A stretch of 64,000 bases of DNA from Thalia democratica (taxonomy: Eukaryota): positions 58,962,001 through 59,026,000 of the forward strand of contig OZ241829.1 of the NCBI GenBank assembly GCA_965202585.1, given 5' to 3'. Of this stretch, positions 1 to 64,000 are shown piece by piece (within the stretch, counting starts at the first letter, position 1; each line of letters starts with the position of its first letter). A model generated the notes under the pieces. It was not told where the DNA came from. It worked only from the letters and a program-made list of their open reading frames with translations, and did no database searches. A program made the translations under genes and the position numbers.

Positions 1-625
1 TTTTTACTGCTTTTTTTTACCACACCCAAAAAAAGGTTACAGAAACATAATTTTGTTTCAGTAATTACAAGTGAATATACAGTTTAGAATATAGAAAATA
101 CAAACTTCTTTTTTTACAGACAAAAATTTTTGTACTAAGTCATTTTTACCATCAAAATATTGGTTTACAAAAGTTAATGGAGATTTAATTTCATTTATGT
201 TTCATTTCTATGAAAATGTCGTTACAAAAATATTTATTTGTGTTTTTATTGAAACTAAGTTTATAACTATTTAGATTATTGCTGTATTTTGTAACAAAAA
301 AAGTCGCAAAGTATTTTTAGCTTGAAGAAAACTTTATTAGAAACAAATTTAAGATTTAAAATTAAAAAATGTGATTCTAATTCAATGCAAAATAAATATA
401 AGCGTTTGTCTTATTACTTATTAAACTTTATTTTAAGATTTTTATTTTTATTTTAAAAATACGGCGACATGCAAAAATTTTTCTCCAAAATGTTTGGCCC
501 GAAAGACTTTAATAAACCTGGCACGCGACTTATAAAAATATTTAGCCAAAGTTTTAAACTGTTCAAGTCCTTGTTAGTATGTACTTACTTATTAGTGTAA
601 GTTTAAGTTTATATCTACAAGAACC

Positions 626-945
626 GGGTGCACGACTGTTCAAATTCGGACAATTCAAATTCCGACAATTTAAATTTTTATGAAAAAATTGAAAGGGCCA
701 CAACTATTCAAATATAAAAAATACATCTGTAGATCTTATTAGTATCTACGAACCATTTTTTTCTTTTTGCAAATCATTAAATATTTTTTGAGAAATGGCT
801 TGAATAAAGTAAAAAAACATAGTCATTTTTAGCAATTTAAAAAAAGCTTGAGAAATATTTAAGATTTAGCAAAAAAGAAAAAATTTTTATTAAGAATTTG
901 AATTGTCGGAATTTGAGTTGTACGAATTTGAATTGTCATGTAACC
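626..945. mobile_element. 320-bp MITE with GG..CC terminal inverted repeats and 8-bp TSD (Merlin-like, tentative)
   Basis: TIRs GGGTGCACGACTGTTCAAATTCGGACAATTCAAATTCCGACAAT / ATTGTCGGAATTTGAGTTGTACGAATTTGAATTGTCATGTAACC; perfect TSD CAAGAACC at 618-625 and 946-953. Confidence 0.8.
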
Positions 946-1823
946 CAAGAACCTATACTTCTAATTTTTTGTACACTTTTACGTGGAAAAGTTTGTGAAA
1001 TTAACTGTTTCATTGTTCTTTATATGTTATTTTACTTTAGTGGTATTTGAAATTATTTGCACCACTAAATCTTTATTCATACTTTTATTTCTCAAAAGAA
1101 AAGTCATAAACTTCTTGATATATAACAAATATTCTATTCAAATATTTAAAACAAATATTTAAAACAAGTCTGAAACTAAATTATGAGAATACAATATTTA
1201 CATTGAATTATTTCAGCTATGTTTAGTTTCGGAGAACTAACATTTCTTTTATTATCATTTGTTTTTATTTTTAACACAGCTACTGAGTATAATTACGCAC
1301 AATTTGAATAATGTTTCTACTAATTGTTTTATATTTTTACTAAAAGTGCCAAAAATGAGCAATTAAAATTAAATGTCGAAAAATTCTTAACTACCATTCT
1401 TAGTCTTTTTTAATAAAAGTTTTTGATTAGAGGCAATATATAGAAAGTATAGTCTAAATATCTTCTTTGTGTTTTCATAGCTTCTAGTGTTCCTAAATAA
1501 AAACTCGTAAACTTATTTATAGATTTATTTTTAAAAAAATGAAAATACCACCTAAAAAACTTAAAAACTCCACCTACAAAATAAAAAGATCTAGTAGCAC
1601 AAGTTTATTAAAAATCTCTCCCAAATTTTTCAAAACAAGATAGCGATTTTTATACAACTATAGTTTTTAATATAATTTCAACACATTTGTAAATATATCC
1701 TTTAAAAAACGTTTGTTAAAAAAGTTTGTTTTGATACATAATTGTAAATGCTTTTTTTACAAACTCCAAAAATTAACAAATTTTTTTAATTGCCAATAAT
1801 AAAGAAAACATAAACTTTTAAGC

Positions 1824-2045
1824 CAAGGGTCGTCAGCTTTTTATAAATCAACTTTCCTAAAAAAATTGCTCACGGGCCGCGAAATTAATAAACATTAATA
1901 AACCGTGAGCAATTATTTTCTTAAATGAAAAGCTTACATAATTTGTTTTCACAAATTTTTTTTAGTTTTTAAAATTTGACTTTAGCTACAAAGTCAATCG
2001 CGAACAGTAGATTTTTTTTTGCGGGCCGCAGCTTGTCGACCCTTG
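1824..2045. mobile_element. hAT (Charlie-like) MITE
   Basis: TIRs CAAGGGTCGTCAGCT / AGCTTGTCGACCCTTG; internal GCGGGCCGC motifs; degenerate 8-bp TSD TTTTAAGC/ATTCAAGC; related to the 56973-57718 element. Confidence 0.7.
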
Positions 2046-5035
2046 ATTCAAGCTAATGATTTTGTTACACAGAACTCCTTTTTTTGTTTTTGTTTATAAA
2101 CTAAAAAAACTAAAGACTTTTAAGTTAACAAAGTAGTCATATTATAAAAAAAGTTTCAAAAGTACTTTAACACGTGAAAAATAATTTAAAACATACTAAT
2201 ACCAACTATAAGCAAAAGACAATTACTCAAATGATTATGAATACATGTATAAAATTAAAAGACGATTTTTTTTTAGGATTAAAAAGAATGCGCAAATAAA
2301 AATAAACATTTATAATCAAACAATTATATAAATATAAAACAAAATTGTTTAGGTTATTTAGAGCATACTTAAATCAAAAGTTTTTATAATTTTTTCTCAG
2401 CATGAATTTAGAAAATAACTTAAAACCTTTTTAAAGGTTTTTTTTTACATATTTTTGTTTTAAACAAGTATCTAAGTTTTTTATTAATTTTAAAATTACA
2501 ATATTTTCTTTATCAAACATATATAACTATAAAATTATAAAAACTTTGTACTCAATGTGAAAGACTACCATAATACAACTCTTCTCATGTCATATTACTT
2601 TGGCAAGTTTCTTGTGATTTCGGCCGATAAAATATTTTCATCTTCTCCTTAAATTTCTTAAAAAGTTTTATATAACTATAAGAAAAATTTGTACTTCATG
2701 GTCTTATTACGTTTTTATTTAGCTGAGGATAAGAAGTTATTTTAAATCTAGATTGTATAATCTTTGTTTAGTTTGTAAATAGTCAGTTTTGAGTTGAGTT
2801 CTATCCGAATTTCTATCAAAAAAATTACGCATGACAGTAAAAAATGAAAACTTAGGTTATAAGTATAGAATTTCAAAACATACGTATTTGGTAGAGCTAA
2901 ACGGTTATTTTTAAAATAACTGTTTAAGTACAACAAAAGAATATTGCTTATCGGTTAAATTATATTCTTTTTTTAATTAGGTACTTGTATGATTAAAATC
3001 CCTCATATACAAACTTTATTAAGAATATTCAAATTTATTACAAATTTAGAAAAAAAAAACATAAAGCGGAATACTAACCATACTCAAATTAATTAGAAGT
3101 GAAAAGTCTTTATTTTATCAACATATAGCAAAGTTATAAAAGTAATTTAATTTAATTAAAAAACTTATAAATAAGTAAGGTAAATGACTTTATTGCCATT
3201 TTTATTTGATAAACAAGCTAATTTTATACAAGCTGCCTTAAAAAAAATACGTTTCATTGATAGTTTCACACAAACGATTCAAATTTTGAGTTTCTTATAA
3301 TTTTTTTTTTTTCGGTTTAAAAAAAAAATCTAAAAACTACCACATATATCTACACCGTTGTGTAGATAGTAACTATTTTAGTGTATTGAAAAAAAGAACA
3401 TAATTAATTTTTTTATTAAGTCTCTTTTCTATTTTGTACTCCTCCTATTAGACTTATTTTTATCATTTCATGTTAAGTTTTTAGTAATTAAATATGTATA
3501 CTTTATAGCAGGGTTGCTACAACTTTCCATGACTAGGTTTTTAATGTTTTAGCGGTTCTAACTAGTATGATTTTATACATTTAAACTTTTGTGCCCTCAG
3601 CCTTATAAAATTAAGTAAAACATAGATTTTTTACAACCCTTAGGTTTATCAAAAACTGTTTTATAAATATCTTATTTTAAAAATGATTTTATTTTGAGGC
3701 CATACGATCATCGCCACAACCACAAAGATACTCTAAATAAACAATGACATCGCTCTAAACTTTATCTGAGTATAATGCATAGAGAATTTTACTTTTTTCT
3801 ACTTCAGATTAAGTTTAATTAGTTACTAAAACATCTTCTGAAGATTTTTCGAACGCTTACAGAATAGATACTAAAACTTTAAAACTAAACTCAATTATTC
3901 TCATTACTAGCGTAAAAAAGAAATCATTTTATCAAAATATATTTTAAGATACACAAATGTTTTTAGGTTTCGATTTTAGTATTATAAAATATTTTCTTTA
4001 AGCAAAAAAATACGGTTAATTCTCAAAAAACGAAACCAGAATGTTTTGTATTTTTAATATAGCTTTTTGTGTAATCTTTCATTATGTTTTCAATCAAACC
4101 ATAAATAAAACTAGCTTGGTAAAATAAGTTTTGTATATCAAGTTTTTGAAGAATTTACCAACTGTTTTAACCACAATCGATAAACATACATATGTTTTTT
4201 TATTGTAAACATTTTATACTCTATTAATTAAAAGTTTATACTGTAGAGCGATGTTTCTCAAAATGTTCAAAAAAACCACTTACTGAGCAAAAAAGTAAAG
4301 AGGATGACGAAAGTTTTAAAAAACTGTAAGCAGTAAAATATATAGAAGTTTCTGTTAACAGTATTATATTAGTTTCTTATTTTTTATGACAAAACTACTC
4401 TTTTTAATTCAAATTTGGCTTTAATCTAAATCAAATGATTGTAAATTTCATAGTTTCTTTAACTTAGATCGTCAAAAATCTAGTCCCGAGTAACCAAGGT
4501 CAAAAAACTAAAAGTTGTAAAACAGCTTTATAACACAATAATTAAAATAAAGTTAGAGAAAGTGCTATAACAAAAGTTTTATAATACTTTCTGGAAACTA
4601 TAATCAGAAATTTTAAACCAATAAAAATGTTTTTTAGTGTATTTCAAATAACTTAATCATTTCTTATTCAAATACTAAAGTTGTAATAATTAATTTTTCT
4701 TTTTACAACTAGAAAAACTTACAAAAGTTATTATTTTGGATGCAATATTTGTATATAAAAACCAAAAAACTCTAAATAATAAAAGTTTAGATAGATATAT
4801 GTTTTCTATGCTTAAAACTTATGTTTTAATTAAGTATACAAACACTATTAGAACAAGTTATCTAAAAATAACAAAAGAGAAGCACAAAGTGGATAAAAAT
4901 TTTTAAGTTTTGTTAAATATAAAAAGACTTTTTTTTATAAAAGAAAAATAAAAACATCAAAAATAAAAACAAATAAGGATAAATAAGAAAAAAAAAAAGA
5001 TTAAGTACTTCTACAAAGTTTAAAATCTAAATGTA

Positions 5036-5167
5036 GTTGCTGCTGCAATATACGTTTCAAATTCAATACACGTTTCAAATAACTTTGTATACACCACACG
5101 GACCTCAAATGCGGTATATAAAGGTGGTGTAACTACAAAGATGTTATTTACATACTGCAGTAGTTAC
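5036..5167. ncRNA. Candidate structured ncRNA (hairpin), copy 1
   Basis: 126 bp identical between two otherwise diverged copies. Inner stem AAATAAC-TTTGTA-TACACCAC (5077-5097) pairs with GTGGTGTA-(AC)-TACAAA-(GAT)-GTTATTT (5124-5149); outer stem 5036-5047 pairs with 5156-5167 (11/12 pairs including G-U). No known family recognised; strand unresolved. Confidence 0.45.
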
Positions 5168-5405
5168 CAAGGGGCAAAGCATTGAAAGCCAAATTTAAAG
5201 GAAATTCTTATCTTAATATAGTAAAACAATTAAGCTATTCATTTAGCAACCATTTTCTACTTTTTTATACTTTTAGCTATCCCAAAAAAAAAGGTTTAGA
5301 AAAACAACATTGTATTTAAATGTTTACAATTAAAAGGGTAAAATCTAACAATTTTTACGTAAAATATAAGATTTATGCATTTTTTATCATTTCTTTTTAT
5401 AAAAC

Positions 5406-5530
5406 TATTCAGTCCTAGACAATACGTTAAAAGGTATTCGTTGTGTGCGACTCGATAACCGAAAGATTTTTTCGTGCACCAGGTCCTAGGACTGAATATT
5501 TTGAGCACATTTTCTTTTCGTTCAATAAAC
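5406..5530 (+). mobile_element. Short non-autonomous element with subterminal inverted repeats + 3' stem-loop (Helentron/DINE-1-like, tentative), copy A
   Basis: Inverted repeat TATTCAGTCCTAG (5406-5418) / CTAGGACTGAATA (5486-5498), then a TTGAGC..GTTCAA hairpin; homologous to 23014-23136 (-) and 45190-45310 (+). Confidence 0.55.
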
Positions 5531-7192
5531 TATACAAAATTGGTTTGAAAAATTTAATTGAGATTCAATTTGTTGTATATTCCTATTCTACGAAAAGTTG
5601 TAAGGTTATTTTTATGAATTAATTAATAATACTAACCAAGCATTAAAATCATTATTATTGTAATTACATAAGTTCTTAACTATTTCGCAAGAATATATTA
5701 AAATTTATAAAACTTTTTAAAATAAGGGTTTTATCTGAACTCGCTTTAGAATTGTAACACAAAAGTGTTAAACTAGGCTGATTTTTTCAAATCAATTAAA
5801 ACTTATTTAAAGTATTCCTTTTTTCAAAAATTGTTTTACTAACCTAAATATTTGACAACCCTTTCTAGTACAAAACTACTACAAAAATGTAGTAATATAC
5901 TACACAATTAATAAACTTTACTAACCTAAATAGTGAGTAGAAACAAAACAACCTACCGCGCTCAAACATTTAAAAGAGTTGAAAGTGTGTTCTTATCAAT
6001 ACAATAACTAAATCTGAATAAGCCAGTAATCTTTCACGTTTTTAAACATCTAACGTTAAGCGTTATATTTAAATACAAACTGTTTTAATTTAAAAAAAAT
6101 TTTGTTGTTTTTAATTATCGGTAGTGTTAAAGTTAGTTTTAAAATACAAAACAATTTTTGAAATGTACTTTTAAGTTGTTTTTAGTCTTTTAAAAGTTGT
6201 TTAAACTTTATAACTGTGTTTACTACTAATTTATAAGTTTTCTAACCTTTCTTAACTCCATAAAAAATACTTAACTTAGCATATCTAGTTAATTTTAATT
6301 TTAAATTTATTATTTTATTAATATAAAGGTGATATGCTACTAAAAACAGTACTGTTCTTTTTTAAATATCCCATTGGTAGTATTTTATTGCAATAATAGT
6401 TAAAAAGAAAACAGCAAAAACAAATATAGCATTACAGGGAAAGCTTTAAGTATCTCTTTAAAGATTTGATCGATAAACATTATTAGATAAAAATGTTAGC
6501 TGATATATAGTTTTTTAAGTTCAATTTAGTACAGTGATTACTCACTTATCCGGCCATGTTGGGCAAGTTTTTTTTATAATTTTTGTCGGATAACTACAAA
6601 TATTGTGTTTTTATTCTAATAAACTACCTCTTTTTATTATGCAATGCATACAACAAAACAAACACTAAATTTTCTGTTGGTTATCATTATTTTCTACGAA
6701 ACAAACCTTTAAAACTTTAAAAACAAATTCGCTTGAAAGCACATACTTGAGTATATTTCTAGATTGAGAAACGATTTCAAAAATTAAAGTAAATAAGAAT
6801 TGACCTAATGAATACTTTTATTTTATTTCCCAAGACGTGTATGAATTTCAGTTTAAAAAATGTAATTAAAAATTTTTTAGCACTTAAGAGTACATAGTTT
6901 TTTATCGAGTTTTTCATTTAAATTAAATTTATAAATATAAATTATAAATACATCCTGGTGATCTGTTATAATCATATTAATACTTTAAATAAAAATTTTA
7001 CCAATTAAAACATTTATTTTTTGAAACTTTTAAAGACGAATAAATGTACTAATAATTACCATTTTTTGAAAACAATTTTTTTTTACAACTAATATTTTTA
7101 GCCAATATAGTTTATTGCATACTTTATACTTTAAAGGTGGCAATCAAAGTTCTCAACATAAATAAAAGAGAATGATCAATTAAAAATTTTAT

Positions 7193-7325
7193 TAACAATA
7201 CAATGCTTCACTCGTTTGAAAACGAGATGTTCGGTTGTTTAAAACGTTATTTAAATATTCTTTTTGAATAAGATTTTAAACAACTGAAGATCTCGTTTTC
7301 AAACGAGTGAAACATTGTATTGTTA
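7193..7325. repeat. Foldback inverted repeat (52-bp arms, 29-bp spacer), probable MITE
   Basis: 7193-7244 is the reverse complement of 7274-7325 with 3 mismatches; each arm contains the internal palindrome CTCGTTT-GA-AAACGAG. Confidence 0.85.
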
Positions 7326-8711
7326 TTAAATTCAAAATTGAATATAGTTTATTAAACGATAAAAGAAAAAAAAACGCTCAAAAATTTCGGTCTATAGATC
7401 CAATTTATACGGTATAAAAGTTGTAGTTTTGCATGAAAGTTTTTTTGATAACTTTTTACTACTTTATGTGTTAGAAGCAGCGTAGCGTTTTAAGTAGCTA
7501 AAACTTAACTTATTTTCAATTAGCGAAAAAAAATTATTAAGGAAAGTATTTAAATAATGTAAAGTAATTTCAATTACTTTATGCTTTAAGAAACTATTTT
7601 TTACAGAAAAGTTTAAACATAGTTTGTAAACCAGCATTTTTCATGATAGAAACTTACTGGCAAAAGTAAAACACATAACTGAATTTAAAAAAACTAAGTG
7701 CATTTATAAGAGTACTATAGAAATTTGTATACTACGTTTTAAAGCATTTAAAATATAACTATTTTTTCAAAAAACACTAATTTTTCAAAAAGTAATTACA
7801 TAATTAATTATTCAAGATTTTTATTTGCTTAACTAAGTTTCACCATTTAAGGGATCTTCAGTTACAATTTAAATCTGAAAAATAAAAGTTAAACAAAACA
7901 TGCAAGATACTATTAAGCAAAACAAAAAAAGTAAATTAAAAATTGTAAATTATGTTACTTAGAAAATTAATCAAGAATTTGAATAAAATATTAAATAAAC
8001 ACTATGGGTTTAAGCTTTTAAAAAACTAAATGTGAGACTGTAATATTAAAAAAAACATAAGTGGCTCAAAAATTAAAGGAATAAAACAAGCTACTTACAT
8101 ACTATAATGTACAGAGAAACTTTTGAGTCTTTAAGTTGAAACTTACTTATATTGAATGTAAAACTTCTAACTTTAAAATCATTACTAGTTTGAAGGGAAA
8201 AACTAAATAAAACTAAAACTATAACACACAAAGGATTGGAGTCTTTGATTTTTAAAAACTACTTATACTGAATAAGCTTTTAACCGGTAAAAAGGAAACT
8301 TTAAACTTTTAACTTTGTAAAAAACTTTAACTCTAAAATAAATATATAGTTGCATAGAATTAAAAAACAATGTAAATAGTTTAGATACTATAATAAAGAA
8401 AAAAGTTTTGAGCCTTAAACAAGAAAATTGTCTGTACTAGAATTACTAGATAAACTGAAAACTTTAACTTAGGTATTGAACATGAAACTACTAGATTTAA
8501 AAACACAATCAGCTTAAAGTGAATAAATAAATTAAATAACCTACATATTACCATACACAAAAGGATTAAAGTTTAATTTATAACTTGATAGGCTACTAGC
8601 TGACTGAAGTTAAATCGAACAAATTAAAAAGAGCATTGAATTTTGTTAATAATATTGCTTCTAATATCATGACGTAACTAATATATGGTTTGAACTTAGT
8701 TAATGCTAGTA

Positions 8712-9545
8712 CAGTACACTACCGCTTAAGTACGCAAATTGAACCCGACCAAAAAGTGCGTACTTAGCACGGGTAGTGCGTACTTTTTGACGATATAGTA
8801 TAATATGAAATTTAGTTGTTTGTTTTCTTTCTTACAACTAGCCATTAAATAATTAAGCAAAATAAACAAGTCATTTATTTTAAATAACATTTAAAACATA
8901 ATTCTAATTTGCAAATTTTTTTAATAGATTTTAAAATCATTTATTTTTTCAATCAAAAGCTTCTACATAATTAATACATACATTTAATATAGAAAGTCAA
9001 TGTCAGTCAATGGTTTATAAAAAAAAATATTAAGCTACATTTTGTTTTGTTAGAGGGAAAGTACCAAACTACTTTGTGTTTACCAAACATTTTCAAAACA
9101 TCAATGTATGTACATTTAAATTAAATTATGACTTAACTATTTTGTATATGTAGGTTTTTTTAACTTTGTCATCTAGATTTTTTTATTTTATAGCATTACA
9201 GCTCAAGTATCATTTTTCTTTTTACTTTTCTGCAACCACTACATAAGTACTTAGTTTGTTAACATTTAATAACAGGACTGTCACAATCTCAGGCCACTTG
9301 GCCTACTCAGGATTACTCACCCTAGTTTAAAAGTTGTGAAACTATCAGGCTAACTCAGCAGGTTGGCCATTCTACCTGGATATATAAAATAATCTGGAAA
9401 AATATAATGATTGAAAATTTAGGCAAAAAAACTGGAATTTCTTGAAGTTCTAGTATAACATCCTTTACTTTGTCTTTCTGGATAAGTGCGTACTTAAGGC
9501 GTGATGCGTACCAAAAAAAGTGCGTACTTAAGCGGTAGTATACTG
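8712..9545. mobile_element. Non-autonomous Tc1/mariner (pogo/Tigger-like) element, 834 bp
   Basis: TIRs CAGTACACTACCGCTTAAGTACGCA / TGCGTACTTAAGCGGTAGTATACTG (1 mismatch in 25) flanked by TA on both sides; subterminal GTGCGTAC repeats. Confidence 0.85.
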
Positions 9546-9669
9546 TAATTAGTTTTTATAGTTTAAAGCTGGAGTTTTATTAAGTTATTTAAGTAAAAAA
9601 TTTTGTACTTATAAATGAAAATGAATTTAAGTTAATAAAATGACATGCAAAACTAGCTAGCAAGCGCTT

Positions 9670-10750
9670 AAGTCTTAAAGTGAAGTTTTTTTTTAATGTG
9701 GACGATTAGCAAAAAGTTCGTGTCTTTTGTTTAAGTTGTTTATTTTGTTGGCTCTGGCTGTTTCTAGCTTTTCTAGGCTGTAAGTGCTACATATACTGTG
9801 GATTTTTCTTACCTCCCCGATGTGGTGAATTATATTCTATTTAATATTTTACTTAATACTGTTGTTTTTTTAAAAACCAGATGTATTTAGCTAGTTCGGT
9901 GCTGTTTTCTTTGTATGTGTTAAAACTGTGGTTATGGTTGTACCATCTGCCTTTTAATTACCAGTGCTTTTAATGTATTTCTTTGTTTCCTTTTTTGATA
10001 TTACAGTGGCTTTGTAAATAACATTTTTTATAAGGCATTTATTGTTCAAGGGACAGGAGTTTTTAGATTGACAATTACAAGTTGGGGTGTTATTGATTTA
10101 GTTTTTTTCTCTATTGGAAATTTATATAGGGTTTTTTTATTATTTTTTTGTATTATAACTTTGATACTACTAATACATCTGTATGAAATCTTGCAATTAT
10201 TTTGTTTAAAATTTTGTTAAGTACTTCATTGTTTTTAAAACTTTTATCGGTGAGTTTGAAAAATATTTTCCCTAAATTTGTTTTAACTGAGTGGCAGCAG
10301 GGTGGGTTGAAGTAAATGATTTTTTTTGGTCGGTTTCTTTACTTTTTAGTTTAAGGGTTTTTATTATCTGAGTATTTTACCATATGTTTAAAATTTGAAT
10401 CATTTAGAGCATTTTAGTATGTGGGTGCAGAGTTTTAAATATTTTTTCACTTTTGGAGAGTCTGTTAATCCTTGTTTCAATCATTTCTGGAAGATTTTTA
10501 TTTAGTTATTGGGTGGTTTAATTTTTTTTTGATATATTTAACATCTGAGTTTACCTTACGGTATGGTTTGTATTCATCGTCATTTAGGTTTAGAGTTCTG
10601 TCTAGAAAGTTGCATGTGGTTGTGCCAATATCAATAGTTATTTTGAATCTGATTTCGTTAAATAGTTTGACTGTCTTCTTTATAGTATTTTCTAAAGTTT
10701 GTTTATTTTTTTGCTCGATGATAGGCCGTCGTCTCTATACAAACCGATTT
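9670..10750 (-). mobile_element. 5'-truncated, degenerate Penelope-like retroelement (RT C-terminus + GIY-YIG endonuclease remnant)
   Basis: Minus-strand translation: IGLYRDDGL (RT YxDD), KLFNEIRFKITIDIGTTTCNFLDRTLNLNDDEYKPYRKVNSD, then RWYNHNHSFNTYKENSTELAKYIWFLKK and EKLETARANKINNLNKRHEL. Contains stops and frameshifts. Confidence 0.8.
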
Positions 10751-12089
10751 CATTAATTTTATAGAGGAATTTAAGGTGGTTAAGAGCGTAAAGGCCTATA
10801 TGGTCACAGATCTTTTAAACAAGTTGGCTTATTTAAGTTAAAAAATTAGACTGTGTTTAAAAAAAAATTTAAAGCTACTTCGATTAAATATTAGCAAAGC
10901 AAAAATTTATATTTTTAAAAGTTGAACATTTGTTTTTGTTGTAATGCAATTTAAAGAGTTTTACTGAGAAAAAAAAAATTGCTTATGTATATCTAACGTG
11001 TGCTGTGTTACTGTTAATAAATTAAAAAAACTATTTAAAATGATAAATTCTTACGGTAATTTTTATATATAGTTGACTAAATTTGTTTATTTTTTTATGT
11101 ATAACGTATAACGATAGGTGGTGTAAACACGTAACAAATAAAGTTAGTTTGTACCCATAACTGTTTTAAAATAAACTTAGTAAAAGTTTTCTGTTTACAA
11201 TCTGTTTGAAAACTTATAATTTGAAAAATGTTACGAAACAGCGTTGTTTTTAAAATAAGAAACACTGCACTTTTGATTAAAAATTTTCTTTATATTTTCA
11301 TTTCAAATATTAAGGACAACTACAGACTGTAGTATGGTATATATGAAAAATACCTGAACTTGCCAGATATTTTATTCAAACGATTATCATTTATGCACGC
11401 ATTAGTTGACGTTACATTATGTAATAGATTAATGACCATTACGTAATTTAAGACAGTGTAACAGAAAATTTCTCAATTTATACACTAATTAGTTTGTATT
11501 TAGTTATTAGAAAAAAACCTTTTGATAAAAAGTTTAGAAAACCCTGGTCTATACAAATAATTATATTTCATAAAATATATTTAGTTTAATTACAAATAGT
11601 AAAATGAATGTTTTGCAGTTCTTTCATAAAATCACGAATTTATACAAAAAGTGAGAAGTCTTAAATTTTAAAGTTTTAAGCTTTGAAACATTATTGAAGA
11701 AACACTAACTGAGAGGCGAAGTATTACTTTACATTGCTTTAAAACCTTCTACACATGATAAAAACACCGAGACAAAATAGTCAATTGTCTTGTTGAGGTA
11801 CGGATAGGAAACTTTTTTTTGTCAGCAGGCCAGATTTACAATGAAATGTATTTCGTGAGCAAAACTTTAAAAAAATATTACTAAATAAAAAGTGTATTTC
11901 AAATAACTTTAACAATTTTTATTTAAGTACTAATTTTTTTTATTAAACTAAAACTTTTATTTAAGCGGGAAAGCTAAACTTCGTGATTTTCATTACTAAT
12001 AGAATAAAAAATCATACTATGAAAACTAATTTTAAGACATTTTTAGTTTTCTATTTTATTTTTTAGATAAAATATTTAAAAAATAGTAG

Positions 12090-13630
12090 AAAAAATGTTT
12101 AATTCTTAGAAAACAAAGTCAGAATGTTTTGTAGTTTTTAATGTATATTTTTATGTAATGGTTACTAATATTTTTAATCAAACTATAACTTAAATTAGTT
12201 TCAAGTTATGTGTTAATGATCAATTTTTTGAAGAATTCACCCACTATTTTAACCATAATCAATAAGAATACATCATTATTCTTTTTTGTTACACTTCAAG
12301 ACTCTATTAATTAAATGTTTAGAGCGATGTTTCTTAAAATGTTCAAAGAAACCACTACTGAGCAAAACAGTAAAGAGGATGACGAAAGTTGTAAAAAACA
12401 GTAAGCAGTAAAATATACAGAAGTTTCTGTTAACATTATTATATAAGTTTTCAATTTTTGATAAAAAAAAACTATACTTTTTAATTCAAACTTGGCTTTG
12501 GTATAAATTTTTAAAAAATTAAAAGTAGAAATTAAAATAATTAAAATCACCTTATTTTAATAAACGTTCTTCTTATGTTCAAAGGCAAAGTTGCAAGAAT
12601 TGAGTATGGAGTAAATCTAGCGGTTGTAAATCCTACAGTTTTTTTAATTTAGTTAATCATCTAATATCGAGTTACCAAGGTCAAAAATTAAAACTTGGAA
12701 AACAGCTTTGTAGTATGGTACTAAAAATAAAGTTAGAGAAAAAAACTATAACGAATTGTTTTGAATGTTTTCTTGCAATTGTCCTTCTAAATTTTAAACC
12801 TACTAAAATGTTAGTTAGTGTATTTCAAATAAGTAATCATTTCTTAACAAGCACTAAAATTGTATATCTATTTTTTAATTCACTGCTAGAAAAACTTACA
12901 AAAAGTATCATTTTGGATGCAAAATTTGTATAAAAACACCAAAATAACTCTAACAAATAAAAGCTTAGATAAATATATATTTTTTATGTTTAAAACTTAT
13001 GTTATATTAAGTATGCTAACATAATTAAATCTATTTGTTTAAAAATAACAAATGAGAAGCATTAAATGTTTAACAAACTTTTAAGGTTCTAAAAGTATGA
13101 AAGACTTTTTTTTTAAAGAAAATTCAAAAAAATAAAAACAATAAGGATAAAGTAAAAAAAAACTTAGACTAAGTATTTCTACAAATTTTAAAACCTAATT
13201 GCAGTTGCTGTTGCAATATACGTTTCAAATTCAATACACGTTTCAAATAACTTTGTATACACCACACGGACCTCAAATGCGGTATATAAAGGTGGTGTAA
13301 CTACAAAGATGTTATTTACATACTGCAGTAGTTACCAGGGGGCAAAGCATTAAAAACCAGGTTCAAATGAAATTCTTATCTTAATTTGTTAAAACGATTT
13401 AGCAAATCAATTAGCAAGCATTTTATACTTTGTTCTACTTTTAACTACCCCAAAAAAGGTTTAGAAAAACAACATTTTGTTTAAATGTTTACAATTATTT
13501 ATTTGTTTTATACTTAAAACGGCAAAATCTTATCTAAAACGTAAAAAATAAGACTTATGTAACCTTGACTACTTTTTTCTTATAAAATTATTCAGTATTT
13601 GTTGTATATTTCTATTCTACAAAAACTTGT
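12090..13630. repeat. Copy 2 of the ~1.5-kb direct duplication
   Basis: Same blocks as 3990-5600; offset is 8,168 bp at the core; lacks the 5413-5567 segment. Confidence 0.9.
13204..13335. ncRNA. Candidate structured ncRNA (hairpin), copy 2
   Basis: Identical to copy 1 except C5043->T13211, which turns a C-G pair of the outer stem into U-G. Confidence 0.45.
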
Positions 13631-16600
13631 AAAAAATACTTTTGTATATTTTGTATTTAATTCCGATTAATAAGTCAAGGTATTATGCGTATTTCTAACA
13701 AAATGAGTATTTACACAACACTTGAATATATGTTTTAAAGCAAAGGTTGGTAAACTGCAACAAGAATTTTTTTAGCTTTTAAACAGCTTGTTATAAGAAA
13801 CAAAGTTTAAGATTCTATAAAAAAATTATTTACAAGTTTTATCGTATTTCTTTCGTAAATAAACAGTAAAGTGTTTTTATCGTTATTCATTACAATTTTC
13901 CTTTGATGAGCTTATTTAAAATGTTTATTATATTTTTAAAAGTACAACAGCTTCCAAAGACTTTTTTCTGACAAGTCTAACCTGCGAAAAACTTTTTGTA
14001 GTAAATATTAAATATGAGTTGTAACTTATGAAGGGCTACCGACCTCTGTTGTTAAGTTTCTAAGTCAATGTTAGTAAGAAGTTAGGTTATTATTTTATAT
14101 ATTCGATTTGAAGAAAATTAGCATAAGTCTTAATCTTTTATATTTACTTTCTACATTTTCAAACGAAACAGTTAATGGTTCAAAGTAGTTCATAATTGTT
14201 TTTTTTTGTTAAAATGCTTTACTTTAATTTTTAAGGAGGTGTTTACGTTACACAAACGAGCTAAAACTAAAAGTTTAGCTCTCTGTTAAGACAGTCAAAA
14301 AAAGTCTCCTGCAAATAATAAAGCTAGCATAAAACTAATTTAAGAATGAATTATAGAAATTTAAGCTAAAAAACATACTACATTATTTTAGTTTATTGTA
14401 AACGTTTCAGGGTGACTATTAATTACATACTGAGAAGTTTAGAGTTTTTTGTACTGTTTTTTTAATTATTTAGATATTTTACCCAAAAGTATAAATTAGA
14501 ACTGTAATTGAAAAGTTCTTATGAAATAAATTGTTATCTGTTTTAAAAATAATTTTTCATAGTGTTAGTTCCACTTTTATCATAATTAAAAAAGTTTAAA
14601 CTCATACAACATCAATTAAGAAACATCTTATACAGACTCGTTTAAAATAACTAAATAGACAGAAATTAATTACTGTTTACTGTTCATTTAATTTTGTATT
14701 GTTAATTAGTGAAGTAAATTTTTCTACTAAGTATGACACTTTTTTTTATAAATTTGTTTTTTGATTAGAATAACATTAAGCATAAAAAGTTAATATGTAT
14801 AATTGATGCTATTCTTTGAAACTTTATAAATTTACTGTATTTTATTGTTTATATAAACATTAAAAACTTAGGCATCTTGCGTGAGTGTAACATTTGTATG
14901 TAATATAACACTTTAAATAATCTCTTGTATAAAATATTACTGAGAAAACCATCACTCAACAACGAAAATTAAGTTAAATTTCAGAAAAAAGATGTAAAAT
15001 TTTCTTATATATTTCGATGATCAAAAATTACAAGATTAAGCTGAATATTTTTTAAGCTATATCTTAAACATATATCTCAGTAATGATGTTCTTACTTTAA
15101 AAAGTAAACGTACGTTAAGTAAATTTTACATGTTAAAAGCAATTAAATTAAGATTTTACCGTAATTATAGTAATCACTAGTAAAATTAGCTCGCATAACT
15201 GAGTTAACATCAATATTAACTTTTTAAAGTTATTAAAACTAAATTAATGATTTATCTGAGTTTATTTTTTAGAGTTCTCGTAATTAAACGTGCGTTTCTA
15301 AACTTCCTGTACTTCTAGTTTTTTACGCTTTGGCAACTTTATTGGTACATCTTTAGCTTAAGTATTGTATTCCTTAAAAATTATTATGTATTTATTCTAT
15401 AAAAATACTACTTAAGGCCACAAATATATAAATTTAATGTCTCGTAAACCGTTTTTAAAAACTATATAATCTAAATAATAGAAAAGTATCTAATAACATA
15501 AAAAAAATACGTGGAAAAATGAGATAAATGTATTCATCTATAATCTATGAATAAAAGGTACAACTTAAATGAACAACCAATATATAGCATAACTGCTTAC
15601 TAAATAAAAAGATAAAAAATAAGAAAAATTGATATACTTCTTATAGCGTCAAAAAGTTACATAAAAACTACAAAAACAAAACATTTATGTACATTGATAC
15701 TTACAAAAAATCTCTTAACATGCTAAGTTTGTATACGTTGTAAAATTTGTAAATACTATTAATTAAACCTACAACTTTTTTTAAATTTTTGTTTGATAAA
15801 TTATCTACATATTCTAAGGATAAAAATAGCATTTTTAAAACAAAAACTGGAATTATAAACAACTGTTTTATGAAAAGCTTTTTAAAGCAAATGACATGTA
15901 AATTTTTACAAATTTTTCAATCCAATAACTAAGCTCATTTTAAAGAATATAAATTTAAAGACCTTTTTTCGAGTTAAAAGTTATAAATAAAGCAACTAGA
16001 ATGAGTTTTTCTTTTTATTTTATTTTTTTAGCTTTCGTTTATATTAACAAACGAACTAGTGCCTAAACTAGTATATTCTTAAAAATATTAAAATATCCTT
16101 AGTTTTTCTTAGATTATACATAAATGAAATAAGTTAGCTTATTTTTTTATTTCATTTACAAAAAACAAACAAATTAGCTGTGAGCACTGATCAGCAAACT
16201 TTCTTAATTTCAAAAACTTTATCAATTACATTCAAACTTAAACAAATCTGTTTGTTTATTTCTATGTATTGAAATTTTTTGAAACAAGAAACAAACTTTT
16301 TTTAAATATTATAAAATAATTCAAAAGTATTACACTTGTTCAGATGAAATTTTGCTTTTAGAAACTTTACCAGGAAATCATTGAAAATAGAATAAAAACC
16401 AGTGTACTAAACAGATAAAACTTTAGTTAGATTAGTAGCAAGTAAATAGTACATTTTCAAGTAACAGATAATATTGTAACAAAACAATTATTTTGCTGAT
16501 TTTGAATATTTTGTAGTATAAAAATTCAAGGTATATATAACTTATACAATTAACTACGACAAAATCAACTGTAATGCAATTTATTGATAGAAATCGTATC

Positions 16601-19600
16601 GCCAAAAATATTAAAACAAGATTAATACGTTAAAATTCGTCTAAAAAACTTTAAACCTACTTATATCCATCATGAATAAATATGTCTAAGAGATTGTCTT
16701 AAAAAAAAGTTAGACAACTTATTAATCTTAACATAATTAGTTTAGTGCACTTTTAAAGATTATAACACGTTTAATTGTTTATTCAATTAAAAAACAGCTT
16801 AACTTGCTATGAACTTAAAACGTTTTAAAGTTTATACTTAAGGTAAGTCTTAGAAATTCTATTTAATTTCGTTTAATAACAACTTATAGTAACTATTTTA
16901 CCAGATTTTTTCCGGTGCATAATCTACTCAAGAAATATAACGAAACACATTTCATTTTTCCTTAAATTTATTTGAGTACTTTCGTAGTAAGTCTTATCAA
17001 AAACTCTATCACACTGAATTAAATTGAATTGAAATTGAAATAAGATTATACTGTAGTTTAAAGTTTTAAAATATAAAATGACGTAATGATCGAATGTAAA
17101 AACTAACTAAATGCTTAAACTGTAGAACTTTACTGTATGTACTAATAAAACTCGTTAAATTAAAATCAAACTAAAATAAACCAGCGATAAAAATGTAAAT
17201 AAAACTACACTTAAAAAAAATTATACGAATAACTAATTACTTTAAAATTACTTAATATAAGGATTTAAAAAGTTTAATTAACTAACTAATTTACCATATT
17301 TAAAGATAAGTTTAATTAGTTATATTTTATCAATTTTAACAATTTTGTTGTTTAAAATAAGTATGTAAAGTTTAGAATAGTTTGTATTAACCAAAATATC
17401 TAGGTAGAATATTTTTTACAAAATTCGCACGCTGTATAGGTGATACAGAAGCTAGACTATATGATATGCATCTAAAATTCAAGAAAAACCAGTTATTGTA
17501 AATTAAAACTGTTGAAGTACATTAATTGCAAAATTATGTTTGTAAAGTAATAAAATTAAGTAATTTTTAATCGTTTGATATAGTGCTGTAACAAACTCTG
17601 GTTTTAGCTTTAATATAGTTTTTTAATAACACACAACAGAATAATTTTTCTAATTAATTTATTAACATTATGGTAAATATAAGGTTCCAACATTGTTGAT
17701 GTAATTCTTTTTAAAACTAATATAAGATAAGTCGTGTTTAAATGTTCAAAACTAATTTTTAACTTATTTTTCTAAGCTTCAAAGTAAAGTAGAAAATTAA
17801 AGTTTTATTTAATTTAACCTATCGTATTTCTCTACAAATTTTAATAAAAGTCGAATAAATAAGCCACTTTTTGTGATCTTCTCTGTAATTTGTCTGTTAA
17901 AATGTAGTTTAAACACGCAATACACAAAACAAATATTGTTATAAAAACCTCAATATACTATTATAATTTTTTAAAGTATTAAGTTTATAAAGATGGCAAC
18001 AGAAGTTACTTATATTGTTACCTACATTATGGTTTCGTTAATATAATTGTTTTACAAAATAATCGATGTTTGATAAATTGTTTAATGCGTTATTTGTTTT
18101 ATTAAAAATTGCAGTCTTTTTATTTTCTAGATCCCTACCGCTTCGCAACATTGTGCCTGACAAATCACAGCTACCTTTTTCACCGTGCTTTAATCTATGG
18201 CCTGTGGGCATTACTGTATAAGCTGCAATCTCTAAAAACAAATTAGTGAAGAAACCGCTAAAGTGCAGTCTTAGTATATAAGAGGTGTCATTTCTGGAAA
18301 CACCAGACTCAATACACAGTTAAGTCTATGAGAAAGTGAAATGTTTAAGATAAGCCTTCTTAAAAGACTTAGTGTATGTTTTTTCAAAGTTAATATACAC
18401 TGCTGTATATTAAATTCTTTGGATATGTATTTGGAAAGTTTTATGTGTTACTGCGCGATTGACTCTTTAAAATCAAGAACTATAAAACTAGACAAAAAGT
18501 GCATTTGATTTAGTGTGCTACTTAATATCATTACTGCTCGTTTCAATATATAAGTTTGTATGTTTTAATGGTTACCGAAGTTTTCGATAAAAACATATTT
18601 AGACTGTAAGTATTTATCTAAAAAACTATTTTAAACAAAAATTGTGGTTTGAAAATTTGCTTGGTTAATACTTTAAAATGTTTATTTTTTCTCTTACTTA
18701 ACAACATCGAAGTTAGAAAAAGATTTAAACTAAATTTTAATTTCAAACACGTAGTAAGGTCATTTTACATTTGAGCAATCATTAAAATAGAAAACACATA
18801 AACAGTAGATATTTTACAACTTTTTGCAACTTCTCACACAGTGCAGTGTAATAGCCAGTGTTTTTTAGAATATTTATGGCCATTAAGAAAAATTAGAGTT
18901 GATCCGCTTAACAAGTGATATCTTTAAATGTTGCCCACCGTGCTAAACTAGCTTTAGGCAAGTTCACACTTAAATTGGTCATTATAACACAACAAATTGT
19001 GCTTAATACTTTTATTGACTGTACATTTGCATTATCAAATACCTTTTGAGACAAGTTTATAATACGTTTTAATATTTTGCGAAACTTGATTTAAATTGTG
19101 AGATAGTCAAAAAAAAATTCGTAACAAAATATGTTAATTGCTTTAGACATTTTCTCATTTTTTATTATCTCATGACAAGCTTTAAATTTTTGTTGATTTT
19201 TTTTAAGAATTCAGTTTCGACTTGAGCTGGCCAACTTGTATTAGTTTGAAAGTTGCTTGAGGTAGATTATATTTTTCTAAATCTAAGACAAAGAACGATA
19301 AGTTAAAAAGGTTAGAGTTAATAACTTCTTCAAGCAAATAAGTATTTTAACTATAAAATACTTTTTATATCTAATTACTGTTAACATTATTTAAGTTTAT
19401 TCAAATATATTTTTCTAGTTTCAAAACTAACTAAATAGTTTTAGTGCGATTTTTTAATTCAGTGTTTAGTTATTAATAAAAGCTACTGTATGAGTTAATA
19501 GATAAAAAAATTGCTATGAACATAAATTTTAAAACTATAATAAAACAATCAAACAAAGCATTAAAGTTAACAAGAGCATTACTTAGACAGAAGTTAAAAA

Positions 19601-19745
19601 TGTTTAAACATACTTTTCAAACTTAAGCATTGTTCTTGTGAGCTTTAATAATGAAAAAAAATAGTATTTTAGTTAATTTTTTTTTCTTGTTTAGATAGAA
19701 TAAATATAAAACTTTGTTGAATCTCAGTCTAGCCCATCTAAAAAG

Positions 19746-19812
19746 ATGAGTAGATGTTCAACATTAATTTCTTGCTTCGTTCTGGTAGCAGCCTTGGCAT
19801 TACAATCGCAAG
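19746..19812 (+). CDS. Exon 1: signal peptide
   Basis: ATG then MSRCSTLISCFVLVAALALQSQ (short basic N-region, hydrophobic core); donor G|GTAAGA at 19813. Confidence 0.8.
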
Positions 19813-22800
19813 GTAAGAACTGTTATGACGTTTTAAGAGAAAAAACTTATTGTAAATTCTTGCACTAAATCCAGTAATTGTCACGTGGAAGTCTGAGATA
19901 AGACAAAGTCGTCGGCGCGGTGGTTTTTGTAATGACATAACGACAAATAAACAAACCAGAAAAATCCCGCACACTACGCACTGGTTTGAACAAATTGCTT
20001 CTGTTTAAATTTTTGGCAGAGAATGAATACATCGCAAAAAGCTGCAGAGTTACTAGATTATTTTTAAGTTTTTGTAGCCGCTTTTACTTGTATGTATTAG
20101 CAACAGTGGTAGCGACAATAGCCTGCGGACAAAAATTATGTTGATTTAGCTGCTATCTAGTTTCGCCGCTTTAAAACGGTAATGGTGTAGGGAGGGGAGG
20201 GGATCTAAAAGACTAATACGGAAATTATTGCGACCACGAGCAGTATGGATCGATTCAATTATATATTTGGCTGTCGACTTTTTTTTCATTTAACCTTGAA
20301 TATAAACGTTAATCAGATTGTTAAAAAACCAATGAAGCTTAACTGCGACTCTAAAAACTAATTTTCGCTAGTTTTTTAACATACTTTTTAAGCTAACTTC
20401 AAACATATGTAGAGATAAAAATAATTAACAAAGTTTCTATTTAAAAGTGTGTAGCTGAGAAAATTCCTTTTAAACTCGATAAACTTTGTATATTTACATT
20501 ACTAAAAAAAATTTAGTAACCAAAAAAAATTACTAGTATGTACTATGAAAAAATATGTCCTAAATATTTTATGGCACTTTCAGTTAGAATCCAATGTATG
20601 TTAACATTTTTCAATACTGAACTTCAAACTGTAAAAATTCCGTGTTTTAACCTATTTAGAATTCAATACTTTGTTTTTCAGCTATTTTGAACTGCTACCA
20701 AGAATGCTCAGTTGCACCGGCAGGCATGGCTTGCTATGTCAACTCTCCGAAAGGGTACAAGTGTGTCTGCCCAGACAGTGATTTTGAAATGAACGGAAAC
20801 TGCGTTTGTGAGTATTGTTTTTTTTTTAACTTTGTAATACTTTTAAATCAGATGTTGTTCTTGAATACACAGAATTTTTTTTTATCAAAAAAAATATTTA
20901 ATGACAACTACTAGGGTGAAATTATTTTAAAAACAAAATTTTTTACTGAATGTATGTTTCCAACACAACTGAGTAACACGTTCTATAACAACAAGTCTAA
21001 AGGGATAATCATAGTTACATCGCACCATGATACTACGAACTTAATGTTTCGCATTCATTATGATTTGTTGCACTAAAGCTAAAGTCGTGTTAAGTTACTA
21101 AACTTACTCGTCTAGTTTTACCAGACAAAAATTGTTTTTACACAATTTTTTATCTATTCTAACTGTTATGACCACAAAGTTATAAATTAGTTTTTACACT
21201 AACTTTATCTAAACCCCTTTATAAAACGCAATTTTCAAAGCCTTTGTTGAAGTATTGTCAAATGTGTTTTCGTCAAAAAGTTGTCAAATAAATTTTTAAA
21301 GTCTAAATAAGTTTATACATATGTTTAGAGTAATTACATAAACTTCGAGATAAAACGGTATACGAACATCAACAATTAAACAGCAATAAAAGCTAAATTG
21401 CTAACTAAACTTTATACTGTTAAAACTCTTTTAGTTTAAATATTTTGTTTATTCTTTTTGTTGTCTTTGCTTATTTTGTAATTAAACTACCAAGTTGTAA
21501 AACAATTTTTCTTAAATACGTTACTTGAAAAATATTTTAGCTCGTTCAAAACTTTCTCCGTCGACCAACTGTGGGATGTGCCCTGAAGGCGCAAGCTGTG
21601 TCAGAACCTCCAGTACGAGCATGTGTCTCTGTGACTCTGGTCTTTACGGATTAGACGGAGTCTGTTACAGTAAGTCGAACTTATTTTAAATCTTTACAAA
21701 AAACTAATATATGTTCAGAAAGATGTAAAACTGTTGTTGTTTACGTAAACTAGTTTTATTTCATATGGATTTAAGATTAAAAATTAAGATATGATTATCA
21801 AGGTTCATTTAAAAGCGTATCTTAAACAGGTGCAGCAACCAACCTACCTGTACAACCGAAGACCACCAGTTCTTTAGGGACTTGTGCCACTGCACCGCCA
21901 TGCGATTCACCTTTTCCTGCGTCCAGATGCATTGCACGAGACCTGCAAGGGAACTCTGTTTGTCTTTGTCAATCTTCCCACATACTAACACCTACTGGCA
22001 GCTGTCAACGTTTGTTATTATTTCTTTGTTGAAACAAATAGCTGAACGAGTTTTTTAGGCATCCGCATTTAGAAAGCAATTTATCAAGTTAAGATTATTT
22101 TAGTTTTTTACACTCGTTGTAATTTTTAATAAAATAGTAAAACTTGCTAAAAAACGAATGTTTAATTTTTTCGCTTTGCAGCAAGAAGCGACTACGAAGC
22201 TTCTTTTAGTCGAAGATGTCCGAGATGTGTGGCCAACAGCCAGTGTCACCTTTACATGAGAAGATTCTGGTGTGTCTGTAAACCCGGATTTTTCGCAAGA
22301 AACGGAGTTTGCAACCGTAAGAAACTTTAGGCTCAGATACAATTTTTAAAAATCGTGTTACACAAATAAAAGCTTAATAGTTTAATTTTTTACTTGTTAA
22401 GTTTTTCAATTTTTTTTTTGTTAATTTTTAAAGCTAAATAATTATGCAGCAATAGTTCCTGTTATAAGAACGAAACCTATGACTACTCTGGCGCCTACAA
22501 TCCAACCTAGAAGTAAGTTATCTAGTATAATTTATTTTTTGTTATAAAGATTGTAGTAATTCAAATTATTTTTAATGCAAAAAACTAATAAACTTTTAGA
22601 TTATATAGTATACAATATACTTAAAACACAAAATCAAACTGTTATAGTAAAAATATTAAGTAGTGGAATTAAATTGATTAAATTTTTTTAATAACTAAGG
22701 TTATAAGTCTTTTTTAATGACTACTTAAGTTAAATTTAGTTGAAAAAACTACCTATACAACTATGAACATTTTTTTGAAACTAATTTAACAAAGATAAGT

Positions 22801-25800
22801 TACAAACAACTTTAAACTAGTTTGCATTTAATGTTAAATACTCGCAAAAATTATTATATTTTTTTCGAAGTAAATATAAAGTTTCATTATTTTTTGAAAT
22901 TTGTTTATGTAATTTCTATGGATTTTGAAATCCAGCTGTGACATAATTAAAAAAAAAACCATAAAACGATAAAAAATTTAAAGTGTTGAATTAAACCAAA
23001 CGGTATATATATTGTTTATTGAACGACAAAAAGAGCGCTAAAAATATACTGTTCTAAGACCTGGTGCACGAGAAACCTTTCGGTTATCGAGTCGCACTCC
23101 ACGGATACCTTTTAACGTCTTTTCTAGGACTGTATAGGACACAAAAGTGAACTTGAGCTTTAGTTTATATTAAGTTGCTTAGCAATATTTAAACACATAA
23201 AAGTAAAACAGTGTATCGTTGAAACAATTCCATTACTAAATTTTTACAACTTTTTTCTTATTTGTTTACTGTTTAAACTGTCTCTAAACACTACATGGTA
23301 CCATATTTCAGAAAAGCAAGCAGAATACCAAATTTTTTAAGATATATAAGTTAAATATTACAAAAACAATCTTGACACAAACAAACCCATAGATCATCAA
23401 AGCAAATTTTAATAAATTTGTGCACATTAAATGTTGAATAAGTGTTTTAAGATCCGAAAAACTAAAAACATCATAAACTAATTAAAAACTTGAAACTGAT
23501 TTTTAATTATAAAACCAAAGTTATAACACTTAATGTAAACTAAAATATCAACTGTGTATGGTAAAAAGTTGGAGTAAGGTAACATTTTTTTACGGTTTAC
23601 TTTAAATTAAGAAATATAATCAAAAATATTTTAGTTTTAATTAATTCTTTTGTTACAATAAAATTTCATGTGTAAATATTGATTATTTTTATTATTTAAT
23701 AAGTTTGATATACCTTATAGAAGTATGAAAATATTTTTTAAATATGTTAATAATCTAGGTTTTCATTTGAGATATACCACTGCGCATTAAGCTTTTATAG
23801 AAACAGTTAAACTATTTAGATTTATTTATCGTGCTTAATTCTTAACTTTAGTATTAATTTTAATAACTGAAAAATTCTAGTTGATAAACATTTTATGCTA
23901 GTTTTATAACCAACTTAATTTTTGAAACAGTCACATGCACACTGCCAAGACAACTGCCCATGAACGTCATAGTACCTGCAGTGCAAACGTACGCTGTTGG
24001 AGACCAGGTTGCACTTCAGTGCCCACCTGAATTTGACCAATCAGGTGCCACATTTACCCGATGCGGAGCTAATGGACAGTTTAGCGTAATTGATACTGTA
24101 TGCAAACAGAGTAAGTTGAGGCATTTTAACAATAAAAAGACTTTTAACTAGGTGAAAACTGAACTGTAGAATTGAAGTTTATTCGTTTAATAAGAAATTG
24201 TGTGCTTTATGTTCTACGAATTTAATCTTTATGTAAACTTACCTTTGAAAAAGATTCAAACTAAGATTTTTTTTAACAAAAAACCAACAAAGTTCCTAGA
24301 ATTTGCTAACCAAGTTTTTATTAATGCTTATCGCTAAAAAAACCTTATTTTTACAGAAGTGATCTATGGTGACTGGGAAATTGGAGAGTGCAGTGTCACT
24401 TGCGGCATGGGAACAAGATACGATGTTAGACAGTGCTTGCAAGGAGTATGCCGCGAAGGTCTTATCAGAGCTGAGCTTTGTCGACTTCCTGCTTGTGTAG
24501 CTTACAGCGATTGGAAATTGGGAACTTGCAGTGTAACTTGCGGCAGTGGAGTGCAAGTAGACACAAGGACGTGTTTGCAAGGAACCTGCACTGGAGAGCT
24601 TATGAGATCAACTCCCTGTGTTAGGGAAGTTTGCGCAGAGTACGGAGACTGGGAAATTGGAACTTGCAGTGCTGAATGCGGAATAGGAATGCGAAGAGAT
24701 GTAAGAGCTTGTATTCAAGGGACATGCACTGACAGCCTTGTAAGATCGGTTCCTTGTGAAGGATACGATTGTGAAGTGTACAGTGACTGGGTAGCAGGAG
24801 AATGCAGTGTCACTTGTGGAAGCGGAGTCAGCACTCATACCAGAACTTGTGTGCAAGGTAAATGCACGGAGAGCCTTATGAAAACAGTTCCATGTGAGCG
24901 AGAAGTTTGTGTAATGTACGGAAATTGGGTAATGGGAACTTGCAGTGTTGCTTGTGGTACAGGTGTTAGAGTTGATACAAGAGCTTGTATACAGGGTGCA
25001 TGTGAAAATCTTGTAAGAACAGTCACATGTGAACAAGAAGCATGTGTCGTTTATGGTGATTGGGAAACAGGATCGTGTAGTGTTACTTGTGGTCAAGGAG
25101 TAAGAGTCGAAACAAGGTTATGTTTACAAGGGGTATGCACTGAGGCTCTTTCAAGATCGTTTCCATGTGAAAGACAAGCTTGCATCGAGTATGGTGACTG
25201 GCAAATAGGAACTTGTAATGTTGCATGTGGAAAAGGAGTTAGAATTGACGTTAGAGAGTGTGTACAGGGAAATTGTGATGAAGATCTTGTAAGAACGATC
25301 CCATGTGAAAAGGAAGCTTGCGTTATCTATGGTGAATGGGAAATAGGAACTTGTAATGTTGCTTGTGGTACAGGAGTAAGAGTTGATAGAAGAGCGTGCG
25401 TACAAGGCGTATGTACTGAAAGCTTAATTAGATCTGTTCCTTGTGAAAAAGAAGCTTGTGTTATCTACAGTGACTGGGAAGCAGGATCATGCAGTGCTAC
25501 TTGTGGCTCGGGAGTACAAGTTTACAGAAGAACTTGCTTGCAAGGTGATTGCACCGAAGACCTTGTACGAAGAGTTCCTTGCGAAGGACCTGTATGCGTA
25601 GTTTATAGCGAGTGGTTTATAGGATCATGCAGTGCTACTTGCGGTTCAGGTGTAAGAGTTGACACTAGAGAATGTTTGCAAGGTGTTTGTACTGCAGATC
25701 TTCGAAGAACACTTCCGTGTGAGGAAAGCGTCTGTGTTGTATACAGCAACTGGGAAATAGGAACATGCAGTGTTGACTGCGGTACAGGAGTAAGAGTCGA

Positions 25801-28800
25801 CACAAGAACTTGTGTTCAAGGTAATTGTCAAGAAGACTTAGTACGTTCAGTCACTTGTGAAATGCCCGTTTGTGTAGTTTACAGCGACTGGCAAATAGGA
25901 GCATGCAGTGTTAGCTGCGGTATGGGTGAGCAAATTGATACAAGAATATGTGTACAAGGCGTTTGCACTGAAGATCTTACAAGAACAGTTCCCTGTGTCA
26001 GAGAAGTTTGTATTGTTTACAGTGAATGGGAGATAGGAACTTGCAGTTCAACCTGTGGTTCTGGAGTAAGAATTGACAGAAGGACTTGTTTACAAGGTAA
26101 CTGCAAAGAAGATCTTATAAGGTCTCAACCGTGCGCTACAGGAGTTTGTATTGAGTATGGTGACTGGAAGATAGGCTCGTGTAGTGCTACTTGCGGTGTT
26201 GGTGTACAAGTTGATAGGAGATCTTGCACCATAACTTGTTATGGCGAATCTTCCTTAACAGACGAGTGTTCGCAAGCTTCATGCACAGAAGACCTAGAAA
26301 GAAGAACTACGTGCGAGGAAGATGCATGCACTGGGGTGTACGGTGCTTGGCAAATTGGAATGTGCAGTGTTACATGCGGTAGTGGAGTACGTACTGATAG
26401 AAGAAGATGCATGAACAACTACTGCGAAAATGATCTTCTAGTGAGAAGTGTAAGTTGTGTGCAAGAAACTTGTGTTATTTACAGCGATTGGGAAATAGGT
26501 ATGTGCAACGCTGCTTGCGGTACTGGAGTGCGATACGACACAAGAACATGCCTTCAAGGTAATTGCACTCAAGATCTTGTGAGATCCGTTCCTTGCGAGG
26601 GACCAGTCTGCGTAGTTTACAGCGATTGGATGATTGGATCTTGCAGTGTTACTTGTGGATCAGGATTAAGAGTAGATAGAAGAACATGCATACAAGGCTT
26701 TTGTACTGAAAGTCTTGAAAGAACCACGCCTTGCGACGCACCTGCTTGCGTAGTTTATAGCGACTGGATGATCGGGTCTTGCAGTGCAACTTGTGGTTCT
26801 GGAGTGAGAGTCGACAGAAGAATTTGTGTTAGCGGTGCTTGCACAGAAAATCTTATGAGATCAACTCCATGCGAAAGAGAAGTCTGCACTGTTTATAGCG
26901 AATGGATGCTTGGCACATGCAGTGCTACATGCGGCTCAGGCGTGAGAGTAGATCGAAGACTTTGCTTACAAGGTTCGTGCACTGAAGATCTAGAACGATC
27001 AGTTTCTTGTGACACACCTGCTTGCGTAATATACAGTGATTGGATGATCGGAACTTGCAGTGCTGCTTGTGGATCTGGAATAAGAACCGACACAAGAATT
27101 TGCATACAAGGGCTGTGCACAGAAGAACTTTATAGGTCTATTCCTTGTGAGAGAGAAGCTTGCGTTGTTTATAGTGACTGGTCTATTGGAACTTGTAGTG
27201 TCACTTGCGGTTCAGGAGAAAGAATTGATAGAAGAACTTGTATTCAAGGTAAATGTACCGAAAGTCTTATGAGATCAACACCTTGCGAAGCACCTACTTG
27301 TGTAATTTATGACGAATGGGTTTTAGGAGAGTGTAGTGTTACGTGTGGTTCTGGATTCAGAGTCGACCAAAGGGCATGTATTCAAGGACTTTGTACTGAA
27401 GATCTTATGAGGTTCACACCTTGTGAAAGAGAGGTCTGTGTTGTTTACAGCGAATGGACTATAGGATCCTGCAGTACTACGTGTGGCTCAGGAGTAAGAG
27501 TGGACGAGAGAGCTTGCATTCAAGGTAGATGTACTGAAGACTTGTTCCGTTCAATTCCTTGTGAAAATGCTGTTTGTGTTGTTTATGGCGACTGGCAAGT
27601 AGGATCATGTAGTGTTACATGTGGTTCTGGAATTCGAGTTGACCAAAGAACTTGTGTTCAAGGTATTTGCACTGAAGATCTTGTAAGGTCTGTACCATGT
27701 GAACAAGAAGTTTGTGTGATTTACAGCGAGTGGGCTGTTGGATCTTGTAGTGCTACTTGTGGTTCAGGTGTGAGAGTCGACACTAGAGAATGTTTACAAG
27801 GATTTTGCTCTGAAGATCTTTCAAGATCAGCTCCTTGTGAAGGACCTGTATGCGTTATTTACGGCGAATGGAATATTGGAGAATGCAGTGCCACCTGCGG
27901 ATCAGGAGTAAGAACTGATACAAGATTGTGTGTTCAAGGTTACTGTACTGAAGATCTTGTTAGATCAACACCTTGTGAAAACGAAGTCTGTCAAGTTTAC
28001 AGTAGATGGACTGTAGGAGCCTGTAGTGTCACTTGTGGCTCAGGAGTAAGAGTTGATACAAGGGCATGTATTCAAGGTAGATGTACCGACGCCCTTGAAA
28101 GAACTGTTTCGTGTGGAGGAAGGGTTTGTGAAATCTACAGCGACTGGGTTGTCGGAGCTTGTAGTACTACTTGCGGTCCTGGTGTAAGAGTTGATACAAG
28201 AAAATGTGTACAAGGATTTTGTACAGAAGACCTCAGAAGATCGATTCCTTGTGAAACGAGAGTTTGTGAAGTTTATAGCGATTGGTCCATTGGTGCTTGT
28301 AGTGTTACATGCGGTTCAGGATACAGAGTCGATACAAGAAATTGCATCCAGGGATTTTGTACTGAAGACTTAAGGAGATCAACTCCATGTGAAAGGGAAG
28401 TTTGTGTCGTCTACGGAGATTGGACAGTTGGGTCATGCAGTGTAACTTGCGGTTCTGGAACGAGAGTTGACACTAGAGAATGTATACAAGGAAGATGCGA
28501 TGAGGACCTTATGAGGTTAACTCCTTGTAGTCAAGAAGTATGTGTACATTACAGTCAGTGGAGGATTGGAACATGCAGTGCTACTTGTGGTAAAGGTGTT
28601 AGAGTGGACAGAAGAAGTTGTATACAAGGTGACTGTACTGAAAATCTAGTAAGAACAACTGATTGTGACGGACCAGCCTGTGTAGTTTACAGTGATTGGG
28701 AGATAGGAACTTGTAGTGTAACTTGCGGCTCTGGAATGAGAGTTGATAGAAGGACTTGTATACAAGGAACTTGCACTGAAAACCTCTTTAGATCAGTTCC

Positions 28801-31800
28801 TTGCGAAAGAGAAGTTTGTGTTGTCTACAGCGATTGGACAATAGGATCTTGCAGCGCTACTTGCGGTTCTGGAGTAAGAGTTGATAAAAGAGCTTGTATA
28901 CAAGGTAGATGCATTGAAGATTTACAAAGAACAGTTCCCTGTGAAAGCGCAGTATGTGTTATCTATAGCGAATGGTCAATTGGAACTTGCAGTGCTACTT
29001 GCGGTAGTGGAGTAAGAGTTGATGAAAGACAATGCATTCAAGGTGATTGTACAGAAAACTTATTCAGGTCAACTCCATGTGAAAGTGCAGTTTGTGTAGT
29101 TTACAGTGATTGGGTAATGGGAGAATGCAGTGTAACTTGTGGATCTGGAGTAAGAGTCGAATCAAGAAATTGTTTACAAGGTTTCTGTACTGAAGATTTA
29201 ATGAGAATGATTCCCTGTGAGAGGGAAGAATGTGTAGTTTATGGTAATTGGGAAATAGGATCTTGCAGTGCCACTTGTGGGTCGGGCACAAGACTTGACA
29301 CAAGAAACTGCTTACAGGGTACTTGCACGGAAGATCTTATGAGAACAGTTCCTTGTGAAAGCGAGATTTGTGTTGTCTACAGTGACTGGATGATAGGTAC
29401 ATGTAGTCATACTTGCGGATCAGGTTTAAGAGTTGATACAAGGACTTGTATCCAAGGTAGATGCACAGAAAGTCTCGAAAGGACGACTGCTTGTAAGGAA
29501 GAAGTTTGCATAGTCTATAGTGACTGGGTAATTGGAACCTGTAGTACTACATGTGGCTCAGGAATTAGAGTCGATACAAGGCAGTGCATTCAAGGATATT
29601 GCACTGAAGATCTATCAAGATCAGTTCCATGCGAGAACGAAGTCTGTGTGGTTTATAGCGAGTGGATGCTAGGTTCATGCAGCGTAACTTGTGGTTCTGG
29701 TGTTAGAGTTGATCAGAGGTCTTGCTTGCAAGGAACTTGTACAGAAGATCTCTACAGGTCAACTCCATGCCAAAGAGAAGTTTGTGTAGTTTACAGTGAA
29801 TGGATGATGGGAAGCTGCAGTGTTACTTGTGGCTCTGGAATAAGAACAGACAGAAGAAGATGTTTACAAGGTACTTGTACAGAAGATCTCGAAAGATCAA
29901 CGCCCTGTGAAAGAGATGTTTGTACAGTTTATGGCAACTGGGAGATTGGCGTTTGCAGTGTTACTTGTGGCTCTGGATTTAGAGTTGACACAAGAGATTG
30001 CTTACAAGGAAAATGTACAGAAGATCTCATGCGATCAGTTCCGTGTGAGGCACCAGTTTGTGTTGTTTACAGTGAATGGACAATCGGATCTTGCAGCGTT
30101 ACTTGTGGTTCAGGAATAAGAGTTGACCAAAGACGTTGTGTGCAAGGAAGGTGTACTGAAGATCTCTCCCGAACAGTCAACTGTGAACAGGAAGCTTGCG
30201 TTGTATACAGCGAATGGATGATAGGACGCTGCAGTGCAACTTGTGGCTCTGGAACAAGAGTCGATACAAGAGATTGTGTCCAAGGAAGATGTACTGGACT
30301 TCTCATCAGGTCTAGTCCCTGTGAAGCAATTGAATGTGATGTATACACTCAATGGACCATAGGCGAATGCAGTGCGACCTGCGGTTCTGGAGTAAGAGTT
30401 GATTTCAGAAAATGTTTACAAGGTCGTTGCACTGAAAACGTTGTAAGGTCGACTCCTTGTGAAAGAGAAGCTTGTGTAGTGTATGGAGATTGGATGATCG
30501 GAACCTGCAGTGTAACATGCGGTTCAGGTGTTAGAGTTGACAGAAGAAATTGTGTTCAAGGTAAATGCACAGAAGACTTAATGAGATCAGTTCCTTGTGA
30601 AAGAGAAGTCTGTGTGGTTTATGGAAACTGGATGATCGGAGAGTGCAGTGCTACTTGCGGCTCAGGTGTAAGAGTTGATAGAAGACAATGCATTCAAGGC
30701 GTTTGTACGGAAGACTTAATGAGATCAATTCCGTGTGAAAGTGAGGTATGTGTGGTTTATGGCGAATGGGAAATAGGACAATGCAGTGTTACATGCGGTT
30801 CTGGAATGAGAGTTGACACTAGAAAATGTATACAAGGCATTTGTACTGAAGATCGCGTACGTTCAGTTCCATGTGAAAGAGAACTCTGCGTAATTTACGG
30901 AGAATGGAAAATCGGAACATGCAGTGTTACATGCGGCTCTGGATTGAGAGTTGACAGAAGAAACTGTGTTCAAGGAAGATGCACTGAAGCCCTTGAAAGA
31001 TCAGTTTCTTGTGACGGCGAAGCTTGTGTGGTATATAGTGACTGGACAATCGGAACTTGCAGTGCAACTTGTGGTTCAGGAATGAGAGTTGATATGAGAA
31101 CTTGTGTACAAGGAACTTGCACTGAAGACCTTTACAGATCAGTTCCTTGCGAAAGGGAAGTCTGTGTTGTATATAGCGATTGGACAATAGGATCTTGTAG
31201 TGCTACTTGCGGTTCTGGGGTAAGACGGGATAGAAGAACGTGTGTACAAGGCAGGTGCACTGAAAGCCTTGATAGGACCGTTCCATGTGAGAGGGAAGTT
31301 TGTGTTGTATACAGCGATTGGACAATAGGATCTTGTAGTGCTACTTGCGGTTCAGGTGTACGAGTTGACAGAAGAAGATGTGTGCAAGGCAGGTGCACTG
31401 AAAGCCTTGATAGGACTGTTCCATGTGAGACAGAAGCCTGTGTCGTCTACAGTGAGTGGGTCATGGGTCAATGCAGCGCCTCTTGCGGAGCTGGAGTAAA
31501 AGTGGATAGAAGATCATGCATACAAGGTCCCTGTTCTGAAGACCTCATAAGATCGTCTCCTTGTCAACGAAGTGTGTGCGTTGTGTATGGTGAATGGACA
31601 GCAGGATCCTGTAGTGTTACTTGTGGTTCAGGGCTGCAGATAGAAAGAAGAGAATGCTTACAAGGTACATGCACTGAAAGTCTTCGAAGAACAATTACTT
31701 GCGAAAGAGAAGCCTGTGTCGTCTACGGAAACTGGGAAATGGGAACATGCAGTGTTACTTGTGGTTCAGGAATAAGAACAGACAGAAGAGAATGCTTACA

Positions 31801-34800
31801 AGGCACTTGTACTGAAAGTCTTCGAAGATCAGTTTCTTGTGAAAGAGAAGACTGCGTCGTCTACGGAAATTGGCAAATGGGAACATGCAGTGTTACTTGC
31901 GGTTCAGGAGTAAGAACAGACAGAAGAGAATGCTTACAAGGCACTTGTACTGAAGACCTCGTAAGATCAGTTTCTTGTGAAAGAGAAGCCTGTGTCGTCT
32001 ACGGAAATTGGCAAATGGGAACATGCAGTGTTACTTGCGGTTCAGGAATAAGAACAGACAGAAGAGAATGCTTACAAGGCACTTGTACTGAAAGTCTTCA
32101 AAGATCAGTTTCTTGTGAAAGAGAAGCCTGTGTCGTCTACGGAAACTGGCAAATGGGAACATGCAGTGTTACTTGCGGTTCAGGAATAAGAACAGACAGA
32201 AGAGAATGCTTACAAGGCACTTGTACTGAAAGTCTTCAAAGATCAGTTTCTTGTGAAAAAGAAGCCTGTGTCGTCTACGGAAACTGGCAAATGGGAACAT
32301 GCAGTGTTACTTGCGGTTCAGGAATAAGAACAGACAGAAGAGCTTGCGTGCAAGGAGATTGTACTGAAGACCTCGTAAGATCAGTTTCTTGTGAGGTTAG
32401 CGACTGCCAGGTTTATAGTGAATGGAGAGTAGGAGCTTGCAGTGTTACTTGCGGAAGAGGGTTAAGAGTCGACAGAAGAACTTGTGTCCAAGGAGATTGT
32501 ACTGAAGATCTTGTTCGAGCCACTCCATGTGTACTCGCCGATTGCAGCCGTCAGGGTTAATTGTTTTTTAAGTTACTTTGAGCTTATAGTTTAAAAAATT
32601 AAATAAATTTTGAATTAGTTTTTTACAATAAACAACTAAATTTTACATTTTTATGAAAAAACACTCATGGTTATTATAAAACATACAACATATTTTATTA
32701 TTTTAAATTTTTAGTTATTTAAATTTTGTTTTTGGGTAATATGGAAAAAATAAGTAAAAAACTTAGTAAGAAACTTAAATTTCGGTTGCACGACTATTCA
32801 AATTTGGACAATTCAAATTGCGACAATTCAAATTCTTAATTAAAATTTGAAAGAGTCACAACTATAAAAGTAATGTATATTTGTCAAATATAAAAAATAT
32901 ATATGTAGGTTCTATTGATATCAACAAGCCATTTTTTTCTTTATGTAAAATATTAAGTATTTTTCGAGATATGGCTTAAATAAAACTCTTAAAAAACTAG
33001 ATAAGAAATGTTAACGTTTTAATTTTAGCATTTGCTTTTTATTTTTTGTAATAAATCGCTCGAAAACTCACTTGAAATAAAATAGACGTTGTAAAAATTT
33101 TAAAGTAACACTTCTACAACTTAATGTTAAAATTATTATTTGCTTTATTTGCAAAACTATAAAACAGTTATACAAGTGTTATGACATAAAAACTTAATTC
33201 TTTACTATTTTCAGTTCTTTGTGATTTACCCGACCTTGGTCCAAATATGGTGAAACCTTTTATTACAAGCTTTGTTGTTGGTGACTCATGGAATTTGAGA
33301 TGTATGTACGGATATGAACTGTCAGGAAATACTAAAATAACGTGTGGGGCAAATGGACAGTTTTCAAGCGTCAGTGCTGCTTGCACAAAAAGTAAGCATT
33401 ATTTTTATTACGTAACATTAATTAATATATTGTGCAAACTTTGACAAGGTCGAACTTTTGTCTACTAAATAAAACATGTTGTGTAAAATTTGAATTAAGT
33501 GTGTCTTGTCTCTATTATGACTTTAACACAAAACTTTTCTTAGCTTAAAACACTTTATCGATGTAAAACATAATCAGAGCTGTAAAAAAATCATCTGACT
33601 AAAACTTTAGAGATAAAAACAACTATAATCCCTTAAAGACAAAGATGGTTTTTCAAACCTTAGTTTTTAACACAAAAATAAATGACACTACTTGTCAACT
33701 AAAATTAAAAATAAAACCATCTAGTACCAGTCATGCCAACCACTTGTGAAATACCTGTTATTCCGCCTTACGCTCTGCGAGTGAACGACCAGCAATCTTA
33801 CAAAGTTGGAGACACCATGGAGCTTGCGTGCAGATCCGGATACACCATGGACGAATCCAGCTCAAGCACGTCACTTTGCCAACCGGACGGAACCTTTTCT
33901 GAAATCCGTCTCGTTTGCAATGCGGGTAACTTTTAAACATCGTTTGTACATTTGTTTTACATAACCGACGCTGTAGAAACATAGACAATCTGCAGCAATT
34001 GGATGTTTAAGCTAACAGAACGCTGTGTCGCTCGATTTTGTTTAGACTGTAACAGCTTATTTTTTACTAATTTAGATTTAACTTTCAGGACTTAAAGGTT
34101 TATATTGACTTTGATAAAGACAAAGAGTATAATAAAAGTAAGGATTTTGTAAACATTGTAATACAAGCAAACTCTGTAAAAACCGTTTAAACTTTGGTTT
34201 GTATGGTTAATTCATACTATATTTATCAAACAAGACTAATTTAAACTTTAAATAATATGTTTAAGTATCTATTGAAAAGTTAAATAAAGGCGTATATATA
34301 ACCTTTTTCAAGTTAAGTGTAACGTTAAATAACGAACTCGTAGGATTTTTTTATGTTAAAGCGTTTACATTTTTAGATTCAAAATTATAACTTTTACCTT
34401 TTAAGTGATATAATAGACAAGAAAATTTAATTACCATAAAAATGACCACAAATCTTCAATTCAAAGTTTGTATCACAACAGTTAATTTCACGTTATCAAA
34501 TCTTGGTGAAAACATGTTCTTACGCTTCGTAAACTCTTTTGCATTTGGATATTATTTCAATGTTGTGTGCGAGTCGGGATACAGTTTAGCCGGAAAGTTT
34601 CAGATTACTTGTGGCATTAAGAGAAATTTCAGCGCTACCAAGGCCGCCCGCACCATAGGTACCCAGTGTGAACTAACGTTTTAAAATATTAGTTTTTCCT
34701 GCAGAACAACTAGAGATTAGTTAAATTTAACTAACAGTCACTTTCACCACTACCAAAAACCTTCATGTCATAATTAATTCGGATGTAAAAAGCTTTAATA

Positions 34801-37800
34801 AAAAACCCGAGGAGTCTTACAGGGATGTATAGTAAGTATTTGTCGATAAAACAGACTAAATTCGTTTAATAACGGATTGTACCAATAGTTTTTCAAACTT
34901 GTATTTTGAAAGTTTAAGTTTTTTGTCTAGTTTTTCTTTGCTGAATTAACTTATTGGGTTATATATAGTGTTAAGATTCTTAATAAAAAATAAACAATAA
35001 TCTTCTTTAAAACTATAACAAGTCAAACGGATTTAAATACACACTTTTAGTTAAACTTACGCTGTTAATATTTGATTGTAATTATAAGCCCTTTTTATTT
35101 TATTTGTAAGCTTGCCTTACTTTTAGGTATTGTCAAATCGCCCTTTACTAAGATTTAGCCAATTTCCAGATTTACAGTCATTTAAAAAAGTCAATACTTT
35201 AAGTAGATAAAAATGTTAAGTATTGCTTCGTTTAAAAAAATTAACTTTAGCTCCAACAAAATTTAAGCTAAGTGTGATAGCATTTTACAAAAAGTAGTTA
35301 ATCATTTAAATTTTTTAACTTACCGGTCAAACGAAAAAGTAATTGCAGATACGGGATAGCGGTAACAGTCGGTGTAATTTTAATGCTAATATAAGATCAA
35401 AGTGCAGATCATATCAAGCGCGATACAGTAAAACGATTACCCTGCAGCCACGAATACACATAAGCGACTACCGTGTTGCAATTTACTCATACACCGTGTG
35501 ATAATATCCAGTGATTAGATCAGTAACTAGAGGCCATAAAAACACAATTTACAGCAGGCGTAAAAAGTTGTGTTGAAAAATATTTTGTTTCAGTGAGCGG
35601 ACCGTTTAACTAATCTTAATGTAGTTTTAAAGTGCTTTGTACGTGCTCAGTTTGTTTTCAGTTATAATATTTTATCTTTAGTTTAGTTCAAAAAGTTACA
35701 AATAGTAGCACAAAATCACATTATGTCAAACATCATCAAGTTTTTTAATCAGATGGAGGCTTCTTCATGGGAATATTAAGATCGAATACTAATTAATAAA
35801 AAATTAACTCGACTTCAAGTCTACAAAAAGAAGCCTTTGCACTCAACACTCAATTGCATGCTACTCAACACACGTTGTGCAAGGACTAAAATTTACAAAG
35901 CGCATATGGTGCTTTAGTTTTTATAAAATTCAAACAAACTTTTTATGTTAAAATGCTTTAACTTTTTTTTTGATATACTCATTTATTTTCTCAACTAGAA
36001 CTGAAGGTTTTATGCACTGCATATGCTTTGTAATTTTTGCCAATTTTTTACTCGTTTGCACAAAAAGACATCATCAGTTCAAATTTTCAGCTGACATACA
36101 GTCTTTTTTTTTTGTCATTTGCATATTTTATCGCTCATTTTATGTTTTAACTAATTTGCTCGTGAATAAACCATCACATAAATTTATACATTAGCATGAT
36201 ACTTTGTTTTTCTAACATTATGTAACTCGATAAACACACTTTCAAGTTTTATAAAGTTTTATAGTTGTTTTAAATGTTTTTGTTTTCTAAGACTTTTCGA
36301 AACTTAAAGTTATAAACACTTGTTTAGACCAACCTTAAACTATTATTAGTCTACAAGTTAGATAATTGTTAAAATATCTGAAGCAAATTAGTTTATCATC
36401 TAAAATTTATATTTGGTTTCAACCATATTTTAAGTATTATTAACATCATTTATCAGTTTCTTTGTGCCTGTATTTTTAACAACCTATATAGCTTCATTGA
36501 AGGTTTAAATTGTAACTTATTTTATGGAGGGCAAAGTATTTTACACTACTAAAAAACTTCTAAAAGATTTTTTTTTATCGTTTTAGTTTTTTCAAGTCTA
36601 TCATTTATGATAAGCTAAAAGAACGTTAACAAAAAGTATACATTGAGTTAAGTTGTTTTATTTAAAAAGTATTTCAGAAACGAACTTAACAATGATCAAA
36701 CAAGTAAAAGTTTTCTTAACCTTTTATAAAAACTTGGCTGATAAAATATTTGTTTGACAAGTTATCTCTAACTAACAAACAAAACAACATATGTAAACTA
36801 TAAAATGTTTGACATATTTAAAACTGTTTCATGTTTTAAGATTTTTAAAAGTTTTAATTTGAAAAAAATATTCAGTATTAGTTTATTAAAAACAATGATG
36901 GGTTATAATCATCGGAAAGAAGTTTAGTGTTATATTTATAAACTCATTATCGTGAATATCAAAAAAATTTAAAAGTTAAAACAACAAATGGAATACTTTG
37001 GACAATATTTAACAGCTGAAGTTTTTAGATTTTTTCATTAAAAAAACAACTTATCAATTTATACTTTAGCGTACTTTCTATTTAGATATAGTTATGTTGT
37101 ATAAGTAAACGAAAAAGGTTGCTTGCTAAGTTTTTAAACTAATTTTTTCATAAAAATACTTTTGTTTAGTTTGTGTGGTATGCAATGCAATATTATAGCA
37201 TGAACTTTCTTTAGCTAAAATTAACTTGTTTGTGTGTTTTCTAACTAACTGTGTTAAATATTCTATATACATATTAATGGTGATAATTATTAAGTAAATT
37301 AAGGAGTTAACTATCTTTAAAAATAGTGTCAAGGTTTTTATCAAATATTCTGCCTTTAAAGCCTTTTAAAAAATAACTAGATTTTTTTTTATTGCAAAAG
37401 CAAATAAATAAACTTTAAAAATTTACTTTAAATTTTGTAAGAGCACAATTCTATTTAGATCAACTACATCAATAGTATAGTGTCAGTTGACTCATTTTTT
37501 CTTGCGTCTAGTCAAGTAAAAAGAAATTAATTTAAAAGCTTTTTTTAATTTTATTTTTTAAATCATAAAACAATTTTTCAAGTTTTTTTTGATTATAAAA
37601 CTAAATACTTTATATAACAATTTTTTTTAAAGAACTTTTTCATTCAATACAACTTTATTTATTATGTACACAAAATATTTTAAATACTGCTTTCATGTTA
37701 AAAATTAAGGTAAAAATTTTTTTAAATTAATGTACTAATTTAGAATGTTAAAAATATTACATTTCTAACTAAATTCAATAAAATTCAATAAATACGTATT

Positions 37801-40800
37801 AAACTTAACTTTTATTTGGTTTATGTTATTGAACTGTCATTTAAATGAAAAAAAAACAAACAAACTAGAACTTTCATCCAAATTCAACTTTGATTATCTA
37901 TAAAAGCAGCTTTAAGCAAAATTAGTGAGTTTTTTGATTTTAACTTAATATTTTTTTACTTCATAATTTGCAAAATTATAACATATTTATTTTTAAAGAA
38001 TAGCAATAAAAATGTACAAATATTATCTAGTATTGTGAAGTATTATGAACTTCAAAAGAAGTATTTCAAGTTCAACTAGACGAATAAAACTGATTAAGTT
38101 ATGACCAAATTTCAATACTCCTAGTTTGCTAAAAGTAACTTAAAAATAGCTTATACAGTTGAAACAATGGTAAAAATGTTTTAGAAATTTCACTGTTCTC
38201 GAAATGTAAAGTATTTTTTTCATAACTAAACAAATTTAGAATATCTATTTATTATAAAAAAGTTTAAGAAATTAAAGAACATATTACGATAGTTAACATT
38301 TACACTGTTTTGTAAAACGAATTTCAGTACAAAATAAGTTTTTGTTTTTTCTAAACTCACATCAACTCTAATGACCTTTGGCTGTTATACTGACTCCCTC
38401 GGGTTATTTAATTTTTTTAACGTGAGCTTTAGCTACAACCACGTGCGTTGAATTTCTTCAATAAAAGTTTAGATTATAAAACATTCAAGTTTTACAACAA
38501 ATCTTTAGATTCTTTTAGGTTTATAAGTAGATACTACATAGAAAATCTAAAACCACTTTTAAACGTTTAAAAGATTTTTATTGTTTGTGTAAATGATTTC
38601 TATTTTTAACAGTTACTTGTGTTGCACCACTGTTGCCTGATGGTGCTTCAGCTTTTGAAAAAGAAACGTACACGTTTGGAGAAAATGTAACAGTACAATG
38701 TGAAAATGGGTACATTCCAATTGGTGATATGATAACGACTTGTAATGAGAACGGTACATTTACTGATCTCTTTGGCTATTGCAACTCAAGTAAGTTTTAA
38801 AACAAGTTGTAACTAAAGTTAATTGTAGTTAAAAGTAAATAGTTGAAAACGATTCCGATCATCTACATTCCACAGTACACAGCACAAAAATAATATCTTA
38901 AAATAAAAAAACAATGATGTTTTTCAATTTAGAGTTAAACTTTTTTTTCTAAACTACAGTTCGCGTGTAAACAATTTTTATTTAATCAAAATGTATCTTG
39001 TTAAAGTATAAAACGTTTTAGTCTTATTTTTGTGTTTACTTTTTATATCTAGATATAGCTCTAAATCGTTTTTTAAGCTTTTTGCTACGGTTATTTTGAA
39101 ATAGTTAAACATTAGAATTACAATTAAATTTGAGTACTTTAAAATATTTCGTTTAAGCTGTTTTTTTAGTTTTTTAACTACTATTTTTTAATAAAATATT
39201 TGTTTATTTTCAGACAGTTTTAATTAATTTTATTATTTTTTTTTAATGTTGATAAGTAGTCGCTGCTAAAAACTTTGTTATTATAAATATTTTATGAATC
39301 ACTTCACTAATACATACATAAGGTAAAAATCTTTTAACTTTTTATAAATTTTTTAATCATTACTTAATAAATTAACACTAGAACAACGTAATGATTTTTC
39401 GCATGACTTTTATTTATATTTTTGAATGCTTTTTAGATGAACTTAAATCTTTTTAGTCTAAACCTTTGATAAATTAAAGCCTGTTAAAACGTTAATTTGT
39501 TAACATGTCTTTATAACCATTTGTTTATAGAAAATATTAGATTTTCTAACCTTGTCTCTAGTAAACTTGATGTTTTTTTTAATGATACCGTCATTTTGTA
39601 TTTTATTTTGTTATCGTAGCTTTGAATACTAGCAACTTTGTAGACTTTACAGCTTAAACTGTTACCTTTACTCTTTTAATAACATTTATTCTTGCAAAAG
39701 CATAAACTTTTTTTTGTACTTTTTGCTTTGTTTTAAACGTAAGTAACCTTGAAAATTTGTAACTACTAGTTTTGAACTTAAGTAATTTATTATTTTTCAA
39801 CAGTTAGATGCGACGCTCCCTCTGTACCTGTAAATGGAATTCCATTCGAAGTAACTTCATTTGGATATGGAGAGTCAATTTTCATCAAATGCAAACCTGG
39901 ATACCAGAACGTTGGTGATGATGGCGCTGTTTGCATTGAAAAAGACTCTTTTGTATACCTTGAACCGTTCTGCTCCCCAAGTAGACAAATTGAAATAAAT
40001 TCTTAGTATTTTTGTTTTATCTATCTTTTTTTATCCATTGGTTTGAAAACAGGTGTTTTTCTTTAAGATTTCAGATATCGCTTATTTTGAAAACTTAAAA
40101 ACTAAGTGTTATGTGATAAACAAACAGTACCTCGACTTTTTTAGTTCAATGCATCCCGCCAAACCCACCTGCTAACGGCAAGAAACAGCAACTTAGATTT
40201 TACGAGTTTGGAGACATAATAGCTTTCCAATGTATTGAAGGGTACTTACCTGTGGGCGACTTGACATCAGTTTGTGGAGAAGATGGCACATTTGAGTACT
40301 CTGACATTAGTTGTGCACCAGGTAAAAAAAAAACTTGTACTTTAATGACTAACCTAATAAAGTAAGTCTATTATTTAGAGTTTTACTTCATATTTGTTTA
40401 AATATCATTTAAACAACTTAATAATTTTAAGCAAACTTTTTGGTTTCTTTCTACAAGCAAATAAAATTATAAAAACTTAAAAGTTTTCTGAAACCACATT
40501 TGTTGTTAAGCTAAAAGTTTTTAATCAATAACTGGAAATTTTATACAAAAAGTAATGTTTTAAAAAACTTTTTAATGCTAGAATAGATAGGTAAATAAAA
40601 ACTAGTAAGCTTACTTAAAAGTATTTGTATACAGACTTTATACTTATCTAAAATTTTCATTATACCTTATTGAATTATCAAAAACTGTGAATATTTTTTT
40701 TTATTAAAATTAACTTTTATTACAATTATCTTTTATTATCATATTTATTACTAAAATAGTTTTTTTTGTAGTTAAGTGTCCTTTACCTTTCATACCACCA

Positions 40801-43800
40801 TTTGCAATGCAAATTGGAAGTCAGACTTCTTTTAACTTTGGAGATGTGCTTGAAGTAAGTTGTAAAGAAGAATACGTTAAAGATGACAAAAGCTTTACAC
40901 GATCAGTCTGTCAAGCTGACGGCACGTTTGATAAACTGCTTATTGTTTGTAATAAAGGTAAGTTTAAGTTATTTAGGGTATTTCAATCTATTTATTCTTG
41001 TCAAATTTTATTTTTTTACAACAAAACATACTTTTTATGCTTCTTAGAAGAAACTTCAGGAGAATCTGGATTGGTAAAGTGCAAAGATTACGACATGCCA
41101 ACAAACTCAGCTACTGCAGTTAAAACTACTTACAATGTAGGCGAAGTTCTAGAGGTCAAATGTCGGGATGGCTACATTTTATTGCAAAATGAACAAATTG
41201 TTTGTGGGCCAAATGGAAAATTCAACAACGTTTTTGTTGTGTGCTTACCAGGTATACAAAATATTGAAGATAATACATTCAAAAAATTATTTAGTTATAA
41301 AGATATTCTCAACAAAGCTGCTACCAAAAAAAACTTAAATTGAACTTACACATGAATTTTTTTATCTATTTTAGTTGGCAAAACGTTCTACTTTTTATGC
41401 AAAGTGTAACTCAAAATAACAAGTGTTAACGTTTACACAAAAAGGTGGATTCGGCACAACAGCTAGAACAACTACAACGACGATGGCCCCAACTACAACC
41501 ACAACAGCGTTCGTAACTCCTGTTGTATCAACGAAGTGTGTGGTACCCACTTTGCCACTGAACACAATTCAGCTGACAAAGGTGGAATATGAAGTGGGAG
41601 AGGTGATCGCTCTCGAGTGCAAACCAAACTATGTCTTAGTCGGCGTCAACTTAGCCATTTGTCAGGTCAACGGTCGATTCAGCAGTATTGACTTTGAATG
41701 TCAACAAAGTGAGTACCGTTTATCAAAATTTATTTTTCTACCAGTAAACTACCCTTTCAAGTACAATGAATATTATAATGAGTTTTAGTATTTTTTATAA
41801 AGAGAACGAATCATACTTATTATTTTACTTTATCGACCAGTTTCCTTAATACCTTGATATTTTATATCGTGTTGATATTTGCTTAAAACAACATAGTTTT
41901 AACTTATGTCAGAAAGTCATTCGTATTGTTTATGATCTAATTTTTTGCAGTTGCTGGCCCAGTAATAACCACTGTTGCCCCAGTAACAACTACAACCGTC
42001 CAACAACGCGTTGTCACTTGTAAAACTCCTGAATTACCTCTGAACTCTATAGAAATAACAGATAATGAGTTTAAAGTCGGAGACTCTATCATAATAAAAT
42101 GTCAGGTCGGATTTGAATTAATCGGTACAAAAACTAGAACCTGCTCGGACACAGGTCTTTTCTCAATCTCTAATGCCCTGTGTGCGCCAGGTTAGTGTTG
42201 TTGCATTTTTTTTGAACAAAAATTTACAAAAAAACAACTAATTTTTAATTTAGCAAACAACGTATATTATTACTAACTGCTAAATACTCAAAATATTGAT
42301 TAAAACCTACACAATAATTACTTGATCTAATTAAAAAAAGAATCTCTAATTTTTTAAATTCTGTTTTGTTTATTTTACTTCAAGACTTGTTGTGATTTTT
42401 ATAACCATAATTTTTAACAACCATGCAACCACAGTTATCTGTGTTTTGTCCGGAAATTTGGAGAACGGACAAATTTTGCCAATTGGTCAGCAATTGTGGG
42501 ACGTTGGTGAAAAAGCAAGTTTTGAATGTGGTGAGGGATACATAGTTCAGGGTGCCGACTCGATTACATGCCAAGCTGACGGTGGTTTTTCTGACAGAGT
42601 TCCTACTTGCGGTAAGTTTAACTTTTATTTATTATACACACAACCGCAACGGAAAAACTATAACTTTGTGTCATATTTTTACATGTTTAGTAGTTTTTAG
42701 TTAAACTTTTACTATGAAAACTTCAAGTGTTTTCCGACATTTCTTCAACCTCAACAGTGAAAGTAAACTCTTACTGTACAAATCCACCAAAAGTAGACAA
42801 CGGCAGTATTGAGCCAGTACAAGCTTTATACCAAGTAGACGACATAATCAACGTCGTTTGTGACGAAGGTTTTACGTTGGTAGGTGAAGCTACTCTTTCT
42901 TGCAATGCAGATGGAAGCTTTGGTTCAATCGCACCTAAGTGCATTATCAGTAAGCTTTCAAGTTTTTTATTTTTCAAAGTCAGACTGTAAGCGCACCTAT
43001 TGTTTTACTTACCACTGCTTAAAAATATACAGTATTTTTTATGTAAGCTAACTTGAAATACTTATCAAAAGCAACCGGTTCTTGTGATACCGTCTACATC
43101 GGTGGAGGGTTTTCAGTTTCTGAAAAAACAAGGTTCAACGTCGGAGAAATAGTCTTGTTCGAGTGTTTTCCCGGTTACAAAATAAAAGGATCGGGGGCAA
43201 GCGTTTGTCAAGATGACGGAAGCCTGAGCGAAATTCCTACTTGTGTTTTAGATGAGTCTGGTTAGTAGTATTTTTTTTATTTTAAATTACTTGCGTAGAT
43301 TGAGATTATTTAAATTGTAACTTCCTACGAAGTTTTATTAAACTTTAATCCATAAATGTTTGTTTATGTTAACTTGTTAAGTCTAATTTTATAAACTTAG
43401 ATTTTAGTACAAATACAATTGTATTTACTATAGTATTTTTGTATGTTTAAAAATAACTAACGGAAAGATGAAACAACGTACAAAATAAAGTTTTCTCTTC
43501 TCTGTTTGTGTTTAAACAGGTTTTTGAAAAAAAAATACAAAATCAAACAGTTTTATATTTTTTAATACTTTGTAATCAATCATAGCTTAAAAGTTTTCTT
43601 ATTTTTTTAACTTAACTACTCTAAAATTATTTTGTAGAAACATTGAGTAAAGTATACACTTCTAATAATGATTTAGAAATTTATATTAAAAATAAAAATA
43701 TTTGTTTTAGTACTGCAGTTTTTTTTCTCTTAACTGTTAAGAAAAATTTTGAAAATATTAACATAAAAAACAATCTAAGATATTTGAGTAATTCAGTTTC

Positions 43801-46800
43801 TATACTCAGTACTCAGTGGCACAATTTCTTTGTTAGTATATTTATATCACTTGTTTTAGTTGATAATACCTTATTGGTTAAAACAATGTAGTGTTATATA
43901 AAAATTTAAATATTTTAAAATATTTAAAAAATTAGAAACACAAATAAATAAAATAAAATAGAAAACAACTAATGATGTTTAGGAATTTGTTTTCAAATAA
44001 AAATATAAAAATATTACTAATTATCCAGTCAAAGAAATATAGCCATTAATGTTTGATTTAAAAACTGATTATCGTAGACCTATGCTGTTAATAAGTAGTA
44101 ACTGAGTTTGTAATAACAACATAAATATAAATTATGTTAAAGTGTTAAAACAATCTGTAAACTTTGTATGTATTCAATATTATTTGACCTTAGAGCGGTA
44201 ATTTACTTTATAACGATGTATAATGACCTTTACTCAATTTTTTTGTTAAATTCAAGTTTGCTGTGTAAAAAACTATTAAGCTAAACATTTCAAATTATCA
44301 CTAGGACGTAACAAAACATTTTATAAAAACATTATTTATGTGAAAAAGGAACTTTTTTTAAGTGCCTAGTATATTTTATCCCGATTTAATTAGTTTCGAA
44401 CTTTTGAACTAATACTTATATCGTATTTTTTAATTTTTCATTAAATTAAGCTATTTAGTATAAGAAAATTAAAAAGTAGTTAAGATAAGATTCAGTTTTA
44501 AAAACAAATCTGATTTGATAGTTATATAAGTTTTTTTTTACCACAAAGAGTCATAATTTTTATGAGTTATTATGAGAAATTTTAAATGAGTTTAAATTAG
44601 TAGTTAAATTTTAATTTAGTAGTTAAATTTAAGGTCTTAATTATAAAAATATTGAACAATGTGCAAAGATTATTTTTCAATATTTATGAATGTAAAACCA
44701 TAAATGCAGAAGTGTTATACTAAGACAGTTTCAACTTCGTTTTACTAAAATTATTTATACATATTGTTGAAAATGTTTATCAAAGTCTGGATTTTCATGT
44801 GCCGAGAGACAACATCAAAACTCATTAACAATATTTTTGATTATATCACTTCGATCATCGTACTAAAGCATTGAGACATAACTTTCGTTTTCATTGTCTC
44901 ATGGCTCATGAGAGTCCAGACATTGGCTGGTATGTCTTTTTCCTATGTTTTTTGATCTTATCACTAACGAGTGTTTTCTTGCTAGTGAATAATGTATTTT
45001 ACGTTGCACGGCAATTAGACAGCCTGACATCAAAGACCACTAAACGGTAACTTTGTGGTAAAACAATATGACGACTGTTGTAAGGGTTAATAGTTACATT
45101 TTTTTTTTGGTTATGACTTACTGACAAGTTTAATGAGAACGAAACCCGGGTCTCAGTCTACCAAGATCTTGTAATGTGATCGAAAACTTTTTTGTCCTGG
45201 ACAAGACGTTAAAAGGTATCCGTTGTGTGTATCTCAATAACCGAAAAGTTCTTCGTGCACCAGGTCCTAGGACCAAATGTTTTGAGCGTTATTCTTTGTC
45301 GTTCAATAAAATAATAAGTATAAAACTGTTATTTTACAATGTTTTTGAGTTTTAAGTAAAATGTTGTATAATAAAACATACTTTAAAAATTTTTAATTGA
45401 CAAAATGTAAACTTTTACGCAAAATAGTGAGAATATGATCTTAGAATCAGATTTTTTTAATGTTTTTTAGTTCTCATCTTCAGTACAAGTATATAAAGCT
45501 AATAGTATTTTTCATCTCGTTATTTAACAAAAAACAGTTGTTCCGAAAAAAATATTTTTAGTAAATCTGTTAAAAACATTTTTATTTAATAGTTAAGAAA
45601 AAGGTTGATACATTGTAGATTGTGTACTGTTTTAGGAACAACACAGTTTTGTTAAAACCTATCTTCAAATGTTATTCTTTACCAAAGGTGAATTTAAAAC
45701 ACCGCTAAAAATACATAGAAATTTTAAAACCTTATTCTCATAAATTTTGATTAGGTTCAGCTTTGTGTGATCCTACATCGCCAGACAATGGAGAAGTTCT
45801 ACCAGGTGTCTACGGAGTGGGATCAATTATATCTTATAAGTGCAACGACGGTTACCGCATGGTCGGTCTCAACGAATCCATTTGCCTCATGGGAGGACTC
45901 ATTATACCTGGAACTCCAGATTGTATAGGTAAAGTATAACATGATATCAGAAGATTTTCAATACATTAACTTTATATTTAAAGTAATTATAAAAATTTTG
46001 TAATATTTTTTATAAAATCCTCATACTGATAGCGTTAAAAAAACTATTTACTTTTGAAATATAACTACTAAAATAATAGGAGATTGATGCTTAACTTTAT
46101 CTTAGCACCTCAAATGTATAGGTTTTGAACGATTCAAACATTTTAACAAAAGCTCTACCAAACCAAGTGTTTATCTGTTTTTACATAAAAATATTTAATT
46201 ATGAATTTACTATTACTATATAAGTTGAAATTTGTCTTTATATTTATTACAATGCAACTTCTGATGAAAATAGCTGAAATATATTTACTTTTACAGTATG
46301 GAATATGTTTTTATAAAATTATAAATTATTCAATTTAACTTTAAATGTTTGTATTGTTTCTTTAAGCCAAAGTCAAAACAAACGGAACATGCTAAATTTA
46401 TAAAACCTACTTTATCATATACTTAAAAACGCTTATGTTGATTTTGAGTAGGCACCTTAATAAATATCTAAACGCAGAACTTTAAAACAAAAATGCATTT
46501 GAAATATTTTTATTAGCAAACGAGGAAAGTTTTAACAAAGCTACATTTACTTGTAAACCTGCTCAACCGAAGAACGGATACATAATACCGCAAGGGCAAA
46601 ATGTATTCCCGGTCTTATCACCTTTTGAGTATGCTTGCAAACCCGGTTACAGGCTGTCCTCCGAGCTAAAGACTGGACTATGTGCCATCGATGGTTCCAT
46701 AGTTGGAACTCCGCCTACGTGCATTCGTTTGTTTATTTTTCATAGATTAAAAAGTTTTACAACGTGTTGTTGTACAAGTCATAAAAACTAGTGATTGGAT

Positions 46801-47450
46801 TACTTTAAATTTTACTTTAAACTTTTTTGAGCAAAAAATATTATTAATTTTTAGAATGTCAAAACTTTAATCTGTTAAATGTTTTAATTTATTTGTTTAA
46901 AACTTTTTTTTTTTGATTAATTCTTTTAAATAAACGAAAATGTTTTACTTTGTTTTTATGCATAAGAATATTTGTTTTCAATAGCATACACTTTGAAACC
47001 TTTAATACATTTAATGTATTCAATCTAAAAAAATTAATGTTTAACTGTCTAAATTTTGAAGCATAATATTCTAAATTTTTTTTTTCATTATATTATTTAA
47101 TTTAAATTTAAAACTTTTATTAAAGATTATAAAACTTTTTTTTAATTAGTTTTATAATTTAAATGGTTCCGCATTTTAAACTCTAAGCTTTCACGTTTTA
47201 ATCTAGCTTGAAGTATAGCTTTTTTTAAAGCTAAACTTCAAGTACTACATTTTTATAGTATAGCTTTTTTTAAGCTACACTTAAAGTACTACTTTTTTTA
47301 AAGCTTACAAAAGTAAGTTCACTTTAATAAGAGCACTATAAAGTTTGTTTGAACAACTCACATTATATTAGATTTTACATTTTGAAACTTATACATTTTT
47401 TAGATTAACAACAACATTTTTAAAACTATGACTTTATTACAGTGGAGTAG
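19746..47450 (+). CDS. Giant secreted mosaic protein: signal peptide + 4 EGF-like + P/T linker + 1 CCP + 59 TSR (TSP1) + 14 CCP; 23 coding exons, ~3,943 aa
   Basis: Hand-spliced exons: 19746-19812, 20682-20807, 21541-21669, 21830-22009, 22182-22316, 22450-22512, 23931-24110, 24357-32555, 33215-33391, 33725-33925, 38613-38789, 39804-39980, 40145-40321, 40772-40957, 41048-41251, 41445-41708, 41951-42190, 42435-42611, 42758-42949, 43072-43260, 45755-45928, 46517-46726, 47443-47450. All introns are GT-AG and phase 1; lengths sum to 11,832 nt (3,944 codons with stop). A few acceptors have alternative in-frame AGs (33725/33731, 41424/41445, 45755/45761). Confidence 0.85.
20682..20807 (+). CDS. Exon 2: EGF-like domain 1
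   Basis: ttttcag acceptor; CYQECSVAPAGMACYVNSPKGYKCVCPDSDFEMNGNC has 6 Cys with a CxC; donor GTGAGT. Confidence 0.85.
21541..21669 (+). CDS. Exon 3: EGF-like domain 2
   Basis: ttttag acceptor; CGMCPEGASCVRTSSTSMCLCDSGLYGLDGVC; donor GTAAGT. Confidence 0.85.
21830..22009 (+). CDS. Exon 4: linker + EGF-like domain 3
   Basis: aaacag acceptor; CATAPPCDSPFPASRCIARDLQGNSVCLCQSSHILTPTGSC; donor GTTTGT. Confidence 0.8.
22182..22316 (+). CDS. Exon 5: EGF-like domain 4
   Basis: tttgcag acceptor; CPRCVANSQCHLYMRRFWCVCKPGFFARNGVC; donor GTAAGA. Confidence 0.85.
22450..22512 (+). CDS. Exon 6: Pro/Thr-rich linker
   Basis: atgcag acceptor; PIVPVIRTKPMTTLAPTIQPR; donor GTAAGT; phase 1-1. Confidence 0.7.
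23014..23136 (-). mobile_element. Same short element family, copy B (intron 6 of the giant gene)
   Basis: Reverse complement matches GACGTTAAAAGGTATCCG..CGACTCGATAACCGAAAG..CGTGCACCAGGTC..CGTTCAATAAAC. Confidence 0.65.
23931..24110 (+). CDS. Exon 7: CCP/sushi domain 1
   Basis: ITCTLPRQLPMNVIVPAVQTYAVGDQVALQCPPEFDQSGATFTRCGANGQFSVIDTVCKQ shows the 4-Cys CCP spacing; AG/GTAAGT sites. Confidence 0.88.
24357..32555 (+). CDS. Exon 8: 8,199-nt exon encoding 59 tandem TSR (TSP1-like) repeats
   Basis: ORF 24359-32560. I counted 59 units with consensus VVYSDWxIGxCSVTCGSGVRVDxRxCxQGxCTEDLxRSVPCExEVC (46 aa/138 nt; unit 5 is 45 aa, unit 14 is 60, unit 15 is 48; with 4 trailing residues the total is 2,733 aa). 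Acceptor ttttacag at 24356; donor CAGG|GTTAAT at 32556 (an alternative in-frame GT is at 32550). Confidence 0.95.
32784..32985 (+). mobile_element. Truncated second copy of the 626-945 MITE (left end), in intron 8
   Basis: GGTTGCACGACTATTCAAATTTGGACAATTCAAATTGCGACAATTCAAATT, followed by sequence colinear with 680-810. Confidence 0.75.
33215..33391 (+). CDS. Exon 9: CCP domain 2
   Basis: VLCDLPDLGPNMVKPFITSFVVGDSWNLRCMYGYELSGNTKITCGANGQFSSVSAACTK; 177 nt; ttttcag/GTAAGC. Confidence 0.88.
33725..33925 (+). CDS. Exon 10: CCP domain 3
   Basis: MPTTCEIPVIPPYALRVNDQQSYKVGDTMELACRSGYTMDESSSSTSLCQPDGTFSEIRLVCNA; donor GTAACT; acceptor at 33724 or 33730. Confidence 0.85.
34482..34658 (+). pseudogene. 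Degenerate CCP pseudo-exon (paralog of exon 9)
   Basis: Same 177-nt length and phase as exon 9. VNFTLSNLGENMFLRFVNSFAFGYYFNVVCESGYSLAGKFQITCGIKRNFSATKAARTI aligns to exon 9, but Cys1 is Phe (TTC), Cys4 is Arg (CGC), and the donor is weak (GTACCC). Confidence 0.7.
38613..38789 (+). CDS. Exon 11: CCP domain 4
   Basis: VTCVAPLLPDGASAFEKETYTFGENVTVQCENGYIPIGDMITTCNENGTFTDLFGYCNS; 177 nt; AG/GTAAGT. Absent from the ORF track. Confidence 0.88.
39804..39980 (+). CDS. Exon 12: CCP domain 5
   Basis: IRCDAPSVPVNGIPFEVTSFGYGESIFIKCKPGYQNVGDDGAVCIEKDSFVYLEPFCSP; 177 nt; donor GTAGAC. Confidence 0.82.
40145..40321 (+). CDS. Exon 13: CCP domain 6
   Basis: IQCIPPNPPANGKKQQLRFYEFGDIIAFQCIEGYLPVGDLTSVCGEDGTFEYSDISCAP; 177 nt. 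Confidence 0.88.
40772..40957 (+). CDS. Exon 14: CCP domain 7
   Basis: VKCPLPFIPPFAMQIGSQTSFNFGDVLEVSCKEEYVKDDKSFTRSVCQADGTFDKLLIVCNK; donor GTAAGT. Confidence 0.88.
41048..41251 (+). CDS. Exon 15: CCP domain 8
   Basis: EETSGESGLVKCKDYDMPTNSATAVKTTYNVGEVLEVKCRDGYILLQNEQIVCGPNGKFNNVFVVCLP. Confidence 0.85.
41445..41708 (+). CDS. Exon 16: Thr-rich linker + CCP domain 9
   Basis: GGFGTTARTTTTTMAPTTTTTAFVTPVVSTKCVVPTLP...ECKPNYVLVGVNLAICQVNGRFSSIDFECQQ; donor GTGAGT; acceptor weak and uncertain. Confidence 0.8.
41951..42190 (+). CDS. Exon 17: Thr-rich linker + CCP domain 10
   Basis: ttttttgcag acceptor; IAGPVITTVAPVTTTTVQQRVVTCKTPELP...KCQVGFELIGTKTRTCSDTGLFSISNALCAP; donor GTTAGT. Confidence 0.86.
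42435..42611 (+). CDS. Exon 18: CCP domain 11
   Basis: VICVLSGNLENGQILPIGQQLWDVGEKASFECGEGYIVQGADSITCQADGGFSDRVPTC; 177 nt; donor GTAAGT. Confidence 0.88.
42758..42949 (+). CDS. Exon 19: CCP domain 12
   Basis: VKVNSYCTNPPKVDNGSIEPVQALYQVDDIINVVCDEGFTLVGEATLSCNADGSFGSIAPKCII; donor GTAAGC. Confidence 0.88.
43072..43260 (+). CDS. Exon 20: CCP domain 13
   Basis: TGSCDTVYIGGGFSVSEKTRFNVGEIVLFECFPGYKIKGSGASVCQDDGSLSEIPTCVLDES; donor GTTAGT. Confidence 0.85.
45190..45310 (+). mobile_element. Same short element family, copy C (intron 20)
   Basis: GTCCTGGACAAGACGTTAAAAGGTATCCGTTGTGTG..CGTGCACCAGGTCCTAGGAC..GTCGTTCAATAAA. Confidence 0.65.
45755..45928 (+). CDS. Exon 21: CCP domain 14
   Basis: ALCDPTSPDNGEVLPGVYGVGSIISYKCNDGYRMVGLNESICLMGGLIIPGTPDCI; donor GTAAAG. 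Absent from the ORF track. Confidence 0.82.
   Translation, partial: VQLCVILHRQTMEKFYQVSTEWDQLYLISATTVTAWSVSTNPFASWEDSLYLELQIV
46517..46726 (+). CDS. Exon 22: CCP domain 15
   Basis: ANEESFNKATFTCKPAQPKNGYIIPQGQNVFPVLSPFEYACKPGYRLSSELKTGLCAIDGSIVGTPPTCI; donor GTTTGT. Confidence 0.82.
47212..47306. repeat. Short diverged tandem repeat (~45-bp unit, ~2 copies)
   Basis: AGTATAGCTTTTTTTAA(A)GCTA(A/C)ACTT(C/A)AAGTACTAC occurs at 47212 and 47257. Confidence 0.6.
47443..47450 (+). CDS. Exon 23: probable terminal coding exon (...L E stop)
   Basis: tttattacag|TG GAG TAG. The first strong acceptor I found after exon 22, followed by a slightly GC-richer UTR-like stretch. Confidence 0.55.
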
Positions 47451-49084
47451 GCAAGTTGTGATGAAATCCTCACCCTAGACAATTGATTCTAGCAGCTATC
47501 ATCTGAGCTTCAACTAAAAAGACTGTAACTACTTATTACATTCTAGTTTTATAAAAATATCCATTCATATATTTATTATACAGCTAATTAAAAGATCTAT
47601 CGTTTTTTGTTTTGCTTTTTCTCAAAAAATATTTCTCACGTTTTTATTTAAAGTATTTTTTTGTTTTATTTTTGCATAGTGATACGTTTTTCAAACCTGA
47701 AAGTTTGTTTGTTTTTATTTTCAATATTTATCTGCTACATATATTTAAAACTTTAAAGTATAGTTTTATTTTCTCCGATACTCTAGAATTTTTGTGCTTT
47801 TTTATTTATTTTCAACTTAATAAAATATTCTGCCTGTCTGTATTGTGTTTTTTAATATTTTTATTTACAAAATTAGTTATGACATTACACACCCTGTGGG
47901 TAAATTTTACTTCTGAAAATGTACTTTTAAATGCATGTATTAAGTGAAAGTTTTTTTTTACAAATTTCTGTTTACTACAATAACTAACTGAAATCAATTA
48001 ATGGTTCAACTAGTTTATCACACCAAACACTTATATATTTGAATATTCTAGAGTCCAGACCCCTTAAAAACCCCTTAACTGCTTAAAGCAGGGTCGGATT
48101 TAAACTAACTTCTTCAAGCCTGTGAAACCGCTGAAAAATAAATTATACATTTAAAACGTTTTTTAATTTTGATTATGTTAATAAATTTTTTATAACTCTT
48201 TAACTATTTTTTTAATAATCAAAATTAAAATTCAAAGTCTAAAACAACATGTAAACATTAGAGATAACATCAACTTAGTTCTGTGCAGTGCATAGCTCGG
48301 AAACAGCTGAAACTAGTTTCGAATTTAAAAGCATATATGATGTCATTATAAAGTAGAATTATTTTGCATAAAAACTTGAATTCTAAATATACTTGTATAA
48401 GTAAAAAACAAAGTTATAAACTATTTTGAACTACAATTTTACTTTGAGTTACATAGTTATAAAAGTAGCAATACAATTATTTACTTGTAGAAAATAAGTA
48501 TATGTGAAGCAATTTTTTTTTAAGTCTACAGTATTTGAAAATAAAGTTGTTTAAAAACAGTTTTCAGCCTGTTTTTTAGGATTTTTATTTATTACTGAAG
48601 CTTTTATTTGTAGTTTACTAAAACCTGACCATTTTACTTCAATCAGTTGTCCAAAACACTAGTTTAGTGAAATTTTAACATATTTTTAATTAAAGATGCT
48701 TTTATAACAATAATACAAAAATTAGTATTATTTTCATCGTTACTTTTAAAACTATAATAAGTAAGTTTAGTTAATTTATACAAAACAATTTTAGTTTTCA
48801 AGTTTTACATAATAGTTATTGTCTAATAACTTATAGTAATTTATTGTTTTTTGGTTACTGTTTTAAAATTTTTTTCCAATTATTAATATTTACTAACACT
48901 TTCAACTAATTCAACAAACATTAGTATTTTATTATTTTTAATTCTTACCACTAACTTATAATTTCTTTTTTCTTAAATTTTTACCAATAATAAATACCTT
49001 ACCTACTAACAGTTTTAAATTTAAAATAAATAGTTAATTTAGAGTTTTTTAGTACATTTATCAAACTTATAAACTATTTAGCGA

Positions 49085-49657
49085 AACATAAACGTTGTCT
49101 AGCGAGCAGGAGAAGAAAATCAACAACTTCCGCCTACAATGCCTCCGTCGCACCCTTGGAAATTGCGTGGCAGCAAGATATCACCAACGAGTAAGCCTTG
49201 AGACATACTAGTCTTAGCACCATGTACTTTTATTTCAGTCTACGCAAGCTTTTCAGGCTCGGTAATGTTCTAAGGATGGTTGAACAGCGAATCCCAAAGT
49301 CTCTGTTTTTTAGCGAGTTGGTCGTTGGCAAACCCAACCGTGGTCGTCCGAAATTACGTTTTGAGGACGTGTGAAAGCGCGATTTAAAAAGCTTGAATAT
49401 ATGAGTTGATGAGTGGGATTTGCTTACAAACGACCACGTCAAATGGTGATCTACTATACACAAAAGACTGAAAGAAAGAGAAAACAATACTTTAAGAAAC
49501 AGAAACCGAAGCAGACGAAGAAATGAAAAGCAAAATGACTTTTCTCTATTTGTATTTATTATTTTTTGTTTTTTTTTTAAATATCTGTGTTTATATTTTT
49601 TTTTCTATGCACAAAACGCATGGCCAACTTCGGTTGATAGCGGGCCTATTATTATTT
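49085..49657 (+). mobile_element. 5'-truncated degenerate RTE-clade LINE (C-terminal ORF remnant + 3' UTR/TAT tail)
   Basis: EKKINNFRLQCLRRTL / AWQQDITNE / RLGNVLRMVEQRIPKSLFFSELVVGKPNRGRPKLRFEDV*KRDLKSLNI, typical of the post-RT region of RTE elements; several stops; ends CCTATTATTATT. Confidence 0.78.
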
Positions 49658-51667
49658 TAAACTTAAGTTTTAGCTGATAGTTAATTTCTGCCAACACTAT
49701 CCTCTATATCATTTTTTCAGATTAATTTATACTGATTAACTAATTGAGCAAGGAGCTGTTTGTATTTGTATGTTTTTAGGATATTAAAGTACAAAAAACG
49801 GACTAAAAATATAAATAATTATCATTTGTGTATATGTAGACCCTTATATAAGTTTATTAAGTCTTTTATAAAAGTTTGAAATTACATATTCTCCATAATT
49901 AAAAGAGTAAAATATGTGCTACCTAACTTTAAAAAGCCAAGAACTTTCCGCCCCTGGCTTTAAAATATGTAACAACAACAAAACAGTTGTCAAGTTAATA
50001 CTGTTTGGTATTAAAATACTGAACTAAAGTCTTAAACTTAGTACGTTTAAATGTTATTATTCTAGGTAACGTTTTTGAAATTTTTTTTATAAACGTTTAG
50101 ACCTAATTTAAAACTTTAAAATTAATTCGTTTAATAAGGTTGTAAGTTATTAAGTATTCAATTAACATTAAAACAATAGTTTTCTTTTATAAAAACTTTT
50201 CATCAAAAAAAAATCTTAGAAACAAAATTGATTTAAATAGAGAGTCATAACCTTATGTATATAAAATATAAAAATGAAATTAACTCTATTTCGAAAGCTT
50301 ACGAGGTTATGTTTTGTGTTTGCTTTTAATTTCTTTCTATTTTTGTACTAAGTAAATTTAAAAATTTTACTACATAAAGGTAAGAAAAATGGCTTGCTTA
50401 ACATTGAAAAATAACTTTTAATTAATTATAAATCAAAAAATTAGAAAGGCAGAGCTTATAGCTAAATTAACCAATAATTTTCGTTTTATTTGTTAAAATC
50501 AATTTTTAAACGTAATAGATTTTTTAACAGTTTAATAGTCTATAAAAAGTTTAATATTAAAAACCCATCAGATTTTAATTGTAAAAATCAATAGATTATG
50601 AATATTTTTGTTTAAGTTTTTATCTTTAGTAGTTTTTTATTTTCAAAACAACTTTTTTTTTCTTTTATTAAAAACTTATTTAGTAAAATCGCTTATATTA
50701 AGCTCAAATTTGTTTTAATTCACTCTTTTTAAAAAATATGCCTTCATCTAAAAACACTACAAAACAAATACTCAAACCACTTTTAAAGCATATTGTTTTG
50801 AACAATTGAATTATAAAGTTGATACTATTTGTACATGGTTATTATTTGAGGTCAACTGTTTCCGTTGGTTTATATAGTATTTTTAAGTTGTATTTTAATT
50901 TCTCAGTCAAGTTTTTTTTTCAACATGACAAATAATTAGGTAAATGAGATTGATTTATTTTTCTCCTTTTGCTATGCATACATTGGACTATAAAGTTGGT
51001 AGGAAAAAAAGCATTTAAACAAACATTTTTTTGTAACTAAGTTAGCAAACAAGTCTTTCTTTTTTAGATATATAAGGGTTTATCTAAACGAAGAAACATA
51101 ATTTCTATAAGATCTAATATCAAAAGATCATTTCTACTGTTTTCAATTATTATTTTACAGCTTTTACTGCTTAATATTTTCTTTTGTATAGTTCTTTAGT
51201 AGTACGCTGCTGTATAGAAAAAAATTATTTGAATAAATGTCAATAGATACATCGTTTCAATTTTTTTAAAGATATAAATATTTACTGTCGATAGTGTTTC
51301 ACGCAGTTAGGATAGGCAGTTTAAAAGTTTAAGTAAAAACACTGTTGTATGCTGGCCAACGTCCTTTATTTAAATATTTAATAAATCTCAAAATGTAAGT
51401 CAAACAAAATAAAAACTTAACAGAAAAAATAAACAAACTTAAGAATCAAAAAAAAAAATTAAATAAAATTGTACTTCTTTTAGATTTAGGGTTAACATAT
51501 AAGATAGTTAGTGTTATTTAAACCTCACAGTCTTGATTTAGTATTATTTAATTTTTTATGTTAGTACATTTTAAAGATACGAGTTACTTAAAATTATAAA
51601 AGTTTTTAAACAAAACTAAAATTACATACTTCTATTAGTTTTAATTTGATAACTTATCTTTAAAACA

Positions 51668-53662
51668 ATGCAATTGAATATGGCAGTGGAAAGTCAATTA
51701 AATTTTGATGACAGGATGTCTGGTTAGAATTAAAATTAAGTTTTAAAAAATTTATAATACTTTTTTTGTTTACTTTTAGCCTCTTCTGCTAGTACTTTGA
51801 AAACAGTTAACCTTCATTGCAAAGATAGTGATACTGACTTAAGGTAAGCTTTAAGAGCTTTATAAGTATTTTAGTCTAAATAATTTATTTATAGCTTAAT
51901 TGATAGATATTTATATAGTATGTACATTAATTAATCGCAAGTGTATATTACTAATTAATTTCCATTAAAAAATATTCACAAAAATAAAGAAGTCTTCAGA
52001 AAAACACAATTCCATGGATGAATACTATAATTCAACCTCTATCGTATTATAGAATTGAAAACAAATCAAAGGGTCAATTTATCATTTTTAACAACGAGGT
52101 ATGTATATCTAATAAGTTTAACCTTTTTAAGTGCTTAGTAATTTAGTTCTATTTTACGGAGCTTAGAATATGCATATCTAACATAAGCATATATGTATCA
52201 ATAAAGGTTCAAAAAAATTGTTTTGAAAATTAAAATTTTGTAGGTATATCTGAAGTTTAGAACAATGTAAACATAAAACCTAACGAATTTTTTTAATTGT
52301 TAAAGAATATTTTAACACTAAAACTAACTGTTTTCAGAATTTTATTCATGACAAACTTCGATTAGGTACAAAACGTGACCAAATTAGTCTTATTCGAGTT
52401 TCAAAAAAGTTTGGTTTTACAAAGACATCTGTATATCCCGATTACACTACTAACCAAGTAAAACAACAGCTTAAAACTTGTTAGTTTACTTTAATTAAAA
52501 AGAATGTGTTTTATAGTATTTTTTAACGCATAACGTCTAACAACATAGGTTTTATATAATAACTTTCTATAAAAAATTTGAAACAACCAAATGCTTAAAC
52601 TAAAGAGTTGCTAACTTAAGAGAATTTTAGTTTTATGTACTGTAAGCACAGATTCAAGTAAAGATTTTACAAACGAAGACTGCTTAGTTTGCGCTATACT
52701 ATCACACGGAGATAACAATGGTTTTATATCGACCTATGATGGAAAAATTCATCTACAAACATTTTTTGACGCCTTTTCTGACAAGGCTTGTCCAAGTTTA
52801 AAAGGAAAACCAAAAATTTTTGTAGTACAAGTAATTATTTTTTTTAACATTGAAACGGTTTTTTAATTTATAAACACATTTAAAAACCTAAAATTTAAAA
52901 TTTTTGCGTTTTTATTTTTAGTAATAACCAAGTAACAAAATTTTAACTTTATATTTTTTATTAGGCTTGCAGAGGTAATATAAAAGAGAGTTATTGTCAT
53001 ACACCTATTAATAATGATTATTGGGATAGATTAAACCTTAATCATGGCTACAAGCTACCGGAAGATTTTATTGTTGCTTTTTCAACAATTCCAGGTTAGC
53101 TTTAGTAGCTCAACAATTTTTTGTTATTGTTTTTTTTCCTATAACTTAATTTTTTTTCAATTTTTACCATCATTGTACATACTAAGAAAAAATTTAACGT
53201 ATTTCAATTAAAACTTGCTAAATTTAACTCAAGTTAATAGAAAGTTATACCTTAAAAATTTCCTATTACAATTGAAAACTATAAACTAGTACCAATTTAA
53301 ATTTAGGATGTTTATCTTGGAGAAATAAAAAATGTGGGTCATATTTTATTCAGTCATTTTGTGAAGTGGCAAGTAAAAATCCAAATGAAAACTTCAACCA
53401 TGTTAGCTATTTTGTCTAAATCTGGAAGTTTTAAATGTTAAATAAAGTAAGAATATAAAAACTAGTAATAATGGTTTATATAATGAAGTTTTAAGTAGTA
53501 CTAAAACTGTAAATGTTATGATATTTCTAGATATTAACGAAAACAAACAACGAGCTCACTGGAAAGTTACGTAAAAGAATCGGAGAAAAAAAAGCGCAAA
53601 CAGCATGTTTTCAGACTACTCTGACTAAACTATTGAACTTCAATATCAAAAATCATTCTTAG
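51668..53662 (+). CDS. Short-prodomain caspase (caspase-3/7-like, peptidase C14), 8 exons, ~301 aa
   Basis: Exons 51668-51722, 51780-51843, 51990-52098, 52338-52479, 52652-52830, 52965-53094, 53307-53401, 53531-53662 (906 nt). Motifs: YYRIENKSKGQFIIFNNENF, RLGT, CLVCAILSHG (catalytic His), CPSLKGKPKIFVVQACRG (catalytic Cys), DFIVAFSTIPG, SWRNKKCGSYFIQ. The exon 3 and exon 5 acceptors have in-frame alternatives. Confidence 0.9.
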
Positions 53663-56094
53663 AAAAAAAAAATAAGTTAATGTGCTTATTTATTTTGGTG
53701 TCGCTTATAAAAAATACTAGTTATTTTTAACATGTTTCTAATAGTTGTTTGATAAAGCACAAAGGGTCAACATAAAACTTTAAAGCAAAAATTAAAATAC
53801 AAATAATTTTTTGTAACTTTATAAATTAAATATATCAAATTTGTTGAAAAAAACGTTTGCATTTTTAATGAGACAAAATTACACTTATATCAAGCTATTT
53901 ATCAATGTTTTAAAACATACAATGAAAGCTATATTTATCTTTTGTCTTTTGCACTCCACAAAGAACGCTAGGAATATTAATAGATTTATTTGTATTAGCT
54001 TAACTTCTTTGGCTGAGATTGTACTGTTAAGAAAACTAAAACTTTTGTTCATGTAGAAAAACAACCATTGTTTTATTTGTTTTTTAAGGTTATAAGGGAA
54101 TTTTATTTGCGTTGCTACCTAAAGAACTTTTCAAGTTAGTTATTAAACTTAATATTTAAAGTTGTATTTTTTTTTCATGTTGTTTTTTATTGTTTCAAAA
54201 GACTAACAAATTATTTATACTAATATAATAATTATACTAACTGATAATACAAAGATTTTGAAACTTAACCGTAGTTAAGTTTTAAAAATTGAAACAAAAT
54301 AAGACGTAAAGACTATTTAAAAAGGTCTTAAATACCACTAATTATTGTTTTAACTTTAATGTATAGTAACTTTTACGTGTTTAAATTTACAAAAAAAAAC
54401 GCTACTTTTTTGAAAATATACATAATACTTTATAAAAACTACCTTAATTTTAACTTTAGCTTATAAGTTTGGCTAAACTTTGGCAAAAACATAAAATGAT
54501 CATTAAAATTAATTATTTTTCATAATGGTTATGTTACTTATTTTTTGTTTGTATAAAAAAAAACCGAAATATGCTTTTTGAATCTGTACAAAAACTTTAT
54601 AAAGTTAACTTATAATTATAACGTTTGTTAGCCAATTAGATTTTAGTTAGTTTTAGTATAACTTATAATGTTTAATTTTTCTTTAATTCAAAACTATGTA
54701 GCATTTTTTTAATTAATCTGAAGGATTTTAAATTCTATGTGAAATCAATAAACGTGGACAAAACCATTTTTATAATTATAAACTGAAACAAACATGAAGC
54801 TCAAGTCAGTTTTAGAAAACGTTTTAATAGTATTAAAATATTATAAATCAACCTCATAATATACAAAATTTCATTAAAAAATATATTGAAACTAATTATA
54901 TTTTGTTAAATTAAAACTATTTTGTCTTATTTACACAGTAGCACCCAAACTAAAAAAAGAGTTTTTTTAATTTTATTTTTAAACTTACGGCATAAAAAAT
55001 ATTAAGAAATTTTAGATTTTCGAAAGAAACTTTATATCTATCTTCAATAGAAATTATTTTGTTTTGTGCAAAGCCTATTTATTTTGCTTAGATAAAGTTA
55101 CTATAAGTTTTAAAATGTAAAATCATCAGTAAAAACAAAAACAATTAAAGATTACTTTCAAGATTTTTATTTCATAGTTAAAAAAGGGTTTAAAGAATAA
55201 TGTTTAAATAAAACTTTCCAAAACTTTGTTTAAGAAGTTAAATAGTAGCAGTAACAATACTTTACAGCTCTACTCACAAAAAAAAAACTTAAAACAATGT
55301 TATTTCTCTTGTTTTATGCCTTTAACCTGTAAAATTTTAAAGACTACAATAATTTTTGCAGTACTTTATTATATTTATGCATACATTAAAAAGTTAGGTT
55401 AAACAAATTAAAAAATAAAAAAGAATTAAGATATGGCGGTGAATGATCTTTTTATTTATTAAGACAATTTAAGCCGATGTTTCCTTTAAAAACAGCATAA
55501 AGAGTATAAGTTTTTTAGTTTCAAAGACCAGTTTCAGTAAAATATGTTTCTTTTCATTAAAAAACGTTATATTTAAGATAAACATTTAAAAGCTGTAAAA
55601 TCACTAAAACAATTATGTAACAGTTTCAATTTGCTTAACTTTGAGTTAAAAAAAGTTTTATTTTTTAGTAGAAAAATTATAAAGCATAAACATTTTAGAA
55701 AGCTACTTCTTTAATTCTGTTAATTTTAGTTTTAAGAATTTATTAGTTTAGTTATAAAAATTCATTGATATAATCTTGGGCTACAACAATACTTAATTTT
55801 TCAAAAGCTGCACAGATATTTGTTTTATACGAAGTTTCGTTCACTATTTTCATTTTACACGAGCTGGGTCCACTGCAATTTAATAAAACATTTTGTTTAC
55901 ATGTTATCAAAACTTAAACGACTACTAAACTATATTGCCTGTAAAAGATTAAATGGCATCTAGTAAACTGTTTCAAACATTCAAGACGAAATTTGTTAGA
56001 TCTATCATAGAGGATCTGCAATTAGAAGAATTTACTCAATTACTCAAGAAGAAGTCATTACTCAATTTTGGTTAAAAGTAGTGATCGAAAAGAC

Positions 56095-56354
56095 GTCGGC
56101 TGCAGTTCTAAGGTCGCTTCTGATTGGCTAATGTTGTACTTGATTTTAGTTTAAGTAATAAAACTTAGTTTGGTTAATTTGTATATTCGAGTAAAAGGTA
56201 AGTTAGGGATAAGGGTGTAGACTAAAAATATTTGGTAAGATGGGTTAGGGATAAGGGTATATATGTTCTTAATATTCTGCTGTATTACCGTTATACCTCA
56301 TTTTTATAATGTTATGAACAAAACCATTTCTAAAACCTTACAACTGCAGTCGAC
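56095..56354. mobile_element. Putative non-autonomous element with 13-bp inverted repeats and internal TTAGGGATAAGGG repeats
   Basis: GTCGGCTGCAGTT (56095-56107) / AACTGCAGTCGAC (56342-56354); two copies of GTTAGGGATAAGGGT near 56200 and 56245. Confidence 0.45.
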
Positions 56355-56972
56355 CCATCAAAAACCCGATTTTTAGAAAATTTGGCGTCAAATCTACGTT
56401 AAAAATCATTCTAAAATTAAAGTTGTGCTAATTAGCTTAAAAATATTTAAAATTGTTTTAACTCGAGTAAAATTTGGATAGCTCTTTTATTAAAACCAGA
56501 AAATACATAAAAAATAAAGTTATTATTTAGATAATTTTAAAAAACATATTTTAAGTCATTGTTGCTTAAGTTTAACTAAAATTTTCTCTTGTGTTTTTTT
56601 TAATAGATTTATAATAACTTTTGTAGCTGTATGCCTGGTAAAGGTTGTGAAAAATGACTATCAGGGTCTAAAGTATTGAAGATGTAAGTATTTAATCAAA
56701 AAATATTTATGATTACCAAACAAAGCTGAAAATCAAGTCTAAAAAAATATTAATATCTAATACTTATGTTTTCAAACAATTAGTAAGATTTTTGCAAATC
56801 TAATTTCAATGTATTTAAAAAAATAAATTAGTTTGATAGTATAAAACTTCTAGGTTTTTTTTAGATGAAAACTTATTTTTAATTTTCAAATAGTATCTAT
56901 CCACATTTTTATGTATAAATATATAGTTATTTGTCTCAACTAAAAAAGTATAAATAAATGAAATATATAGAA

Positions 56973-57718
56973 CTGGGGTCGGCAGCCTTTTGTAGCTCGA
57001 GGGCTAACTTTCCTTGGAAAAACTGCTCGCGGGCCGAACTATTTTGAAAAAAGTCCTTCGAAAGCCGCATTTATTTAAATAAAGTTAAAGTAATCAGTAG
57101 AAAAATATTATTTCAGATCATAAATACAGGGTTGCCACTCGTTTTTTCAAATTTTTTTCCAGGTTTTTCAAATTTCTTCCAGGTTTTTATAAGTACACAA
57201 TTTTGGGTTTATTTTTTGGTATCAAGTTAATTTCTATTTAAGAAACTGTGTTAAATAGTATAAAAATATTGAAAAGATACTGTAAAGTTACTTTAAATGT
57301 GTTTTTTAATAAAAAAAGTTTTTGATGATGACAAAAAATCTTAATTATATGATAGATATTTTTGTGTCAAATCAATATTTTACAACTGAAAATGTTAAAA
57401 TTATTAAAAATTCCAGGTTTTTTGATCAAAATTCCAGGTTTTTTCAGTTTTTTTTTCAAAAATTCTCAAATTCCAGGTTATTTTAGAATAAAATTTTAAA
57501 TTCCAGGTAAAGTAGCAACCCTGTAAATATAATAAATTAAGCAGAAGTAGAGCACTAGTAAAAAGTATTTTTTAAATTAAGAGCCAACTGTAAGTTTTTG
57601 TTACAAAATCTTTAACTTTTATTATTTAAAAATTTTATTTTTTGGCTGAAAAGGAGCTCGCGGGCCGCAGAGTTTGACTTAGGAGGGCCGCATTTGGCCC
57701 GTAGTTTTCCGACCCCTG
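56973..57718. mobile_element. hAT (Charlie-like) MITE carrying a nested insertion
   Basis: TIRs CTGGGGTCGGCAGC / GTTTTCCGACCCCTG; 8-bp TSD ATATAGAA / ATACAGAA; GCGGGCCGC motifs as in 1824-2045. Confidence 0.8.
57127..57523. mobile_element. Nested hAT-type MITE (CAGGGTTGC TIRs)
   Basis: CAGGGTTGCCAC / GTAGCAACCCTG; internal TTCCAGGT repeats; flanked by the direct repeat TAAATA. Confidence 0.8.
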
Positions 57719-58827
57719 ATACAGAACAAAGCGTGAGTAGTAAATGGACCATACTTTGAAACTTATACTAGATATTAATTAAGTTTACGGTGAAGAGAAA
57801 AAATGTTAGGCGTATTTAAGGGTTGTTTTGAAACTTATATTAGACCAGGAGCCATAAGCTGCAAAGGCAGTAATTAAAAACTTATACTAGATATAATGTA
57901 GTCGATAATGAAGAAAAAGGTCTTTGGCGTGTTTAAAACTAGTTTTTGAGAGAGGGGGACACAGCTTTTTTTATTTCTTCAAAGGGGGCCTTATGAAAAA
58001 ACGTTTGGGAAATCTTGGATTAAACTAATCAACTATTTGAATTTAAATTATATATCTTTATTTACTCTGCTCATTTTTAACTATATATATGCTAAAAAAG
58101 TTAAGTTTTTAGATGAGTTTTTTTAATTAAGACAAAAATAACATTTTTGGCCAAACATTGTTTTATCAGCCATTATAACTTGCAAGTAAGACTCAAGCTT
58201 TTTTACAGTAGTTTTATACTATTGTAAAACAAATATAGTGTTACAATTTTTTAATATGGAAAATACTAATTAATTAATAAGTTTATAATTAAGTTTATAG
58301 AAGTTGAAACTTTTTTAACAATTTTAACTATTTAGTTTTAAAAAATATTATTACATCGAACTATAGAGCTGTTTTCTTGAAAAACTACACAAACATATTG
58401 TTTTCTCTTTTATTACGATATAACTTTAATTGTTAAATATTTGTTTTTACTAATTTATTGAAGTTGTAAAGTAAAATAAAATTCAATATTTTTTTTTATT
58501 CAACAATAAACGTAAAAAAAAATTTATGGTTAAATACCAATTAAAACTAGAATAAGATTTAATAACTAGAACAAACATATTAATATATTATGAATACTTA
58601 TTTAAAAATTACAAGTAAAATATTAAAAAGTGCATTTCTTTGTTTACACGATCAATAATTTCTCAAATACACTAACTTAATTTATGTCAATTTTGTAACA
58701 ACTCTTAAATTTGTAAAATAAAAAAAATCAACTTATTATCTAACAGTATATAGCTACATTGGATAGTTAAAAATAATTTTTAAGACTTAATAAAAACTTG
58801 ATCATTAATATTAATTAATTTATATAT

Positions 58828-61800
58828 TTATTCAGCTTGTAGTGACTGCTTTTCTTCATTAACACCATCTTCATTATTTTTCATCAAATTTTTTTTCTAT
58901 AAAATTTAAAACAAATAATAATTAATTTTTTAAACTTAAAAAAGCAAAACTATAAATTTAATAAACATGTTAAAAGAACAAATCTTTTTTTAATGTTCTT
59001 GACAAGCTTAAACAAATAAAAAAATTTAACTAATGAACGAAACAAGTTTAGGTTAAGTAAAAAAAAATTAAACTAGCAAGCAAAAAACAAACCATCTGTC
59101 TGTATTTTTTAATGAGCAGTTTCCTGCAGTCTTCTTCATCAAGATCATCATTTTCGAGCATGCAGCTTTCCATGTTTTCCTCGATGTAACTCACAAGACT
59201 CTGGCACCCATTTGTATTTTCTGAGCTGTATTTTAAAAAGAACTTTTAATTTGTTTTAAGTAATTGGAAAACAGACCCCATAATAATGAAACAACTACTT
59301 GCAAATTAGGAGCATTTATAATATTTTTAATACAAACAAAAAACTTTTATTTAATGAACTTCAAATAGGGACTAAATTAAAAAGCATTATTATTTACATC
59401 ATAAACAAATGTCAAATGTCTACTTATGTATTTGGTTTGAGTACACGACAATTCAATCATTGACAACATCATAACCTAATTATTTAGACCTATATAGCCT
59501 TTTTTTCAAATTCAAATTATTTTTTGAAATATGGCTAGAAAATTTTTAAAAATAACTAAATTTGGATGTTTTTAGTATCTATAAACTTTCTATGCTAAAA
59601 ACATCTTATTTTTTTTACCATTATAATATTATTAGTTAGACCTACATGAGCATTTTGTATTTAAAATAATTTAATTTATTTTTAGAAATAAGGCCCTTTA
59701 AAATTATTTATAAAAATTTTAATTGTCGTAGTTTGTATTGTCATGTATCAATATATATTTTTTTTTATTGCATAGTAACAAAATAAAACTAATGTTTACT
59801 GTCATGTAAATTAAAATTTTAAGTTTGGGTTGAAAAATACCCAACAGTTCTATTTTATTACCTATAATATTACTTTTAAAACCCTTATTTGTAATGAAAA
59901 TTATTTTGATATATTAATTTAAGTACTAATAAAGGTAGTAAACGAAAAAAACTTTATTTCTATTAGAGGCAGTATATAAATATTAAGGTTTGTTCAAATA
60001 AATCTAATAAAAGTTATTTAAGTGAAAACTTTTTCTATGTTTAGGATGGCTTTCCAAAACAAAGATCTCACTTTTTATTAGTTTCTTCAACTTTGTCTTT
60101 TTCAGATGATTTTTTGAACAATGACAAAGTAGACTGCATTTTACTTGTAGTGTTCTTTACAGTAGATGGTTGCTTTTTATTTTTATTGGTAACAAATGCA
60201 GTCATTGTGGATTTTTTCTTTTCCGAGCCTGCCCTTTTAAGTGAATCTAATGATCCATTGCTATTAGGCGTTGCTTCTACCACATTCTGAGAATATGAAG
60301 TAGAGCTTTGATTCTTTTTCTAAATAAAAAAATATATTGTTATTCTTTACTTTTTTGGTATTGTAAAAGATTTGTTTAAATATCTTTTTATGTTCTTAAA
60401 ACACAGTAAAGTATTTATAGTGTGTCTTTTATTAGTTTTAAATATAAACAGGTATAAAAAATACTTCATCAGAAAATCAAAAATTTTCAGTAATAATTAC
60501 TAGTACACAAAATTAAGTACTCAAATAAATAAAGTAAGTTAATTTAGGTAAACTATATATTTCAAAATTTCGATTAAGATGAAGTAGAGTACAACATAAA
60601 GTAATTGACACTTTAGTTTTCTTACCTTAAATGGGTTAATGCTTCTTCTTTTTTTATTTGGTACTTCATTTTCGTTTGTATTGGTTTCTTCATCATTTAT
60701 GCTGGTATTTACATCTTAAAAAACGATTAAAAAATTTTAAAACATTTTTTAAAATATAAACTAGTTAAAGGTGTTGTTTACAATATAGTCTTCTGACATT
60801 ATTTGTACTTTAAAAGAAAATTTATTTATTTTAAACTTGAACAACAAAACTTTTTTTTTGTTCTAAATCAAGTACAACCTTATTTATAAAAAGCTAGTAG
60901 AAAAGTTATTAAATTAAACGGATTATACATATTCAAGATTTTTTTTCTGAAGACTAATTAATACTAAAAATATTTAGGTCTACATGCTCACAATTTAAAT
61001 TCTCTTCAAAATATATTTATTATTATACAATCAACATTATAACAGATTCTTTTTTTTAATACTTAGTAAAGAGCAGCTAGACTTACCCATTGAAATGTTA
61101 GCACTTGTAGACTGTCGTTTTCTGTTTGAAAAGCTTTATTGAAAAAAAAACAGTAAATATATAACATAGTAAAAAAAAAACAATATTTAAAACCTAATCA
61201 TTTAAATTACAGCTGGTTTATGAAAGTTGTTAAGGATATTTTCTAAAGTTTTAAATTGTATATAAAAAAAAAGGATTTAAAACTAAAAATAAAACTACAA
61301 AAATAAACAAACCTTCCCATAGAAAAACGTTTAGATGATAATGAGCTCGTGACGACATCATTATCAGTTGATGACGTCATCAAACTTTCGAGTTCATCTT
61401 CTTCGGCTTTCTGCTCCATTTGTTTACGTTGCCTAGCCATCTAAACAATGAGATGTACGAACTTTAACGCAGGAAAAATATATAAGTTTATTATACCACA
61501 GATGTTTTTGTGTCAAAACTTTATTCCGACTAACGGCGTTTCACTGCTCTAAAATAAATTTAAGAACAAATCTACGGAGTCTATAAAATATTAACACACA
61601 TTAGAAAAAAAGCATGTATATTTATGTATAGTATTTATGTGAGTAGTAACTATAAACGAACTTTATGGTTTAAAAACAAAGTTTGAAAAAAACATCTGTA
61701 GTATATATTCCAATAAGCTTAGCTTATCAGGATCTCCAAGATTTAACGCCTTTTAACGTTACATCTTATAAGTTTATTGTACTTTTGAATAAAAACCTTC

Positions 61801-64000
61801 TAATTCTTACTCCCTCTATAATCAGTTTTAAGCAGTTTAATGAAACAAAAAAAAAATATAGGTAGTAAGAATTAGAAGGTTTTTATTCAAAATGAACGTT
61901 AAGTTGTAAACAAAATAAAAGTTTAACAAGGATTGTCTTTAAAGCAATAAAATTAATCACCTAACACTAACCTAAAATCAAATACGAGGTTTAGCTTATT
62001 TTCAAAGTCAACAAGATTTACAACATTAAAATGCAAAAAAATATAATTAGTATTTATGAGAAAAATTACTTTTAAGTAAATAAGAACAACTTGCAAAAAA
62101 CAGTTTTAGGTCCTTTCTTGGCTTAACTTTCCAGTTACAATACTTAACAACATATAATAGAAATAAATAGATTTTTCTAAGTTAATTATACCTTATTTTA
62201 TCAAAAATAAATATTTAAACACAAAACATATTTTTTTGCGGGTCAAGGAAACAACTTAACTCAAAAACTATTTTTCATTGTTACTTAAGACTTTTTCGAA
62301 TGTTCTCTGCTTGAACGATTCTTAAAAAATAATCTAACCTACTTACTTAACTGTATAAATTGAAATAAAAGTTTTTCTTGGAAACAATCACAAACAACAT
62401 TTCATGACAGACCTCAGTTATTTTCTCAGTCAGCGATCGCATGTCTTTGCTGCTGGCATACTTGATTGCGAGCTGCAGAGTGGAGATGTCTGGCATCATC
62501 TTGCAGACATCAAGCGCTTGCTGATGCTCGTTATTCTGACATGCGTACTAGAAATGTGTTAAAATATTTATTTATTAATTAAACATTTAAATTTAAAAAT
62601 AATTAATCTACGTTTTCATATTATTAAAAATTTGTATTTTCTATTGAATGAAATTTCTTACTGCAAACATCATCATAATTTTTCTCTTCATTTCAGTGTG
62701 AAGTTTGTTTATTTCCGACGCCTCAATCATGATGTCAGTGCTTGCATTTGCAAACTGATGAGCTGTGTACGCCAAATTTTTCCTCCAAAACTCTTCCTAA
62801 AAGTGTAATAAAAAATTAACAATTAAAAAAATACAACTGACCACTTTTTTTCTATTTGAACGAAATGTTTATACCTGAAATCTTCCCTTGTCCTGGTCCA
62901 GTTGTAGGAGGGGCAGTTTCATGGCTGATGACGTCATGACAGGTTTGGGTAAGGTTGGAGGAAAATTCGCTCCTTTGCACATGATGTAACGAAACTGCTC
63001 ACAACCCAACATGGAAACCATCCAGCAAAAATCGGCCGATGACTTGCACTGTGAATGTTTGGCTTTATTTCTTTAATTGAAATTTAGCACAATTTTTTTT
63101 TGTCATTAAAGCAGAAAGTTTCAGTTTAATTTTTTTATTTTAAATAATGTTAAAGTAATCTTTGGCTGTTGATAATAATTTTGAATAAGATTTAAAATTT
63201 GTAAATCCGCGGTAAAACAGTGTAATTGTGTTTTTAAAATAATATAATTTTAATTTTCAAGTAATTCTAAACAACTATCGTTTTACTATACATTATAGTC
63301 TACCTTAACTTCTAATGTTTGAGAATACTGTATTTGAAAACATTGATAAATATAAAATAATTTATTTCTTTTTTTTATGTTTCTTCTAAATTCCGTAAAA
63401 AGTTGATTATTATTCAAAATAAAAAGCAGTTATTTTTAATATAGTAAACTATGTACAACAATATAGGTAAACAATCATTTTAAAAAACTGCACATAGATT
63501 AAATCATTTGAAAGATTTTTGAAAAAAAACATAATACAACAAAAACTGTTTTGATCGAACTTTAATAAAATACTTAAATCACAGTTAAAAGTTTTACAAA
63601 GTATTGATCGTAACAGTTTATCAATTTCTAAAACCATTTCTATTTTTAGTCGTTGATACAGTTTTATATAAACTTTTAGAAGTTTAACAGTACTAAAACT
63701 AATAAACTACAACTTGATACAAGAAAAAACATAGTTATCTTGTGATTAATGTTTCAAACCATGTTCATCGTCATGCAAATTGTAGTCCAAATGAACGTTT
63801 TTGGGTCCAACATTCGAAGAAGACCATCGCTGTCCTGAGTGTATATTATATTCGACAACTTTGAGTCCATACCGCACCAAACCAAAGTGGATCGCGGCGA
63901 AATTGGAAGAGGTGAGCTGTGGCGTATAACTTCGTATTGTGATGTCATAACCGAATTTGATCTTATGTCCAATAGCATGTAGTTCAAACACTGATTTCCA
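58828..64000 (-). CDS. WDHD1: WD repeat and HMG-box DNA-binding protein 1 (And-1/Ctf4), 3' portion; 5' end lies beyond the window
   Basis: Minus-strand exons 64000-63760, 63048-62875, 62796-62662, 62547-62413, 61440-61313, 61121-61087, 60714-60626, 60319-60072, 59225-59093, 58896-58828, with consistent phases. The translation has SepB-domain motifs I recall from human WDHD1: GNQCL..LLD, PLP..RSTLVWCG, QDSDGLLRML, WTTIC, CKGANFPPTLPKP, KLPLLQLDQDKGRFQEEFWR, MMMFAYACQ, LQLAIKYASS, an NPFK motif and an HMG-like YIEENM segment. Confidence 0.88.
59439..59749. mobile_element. Diverged relative of the 626-945 MITE in a WDHD1 intron
   Basis: GAGTACACGACAATTCAA / TTGTATTGTCATGTATC inverted ends resemble the TRCACGACAATTCAAA TIR; no TSD seen. 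Confidence 0.45.

Follow-up and report, generated by a model that had tools for sequence, protein, structure and literature searches.

The two copies of a diverged duplication share a 126-bp block without a single mismatch, an agreement far beyond chance, and this core is probably a distinct, constrained element. Our best reading, offered tentatively, is a promoter or cis-regulatory module built around a TATA box, whose identity in the two copies has been maintained by selection together with gene conversion. The identity, the G+C island in which it lies, and the content and geometry of its motifs are observed directly; the features of the two copies, within the 64-kb window (the whole stretch of DNA that was analysed), are as follows.

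3881–5603, plus strand: duplicated segment, copy A, full extent from alignments
11970–13632, plus strand: duplicated segment, copy B, full extent from alignments
4245–4370, aligned with 12321–12444, unstranded: second conserved block of the duplication, 92–94% identical
5035–5183, unstranded: near-perfect block and G+C island, copy A, 2 mismatches against copy B
13203–13351, unstranded: near-perfect block and G+C island, copy B, from the alignment with copy A
5044–5169, unstranded: perfectly identical 126-bp block, copy A, 0 mismatches against 13212–13337
13212–13337, unstranded: perfectly identical 126-bp block, copy B, 0 mismatches against 5044–5169
5036–5167, unstranded: outer inverted repeat from RNAfold, pairing 5036–5047 with 5156–5167 (plus strand), or in an alternative register 5044–5052 with 5153–5161 (minus strand)
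5046–5080, plus strand: tandem 17-nt motif CAATAYACGTTTCAAAT from a motif search, two copies (5046–5062 and 5064–5080) with an 18-nt period
5078–5145, unstranded: inverted repeat, AATAACTTTGTATACACCAC with GTGGTGTAACTACAAAGATGTT, around the TATA box, equivalent to the inner hairpin (z −2.8 on the plus strand, −2.6 on the minus strand)
5115–5122, plus strand: TATA box TATATAAA from a TATAWAWR scan, flanked by AAATGCGG and GGTGGTGT; copy B counterpart at 13283–13290
5144–5150, plus strand: initiator-like TTATTTA from sequence reading, with A at 5146 as the predicted start site

The duplication is about 1.7 kb long, with its copies in direct orientation 8.2 kb apart, and the module was copied together with flanking sequence, approximately 1.15 kb upstream and 0.4 kb downstream. 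No coding content was found within the duplicated segment, and both copies occupy a gene-free stretch that precedes a giant matrix-protein (TSR/CCP) gene encoded on the same strand. Copy A carries a repeat-element insertion at about 5405–5562 that is missing from copy B. Over all alignment columns, the copies are 71% identical, and this identity is unevenly distributed, with 92–94% at 4245–4370, 80–88% beside the core and 64–72% at the far left; in 50-nt windows outside the core, it ranges from 64 to 90%. The block at 4245–4370 contains a 1-nt indel between the copies and hence is not a shared reading frame. For a promoter, such patchy conservation would be the pattern expected of a regulatory region.

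The core itself stands apart from this background in both identity and composition. An earlier, sequence-only reading of this DNA had reported 0 mismatches in the 126-bp block and 2 in the surrounding 149 bp, within flanks judged by eye to be 75–85% identical. Alignment bears out this picture, locating the two mismatches at 5043 (C in copy A, T in copy B) and 5170 (A and G, respectively) and giving an identity of about 71–81% for the surroundings of the core. Identity falls from 126/126 to 84% in the adjoining 43 nt on each side and then to about 80%, and the next longest perfect run of the duplication outside the core is 25 bp. The chance of a 126-bp perfect run anywhere in 1.7 kb is between 2e-10 and 3e-7, given a background identity of 80–85%. 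The G+C content of the core is 36.9%, compared to 15.3% at 4885–5034 and 22.1% at 5184–5332, and 39% G+C is reached by only 0.1% of the 149-bp windows across positions 1–18000. Because the perfect block coincides with the sole sharp G+C island of the duplicated segment, it appears to be a compositionally distinct unit rather than a random stretch.

Even when up to 3 mismatches are tolerated, a 40-mer taken from the core matches the 64-kb window at two places, which are the two copies. Exact-DNA scans of metagenome contigs, prokaryote genomes and viral contigs with 22–23-mers from the core came back blank, and searches of the literature with core k-mers yielded unrelated matches only. Syntenic comparison through the neighbouring gene led to relatives that are too distant, the best of them (Ciona, Oikopleura, Clavelina and Lingula) being 29–35% identical.

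With respect to motif content, the core combines a TATA consensus with an initiator at the spacing characteristic of a TATA-box Pol II core promoter. The textbook position of the TATA box is approximately 26–31 nt upstream of the initiator or start site, and the initiator consensus is YYANWYY. In the core, TTATTTA fits this consensus at 6 of 7 positions, and its A5146 lies 31 nt past the first T of the TATA box (TATA at −31); the TATA consensus is satisfied on the plus strand only. The window has 157 TATAWAWR sites when both strands are counted, and among them the occurrences of TATATAAA at 5115 and 13283 have the most G+C-rich flanks (9/16). The TATA sequence had previously been placed at 5116–5124; it is present, but starts at 5115. 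Likewise, the motif described as doubled is indeed repeated, but is longer than stated, namely, the 17-nt CAATAYACGTTTCAAAT at 5046 and 5064. This tandem motif has no further copy in the window, and the 11-mer ACGTTTCAAAT derived from it is absent from the remainder of the window. In addition, the TATA box is framed by two pairs of inverted motifs, CTTTGTA/TACAAAG and ACACCAC/GTGGTGT. Control regions typically contain short motifs in repeated form. A conserved promoter and gene conversion, which the sequence-only reading had listed as alternatives to a conserved RNA structure, appear to fit the content of the core better than that structure does. Weighing against a promoter, by our own estimate, a TATAWAWR match is expected by chance with a frequency of about 10% in 149 nt of such composition.

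Thus, we propose a function for the core as a module of non-coding DNA: most likely, it is a promoter made up of a TATA box and proximal control sites, which would fire rightwards (plus strand) from approximately 5145–5152 in copy A and 13313–13320 in copy B. The activity of this promoter, its direction and start site, and the part played by conversion are all predicted from the sequence. The hairpin would then represent a pair of inverted protein-binding motifs flanking the TATA box rather than an RNA stem, and in agreement with this possibility, it folds alike on both strands, as a DNA palindrome does. The perfect identity would result from purifying selection that keeps the cores alike and from at least one recent short gene conversion between them; conversion is invoked because selection that acts only on binding sites would leave some of the spacer bases free to change. 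This is also a point against the promoter, since the DNA between the binding sites of a control region can normally vary, and the perfect run therefore requires conversion as an extra assumption. Because recombination is inefficient between 78%-identical DNA, a recent conversion would be more plausible if the core had already been held similar. Given that the duplication ends about 420 bp past the predicted start and holds nothing coding, the product might be a short non-coding transcript.

Alternatively, the module could serve the giant TSR/CCP gene from a distance, either as an alternative promoter or as an enhancer. The first coding exon of this gene begins at a strong acceptor at 19694, so the gene needs an upstream start. 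A candidate promoter for it is found at 18275, within a G+C island at 18101–18340, and is better placed than copy B, which accordingly is not needed for the giant gene. Between 13.4 and 18 kb, the A-over-T skew runs slightly counter to the skew in the introns of the giant gene, which speaks, weakly, against plus-strand transcription across that stretch; as a guide to the direction of transcription, this skew proved too noisy and was discarded. An exact-protein look-up of a nearby open reading frame returned no record.

Comparison with known systems points in the same direction, with some reservations. As in TATA-box Pol II core promoters, the canonical TATATAAA lies in a G+C-rich setting with an initiator-like site 31 nt further on, repeated and inverted motifs occur within 100 bp upstream, and the whole is embedded in gene-free DNA before a gene on the same strand. 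Unlike such promoters, the core is unchanged over 126 bp and is far more uniform than paralogous promoters usually are, and unlike the case of duplicated alternative promoters, a candidate promoter in a better position is available to the nearest gene. The core also resembles ultraconserved non-coding elements (enhancers) in that more than 100 bp of non-coding sequence are unchanged whereas the surrounding DNA has diverged by 20–30%. However, ultraconserved elements are defined between species, whereas here two paralogues of one genome are compared, and conversion can mimic constraint.

This last consideration leads to the possibility, not a negligible one although on balance we doubt it, that the two copies are non-functional duplicated spacer DNA, one of which was overwritten by the other in a recent non-crossover conversion with a short tract, 126 bp at most. 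The tract would be bounded by the mismatches at 5043 and 5170. Gene-conversion tracts show sharp-edged identity inside older, diverged paralogous sequence, and the core displays it: the copies are direct repeats about 8 kb apart, the block is perfect, and identity drops immediately at its edges to about 84% and then to the 80% background. Short conversion tracts typically have such a length, and no RNA family, homologue or covariation was found for the core. Nevertheless, in contrast to what is expected of a neutral tract, the block nearly coincides with an island of 37% G+C in flanks of 15–22%, as well as with the clustered motif repeats and a strong TATA box, and a tract placed at random in 1.7 kb would rarely hit both the island and the motif cluster. 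Furthermore, with 25 bp as the longest identical run outside the core, there is little homology for exchange in 78%-identical DNA, and the patchy conservation elsewhere in the duplication suggests constraint.

An unlikely, but still appreciable, alternative is that the two copies are paralogous genes for a small non-coding RNA whose body, on one strand or the other, is the near-perfect 149-bp block. The block would then correspond to an undescribed tunicate RNA of about 150–160 nt without a relative in Rfam, which we likewise consider improbable, under constraint tight enough to have kept every base while the flanks diverged by 20–30%. In a possible minus-strand model, the RNA would start at A5183, a choice based on the T5 run that directly precedes this position in copy B, and would end at the first T4 run (5025–5022), for a length of about 160 nt. 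Perfect identity with sharp edges in diverged flanks is the usual, indeed the classic, look of small-RNA gene paralogues, which counts against the promoter. Multi-copy small RNA genes (snRNA, Y RNA, vault RNA and pre-miRNA) share with the core this invariance amid diverged flanks as well as the G+C island, which is a mark of RNA genes in A+T-rich genomes. Moreover, like such genes, the core has a hairpin (z about −2.8) and lacks T4 runs: despite 63% A+T, its 149 nt contain neither a T4 nor an A4 run on either strand, and T4 runs closely follow the block on both strands. However, T runs beside the block are expected anyway in flanks with 15–22% G+C, and if the core were an RNA gene, the TATA box, the initiator at the right spacing and the tandem 17-nt motif would all be coincidences.

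The structural evidence does not favour an RNA either. RNAfold returns the inner hairpin and the outer stem in the form originally described (a 21-bp stem with a 26-nt loop and a 12-bp outer stem), and the hairpin thus stands, but its significance is modest, with z-scores of about −2.3 to −2.8. Specifically, z is −2.33 (plus strand) and −1.88 (minus strand) for the 149-mer, −2.84 and −2.55, respectively, for the hairpin alone, and only −0.87 and −1.06 on the two strands for the 126-bp perfect block alone; the outer inverted repeat pairs at only 9 of 12 positions. Such weak z-scores, with neither strand favoured, are what a DNA palindrome gives. The arms and the loop of the hairpin are equally identical between the copies, and because the apical loop and unpaired stretches are as invariant as the stems, any constraint would act on the sequence and not on pairing. 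No covariation was detected: substitutions in the flanks break the predicted pairs as often as they keep them, for a structure derived from one copy. The C to T change that was pointed out as preserving a U-G pair does so, but is a single event. When RNAalifold was applied to the two copies, apparently compensated flank stems emerged on the minus strand, which the single-copy structures revealed to be a selection artefact. Taken together with the lack of any Rfam match, these findings fail to sustain the original proposal of purifying selection on an RNA structure.

The core also lacks the hallmarks of the known RNA classes, in accord with the earlier statement that no snRNA, tRNA, SL RNA or miRNA was recognisable. 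A canonical pri-miRNA has a stem of about 33–35 bp (lower plus upper), single-stranded flanks and a small apical loop. The hairpin of the core has a stem of 15–22 bp with two bulges, a 26-nt loop and a folding energy of −21 kcal/mol for 87 nt, and is bordered at its base by 29 unpaired nt on the 5' side and 6 on the 3' side. With a stem that is too short and such a loop, a canonical animal pre- or pri-miRNA was rejected, and compared to Drosha/Dicer substrates, folding is weak and not strand-specific. The search for an Rfam family suggested earlier was negative at both stringencies: Rfam 15 gave no match in the whole window at the gathering thresholds, and at E<=10, the best match within 4800–5500 was MAT2A_C (E 0.25 and 20 bits, where the gathering score is 47); at E<=1, there was no match within 3880–4820. 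A tRNA scan found none, and no hammerhead core was found. A box C/D snoRNA carries a C box (RUGAUGA) towards its 5' end, a D box (CUGA) towards its 3' end and a terminal stem; RUGAUGA, TGATG and CTGA are absent from both strands of 4990–5270. A box H/ACA snoRNA is built of two hairpins with internal pockets, with the H box ANANNA in the hinge and ACA located three nt from the 3' end. For the core, RNAfold yields a single dominant hairpin with no internal pocket and no convincing second hairpin; ACA follows the hairpin at 5150–5152, and no Rfam H/ACA family matched. An SL RNA consists of a 16-nt leader followed by GU, and the spliced-leader 16-mer is absent from the whole 64-kb window; the minus strand has the 8-mer UAUUUGAA in common with the leader, a weak, post hoc resemblance. 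The Sm site has the form AU4-6G and reads AGCUUUGG in the Ciona SL RNA (PMC7986045). Neither AU4-6G nor AGCTTTGG occurs in the core region, and only relaxed AAUUUGR strings are present, on the minus strand at 5195 and 5063. Accordingly, in contrast to multi-copy small RNA genes, the core has no Rfam family, class-defining boxes, Sm site, template or SL sequence. Resemblances to mirtron, H/ACA, U4/U5-like and SL-like RNAs were considered and rejected as short, post hoc and by eye, with no backing from Rfam.

A terminal coding exon of a micro-protein, in the form of a 49-codon frame at 5036–5182 entered at the AG at 5035–5036 and possibly joined in frame to a small preceding exon with its ATG at about 4305 and the donor GTAAGC, is highly improbable. 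The frame had already been noted, and this part holds: it is open in both copies, the AG is kept, as is the stop although TGA changed to TAA, one of the two substitutions is conservative and the other synonymous, and the frame has the best codon score among the six. By our own reading of the alignment, the candidate upstream ATG and donor are also conserved and the phase fits. However, the codon score is only +4.8 bits, compared to 23–48 for the real exons of the window, and the acceptor lacks the T-rich tract that is present at all real acceptors here. A word-indexed search together with an exhaustive HMMER search found no homologue of the frame among 5.8 billion proteins or 1.84 billion representatives. 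The complete absence of synonymous change is unlike protein-level selection, and the block with the candidate upstream exon has a nearby 1-nt indel.

Equally remote is a mobile-element relic, with the 1.7-kb copies as old retroelement terminal repeats or the core as a miniature inverted-repeat element of old age: between the copies there is indeed a degenerate remnant of reverse-transcriptase and GIY-YIG-like type (9957–10814, minus strand), and the core has nested inverted repeats and a G+C content like that of the miniature elements of the window, but the 64 kb contain only two copies, which occupy equivalent positions within the duplication, whereas real repeat families here show 2–3 dispersed copies, the outer inverted repeat is imperfect, a decaying relic would not stay perfect, and the remnant, 4.3 kb from copy A, is without the geometry of long terminal repeats, on which grounds we rejected the copies as such repeats. 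A Pfam search gave no match for the retroelement pieces located between them.

What the core means for the biology of this tunicate depends on the reading. A neutral conversion tract would be ordinary and would serve as a warning that perfect identity of paralogues within one genome is no evidence of function. If the core is an RNA gene, a lineage-specific small RNA would be added to a group with poorly catalogued non-coding RNAs. If, as we tentatively favour, the core serves as a promoter or control module, its 150 bp form a compact piece suited to bench testing, and its existence would imply that, even in a tunicate genome that evolves fast and is rich in A+T, a regulatory element can be held unchanged by conversion combined with selection.

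The sequence-only reading had observed that the 126 bp of 5044-5169 recur without a mismatch at 13212-13337, and this observation is correct; the near-perfect blocks that contain these stretches, here called the core (5035-5183 in copy A, 13203-13351 in copy B), differ at two positions, 5043 (C/T) and 5170 (A/G). Each block lies within one copy of a ~1.7-kb direct duplication (3881-5603 and 11970-13632, both on the plus strand). When every alignment column is counted, the two copies are 71% identical; outside the core, identity in 50-nt windows ranges from 64 to 90%, and the longest other perfect run measures 25 bp. At a background identity of 80-85%, the probability of a 126-bp run is 2e-10 to 3e-7, and in the flanking 43 nt on each side of the core identity drops immediately to about 84%. 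A property missed by the earlier reading is that the core is a sharp G+C island, with 36.9% G+C in the near-perfect block versus 15.3% and 22.1% in the adjoining 149 bp; only 0.1% of the 149-bp windows of 1-18000 reach 39%. Thus, the identical tract coincides with a distinct sequence unit. Exact-DNA scans of metagenome contigs, prokaryote genomes and viral contigs yielded no match to 22-23-mers of the core. Elsewhere in the duplication, a second conserved block (4245-4370 versus 12321-12444, 92-94% identical) carries two conserved donor-like sites of the GTAAG type as well as a TGACG half-site (GGATGACGAAAG).

The TATA box and doubled motif reported previously are both present in the core, the repeated motif being 17 nt long:

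5115 (copy B, 13283), plus strand: TATA box TATATAAA, consensus met on the plus strand only
5146, plus strand: A of an initiator-like TTATTTA, 31 nt past the first T of the TATA box
Upstream of the TATA box: two tandem copies of the 17-nt motif CAATAYACGTTTCAAAT, with an 18-nt period

Of the 157 sites in the window that match the TATA consensus on either strand, no other has flanks as rich in G+C as the sites at 5115 and 13283, and the 11-nt core of the 17-nt motif has no other occurrence in the window. The TATA box is bracketed by the inverted motif pairs CTTTGTA/TACAAAG and ACACCAC/GTGGTGT, which form the arms of the hairpin. Judged by its motifs, this layout around a strong TATA box is the anatomy of a putative promoter with proximal control sites.

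Selection by itself does not account for 126 bases without a change, since substitutions between binding sites are tolerated in control regions. Perfect identity is accounted for by gene conversion, the two copies being direct repeats 8 kb apart, and the tract is of ordinary length. The simplest explanation combines the two: the module would be functional, selection would have held the two cores similar, and a recent conversion would have homogenised them. That the module is specifically a promoter or control element is our tentative proposal, somewhat short of an even chance. A conversion tract without function would equally be identical, but it must have landed by chance on a G+C island with a motif cluster, and the exchange would have involved sequences that otherwise share no identical run longer than 25 bp; we consider this explanation doubtful.

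The original proposal, purifying selection on an RNA structure, fared less well. RNAfold reproduces the proposed stems, but their significance is modest (z = -2.33 on the plus and -1.88 on the minus strand for the 149-mer; -2.84 and -2.55 for the hairpin alone; -0.87 and -1.06 on the two strands for the perfect 126-mer), and comparable folding on both strands is expected of a DNA palindrome. Invariance extends to the loop and the unpaired stretches no less than to the stems, so the preserved feature is not pairing; covariation inside the core is not assessable because nothing varies there. Apparent compensated stems returned by RNAalifold on the flanks proved artefactual: with the structure derived from one copy only, substitutions in the other disrupt pairs no less often than they preserve them (kept/broken 4/8, 1/11, 7/7 and 3/10). 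Drosha substrates have a stem of about 33-35 bp, and the hairpin, with a 15-22-bp stem, a 26-nt loop and a long unpaired base, was rejected as a canonical one. Rfam gave no hit at gathering thresholds in the whole window or at E<=10 in 4800-5500, ARAGORN found no tRNA, and a motif search detected no C/D boxes, hammerhead core, telomere template or leader 16-mer, nor an Sm site (AU4-6G or AGCUUUGG; motifs from PMC7986045). The TATA box and the tandem and inverted motifs would all be coincidences in an RNA, and a small RNA gene is unlikely.

The suggested 49-codon terminal exon does have an open frame in each copy, with a stop preserved despite a TGA to TAA change, and a small conserved block with an ATG and a donor, located upstream, would be in frame with it. 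However, its codon-usage score is +4.8 bits versus 23-48 for the real exons of the window (non-coding windows, at most 0.2), its acceptor lacks the T-rich tract present at every real acceptor here, two protein searches found no relatives, and the complete absence of synonymous change is not expected of protein-level selection, so that a coding role is highly improbable. The chance that the core is a transposon relic is equally slight.

Mobile elements do occur nearby. Copy A has an extra ~130-160 bp (~5405-5562) absent from copy B, probably a miniature inverted-repeat transposon that inserted once the duplication had occurred, given its opening palindromic element (CAGTCCTAG...CTAGGACTG) and two further copies in the window (23010-23137, inverted, and ~45183-45328). 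The 6.4 kb separating the copies holds an 840-bp element (8708-9550) with 27-bp terminal inverted repeats about 96% matched (TACAGTAYACTACCGCTTAAGTACGCA) and internal GTGCGTACTTA copies close to both ends, probably a non-autonomous DNA transposon, and a decayed minus-strand retroelement (9957-10814) split by stops and frameshifts; an initially closer duplication may therefore have been pushed apart. The retroelement contains, in order, a YRDDGL reverse-transcriptase-like motif, FNPP...VKTNLGK, and a CxC...CPL...C stretch with a GIY-YIG-like stretch, an order that resembles that of Penelope-like elements. Pfam recognised no piece of it; a protein on an 818-bp ENA metagenome contig (ERZ17083695) shares 82% identity with one of the pieces. 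The last 12 nt of a Ciona-type spliced leader (TATTTGAATAAG) occur once, at 4663-4674 on the minus strand upstream in copy A; not conserved in copy B and with an estimated chance expectation of ~0.07 per window, this may be a coincidence or may have been left by a leader-tagged retro-insertion.

A+T predominates strongly in the window, G+C outside exons being 21-27%, and 1-18 kb contains no recognisable coding exon. From about 19.7 kb onward, the plus strand carries a giant extracellular-matrix gene, whose closest database relatives (Ciona, Oikopleura, Clavelina, Lingula) are only 29-35% identical:

Acceptor 19694, ATG 19746, donor after 19812, plus strand: first coding exon, with signal peptide MSRCSTLISCFVLVAALALQSQG
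20660, plus strand: EGF-like exon
23888, plus strand: CCP exon
24359-32557, plus strand: 8.2-kb exon with ~59 thrombospondin type-1 repeats
Up to ~46.8 kb, plus strand: more CCP exons

The strong, T-rich acceptor at 19694 could accept a 5' exon or a spliced leader. Just past the thrombospondin array exon, 32777-32993 resembles 619-990 (~200-370 bp, ~80% DNA identity), a repeat rather than a coding duplicate because the similarity spans several frames and both strands. A candidate proximal promoter, TATATAAG at 18275, lies in a G+C island (18101-18340) 1.4 kb upstream of the first coding exon.

The cores lie 14.6 kb (copy A) and 6.4 kb (copy B) upstream of the giant-gene ATG, within the exon-free region. 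Alternatively to driving transcripts of their own, both could be distal alternative promoters or enhancers of this gene; its own candidate promoter is better placed, and the base skew of 13.4-18 kb is not intron-like, which is weak evidence on transcription across it. The downstream 110-135 nt are not convincingly structured (z = -1.2 and -0.2). The duplication extends 1.15 kb upstream of the inferred start and only ~0.42 kb downstream, an asymmetry which suggests that the putative promoter would drive a small self-contained transcription unit.

Follow-up and report, generated by a model that had tools for sequence, protein, structure and literature searches.

A single conserved gene of the salp Thalia democratica predicts a very long EGF–CCP–TSR mosaic protein

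Introduction

The question raised by this locus is whether a run of EGF-like, TSR and CCP (sushi) exons in the genome of Thalia democratica encodes one giant extracellular protein and, if so, what such a protein might do. The window analysed here is a stretch of 64,000 nt (contig OZ241829.1, positions 58,962,001 to 59,026,000), and all positions below are counted from its first letter. Tunicates, like other marine invertebrates, commonly have giant secreted proteins assembled by the shuffling of phase 1-1 modules. TSR and CCP modules are no less typical of proteins that act in complement or pattern recognition; to our knowledge, essentially nothing is known of the protein composition of tunicate filters.

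Results

Gene model and N-terminal modules

The plus-strand segment 19746–46726 is modelled as one gene of about 27 kb with 23–24 exons. All internal exons are in phase 1-1, each with an AG acceptor and a GT donor, and the spliced frame runs without an internal stop for 4,018 aa, or 3,954 aa when the degenerate CCP3 exon is left out. The domain order is a signal peptide, four EGF-like modules, a P/T linker, one CCP, 59 TSRs and 14 intact CCPs plus one degenerate copy; the predicted product is an acidic glycoprotein (pI about 4.8), with a mass of about 430 kDa. A preliminary description of this DNA had proposed 23 exons in frame and a protein of ~3,940 aa, which agrees with our shorter form. 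Its counts of 59 TSRs and of 356 Cys in the TSR block were reproduced, as were the signal peptide, the P/T linker and the CCP upstream of the array, with GT/AG junctions and phase 1-1 for the internal exons. The frame indeed lacks internal stops and 14 intact CCPs follow the array, but a 24th candidate exon (34467–34658), which is a 15th, degenerate CCP, had been passed over; its four EGF-like modules all show the 6-Cys pattern, but with Pfam scores under the cut-off.

Every Cys-rich open stretch at the locus corresponds to the signal peptide, an EGF-like module, a CCP or a TSR, and the introns of the locus hold no additional coding-like stretch. The GC content of the TSR exon is 42–45%, versus 18–32% in the introns. 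Domain profiles were run on contiguous stretches or exons with the Pfam gathering scores as cut-off, and the splice junctions are backed by cross-species conservation of genomic Tara contigs; among the matches of three protein searches there were no cDNA-derived contigs, only intron-bearing genomic Tara/ENA metagenome contigs. No Rfam family was detected across the whole window, and direct repeats of at least 40 bp are absent within 32.5–47.5 kb. A caspase exon is located at 52.6 kb, downstream of the locus.

Exon 1 (19746–19851, plus strand; donor GTAAAT, phase 1) holds the start codon, which is the first ATG of its open stretch, and the signal peptide, with the hydrophobic core LISCFVLVAALAL and a likely predicted cleavage after QSQG; one extra Cys lies past the cleavage site. 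The Kyte–Doolittle 19-residue mean of this exon is 1.87, and other stretches above 1.6 only overlap the signal peptide or span the CCP10/CCP11 junction. It is the single signal-peptide exon in the locus, and neither the TSR exon nor any CCP exon has a start or leader of its own.

The EGF-like modules follow on the same strand. As read from the translation, all four share the 6-Cys pattern with C4-x-C5 spacing; their best Pfam E-values range from 0.002 to 0.1, all under the cut-off. Module 1 (20682–20807, phase 1-1) has six Cys and no Pfam match, and module 2 (21541–21669, phase 1-1, donor GTAAGT) gives weak EGF_3 and hEGF matches (E about 0.015). Module 3, preceded by a P/T/S-rich lead-in (21830–22009), is the second module without a Pfam match, and its donor was set at 22009 (GTTTGT) because only that donor keeps the sixth Cys. 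Module 4 (22182–22316, phase 1-1) weakly matches EB (E 0.002) and EGF_3 (E 0.008). A candidate 21-codon P/T-rich linker exon with a CAG acceptor and a GTAAGT donor (22450–22512, phase 1-1) leads to CCP0 (23931–24110, phase 1-1), the CCP upstream of the TSR array, which reaches 24.3 bits against the Pfam Sushi cut-off of 20.7.

The TSR mega-exon

A single exon of 8.2 kb (24357–32549, plus strand; donor at 32549 or 32555) encodes the 59 tandem TSR units, lying within an open stretch (24338–32557) of 2,740 codons and 356 Cys. In its first 460 aa, Pfam TSP_1 (PF00090) matches eight stretches with an E-value of 1.4e-35 and 121.6 bits (cut-off 21.6). The unit length is 46 aa in 56 of the 59 units; unit 5 has 45 aa, unit 15 has 47 aa, and unit 14 has 61 aa with eight Cys. 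Cys residues at unit positions 11, 15, 26, 31, 41 and 46 are invariant in all 56 regular units, and between units Y3, W6, G9, the six Cys, R24 and G29 do not vary. Divergence between units amounts to pN 0.236 and pS 0.648, with 67% nucleotide identity; judged by sequence, the units are old, units 54–58 excepted.

The O-fucosylation consensus Cxx[S/T]CxxG is found in 52 of the 59 units. YxxW is present in every unit and RxDxR in 52, while WxxW occurs in none; together, YxxW and RxDxR read as a reduced tryptophan ladder. As the units carry one Trp and one Tyr, not WxxWxxW, they lack a C-mannosylation motif. An AlphaFold2 model of four units (pLDDT 75.6) was submitted to Foldseek, and the top 17 matches were all properdin or TSP-1 TSR chains; F-spondin TSR4 superposes on the model with an rmsd of 2.9 Å over 53 residues. 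At the level of the predicted structure, the TSR fold of the units is confirmed.

CCP exons downstream of the array

All 16 CCP exons, including CCP0, pass the Pfam Sushi cut-off, with scores from 22.4 to at least 59.7 bits, and 15 of them contain four Cys. The string downstream of the TSR exon, on the plus strand, begins with CCP1 (33215–33391, 31.1 bits, phase 1-1) and CCP2 (33725–33925, acceptor at 33725 or 33731, 37.2 bits, phase 1-1). The exception is the degenerate CCP3 (34467–34658), which has three Cys and a partial match of 22.4 bits; its splice sites are weak (AAAG| and |GTACCC), and a purpose-built CCP HMM gives it 30 bits versus 56–74 for the other CCP exons. CCP3 may be decaying and left out by splicing.

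Further downstream, CCP4 (38613–38789, 33.4 bits), CCP5 (39804–39980, 33.6 bits) and CCP6 (40145–40321, 35.6 bits), all in phase 1-1, are followed by CCP7 (40772–40957) and CCP8 (41048–41251), both Pfam Sushi matches with counterparts on Tara contig L001. The string contains two Thr-rich hinges: a Thr-rich linker shares its exon with CCP9 (41445–41708, 37.6 bits), and a Thr/Val-rich linker with CCP10 (41951–42190, 33.8 bits, phase 1-1). Then come, again in phase 1-1, CCP11 (42435–42611, 35.6 bits), CCP12 (42758–42949, acceptor at 42728, 42758 or 42764, 44.7 bits), CCP13 (43072–43260, acceptor at 43048 or 43072, 33.2 bits) and CCP14 (45755–45928, 31.7 bits). CCP15 (46517–46726, 27.6 bits), the last recognisable coding exon, ends in ...PTCI and has the candidate donor GTTTGT. 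The C-terminal 980 aa consist of CCPs only. The canonical Trp between Cys3 and Cys4 is missing from all 15 aligned CCPs, most of which have Phe at this position and the rest Leu or Ile; in this alignment the CCPs represent a divergent subtype.

Conservation and selection

Tara Oceans metagenome contigs of related animals hold the exons of CCP7–9 and of the last CCP, which are 88–92% identical to those of the locus. Compared with L001, CCP7 shows 91.9% identity with 12 synonymous and three non-synonymous differences, and conservation falls at both of its splice sites; CCP8 is 90.7% identical, with exon boundaries that match the drop in conservation. The CCP9 acceptor was placed at 41445 because a 1-nt indel relative to L001 lies directly upstream. 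CCP15 is 88–90% identical to three further contigs (L002–L004). Over three CCP exons, pN/pS is about 0.18 against the closest Tara contigs (L001 and L002), and the introns flanking the conserved CCP exons decay and carry indels. Within the array, TSR units 49.8–51 specifically are matched at 96.6% identity by a metagenome ORF; two scans of JGI metagenomes, one querying the last CCP exon and the other TSR units 52–59, gave no match. Strong purifying selection and positional conservation in a related taxon indicate that the TSR exon is translated. On these alignments, the gene is shown to be conserved in related pelagic tunicates and under purifying selection.

The gene at this locus is real and conserved, in a pelagic tunicate with very AT-rich DNA, and the gene model supports one long disulfide-rich mosaic protein, predicted to be secreted. 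The description as a very long, disulfide-rich secreted protein is borne out by the single signal peptide, the Pfam TSP_1 and Sushi matches and the TSR fold.

Relatives and comparison with known systems

Protein relatives were sought by a word-indexed search over 5.8 billion proteins and by an exhaustive phmmer search over 1.84 billion representatives. Both searches gave only TSR-array proteins at 29–40% identity and short metagenomic fragments, and neither returned a full-length orthologue. Of the 218 nearest proteins retrieved that are TSR-rich or contain CCPs, none has CCPs flanking a TSR array on both sides and none has the same domain order; the earlier remark that the order is not recognised from any named protein holds within this set. 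The number of TSR copies stands out less than had been implied: the best sequence match, Ciona intestinalis H2Y3E3 (automatic name 'hemicentin-1'; 29–35% identity, E 1e-178 to 1e-180), holds about 45 of them in tandem, likewise of the six-Cys type. This presumably secreted, TSR-only protein has a TSR period of 52 aa versus 46 aa here, and no CCP was found in it with the CCP HMM. TSR arrays (14–23 units) together with CCPs, a combination rare among the fetched relatives, occur in Clavelina LOC143455431 (TSR period about 48 aa) and in a Styela 'SCO-spondin-like' protein; these differ in their trypsin domain, in having two to four CCPs, and in domain order, with no EGF block seen.

The units share their fold with properdin and TSP-1 TSRs by Foldseek (probability 1.00). 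They also agree in the cysteine spacing, C-3-C-10-C-x-C-9-C-4-C, and in having the O-fucose site Cxx[S/T]CxxG. The unit here is 46 aa long versus about 55–60 aa in properdin and TSP-1, which have 3–7 units, compared with 59, and different flanking domains. SCO-spondin, the Reissner's fibre protein, is likewise giant, secreted, Cys-rich and provided with many TSRs, and many search matches carry the automatic annotation 'SCO-spondin-like'; its TSRs are interspersed, whereas those of the locus are contiguous, and an identity with SCO-spondin was rejected as the locus has no vWD, TIL, LDLa, FA58C, EMI or CTCK exons.

Oikosin 23 of the Oikopleura house is a secreted protein with TSRs, CCPs and many glycosylation sites (PMC3390340). 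It contains only two TSRs and two CCPs, and can be likened to the Thalia protein by composition only. Oikosins as a class are recognised by expression in the oikoplastic epithelium and by their presence in the house proteome; salps build no house.

Several other assignments were considered and rejected. Sushi-TSP and mega-TSP are large extracellular proteins with sushi and EGF domains, some of them with TSRs, and the thrombospondin superfamily is defined by a C-terminal region of EGF, type 3 repeats and L-lectin (PMC6526912); this region is absent here, which speaks against membership of the superfamily, sushi-TSP included. Complement C6/C7 was dismissed since no MACPF, LDLa or FIM exon is present at the locus, and a selectin since there is no lectin exon and the modelled exons lack a hydrophobic segment besides the signal peptide. 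Hemicentin membership fails on the missing defining modules, and the trefoil plus TSR-array type on the N-terminal exons, where Pfam detects no trefoil domain.

Discussion

The 3' end and the form of the product

Conservation at CCP15 begins at the acceptor and breaks off within a few bases after 46726, where a ~10-nt indel follows (Tara L002–L004). Because conservation stops just past 46726, a donor at this position is favoured, which suggests a further exon downstream. One candidate is the terminal micro-exon 'LE*' (47443–47450, plus strand), which follows an in-phase CAG acceptor and would complete Leu and add Glu and a stop; this acceptor is one of many possible. An alternative 3' end is read-through past 46726 to the stop at 46789–46791. 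The absence of a transmembrane anchor, as claimed previously, hinges on the putative 3' end and is tentative: no hydrophobic segment besides the signal peptide exists in the modelled exons, but the conservation stop favours an exon beyond them.

If that exon encoded a TM segment or GPI signal, the product would be a membrane-anchored adhesion protein, selectin- or adhesion-receptor-like, with a giant ectodomain. This is a quite unlikely outcome in our judgement. Conservation in four taxa does end within a few bases of GTTTGT at 46726, and this donor type is needed at 22009 too, so a further exon is likely; in addition, a hydrophobic frame of 53 codons follows an acceptor at 47787 whose phase is compatible. 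However, that frame has 23% GC, like the surrounding non-coding DNA, and F/L/I-rich frames are expected from such an AT-rich composition. The search for a TM/GPI exon downstream yielded only AT-rich, composition-driven hydrophobic frames, the interval from 46.8 kb to the caspase exon at 52.6 kb holds no conserved or GC-enriched block, and read-through would give short, mutually unrelated tails in three taxa. It is also very improbable that no single 4,000-residue product exists, either because the TSR cassette is usually skipped, leaving a 1,287-aa EGF4–CCP16 protein, or because trans-splicing splits the locus into separate mRNAs. The frame is kept without the TSR exon, as it is without CCP3, but skipping fits poorly with a TSR exon that is strongly selected and positionally conserved, and hence translated. 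A split is countered by the single signal-peptide exon found and by a TSR exon devoid of its own start and leader, even though TSRs need the secretory pathway.

Proposed role and alternatives

By analogy, among others with oikosin 23, we consider the secreted mosaic protein to be probably (roughly 60%) an extracellular scaffold or adhesive thread of matrix, tunic or mucus. Joined head to tail, the 59 TSRs would make up a stiff rod in which three disulfides and a Tyr/Trp–Arg stack (YxxW, RxDxR) hold each unit. Textbook module sizes are about 5 nm per TSR and about 4 nm per CCP. With these sizes, the array is estimated to be ~0.3 micrometres long, and the CCP string would add about 60 nm. TSR and CCP modules may bind glycans or partner proteins multivalently, and the unpaired Cys adjoining the EGF block could provide N-terminal tethering. 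Given the O-fucosylation consensus in 52 units, we propose that folding and secretion depend on POFUT2-type quality control, for which a protein with 52 predicted O-fucose sites would be an extreme client. Precedents for TSR proteins in adhesion include a flatworm glue protein with multiple TSRs (PMC6410801) and, according to a passage of PMC3869178 citing Robold & Hardham (2005), the spore adhesins of Phytophthora.

An unlikely but coherent alternative places the protein in humoral innate immunity, as a soluble factor for pattern recognition or complement regulation; its TSR array would then resemble a much lengthened properdin that binds microbial or altered-self surfaces, and its CCPs would work like complement regulators. 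The best structural matches are properdin TSRs, and CCP strings define complement regulators; moreover, TSR, CCP and EGF co-occur in C6/C7, and filter-feeding tunicates are said in a review to depend on humoral immunity. Against this, modules of the MACPF, LDLa, FIM and protease types are all missing from the locus, properdin has 6–7 TSRs versus 59, and the canonical Trp is absent from the CCPs. The strict 46-aa period, together with strong purifying selection that acts on each unit, fits a structural rod better than a recognition protein that diversifies. Within the scaffold reading, the narrower assignment to a fibre-forming component of the salp feeding mucous net or tunic is doubtful and offered as a long shot. 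If it were true, a fixed-pitch rod (46 aa per unit) of about 0.35 micrometres could contribute to a regular sub-micrometre filter mesh, and the TSR mega-exon would be a phase 1-1 cassette that turned a short EGF–CCP protein into a fibre.

The protein would join the giant proteins of matrix or mucus that are specific to single lineages; it is not a new kind of system, and no new mechanism is indicated by the gene. It adds a domain order not found elsewhere in the searches made, and it offers proteomic and in situ work on salp mucus, tunic or humoral defence a well-defined candidate.

As to its origin, a TSR exon in phase 1-1 may have entered an EGF–CCP protein, landing between two CCP exons that are sisters; this TSR exon would have expanded by unequal crossing-over long ago and would still do so at its 3' end. 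The locus would then be a clean natural case of an old, length-locked TSR array in a single exon that is still growing at one end. CCP0 and CCP1, on either side of the array, are reciprocal best matches, with 40% identity.

Gene model and exon structure

The window is very AT-rich, with a GC content of 21-29% outside the gene versus 42-45% over 24-32 kb. The window GC agrees with the values published for Thalia democratica, whose genome has 25.3% GC, the lowest of 38 tunicates, with coding sequence some 17 points richer (PMC13746493). One open stretch on the + strand (24338-32557; 2,740 codons, 356 Cys) holds the TSR array and is flanked on either side by Cys-rich open stretches. An HMM built from the locus's own CCP-like cores detected 16 sushi (CCP) modules. 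All are + strand and lie within 23.9-46.7 kb; the rest of the window has none. Two bases separate the AG acceptor of each module from its first complete codon, and one base separates the last codon from the GT donor, so that all internal exons are phase 1-1.

The resulting + strand gene model is composed of a signal-peptide exon (19746-19851), four EGF-like exons (20682-20807, 21541-21669, 21830-22009 and 22182-22316), a 63-nt P/T linker exon (22450-22512), CCP0 (23931-24110), the TSR exon (24357-32549/55) and fifteen further CCP exons, the last of which ends at 46726. The third EGF-like exon uses the donor GTTTGT at 22009, any other choice costing the sixth Cys. As the preliminary description had claimed, the exons splice in frame; the chain has no internal stop and gives 4,018 aa, or 3,954 aa if the degenerate CCP3 is left out, and the mature product computed from the model has ~441-444 Cys, ~433 kDa and a pI of 4.8. 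The 14 CCPs originally counted after the TSRs are correct for the intact modules, and a fifteenth exon, CCP3 (34467-34658), is also present. This sushi exon, with three Cys only, a low score, weak splice sites (acceptor AAAG, donor GTACCC) and a 4-kb intron downstream, is probably decaying. The 90-nt CCP7-CCP8 intron (40958-41047) is open in frame, and its retention would keep the reading frame; in a Tara Oceans relative it shows indels and many substitutions, as is typical for non-coding DNA.

The TSR array

Tandem Repeats Finder reported a period of 138 bp in ~43 copies with ~71% matches. Division on the W...C...C motif yielded 59 units, reproducing exactly the earlier count of 59 TSRs with 356 Cys (59 x 6 + 2). 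Of these units, 56 are exactly 46 aa long, the shortest period among the retrieved relatives (48-61 aa in the others). The array is irregular at two spots: unit 5 (45 aa) and units 14-15 (26150-26473), where a 15-aa insert adds two Cys to unit 14, bringing it to 61 aa and 8 Cys, and unit 15 is 47 aa long; units 14-15 could be a hinge or the remnant of a different module.

Pfam TSP_1 matched the first ten units at 1.4e-35. Thirteen positions do not vary among the 56 regular units (Y3, W6, G9, C11, C15, G16, G18, R24, C26, G29, C31, C41 and C46). The O-fucosylation consensus Cxx[S/T]CxxG and the RxDxR motif each occur 52 times, while WxxW is found in no unit, being replaced by YxxW in 59 of 59. 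The Cys spacing is that of group-1 TSRs (thrombospondin-1, for example), except that the first strand and the C3-C4 loop are both shorter, which accounts for the 46-aa length. An AlphaFold2 model of four units, based on an alignment of 14 paralogous four-unit blocks, had a mean pLDDT of 75.6 and folded each unit as an all-beta hairpin; its top Foldseek matches in the PDB were TSR structures only (properdin 1w0r and 6rus, TSP-1 7yyk and 1lsl), and 53 residues of F-spondin TSR4 aligned to it with an rmsd of 2.9 A.

The units share 67% nucleotide identity on average, with a pN of 0.236 and a pS of 0.648; the array is therefore old, and purifying selection acts on every unit. Recent copies are confined to two places, units 54-58, where identity reaches 98.6%, and units 50 and 51, which share 88%. 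The metagenomic ORF P0103 matches units 49.8-51 at 96.6% identity and other positions at 79-83%, so individual units have positional orthologues. TSR arrays encoded by other marine-metagenome ORFs (ENA contig L005/P0096, and P0139/P0142), 47-52% identical to this array, alternate a 46-aa unit of the present type with a ~40-aa unit that lacks two Cys, and probably belong to a different gene or taxon.

CCP and EGF-like modules

All 16 CCP exons exceed the Pfam Sushi gathering score. Their usually invariant Trp is replaced by Phe, Leu or Ile in 15 of 15 aligned modules, which makes these CCPs a divergent subtype. Thr-rich stretches just ahead of CCP9 and CCP10 are likely O-glycosylated hinges. 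The EGF-like modules show a six-Cys C4-x-C5 layout, with only sub-threshold Pfam matches (EB, EGF_3, hEGF).

Conservation across taxa and the 3' end

Protein searches with the CCP exons yielded genomic contigs from marine metagenomes of Tara Oceans and the ENA. One (L001) bears CCP7, CCP8 and CCP9, with exons 91-92% identical to the window and introns much less conserved and interrupted by indels. The last CCP exon is 88-90% identical in three others (L002-L004, at least two further taxa), and in L003 and L004 the intron upstream of it has no recognisable similarity to the window. Conservation thus matches the predicted exon boundaries, and this exon-limited pattern across taxa is the one independent support obtained for the predicted splice model. 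For the CCP7, CCP8 and CCP15 exons taken together, comparison with the closest taxon gives a pN of 0.047 and a pS of 0.264, a ratio of 0.18.

In four taxa conservation continues through ...ACTTGCATTC and ~7 further bases (GTTTGTT; GTTCGTT in L002), followed by a ~10-nt indel. Read-through past 46726 would end in a short tail in each of the three sequence types, and these tails are unrelated to one another (22 aa in the window, with a stop at 46789-46791). The break in conservation, together with the GTTTGT donor also needed at 22009, makes it more likely that 46726 is a splice donor and that another, terminal exon follows. The ending CILE* proposed earlier depends on a putative micro-exon at 47443-47450, whose acceptor is one of many in a compatible phase. 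These open AT-rich frames only, including a hydrophobic 53-codon frame at 47787 (23% GC). The signal peptide is the sole hydrophobic segment of the modelled exons, as the preliminary description implied; absence of a transmembrane anchor is plausible. The next recognisable + strand gene, ~6 kb downstream, is marked by a caspase exon (52615-52863; Peptidase_C14, E 3.8e-12), and WDHD1/Ctf4 (AND-1) homologue exons follow on the - strand (62350-63072; Ctf4_C 1.9e-13, Mcl1_mid 3.7e-07); the TSR gene therefore ends before ~52 kb.

Relatives and possible function

A length-filtered protein search gave 79 matches, led by Ciona intestinalis H2Y3E3 (29% identity), which was again the top match (35%) in an exhaustive phmmer search of 26 units against 1.84 billion representatives. 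The Ciona protein contains TSRs only (33-45, depending on threshold). By precomputed Pfam annotation, TSR and Sushi co-occur in one of the 79, a Clavelina protein (LOC143455431) that, unlike this gene, also has a trypsin domain. When TSR and CCP modules were mapped on all 218 retrieved proteins, none showed a TSR array with CCPs both before and after it, in line with the initial failure to recognise the domain order, and none had more TSRs. Long TSR arrays are widespread (Lingula, Mytilus, Hydractinia, Oikopleura, ascidians). These searches thus found no match to the predicted architecture, although proteins of this kind are well known: phase 1-1 exon modules, shuffled and lineage-specifically expanded. 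CCP0 and CCP1, the neighbours of the TSR exon, are each other's best match (40%), which lends modest support to the idea that this exon was inserted into an EGF-CCP gene that already existed.

On the most economical reading the product would be an extracellular scaffold or adhesive, secreted, extended and multivalent. In favour are the disulfide-locked, rigid TSRs in a length-invariant array, the CCP strings with presumed glycosylated hinges and the odd Cys of the N-terminal EGF block. The TSR and CCP combination is paralleled by oikosin 23, an Oikopleura house protein (PMC3390340); a flatworm glue protein bears TSRs (PMC6410801), and oomycete spore adhesins are described as TSR-rich in a reference cited in PMC3869178. 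Less likely rivals are a properdin- or RCA-like immune role, a membrane-anchored form and use of the TSR exon as a cassette. The original observation stands in its essentials, and its interpretation is reasonable, though supported only in part.

Other repeats in the window

A ~130-bp dispersed repeat occurs at 45183-45313 (+), 5401-5532 (+) and 23015-23130 (-), with copies 82-83% identical and two of them within introns of the TSR gene; it has no match in Rfam and looks SINE-like. A ~150-bp segment is duplicated at 5035-5183 and 13203-13351, with identical open frames on both strands.

Follow-up and report, generated by a model that had tools for sequence, protein, structure and literature searches.

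An 8.2-kb exon with 59 tandem TSR units in a multidomain gene of Thalia democratica

Introduction

In most animal matrix genes, a TSR occupies its own phase 1-1 exon, and vertebrate thrombospondin, hemicentin, and SCO-spondin genes have one TSR per exon. The window analyzed here, a 64,000-nt stretch of the Thalia democratica genome, contains a gene in which 59 TSRs appear to lie in a single exon, exon 8 (Table 1). This raises the questions of whether exon 8 is a genuine exon, whether it is always included in the transcript, and how it became so long. A first-pass annotation of the DNA had described it as a cassette between two sister CCP exons in a gene that grew by two routes. On the evidence below, the best explanation as a whole, which we consider probable, is that exon 8 is genuine and, as an internal exon, is normally included, that it encodes all 59 TSRs, and that it was lengthened by internal tandem duplication.

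Table 1 Features of the gene and of the TSR array (positions in the window)
Feature	Start	End	Strand	Basis or remark
Gene, 22 exons	19746	46791	+	Phase-1 AG/GT sites, open 11,877-nt CDS
Exon 6, Pro/Thr-rich linker	22450	22512	+	RNA contig ends
Exon 7, CCP/Sushi, phase 1-1	23931	24110	+	Both ends fixed by RNA contigs
Intron 7, 246 nt, GT..AG	24111	24356	+	RNA joint 24110->24357
Exon 8, 8,199 nt, 59 compact TSR units	24357	32555	+	Open frame, splice sites, Pfam, RNA contigs
Units 1-15, older, more diverged part of array	24365	26479	+	Positional match in paralogs
Unit 14, aberrant 61-aa TSR	26156	26338	+	15-aa insertion, two extra Cys
Units 54-58, youngest copies, mosaics	31724	32413	+	Unit-by-unit DNA comparison
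Intron 8, 659 nt, donor G|GTTAAT (predicted)	32556	33214	+	Paralog donor position, acceptor conservation
Exon 9, CCP/Sushi, phase 1-1	33215	33391	+	Pfam Sushi
Degenerate CCP-like pseudo-exon in intron 10	34467	34658	+	Fourth Cys replaced by Arg

Gene model and boundaries of exon 8

The gene model predicts a product of 3,958 aa (~429 kDa, pI 4.8), with a signal peptide, four EGF-like exons, a Pro/Thr linker, a CCP, 59 TSRs, and 14 CCPs with two Thr-rich linkers, in that order. All 20 internal exons are phase 1-1 and have lengths that are multiples of 3, and the median intron length is 246 nt. Each domain other than the TSRs occupies an exon of its own, of 126 to 264 nt, in agreement with the earlier description of every non-TSR domain as residing in its own exon of ~130 to 260 nt. 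RNA contigs confirm exons 6 and 7 and the start of exon 8; certainty in the model is lowest for the 3'-terminal exon with its stop.

Exon 8 is bounded by an AG at positions 24355 to 24356 and a GT at 32556 to 32557, is in phase 1 at both ends, and measures 3 x 2733 nt. Positions 24338 to 32557 form a frame without stops, which corresponds to the 2733-aa entry 24359..32560 of the open reading frame list. By motif, the exon splits into exactly 59 in-register TSR units, 55 of which are 46 aa (138 nt) long, the exceptions being unit 5 (45 aa), unit 14 (61 aa), and units 15 and 59 (47 aa). The open frame, the AG/GT sites, and the motif split agree with one another and bear out the first-pass reading of all 59 TSRs as one intronless phase-1/phase-1 exon. 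The array contains 356 Cys residues, and C-x-x-S/T-C-G is present in 52 of the 59 units. The residues at the two ends of exon 8 (KVI..., ...SRQG) are absent from the array interior. A chance origin of the frame is excluded, because 2,733 stop-free codons with a strict 138-nt period stand in surroundings of 22 to 30% G+C.

The neighbors of exon 8 are two CCP exons, one on each side. Exon 7 (180 nt) and exon 9 (177 nt) each encode one CCP domain, with four Cys in about 60 aa, and both match Pfam Sushi (PF00084) above the curated cutoff (E=2.8e-5 and E=1.5e-7, respectively). The peptide CGANGQFS, from which they had been proposed to be sisters, is present in both translations. The two exons are reciprocal best matches within the gene and form a joint clade with support of 86/79, but their protein identity of 41% (55% at the DNA level) hardly exceeds the 39% for the next CCP, so that there is moderate support for exons 7 and 9 as putative sister duplicates. 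The exon 7 protein is 82% identical to the pre-array CCP of an upstream tandem paralog, and exon 9 shares 49% identity with the CCP located after the arrays of two paralogs on chromosome 6. The gene has 15 intact CCPs in all, plus the degenerate pseudo-exon, the nearest relative of which is exon 9 (97/89 tree support). CCP exons form well-supported pairs in the tree, some of them adjacent in the gene.

Identity of the TSR units

Pfam TSP_1 (PF00090) matches the first 460 aa of the array in eight stretches (E=1.4e-35, 121.6 bits), and a profile of the units matches the solved TSRs of thrombospondin-1 (7yyk, E=4.3e-7; 3r6b and 1lsl), as well as TRAP and F-spondin. The six cysteines of the TSR and its C-S-x-T-C-G core with an Arg ladder are present: units 16 to 58 show little or no variation at six Cys, G-x-C-S, C-G-x-G, and R-x-D-x-R. 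The W-x-x-W/C motifs of the tryptophan ladder and of C-mannosylation were sought across the array and not found; each unit has a single Trp, in the form Y-x-x-W. Judged by these features, the unit is a stripped-down 46-aa variant of the TSR. As regards the three-stranded elongated TSR fold, an AlphaFold2 model of three units, for which the alignment consisted of units from the same array, had a mean pLDDT of 29.6, which is too low for use.

Splicing and inclusion of exon 8

The RNA evidence consists of metatranscriptome contigs assembled from marine environmental samples, representing a population 2 to 4% diverged, and these were compared with positions 23800 to 29799. The splice 24110->24357, which joins exon 7 to exon 8 across a GT..AG intron, is present in contigs of two RNA runs (X1 and X2) of one sample, and no contig piece among those listed lies inside intron 7. 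The loose end of the contigs before 23931 matches positions 22483 to 22512 with two mismatches, which gives the junction 22512->23931. Within exon 8, contigs cover 24357 to 29791 (units 1 to 39) without indels, at 2 to 4% divergence, and the tails of the longest contigs extend past the compared positions. The first-pass annotation had proposed a check for internal cryptic splice junctions, and in this range the exon 8 contigs have no canonical GT..AG joint; units 40 to 59 are predicted to be intronless from the open frame. Forty differences between contigs and genome were listed (133 more lie beyond), of which 22 are synonymous and 18 nonsynonymous, and none of the 40 changes a Cys or a Trp. 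The gene's protein is highly represented in plankton metatranscriptome contigs.

Some contigs contain apparent internal joints, with skips of 739 to 2622 nt and backward jumps. These were rejected as cryptic splicing, since their ends are not GT..AG and the intervening letters match sites past the compared positions (29932 and 30203). The sole AG..GT joint, 24107->25874, was likewise rejected as splicing of exon 8, being a transcript of the upstream paralog: the loose end of the contig matches that paralog exactly, and the intervening letters fit the paralog's own exon junction.

The contigs also bear on the idea that the array is an assembly artifact, i.e., a tandem repeat that was collapsed or inflated. 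Units 54 to 58 contain exact repeats as long as 112 nt, a situation prone to assembly errors. However, independent metatranscriptome contigs run collinear with units 1 to 39, 82 to 89% of the sampled words of exon 8 are present in DNA runs, positions 23880 to 29880 contain no repeated 31-mers, and similar arrays exist in the paralogs, so that an artifact is scarcely credible.

Under the first reading, that of a cassette, exon 7 could also join exon 9 to give an EGF4-CCP15 form of ~1,225 aa (~135 kDa) beside the 3,958-aa (~430-kDa) giant. In its most far-reaching version, the choice would be regulated by development or stage. Removal of exon 8 does keep the frame, leaving 1,225 open codons where ~1,210 had been claimed, and the flanking exons encode related CCPs. 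However, every internal exon is phase 1-1, so that in-frame skipping is common to the entire gene and not special to exon 8, and frame preservation does not discriminate. Among the contigs of runs X1 and X2 compared with positions 23800 to 29799, no loose end occurs at 24110 and none skips from the exon 7 donor; all contigs that pass this donor continue to 24357, although contigs drop rare variants and could miss a minor skip isoform. In addition, inclusion would be favored by the short flanking introns, and the shorter members of the family are separate genes, such as the upstream copy with 9 TSRs. Exon 8 thus looks like an ordinary, always-included exon, and a cassette is very improbable. 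If it were one, an 8.2-kb exon would be an unusually long regulated cassette, with one locus switching between products with and without a 59-TSR rod.

At the 3' end, the splice 32555->33215 is probably used, since the chromosome 6 paralogs have a donor (G|GTTAGC) at the same position as that of exon 8, followed by a CCP exon similar to exon 9. The acceptor of intron 8 is conserved in a DNA contig from a related organism. Single-TSR exons elsewhere in the same genome end in C-x-x-G|GT when read through the donor, as exon 8 does. Relative to the usual consensus, the donor of intron 8 (GTTAAT) is weak; left unspliced, it gives an in-frame TAA. A sequence search for protein fragments from transcripts matching the array end found none. 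Queries with the exon 9 protein had a sole match, P0191, an open reading frame of a 626-nt Tara metagenome DNA contig that reads on into the intron, and exact-pattern scans of JGI metagenome contigs for the start of exon 9 and the end of exon 7 gave no matches.

The stop just past the donor allows exon 8 to be read as also being a last coding exon: with intron 8 retained or the transcript cleaved, a TAA one codon past the donor would end an EGF4-CCP-TSR59 protein lacking the CCP tail. Such a stop directly follows the donor both here (GGT TAA) and in the chromosome 6 paralogs (GGT TAG). However, G|GTTAG also occurs at donors 42190 and 43260 of the same gene, so that the stop is a by-product of this donor type in phase 1. 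Moreover, both the phase and the sequence of exon 9 are conserved behind the paralog arrays and in the related organism. An alternative end at exon 8 is accordingly improbable.

The short introns on either side (246 and 659 nt) would explain how an internal exon of this length can be spliced. We infer that exon 8 would be recognized by intron definition, with the splice sites paired across the short introns and not across the exon. A passage of PMC2614967, citing Sterner et al. 1996, holds that large exons between small introns are expected to use intron definition.

Age and growth of the array

The two chromosome 6 paralogs carry 55 TSRs in one exon, with open frames of 2601 and 2598 aa. The upstream tandem copy is a truncated paralog with 9 TSRs in its array; it has the same junction of an exon 7-like CCP to a TSR and is transcribed and spliced there. 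In exon 8, the chromosome 6 paralogs, and the upstream copy, the acceptor lies at a common position, 8 nt before the Tyr codon of unit 1. Units 1 to 9 align collinearly with those of the upstream copy at 76% identity, versus 64 to 70% off register, and units 1 to 15 show 56% same-index identity with the chromosome 6 array, versus 50% off index. The 61-aa unit stands at index 14 in the chromosome 6 array, as in exon 8. The giant exon is old: the paralogs share the single-exon array and the acceptor position, and those on chromosome 6 the 61-aa unit as well, which dates an intronless array to before the duplication of the family. Among proteins of 1,503 to 4,781 aa, a 2,732-aa query of the array matched nothing above 35% identity and no protein of the Thalia democratica genome.

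The remainder of the array suggests later growth within the exon. The best match of 54 of the 59 units lies in their own array, and units 16 to 53 have a mean identity of 67% among themselves, versus 56% for units 16 to 59 against chromosome 6 units. Units 54 to 57 differ from one another at 2 to 12 positions per 138 nt, and unit 58 matches unit 57 exactly over the first 66 nt but differs from it at 26 of the remaining 72 nt, which places a breakpoint in mid-unit. Since units 16 to 59 are closer to each other than to the paralog's units and units 54 to 58 are mosaics, intraexonic growth would have continued after the duplication. A higher-order repeat in exon 8, indicated by TRF periods of 276 and 414, found no support in a lag analysis; the chromosome 6 array has a two-unit period. 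The two modes of growth first proposed for the gene fit these data, paired CCP exons being consistent with exon duplication, and the array-specific similarity and mid-unit breakpoint with intraexonic crossing-over.

A different origin of the intronless state is loss of many adjacent introns from a one-TSR-per-exon ancestor by recombination with reverse-transcribed mRNA, with intraexonic duplication only later. The genome contains other TSR genes in which each TSR has an exon to itself, with outer boundaries of the type found in exon 8, and in an Oikopleura gene a single open frame holds as many as 13 TSR motifs. mRNA-mediated concerted loss is, in a passage of PMC2614967 citing Niu et al. 2005, the standard explanation for extraordinarily large exons. 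However, junctions between units inside the array (last Cys, two residues, Tyr) are ~3 aa shorter than those of spliced single-TSR exons (Cys-Pro-Gly plus 2 to 3 residues), the ends of exon 8 are not repeated inside the array, and protein searches found no intron-bearing ortholog able to polarize the change. We regard intron loss as a tentative and rather unlikely origin.

Under internal duplication, the preferred explanation, the starting point would be an ordinary single-TSR module exon of phase 1-1 with the same outer boundaries as exon 8, in which the TSR unit was amplified, free of introns, to 59 copies. A block of at least about 15 units without introns would predate the family duplication. 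Later, unequal crossing-over and gene conversion among the 138-nt units, at breakpoints placed without regard to domain borders, would have caused the array to grow and homogenize further. The product is predicted to be a secreted, rod-like matrix or mucus protein, and thus a candidate structural component of the secreted matrix or mucus of a pelagic filter feeder.

Comparison with known systems

A literature search found no paper on the gene family or on single-exon TSR arrays. The exon 8 finding leaves the understanding of such genes unchanged and adds a large example to the known TSR-array genes. The gene would show two routes of lengthening side by side, whole-exon duplication of CCPs and intraexonic unequal recombination of a folded module, the TSR. 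Because one-unit-per-exon TSR genes are also present in the same genome, both architectures can be compared under the same splicing machinery. Exons of this kind can be expected to be mishandled by gene finders and short-read assemblers.

The closest systems are the chromosome 6 genes (signal peptide-EGF-EGF-linker-TSR55-CCP), which share with the present gene the 46-aa TSR unit, the one-exon array, homologous EGF exons, and a CCP exon after the array. The present gene differs in having four EGF exons, a CCP ahead of the array, 59 units, and 14 CCPs as its tail, and in the 3' three quarters of the two arrays the units have diverged or been homogenized independently. In another pelagic tunicate, Oikopleura dioica, a gene (protein P0003) also has several TSRs per exon, with frames of 311, 679, and 620 aa containing 4, 13, and 7 motifs. 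However, its protein, which has a vWA domain at its end, shows only 30% identity and is no ortholog, and its largest frame is about one-quarter of that of exon 8. In the one-TSR-per-exon genes, namely, other loci of the same genome and a TSR-Sushi-trypsin gene of Clavelina lepadiformis, an intron separates all units, whereas none does so over the 59 units here. Very long single exons of head-to-tail coding repeats, which change in length by unequal recombination, are known from mucins, AHNAK, filaggrin, and titin; in contrast to those, the repeat in exon 8 is a disulfide-bonded folded module and not a low-complexity or linker repeat.

Exon structure and repeat units of the TSR array

All 59 thrombospondin type 1 repeats (TSRs) of the gene lie in exon 8. 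The ORF scan of the window gave a stop-free frame at 24338-32557 (listed ORF 24359..32560, 2,733 aa), and the splice-site letters read as ...ttatttttacAG|AAGTGATC at 24355-24357 on the acceptor side and as ...CGTCAGG|GTTAAT at 32555-32557 on the donor side, which sets the limits of the exon. Its 8,199 nt equal 3 x 2,733, and both ends are in phase 1, each neighboring exon supplying one codon base. The ORF and the AG/GT sites agree with the first-pass annotation, which had described a single intronless phase-1/phase-1 exon of this length, a multiple of 3, holding every TSR. The in-frame stop directly past the donor arises because G|GTTA(A/G) donors are in phase 1, and the same arrangement recurs in the gene at 42190 and 43260.

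A motif split divides the exon into exactly 59 units, 55 of which have 46 aa (138 nt); units 5 (45 aa), 14 (61 aa), 15 (47 aa), and 59 (47 aa) differ, and Tandem Repeats Finder returns the same 138-nt period. G+C is 42-45% over most of the exon, compared with 22-30% in most of the DNA around it. The encoded protein matches Pfam TSP_1 (E=1.4e-35), a profile built from its units matches solved thrombospondin-1 TSRs as well as TRAP and F-spondin, and the flanking exons 7 and 9 match Sushi (CCP) above the curated Pfam cut-off. With six Cys, C-S-x-T-C-G, an R-x-D-x-R ladder, and only one Trp, the unit is a pared-down TSR. C-x-x-S/T-C-G, the POFUT2 O-fucosylation consensus, is present in 52 of the 59 units.

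Features of the TSR gene, its surroundings, and its paralogs (window positions unless prefixed; window, G000:C5:58962001-59026000 of an 802-Mb assembly; C5 and C6, chromosomes of the Thalia democratica assembly G000)
Feature	Position	Strand	Remarks
Dispersed short repeat (CGACAATTCAAATTG)	626-677; 888-945		Upstream of gene
Whole gene, 22 exons	19746-46791	+	Phase-1 AG/GT sites; open CDS 11,877 nt
Exon 7 (CCP)	23931-24110
Exon 8 (TSR x59)	24357-32555
Likely conversion tract	24764-25039		Units 4-5
Dispersed short repeat (CGACAATTCAAATTG)	32784-32839		Intron 8
Exon 9 (CCP)	33215-33391
CCP-like open stretch	34467-34658		Phase-1 AG/GT sites; inside 4.7-kb intron 10
Caspase-like open stretch	52615-52863		Downstream of gene
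Upstream tandem paralog, truncated (L015, L019)	G000:C5:58930668-58936348		25.6-31.3 kb upstream of window start
Dispersed short repeat (CGACAATTCAAATTG) near upstream paralog	C5:58940743-58940947; C5:58942941-58943127
C6 paralog (L013+L017)	C6:26446273-26454075		55 TSRs
C6 paralog, second copy	C6:23.40-23.42 Mb		55 TSRs

Transcript evidence

Exon 8 31-mers are present in five marine metatranscriptome RNA runs from two studies, and RNA contigs of four of these runs were aligned over 23800-29799. The GT..AG joint 24110->24357 occurs in contigs of X1 and X2, two runs of one sample, whose loose end before exon 7 matches the end of exon 6 (22483-22512, 2 mismatches); among the contig pieces listed for the four runs over this stretch, none lies in intron 7. 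Exon 8 is covered over 24357-29791 by contigs with 442, 104, 346, 2,321, and 2,295 aligned bases, which diverge from it by 2-4%, and the alignments over 23800-29799 contain no inserted or deleted letters. Among 40 listed contig differences (133 further ones lie outside this list), 22 are synonymous and 18 non-synonymous, and none changes a Cys or Trp, which points to purifying selection, the RNA coming from a population that has diverged somewhat and belongs to this species or a sister species. Exon 8 is a long, single exon, spliced at its 5' end and continuous in RNA over two thirds of its length.

Cryptic splice junctions inside the exon, which the first-pass annotation had proposed to look for, did not turn up: none in the RNA contigs over 24357-29791 is canonical. 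Apparent internal joints have noncanonical ends, and the letters between them match 29932 and 30203, beyond the aligned stretch, indicating that tails of long contigs were misplaced on similar units. A lone AG..GT joint, 24107->25874, with TGAAA between, comes from an upstream-paralog transcript, since the loose end of its contig matches the first TSR unit of that paralog exactly and TGA|AA is that paralog's exon junction. In the runs aligned over 23800-29799, no contig has a loose end at 24110 and exon 7 is joined to 24357 only, rare isoforms being invisible in contigs. Past unit 39 (29791 onward), the long X1/X2 contigs read like the beginning of unit 41 (29932, with 2 mismatches) and not like unit 40, which could be a one-unit population difference or a graph-assembly chimera.

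Gene architecture and splicing

The gene model encodes a signal peptide, four EGF-like exons, a Pro/Thr linker (exon 6), a CCP (exon 7), the TSR exon, and 14 more CCP exons with two Thr-rich linkers. The predicted product (3,958 aa, ~429 kDa, pI 4.8) probably has the form of an extended rod that is acidic and rich in disulfides; a guess at its function would be structural, in matrix or mucus that the animal secretes. The open stretch downstream of the gene matches caspase (Peptidase_C14, E=3.8e-12) and is part of a neighboring gene. The short repeat in intron 8, which has a 15-nt period and is satellite-like, has further copies ahead of the gene and close to the upstream paralog.

At the 3' side, we infer that exon 8 joins exon 9 (32555->33215). 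The C6 paralog arrays end at the same position (G|GTTAGC versus G|GTTAAT), and the CCP exon that follows them is 49% identical to exon 9. A 626-nt Tara Oceans metagenome genomic contig from a related organism (L022, ERZ976226), 88% identical to the window and covering exon 9 with parts of both flanking introns, conserves the exon 9 acceptor and donor. It holds the sole match from searches for transcript-derived protein fragments, an ORF (P0191) that runs on into the intron; two pattern scans of JGI metagenome contigs were empty. The Tara contig places a close relative of the TSR gene in open-ocean samples.

Skipping of exon 8 had been put forward as the source of a short isoform. The frame does stay open without it (1,225 aa), but all 20 internal exons of the model are multiples of three in length, so symmetric phase is a general trait of the module exons and not a sign that exon 8 is regulated. 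Inclusion would be the default, since the flanking introns (246 nt for intron 7, which is also the gene median, and 659 nt for intron 8) are short enough to be defined across the intron. A passage in PMC2614967, citing Sterner et al. 1996, states that intron definition sets no limit on exon length.

Relationships of the CCP exons

Exons 7 and 9, proposed earlier to be sister duplicates, are reciprocal best matches within the gene and fall in one clade of the maximum likelihood (ML) tree, which groups exon 7 and the third CCP of the upstream paralog with exon 9 and the CCP-like stretch of intron 10 (86/79). The sister relationship is only partly borne out, however: the margin is narrow (41% versus 39% for the next CCP), the clade is below the tool's threshold for firm branches, and exon 9 is nearer to the C6 CCP than to exon 7. 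Their DNA is 55% identical, and the shared CGANGQFS uses different synonymous codons, which rules out recent conversion. The intron 10 stretch, closest to exon 9 and with Arg in place of the fourth Cys, is probably a decayed exon duplicate. The same tree firmly pairs 33715 with 40714 and 45751 with 46486 and clusters the neighbors 38597/39782/40120, all of which fit growth of the CCP part by exon duplication, as the first-pass annotation had supposed.

Paralogs and age of the array

On C6, the two near-identical loci are separated by 3 Mb and oppositely oriented. Their open frames span 2,601 and 2,598 aa, the domain order is EGF-EGF-linker-TSR55-CCP, and the EGF exons correspond by homology to exons 4 and 5 of the window gene. 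The middle part of the C6 array is a two-unit higher-order repeat in which 46- and 47-aa unit types alternate. In the upstream paralog, a signal-peptide exon, four EGF exons, and three CCP exons, the last of which shares 82% identity with exon 7, precede a 9-unit TSR exon. This TSR exon is collinear with units 1-9 (76% in register versus 64-70% off register) and terminates at a TAA where the resemblance to the window gene is lost. X1 contains a transcript of the paralog spliced at the homologous CCP-to-TSR junction, and another segment of the paralog occurs in X4, a further metatranscriptome run. The tract in units 4-5 is 88-99% identical to this paralog, with a 72-nt identical run, compared with 55-84% elsewhere in the 1.25 kb of collinear sequence, and RNA contigs break at its edges; it is likely a gene-conversion tract.

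The acceptor lies 8 nt ahead of the unit 1 Tyr codon in all four loci, and the aberrant unit, 61 aa long and carrying a 15-aa insertion, occupies position 14 in both exon 8 and the C6 array. Judged by these shared positions, an intronless block of at least about 15 units was already in place when the C5 and C6 genes split.

Growth and origin of the array

The best match of 54 of the 59 units lies within their own array. Mean identity is 67% among units 16-53, compared with 56% between units 16-59 and the C6 units, and units 1-15 are more diverged (~56%). Only 2-12 differences per 138 nt separate units 54-57 from one another. Units 57 and 58 share their first 66 nt exactly but diverge at 26 of the remaining 72 positions, and units 55 and 58 have in common a 9-nt patch that sets them apart from units 54, 56, and 57. 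A breakpoint in the middle of a domain argues for unequal crossing-over or gene conversion within the exon, as exon duplication leaves no such breakpoints; together with the array-specific similarity, it upholds the earlier proposal of intra-exonic 138-bp unequal crossing-over.

The first intronless block might stem from concerted mRNA-mediated intron loss, a recognized source of very large exons (PMC2614967), and other TSR genes of the genome (C4:57.29 Mb, C10:32.93 Mb) do carry one unit per exon with a boundary type matching the outer one of exon 8. Against simple loss, splicing of single-TSR exons would leave internal junctions ~3 aa longer than those of exon 8, and the terminal residues of exon 8 are absent from its interior.

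Comparison with other repeat exons

Several further loci in the genome have TSR matches within open frames of 440-650 aa. Among tunicates, a gene of the pelagic Oikopleura has multi-TSR exons (open frames of 311, 679, and 620 aa with 4, 13, and 7 TSR motifs), whereas a gene of the ascidian Clavelina has one TSR per exon. Giant exons of tandem coding repeats are known from mucins, AHNAK, filaggrin, and titin. Among exons of this known kind, exon 8 is the largest seen; its mechanism is not new, and its contribution is evidence on the age and mode of growth of a giant exon.
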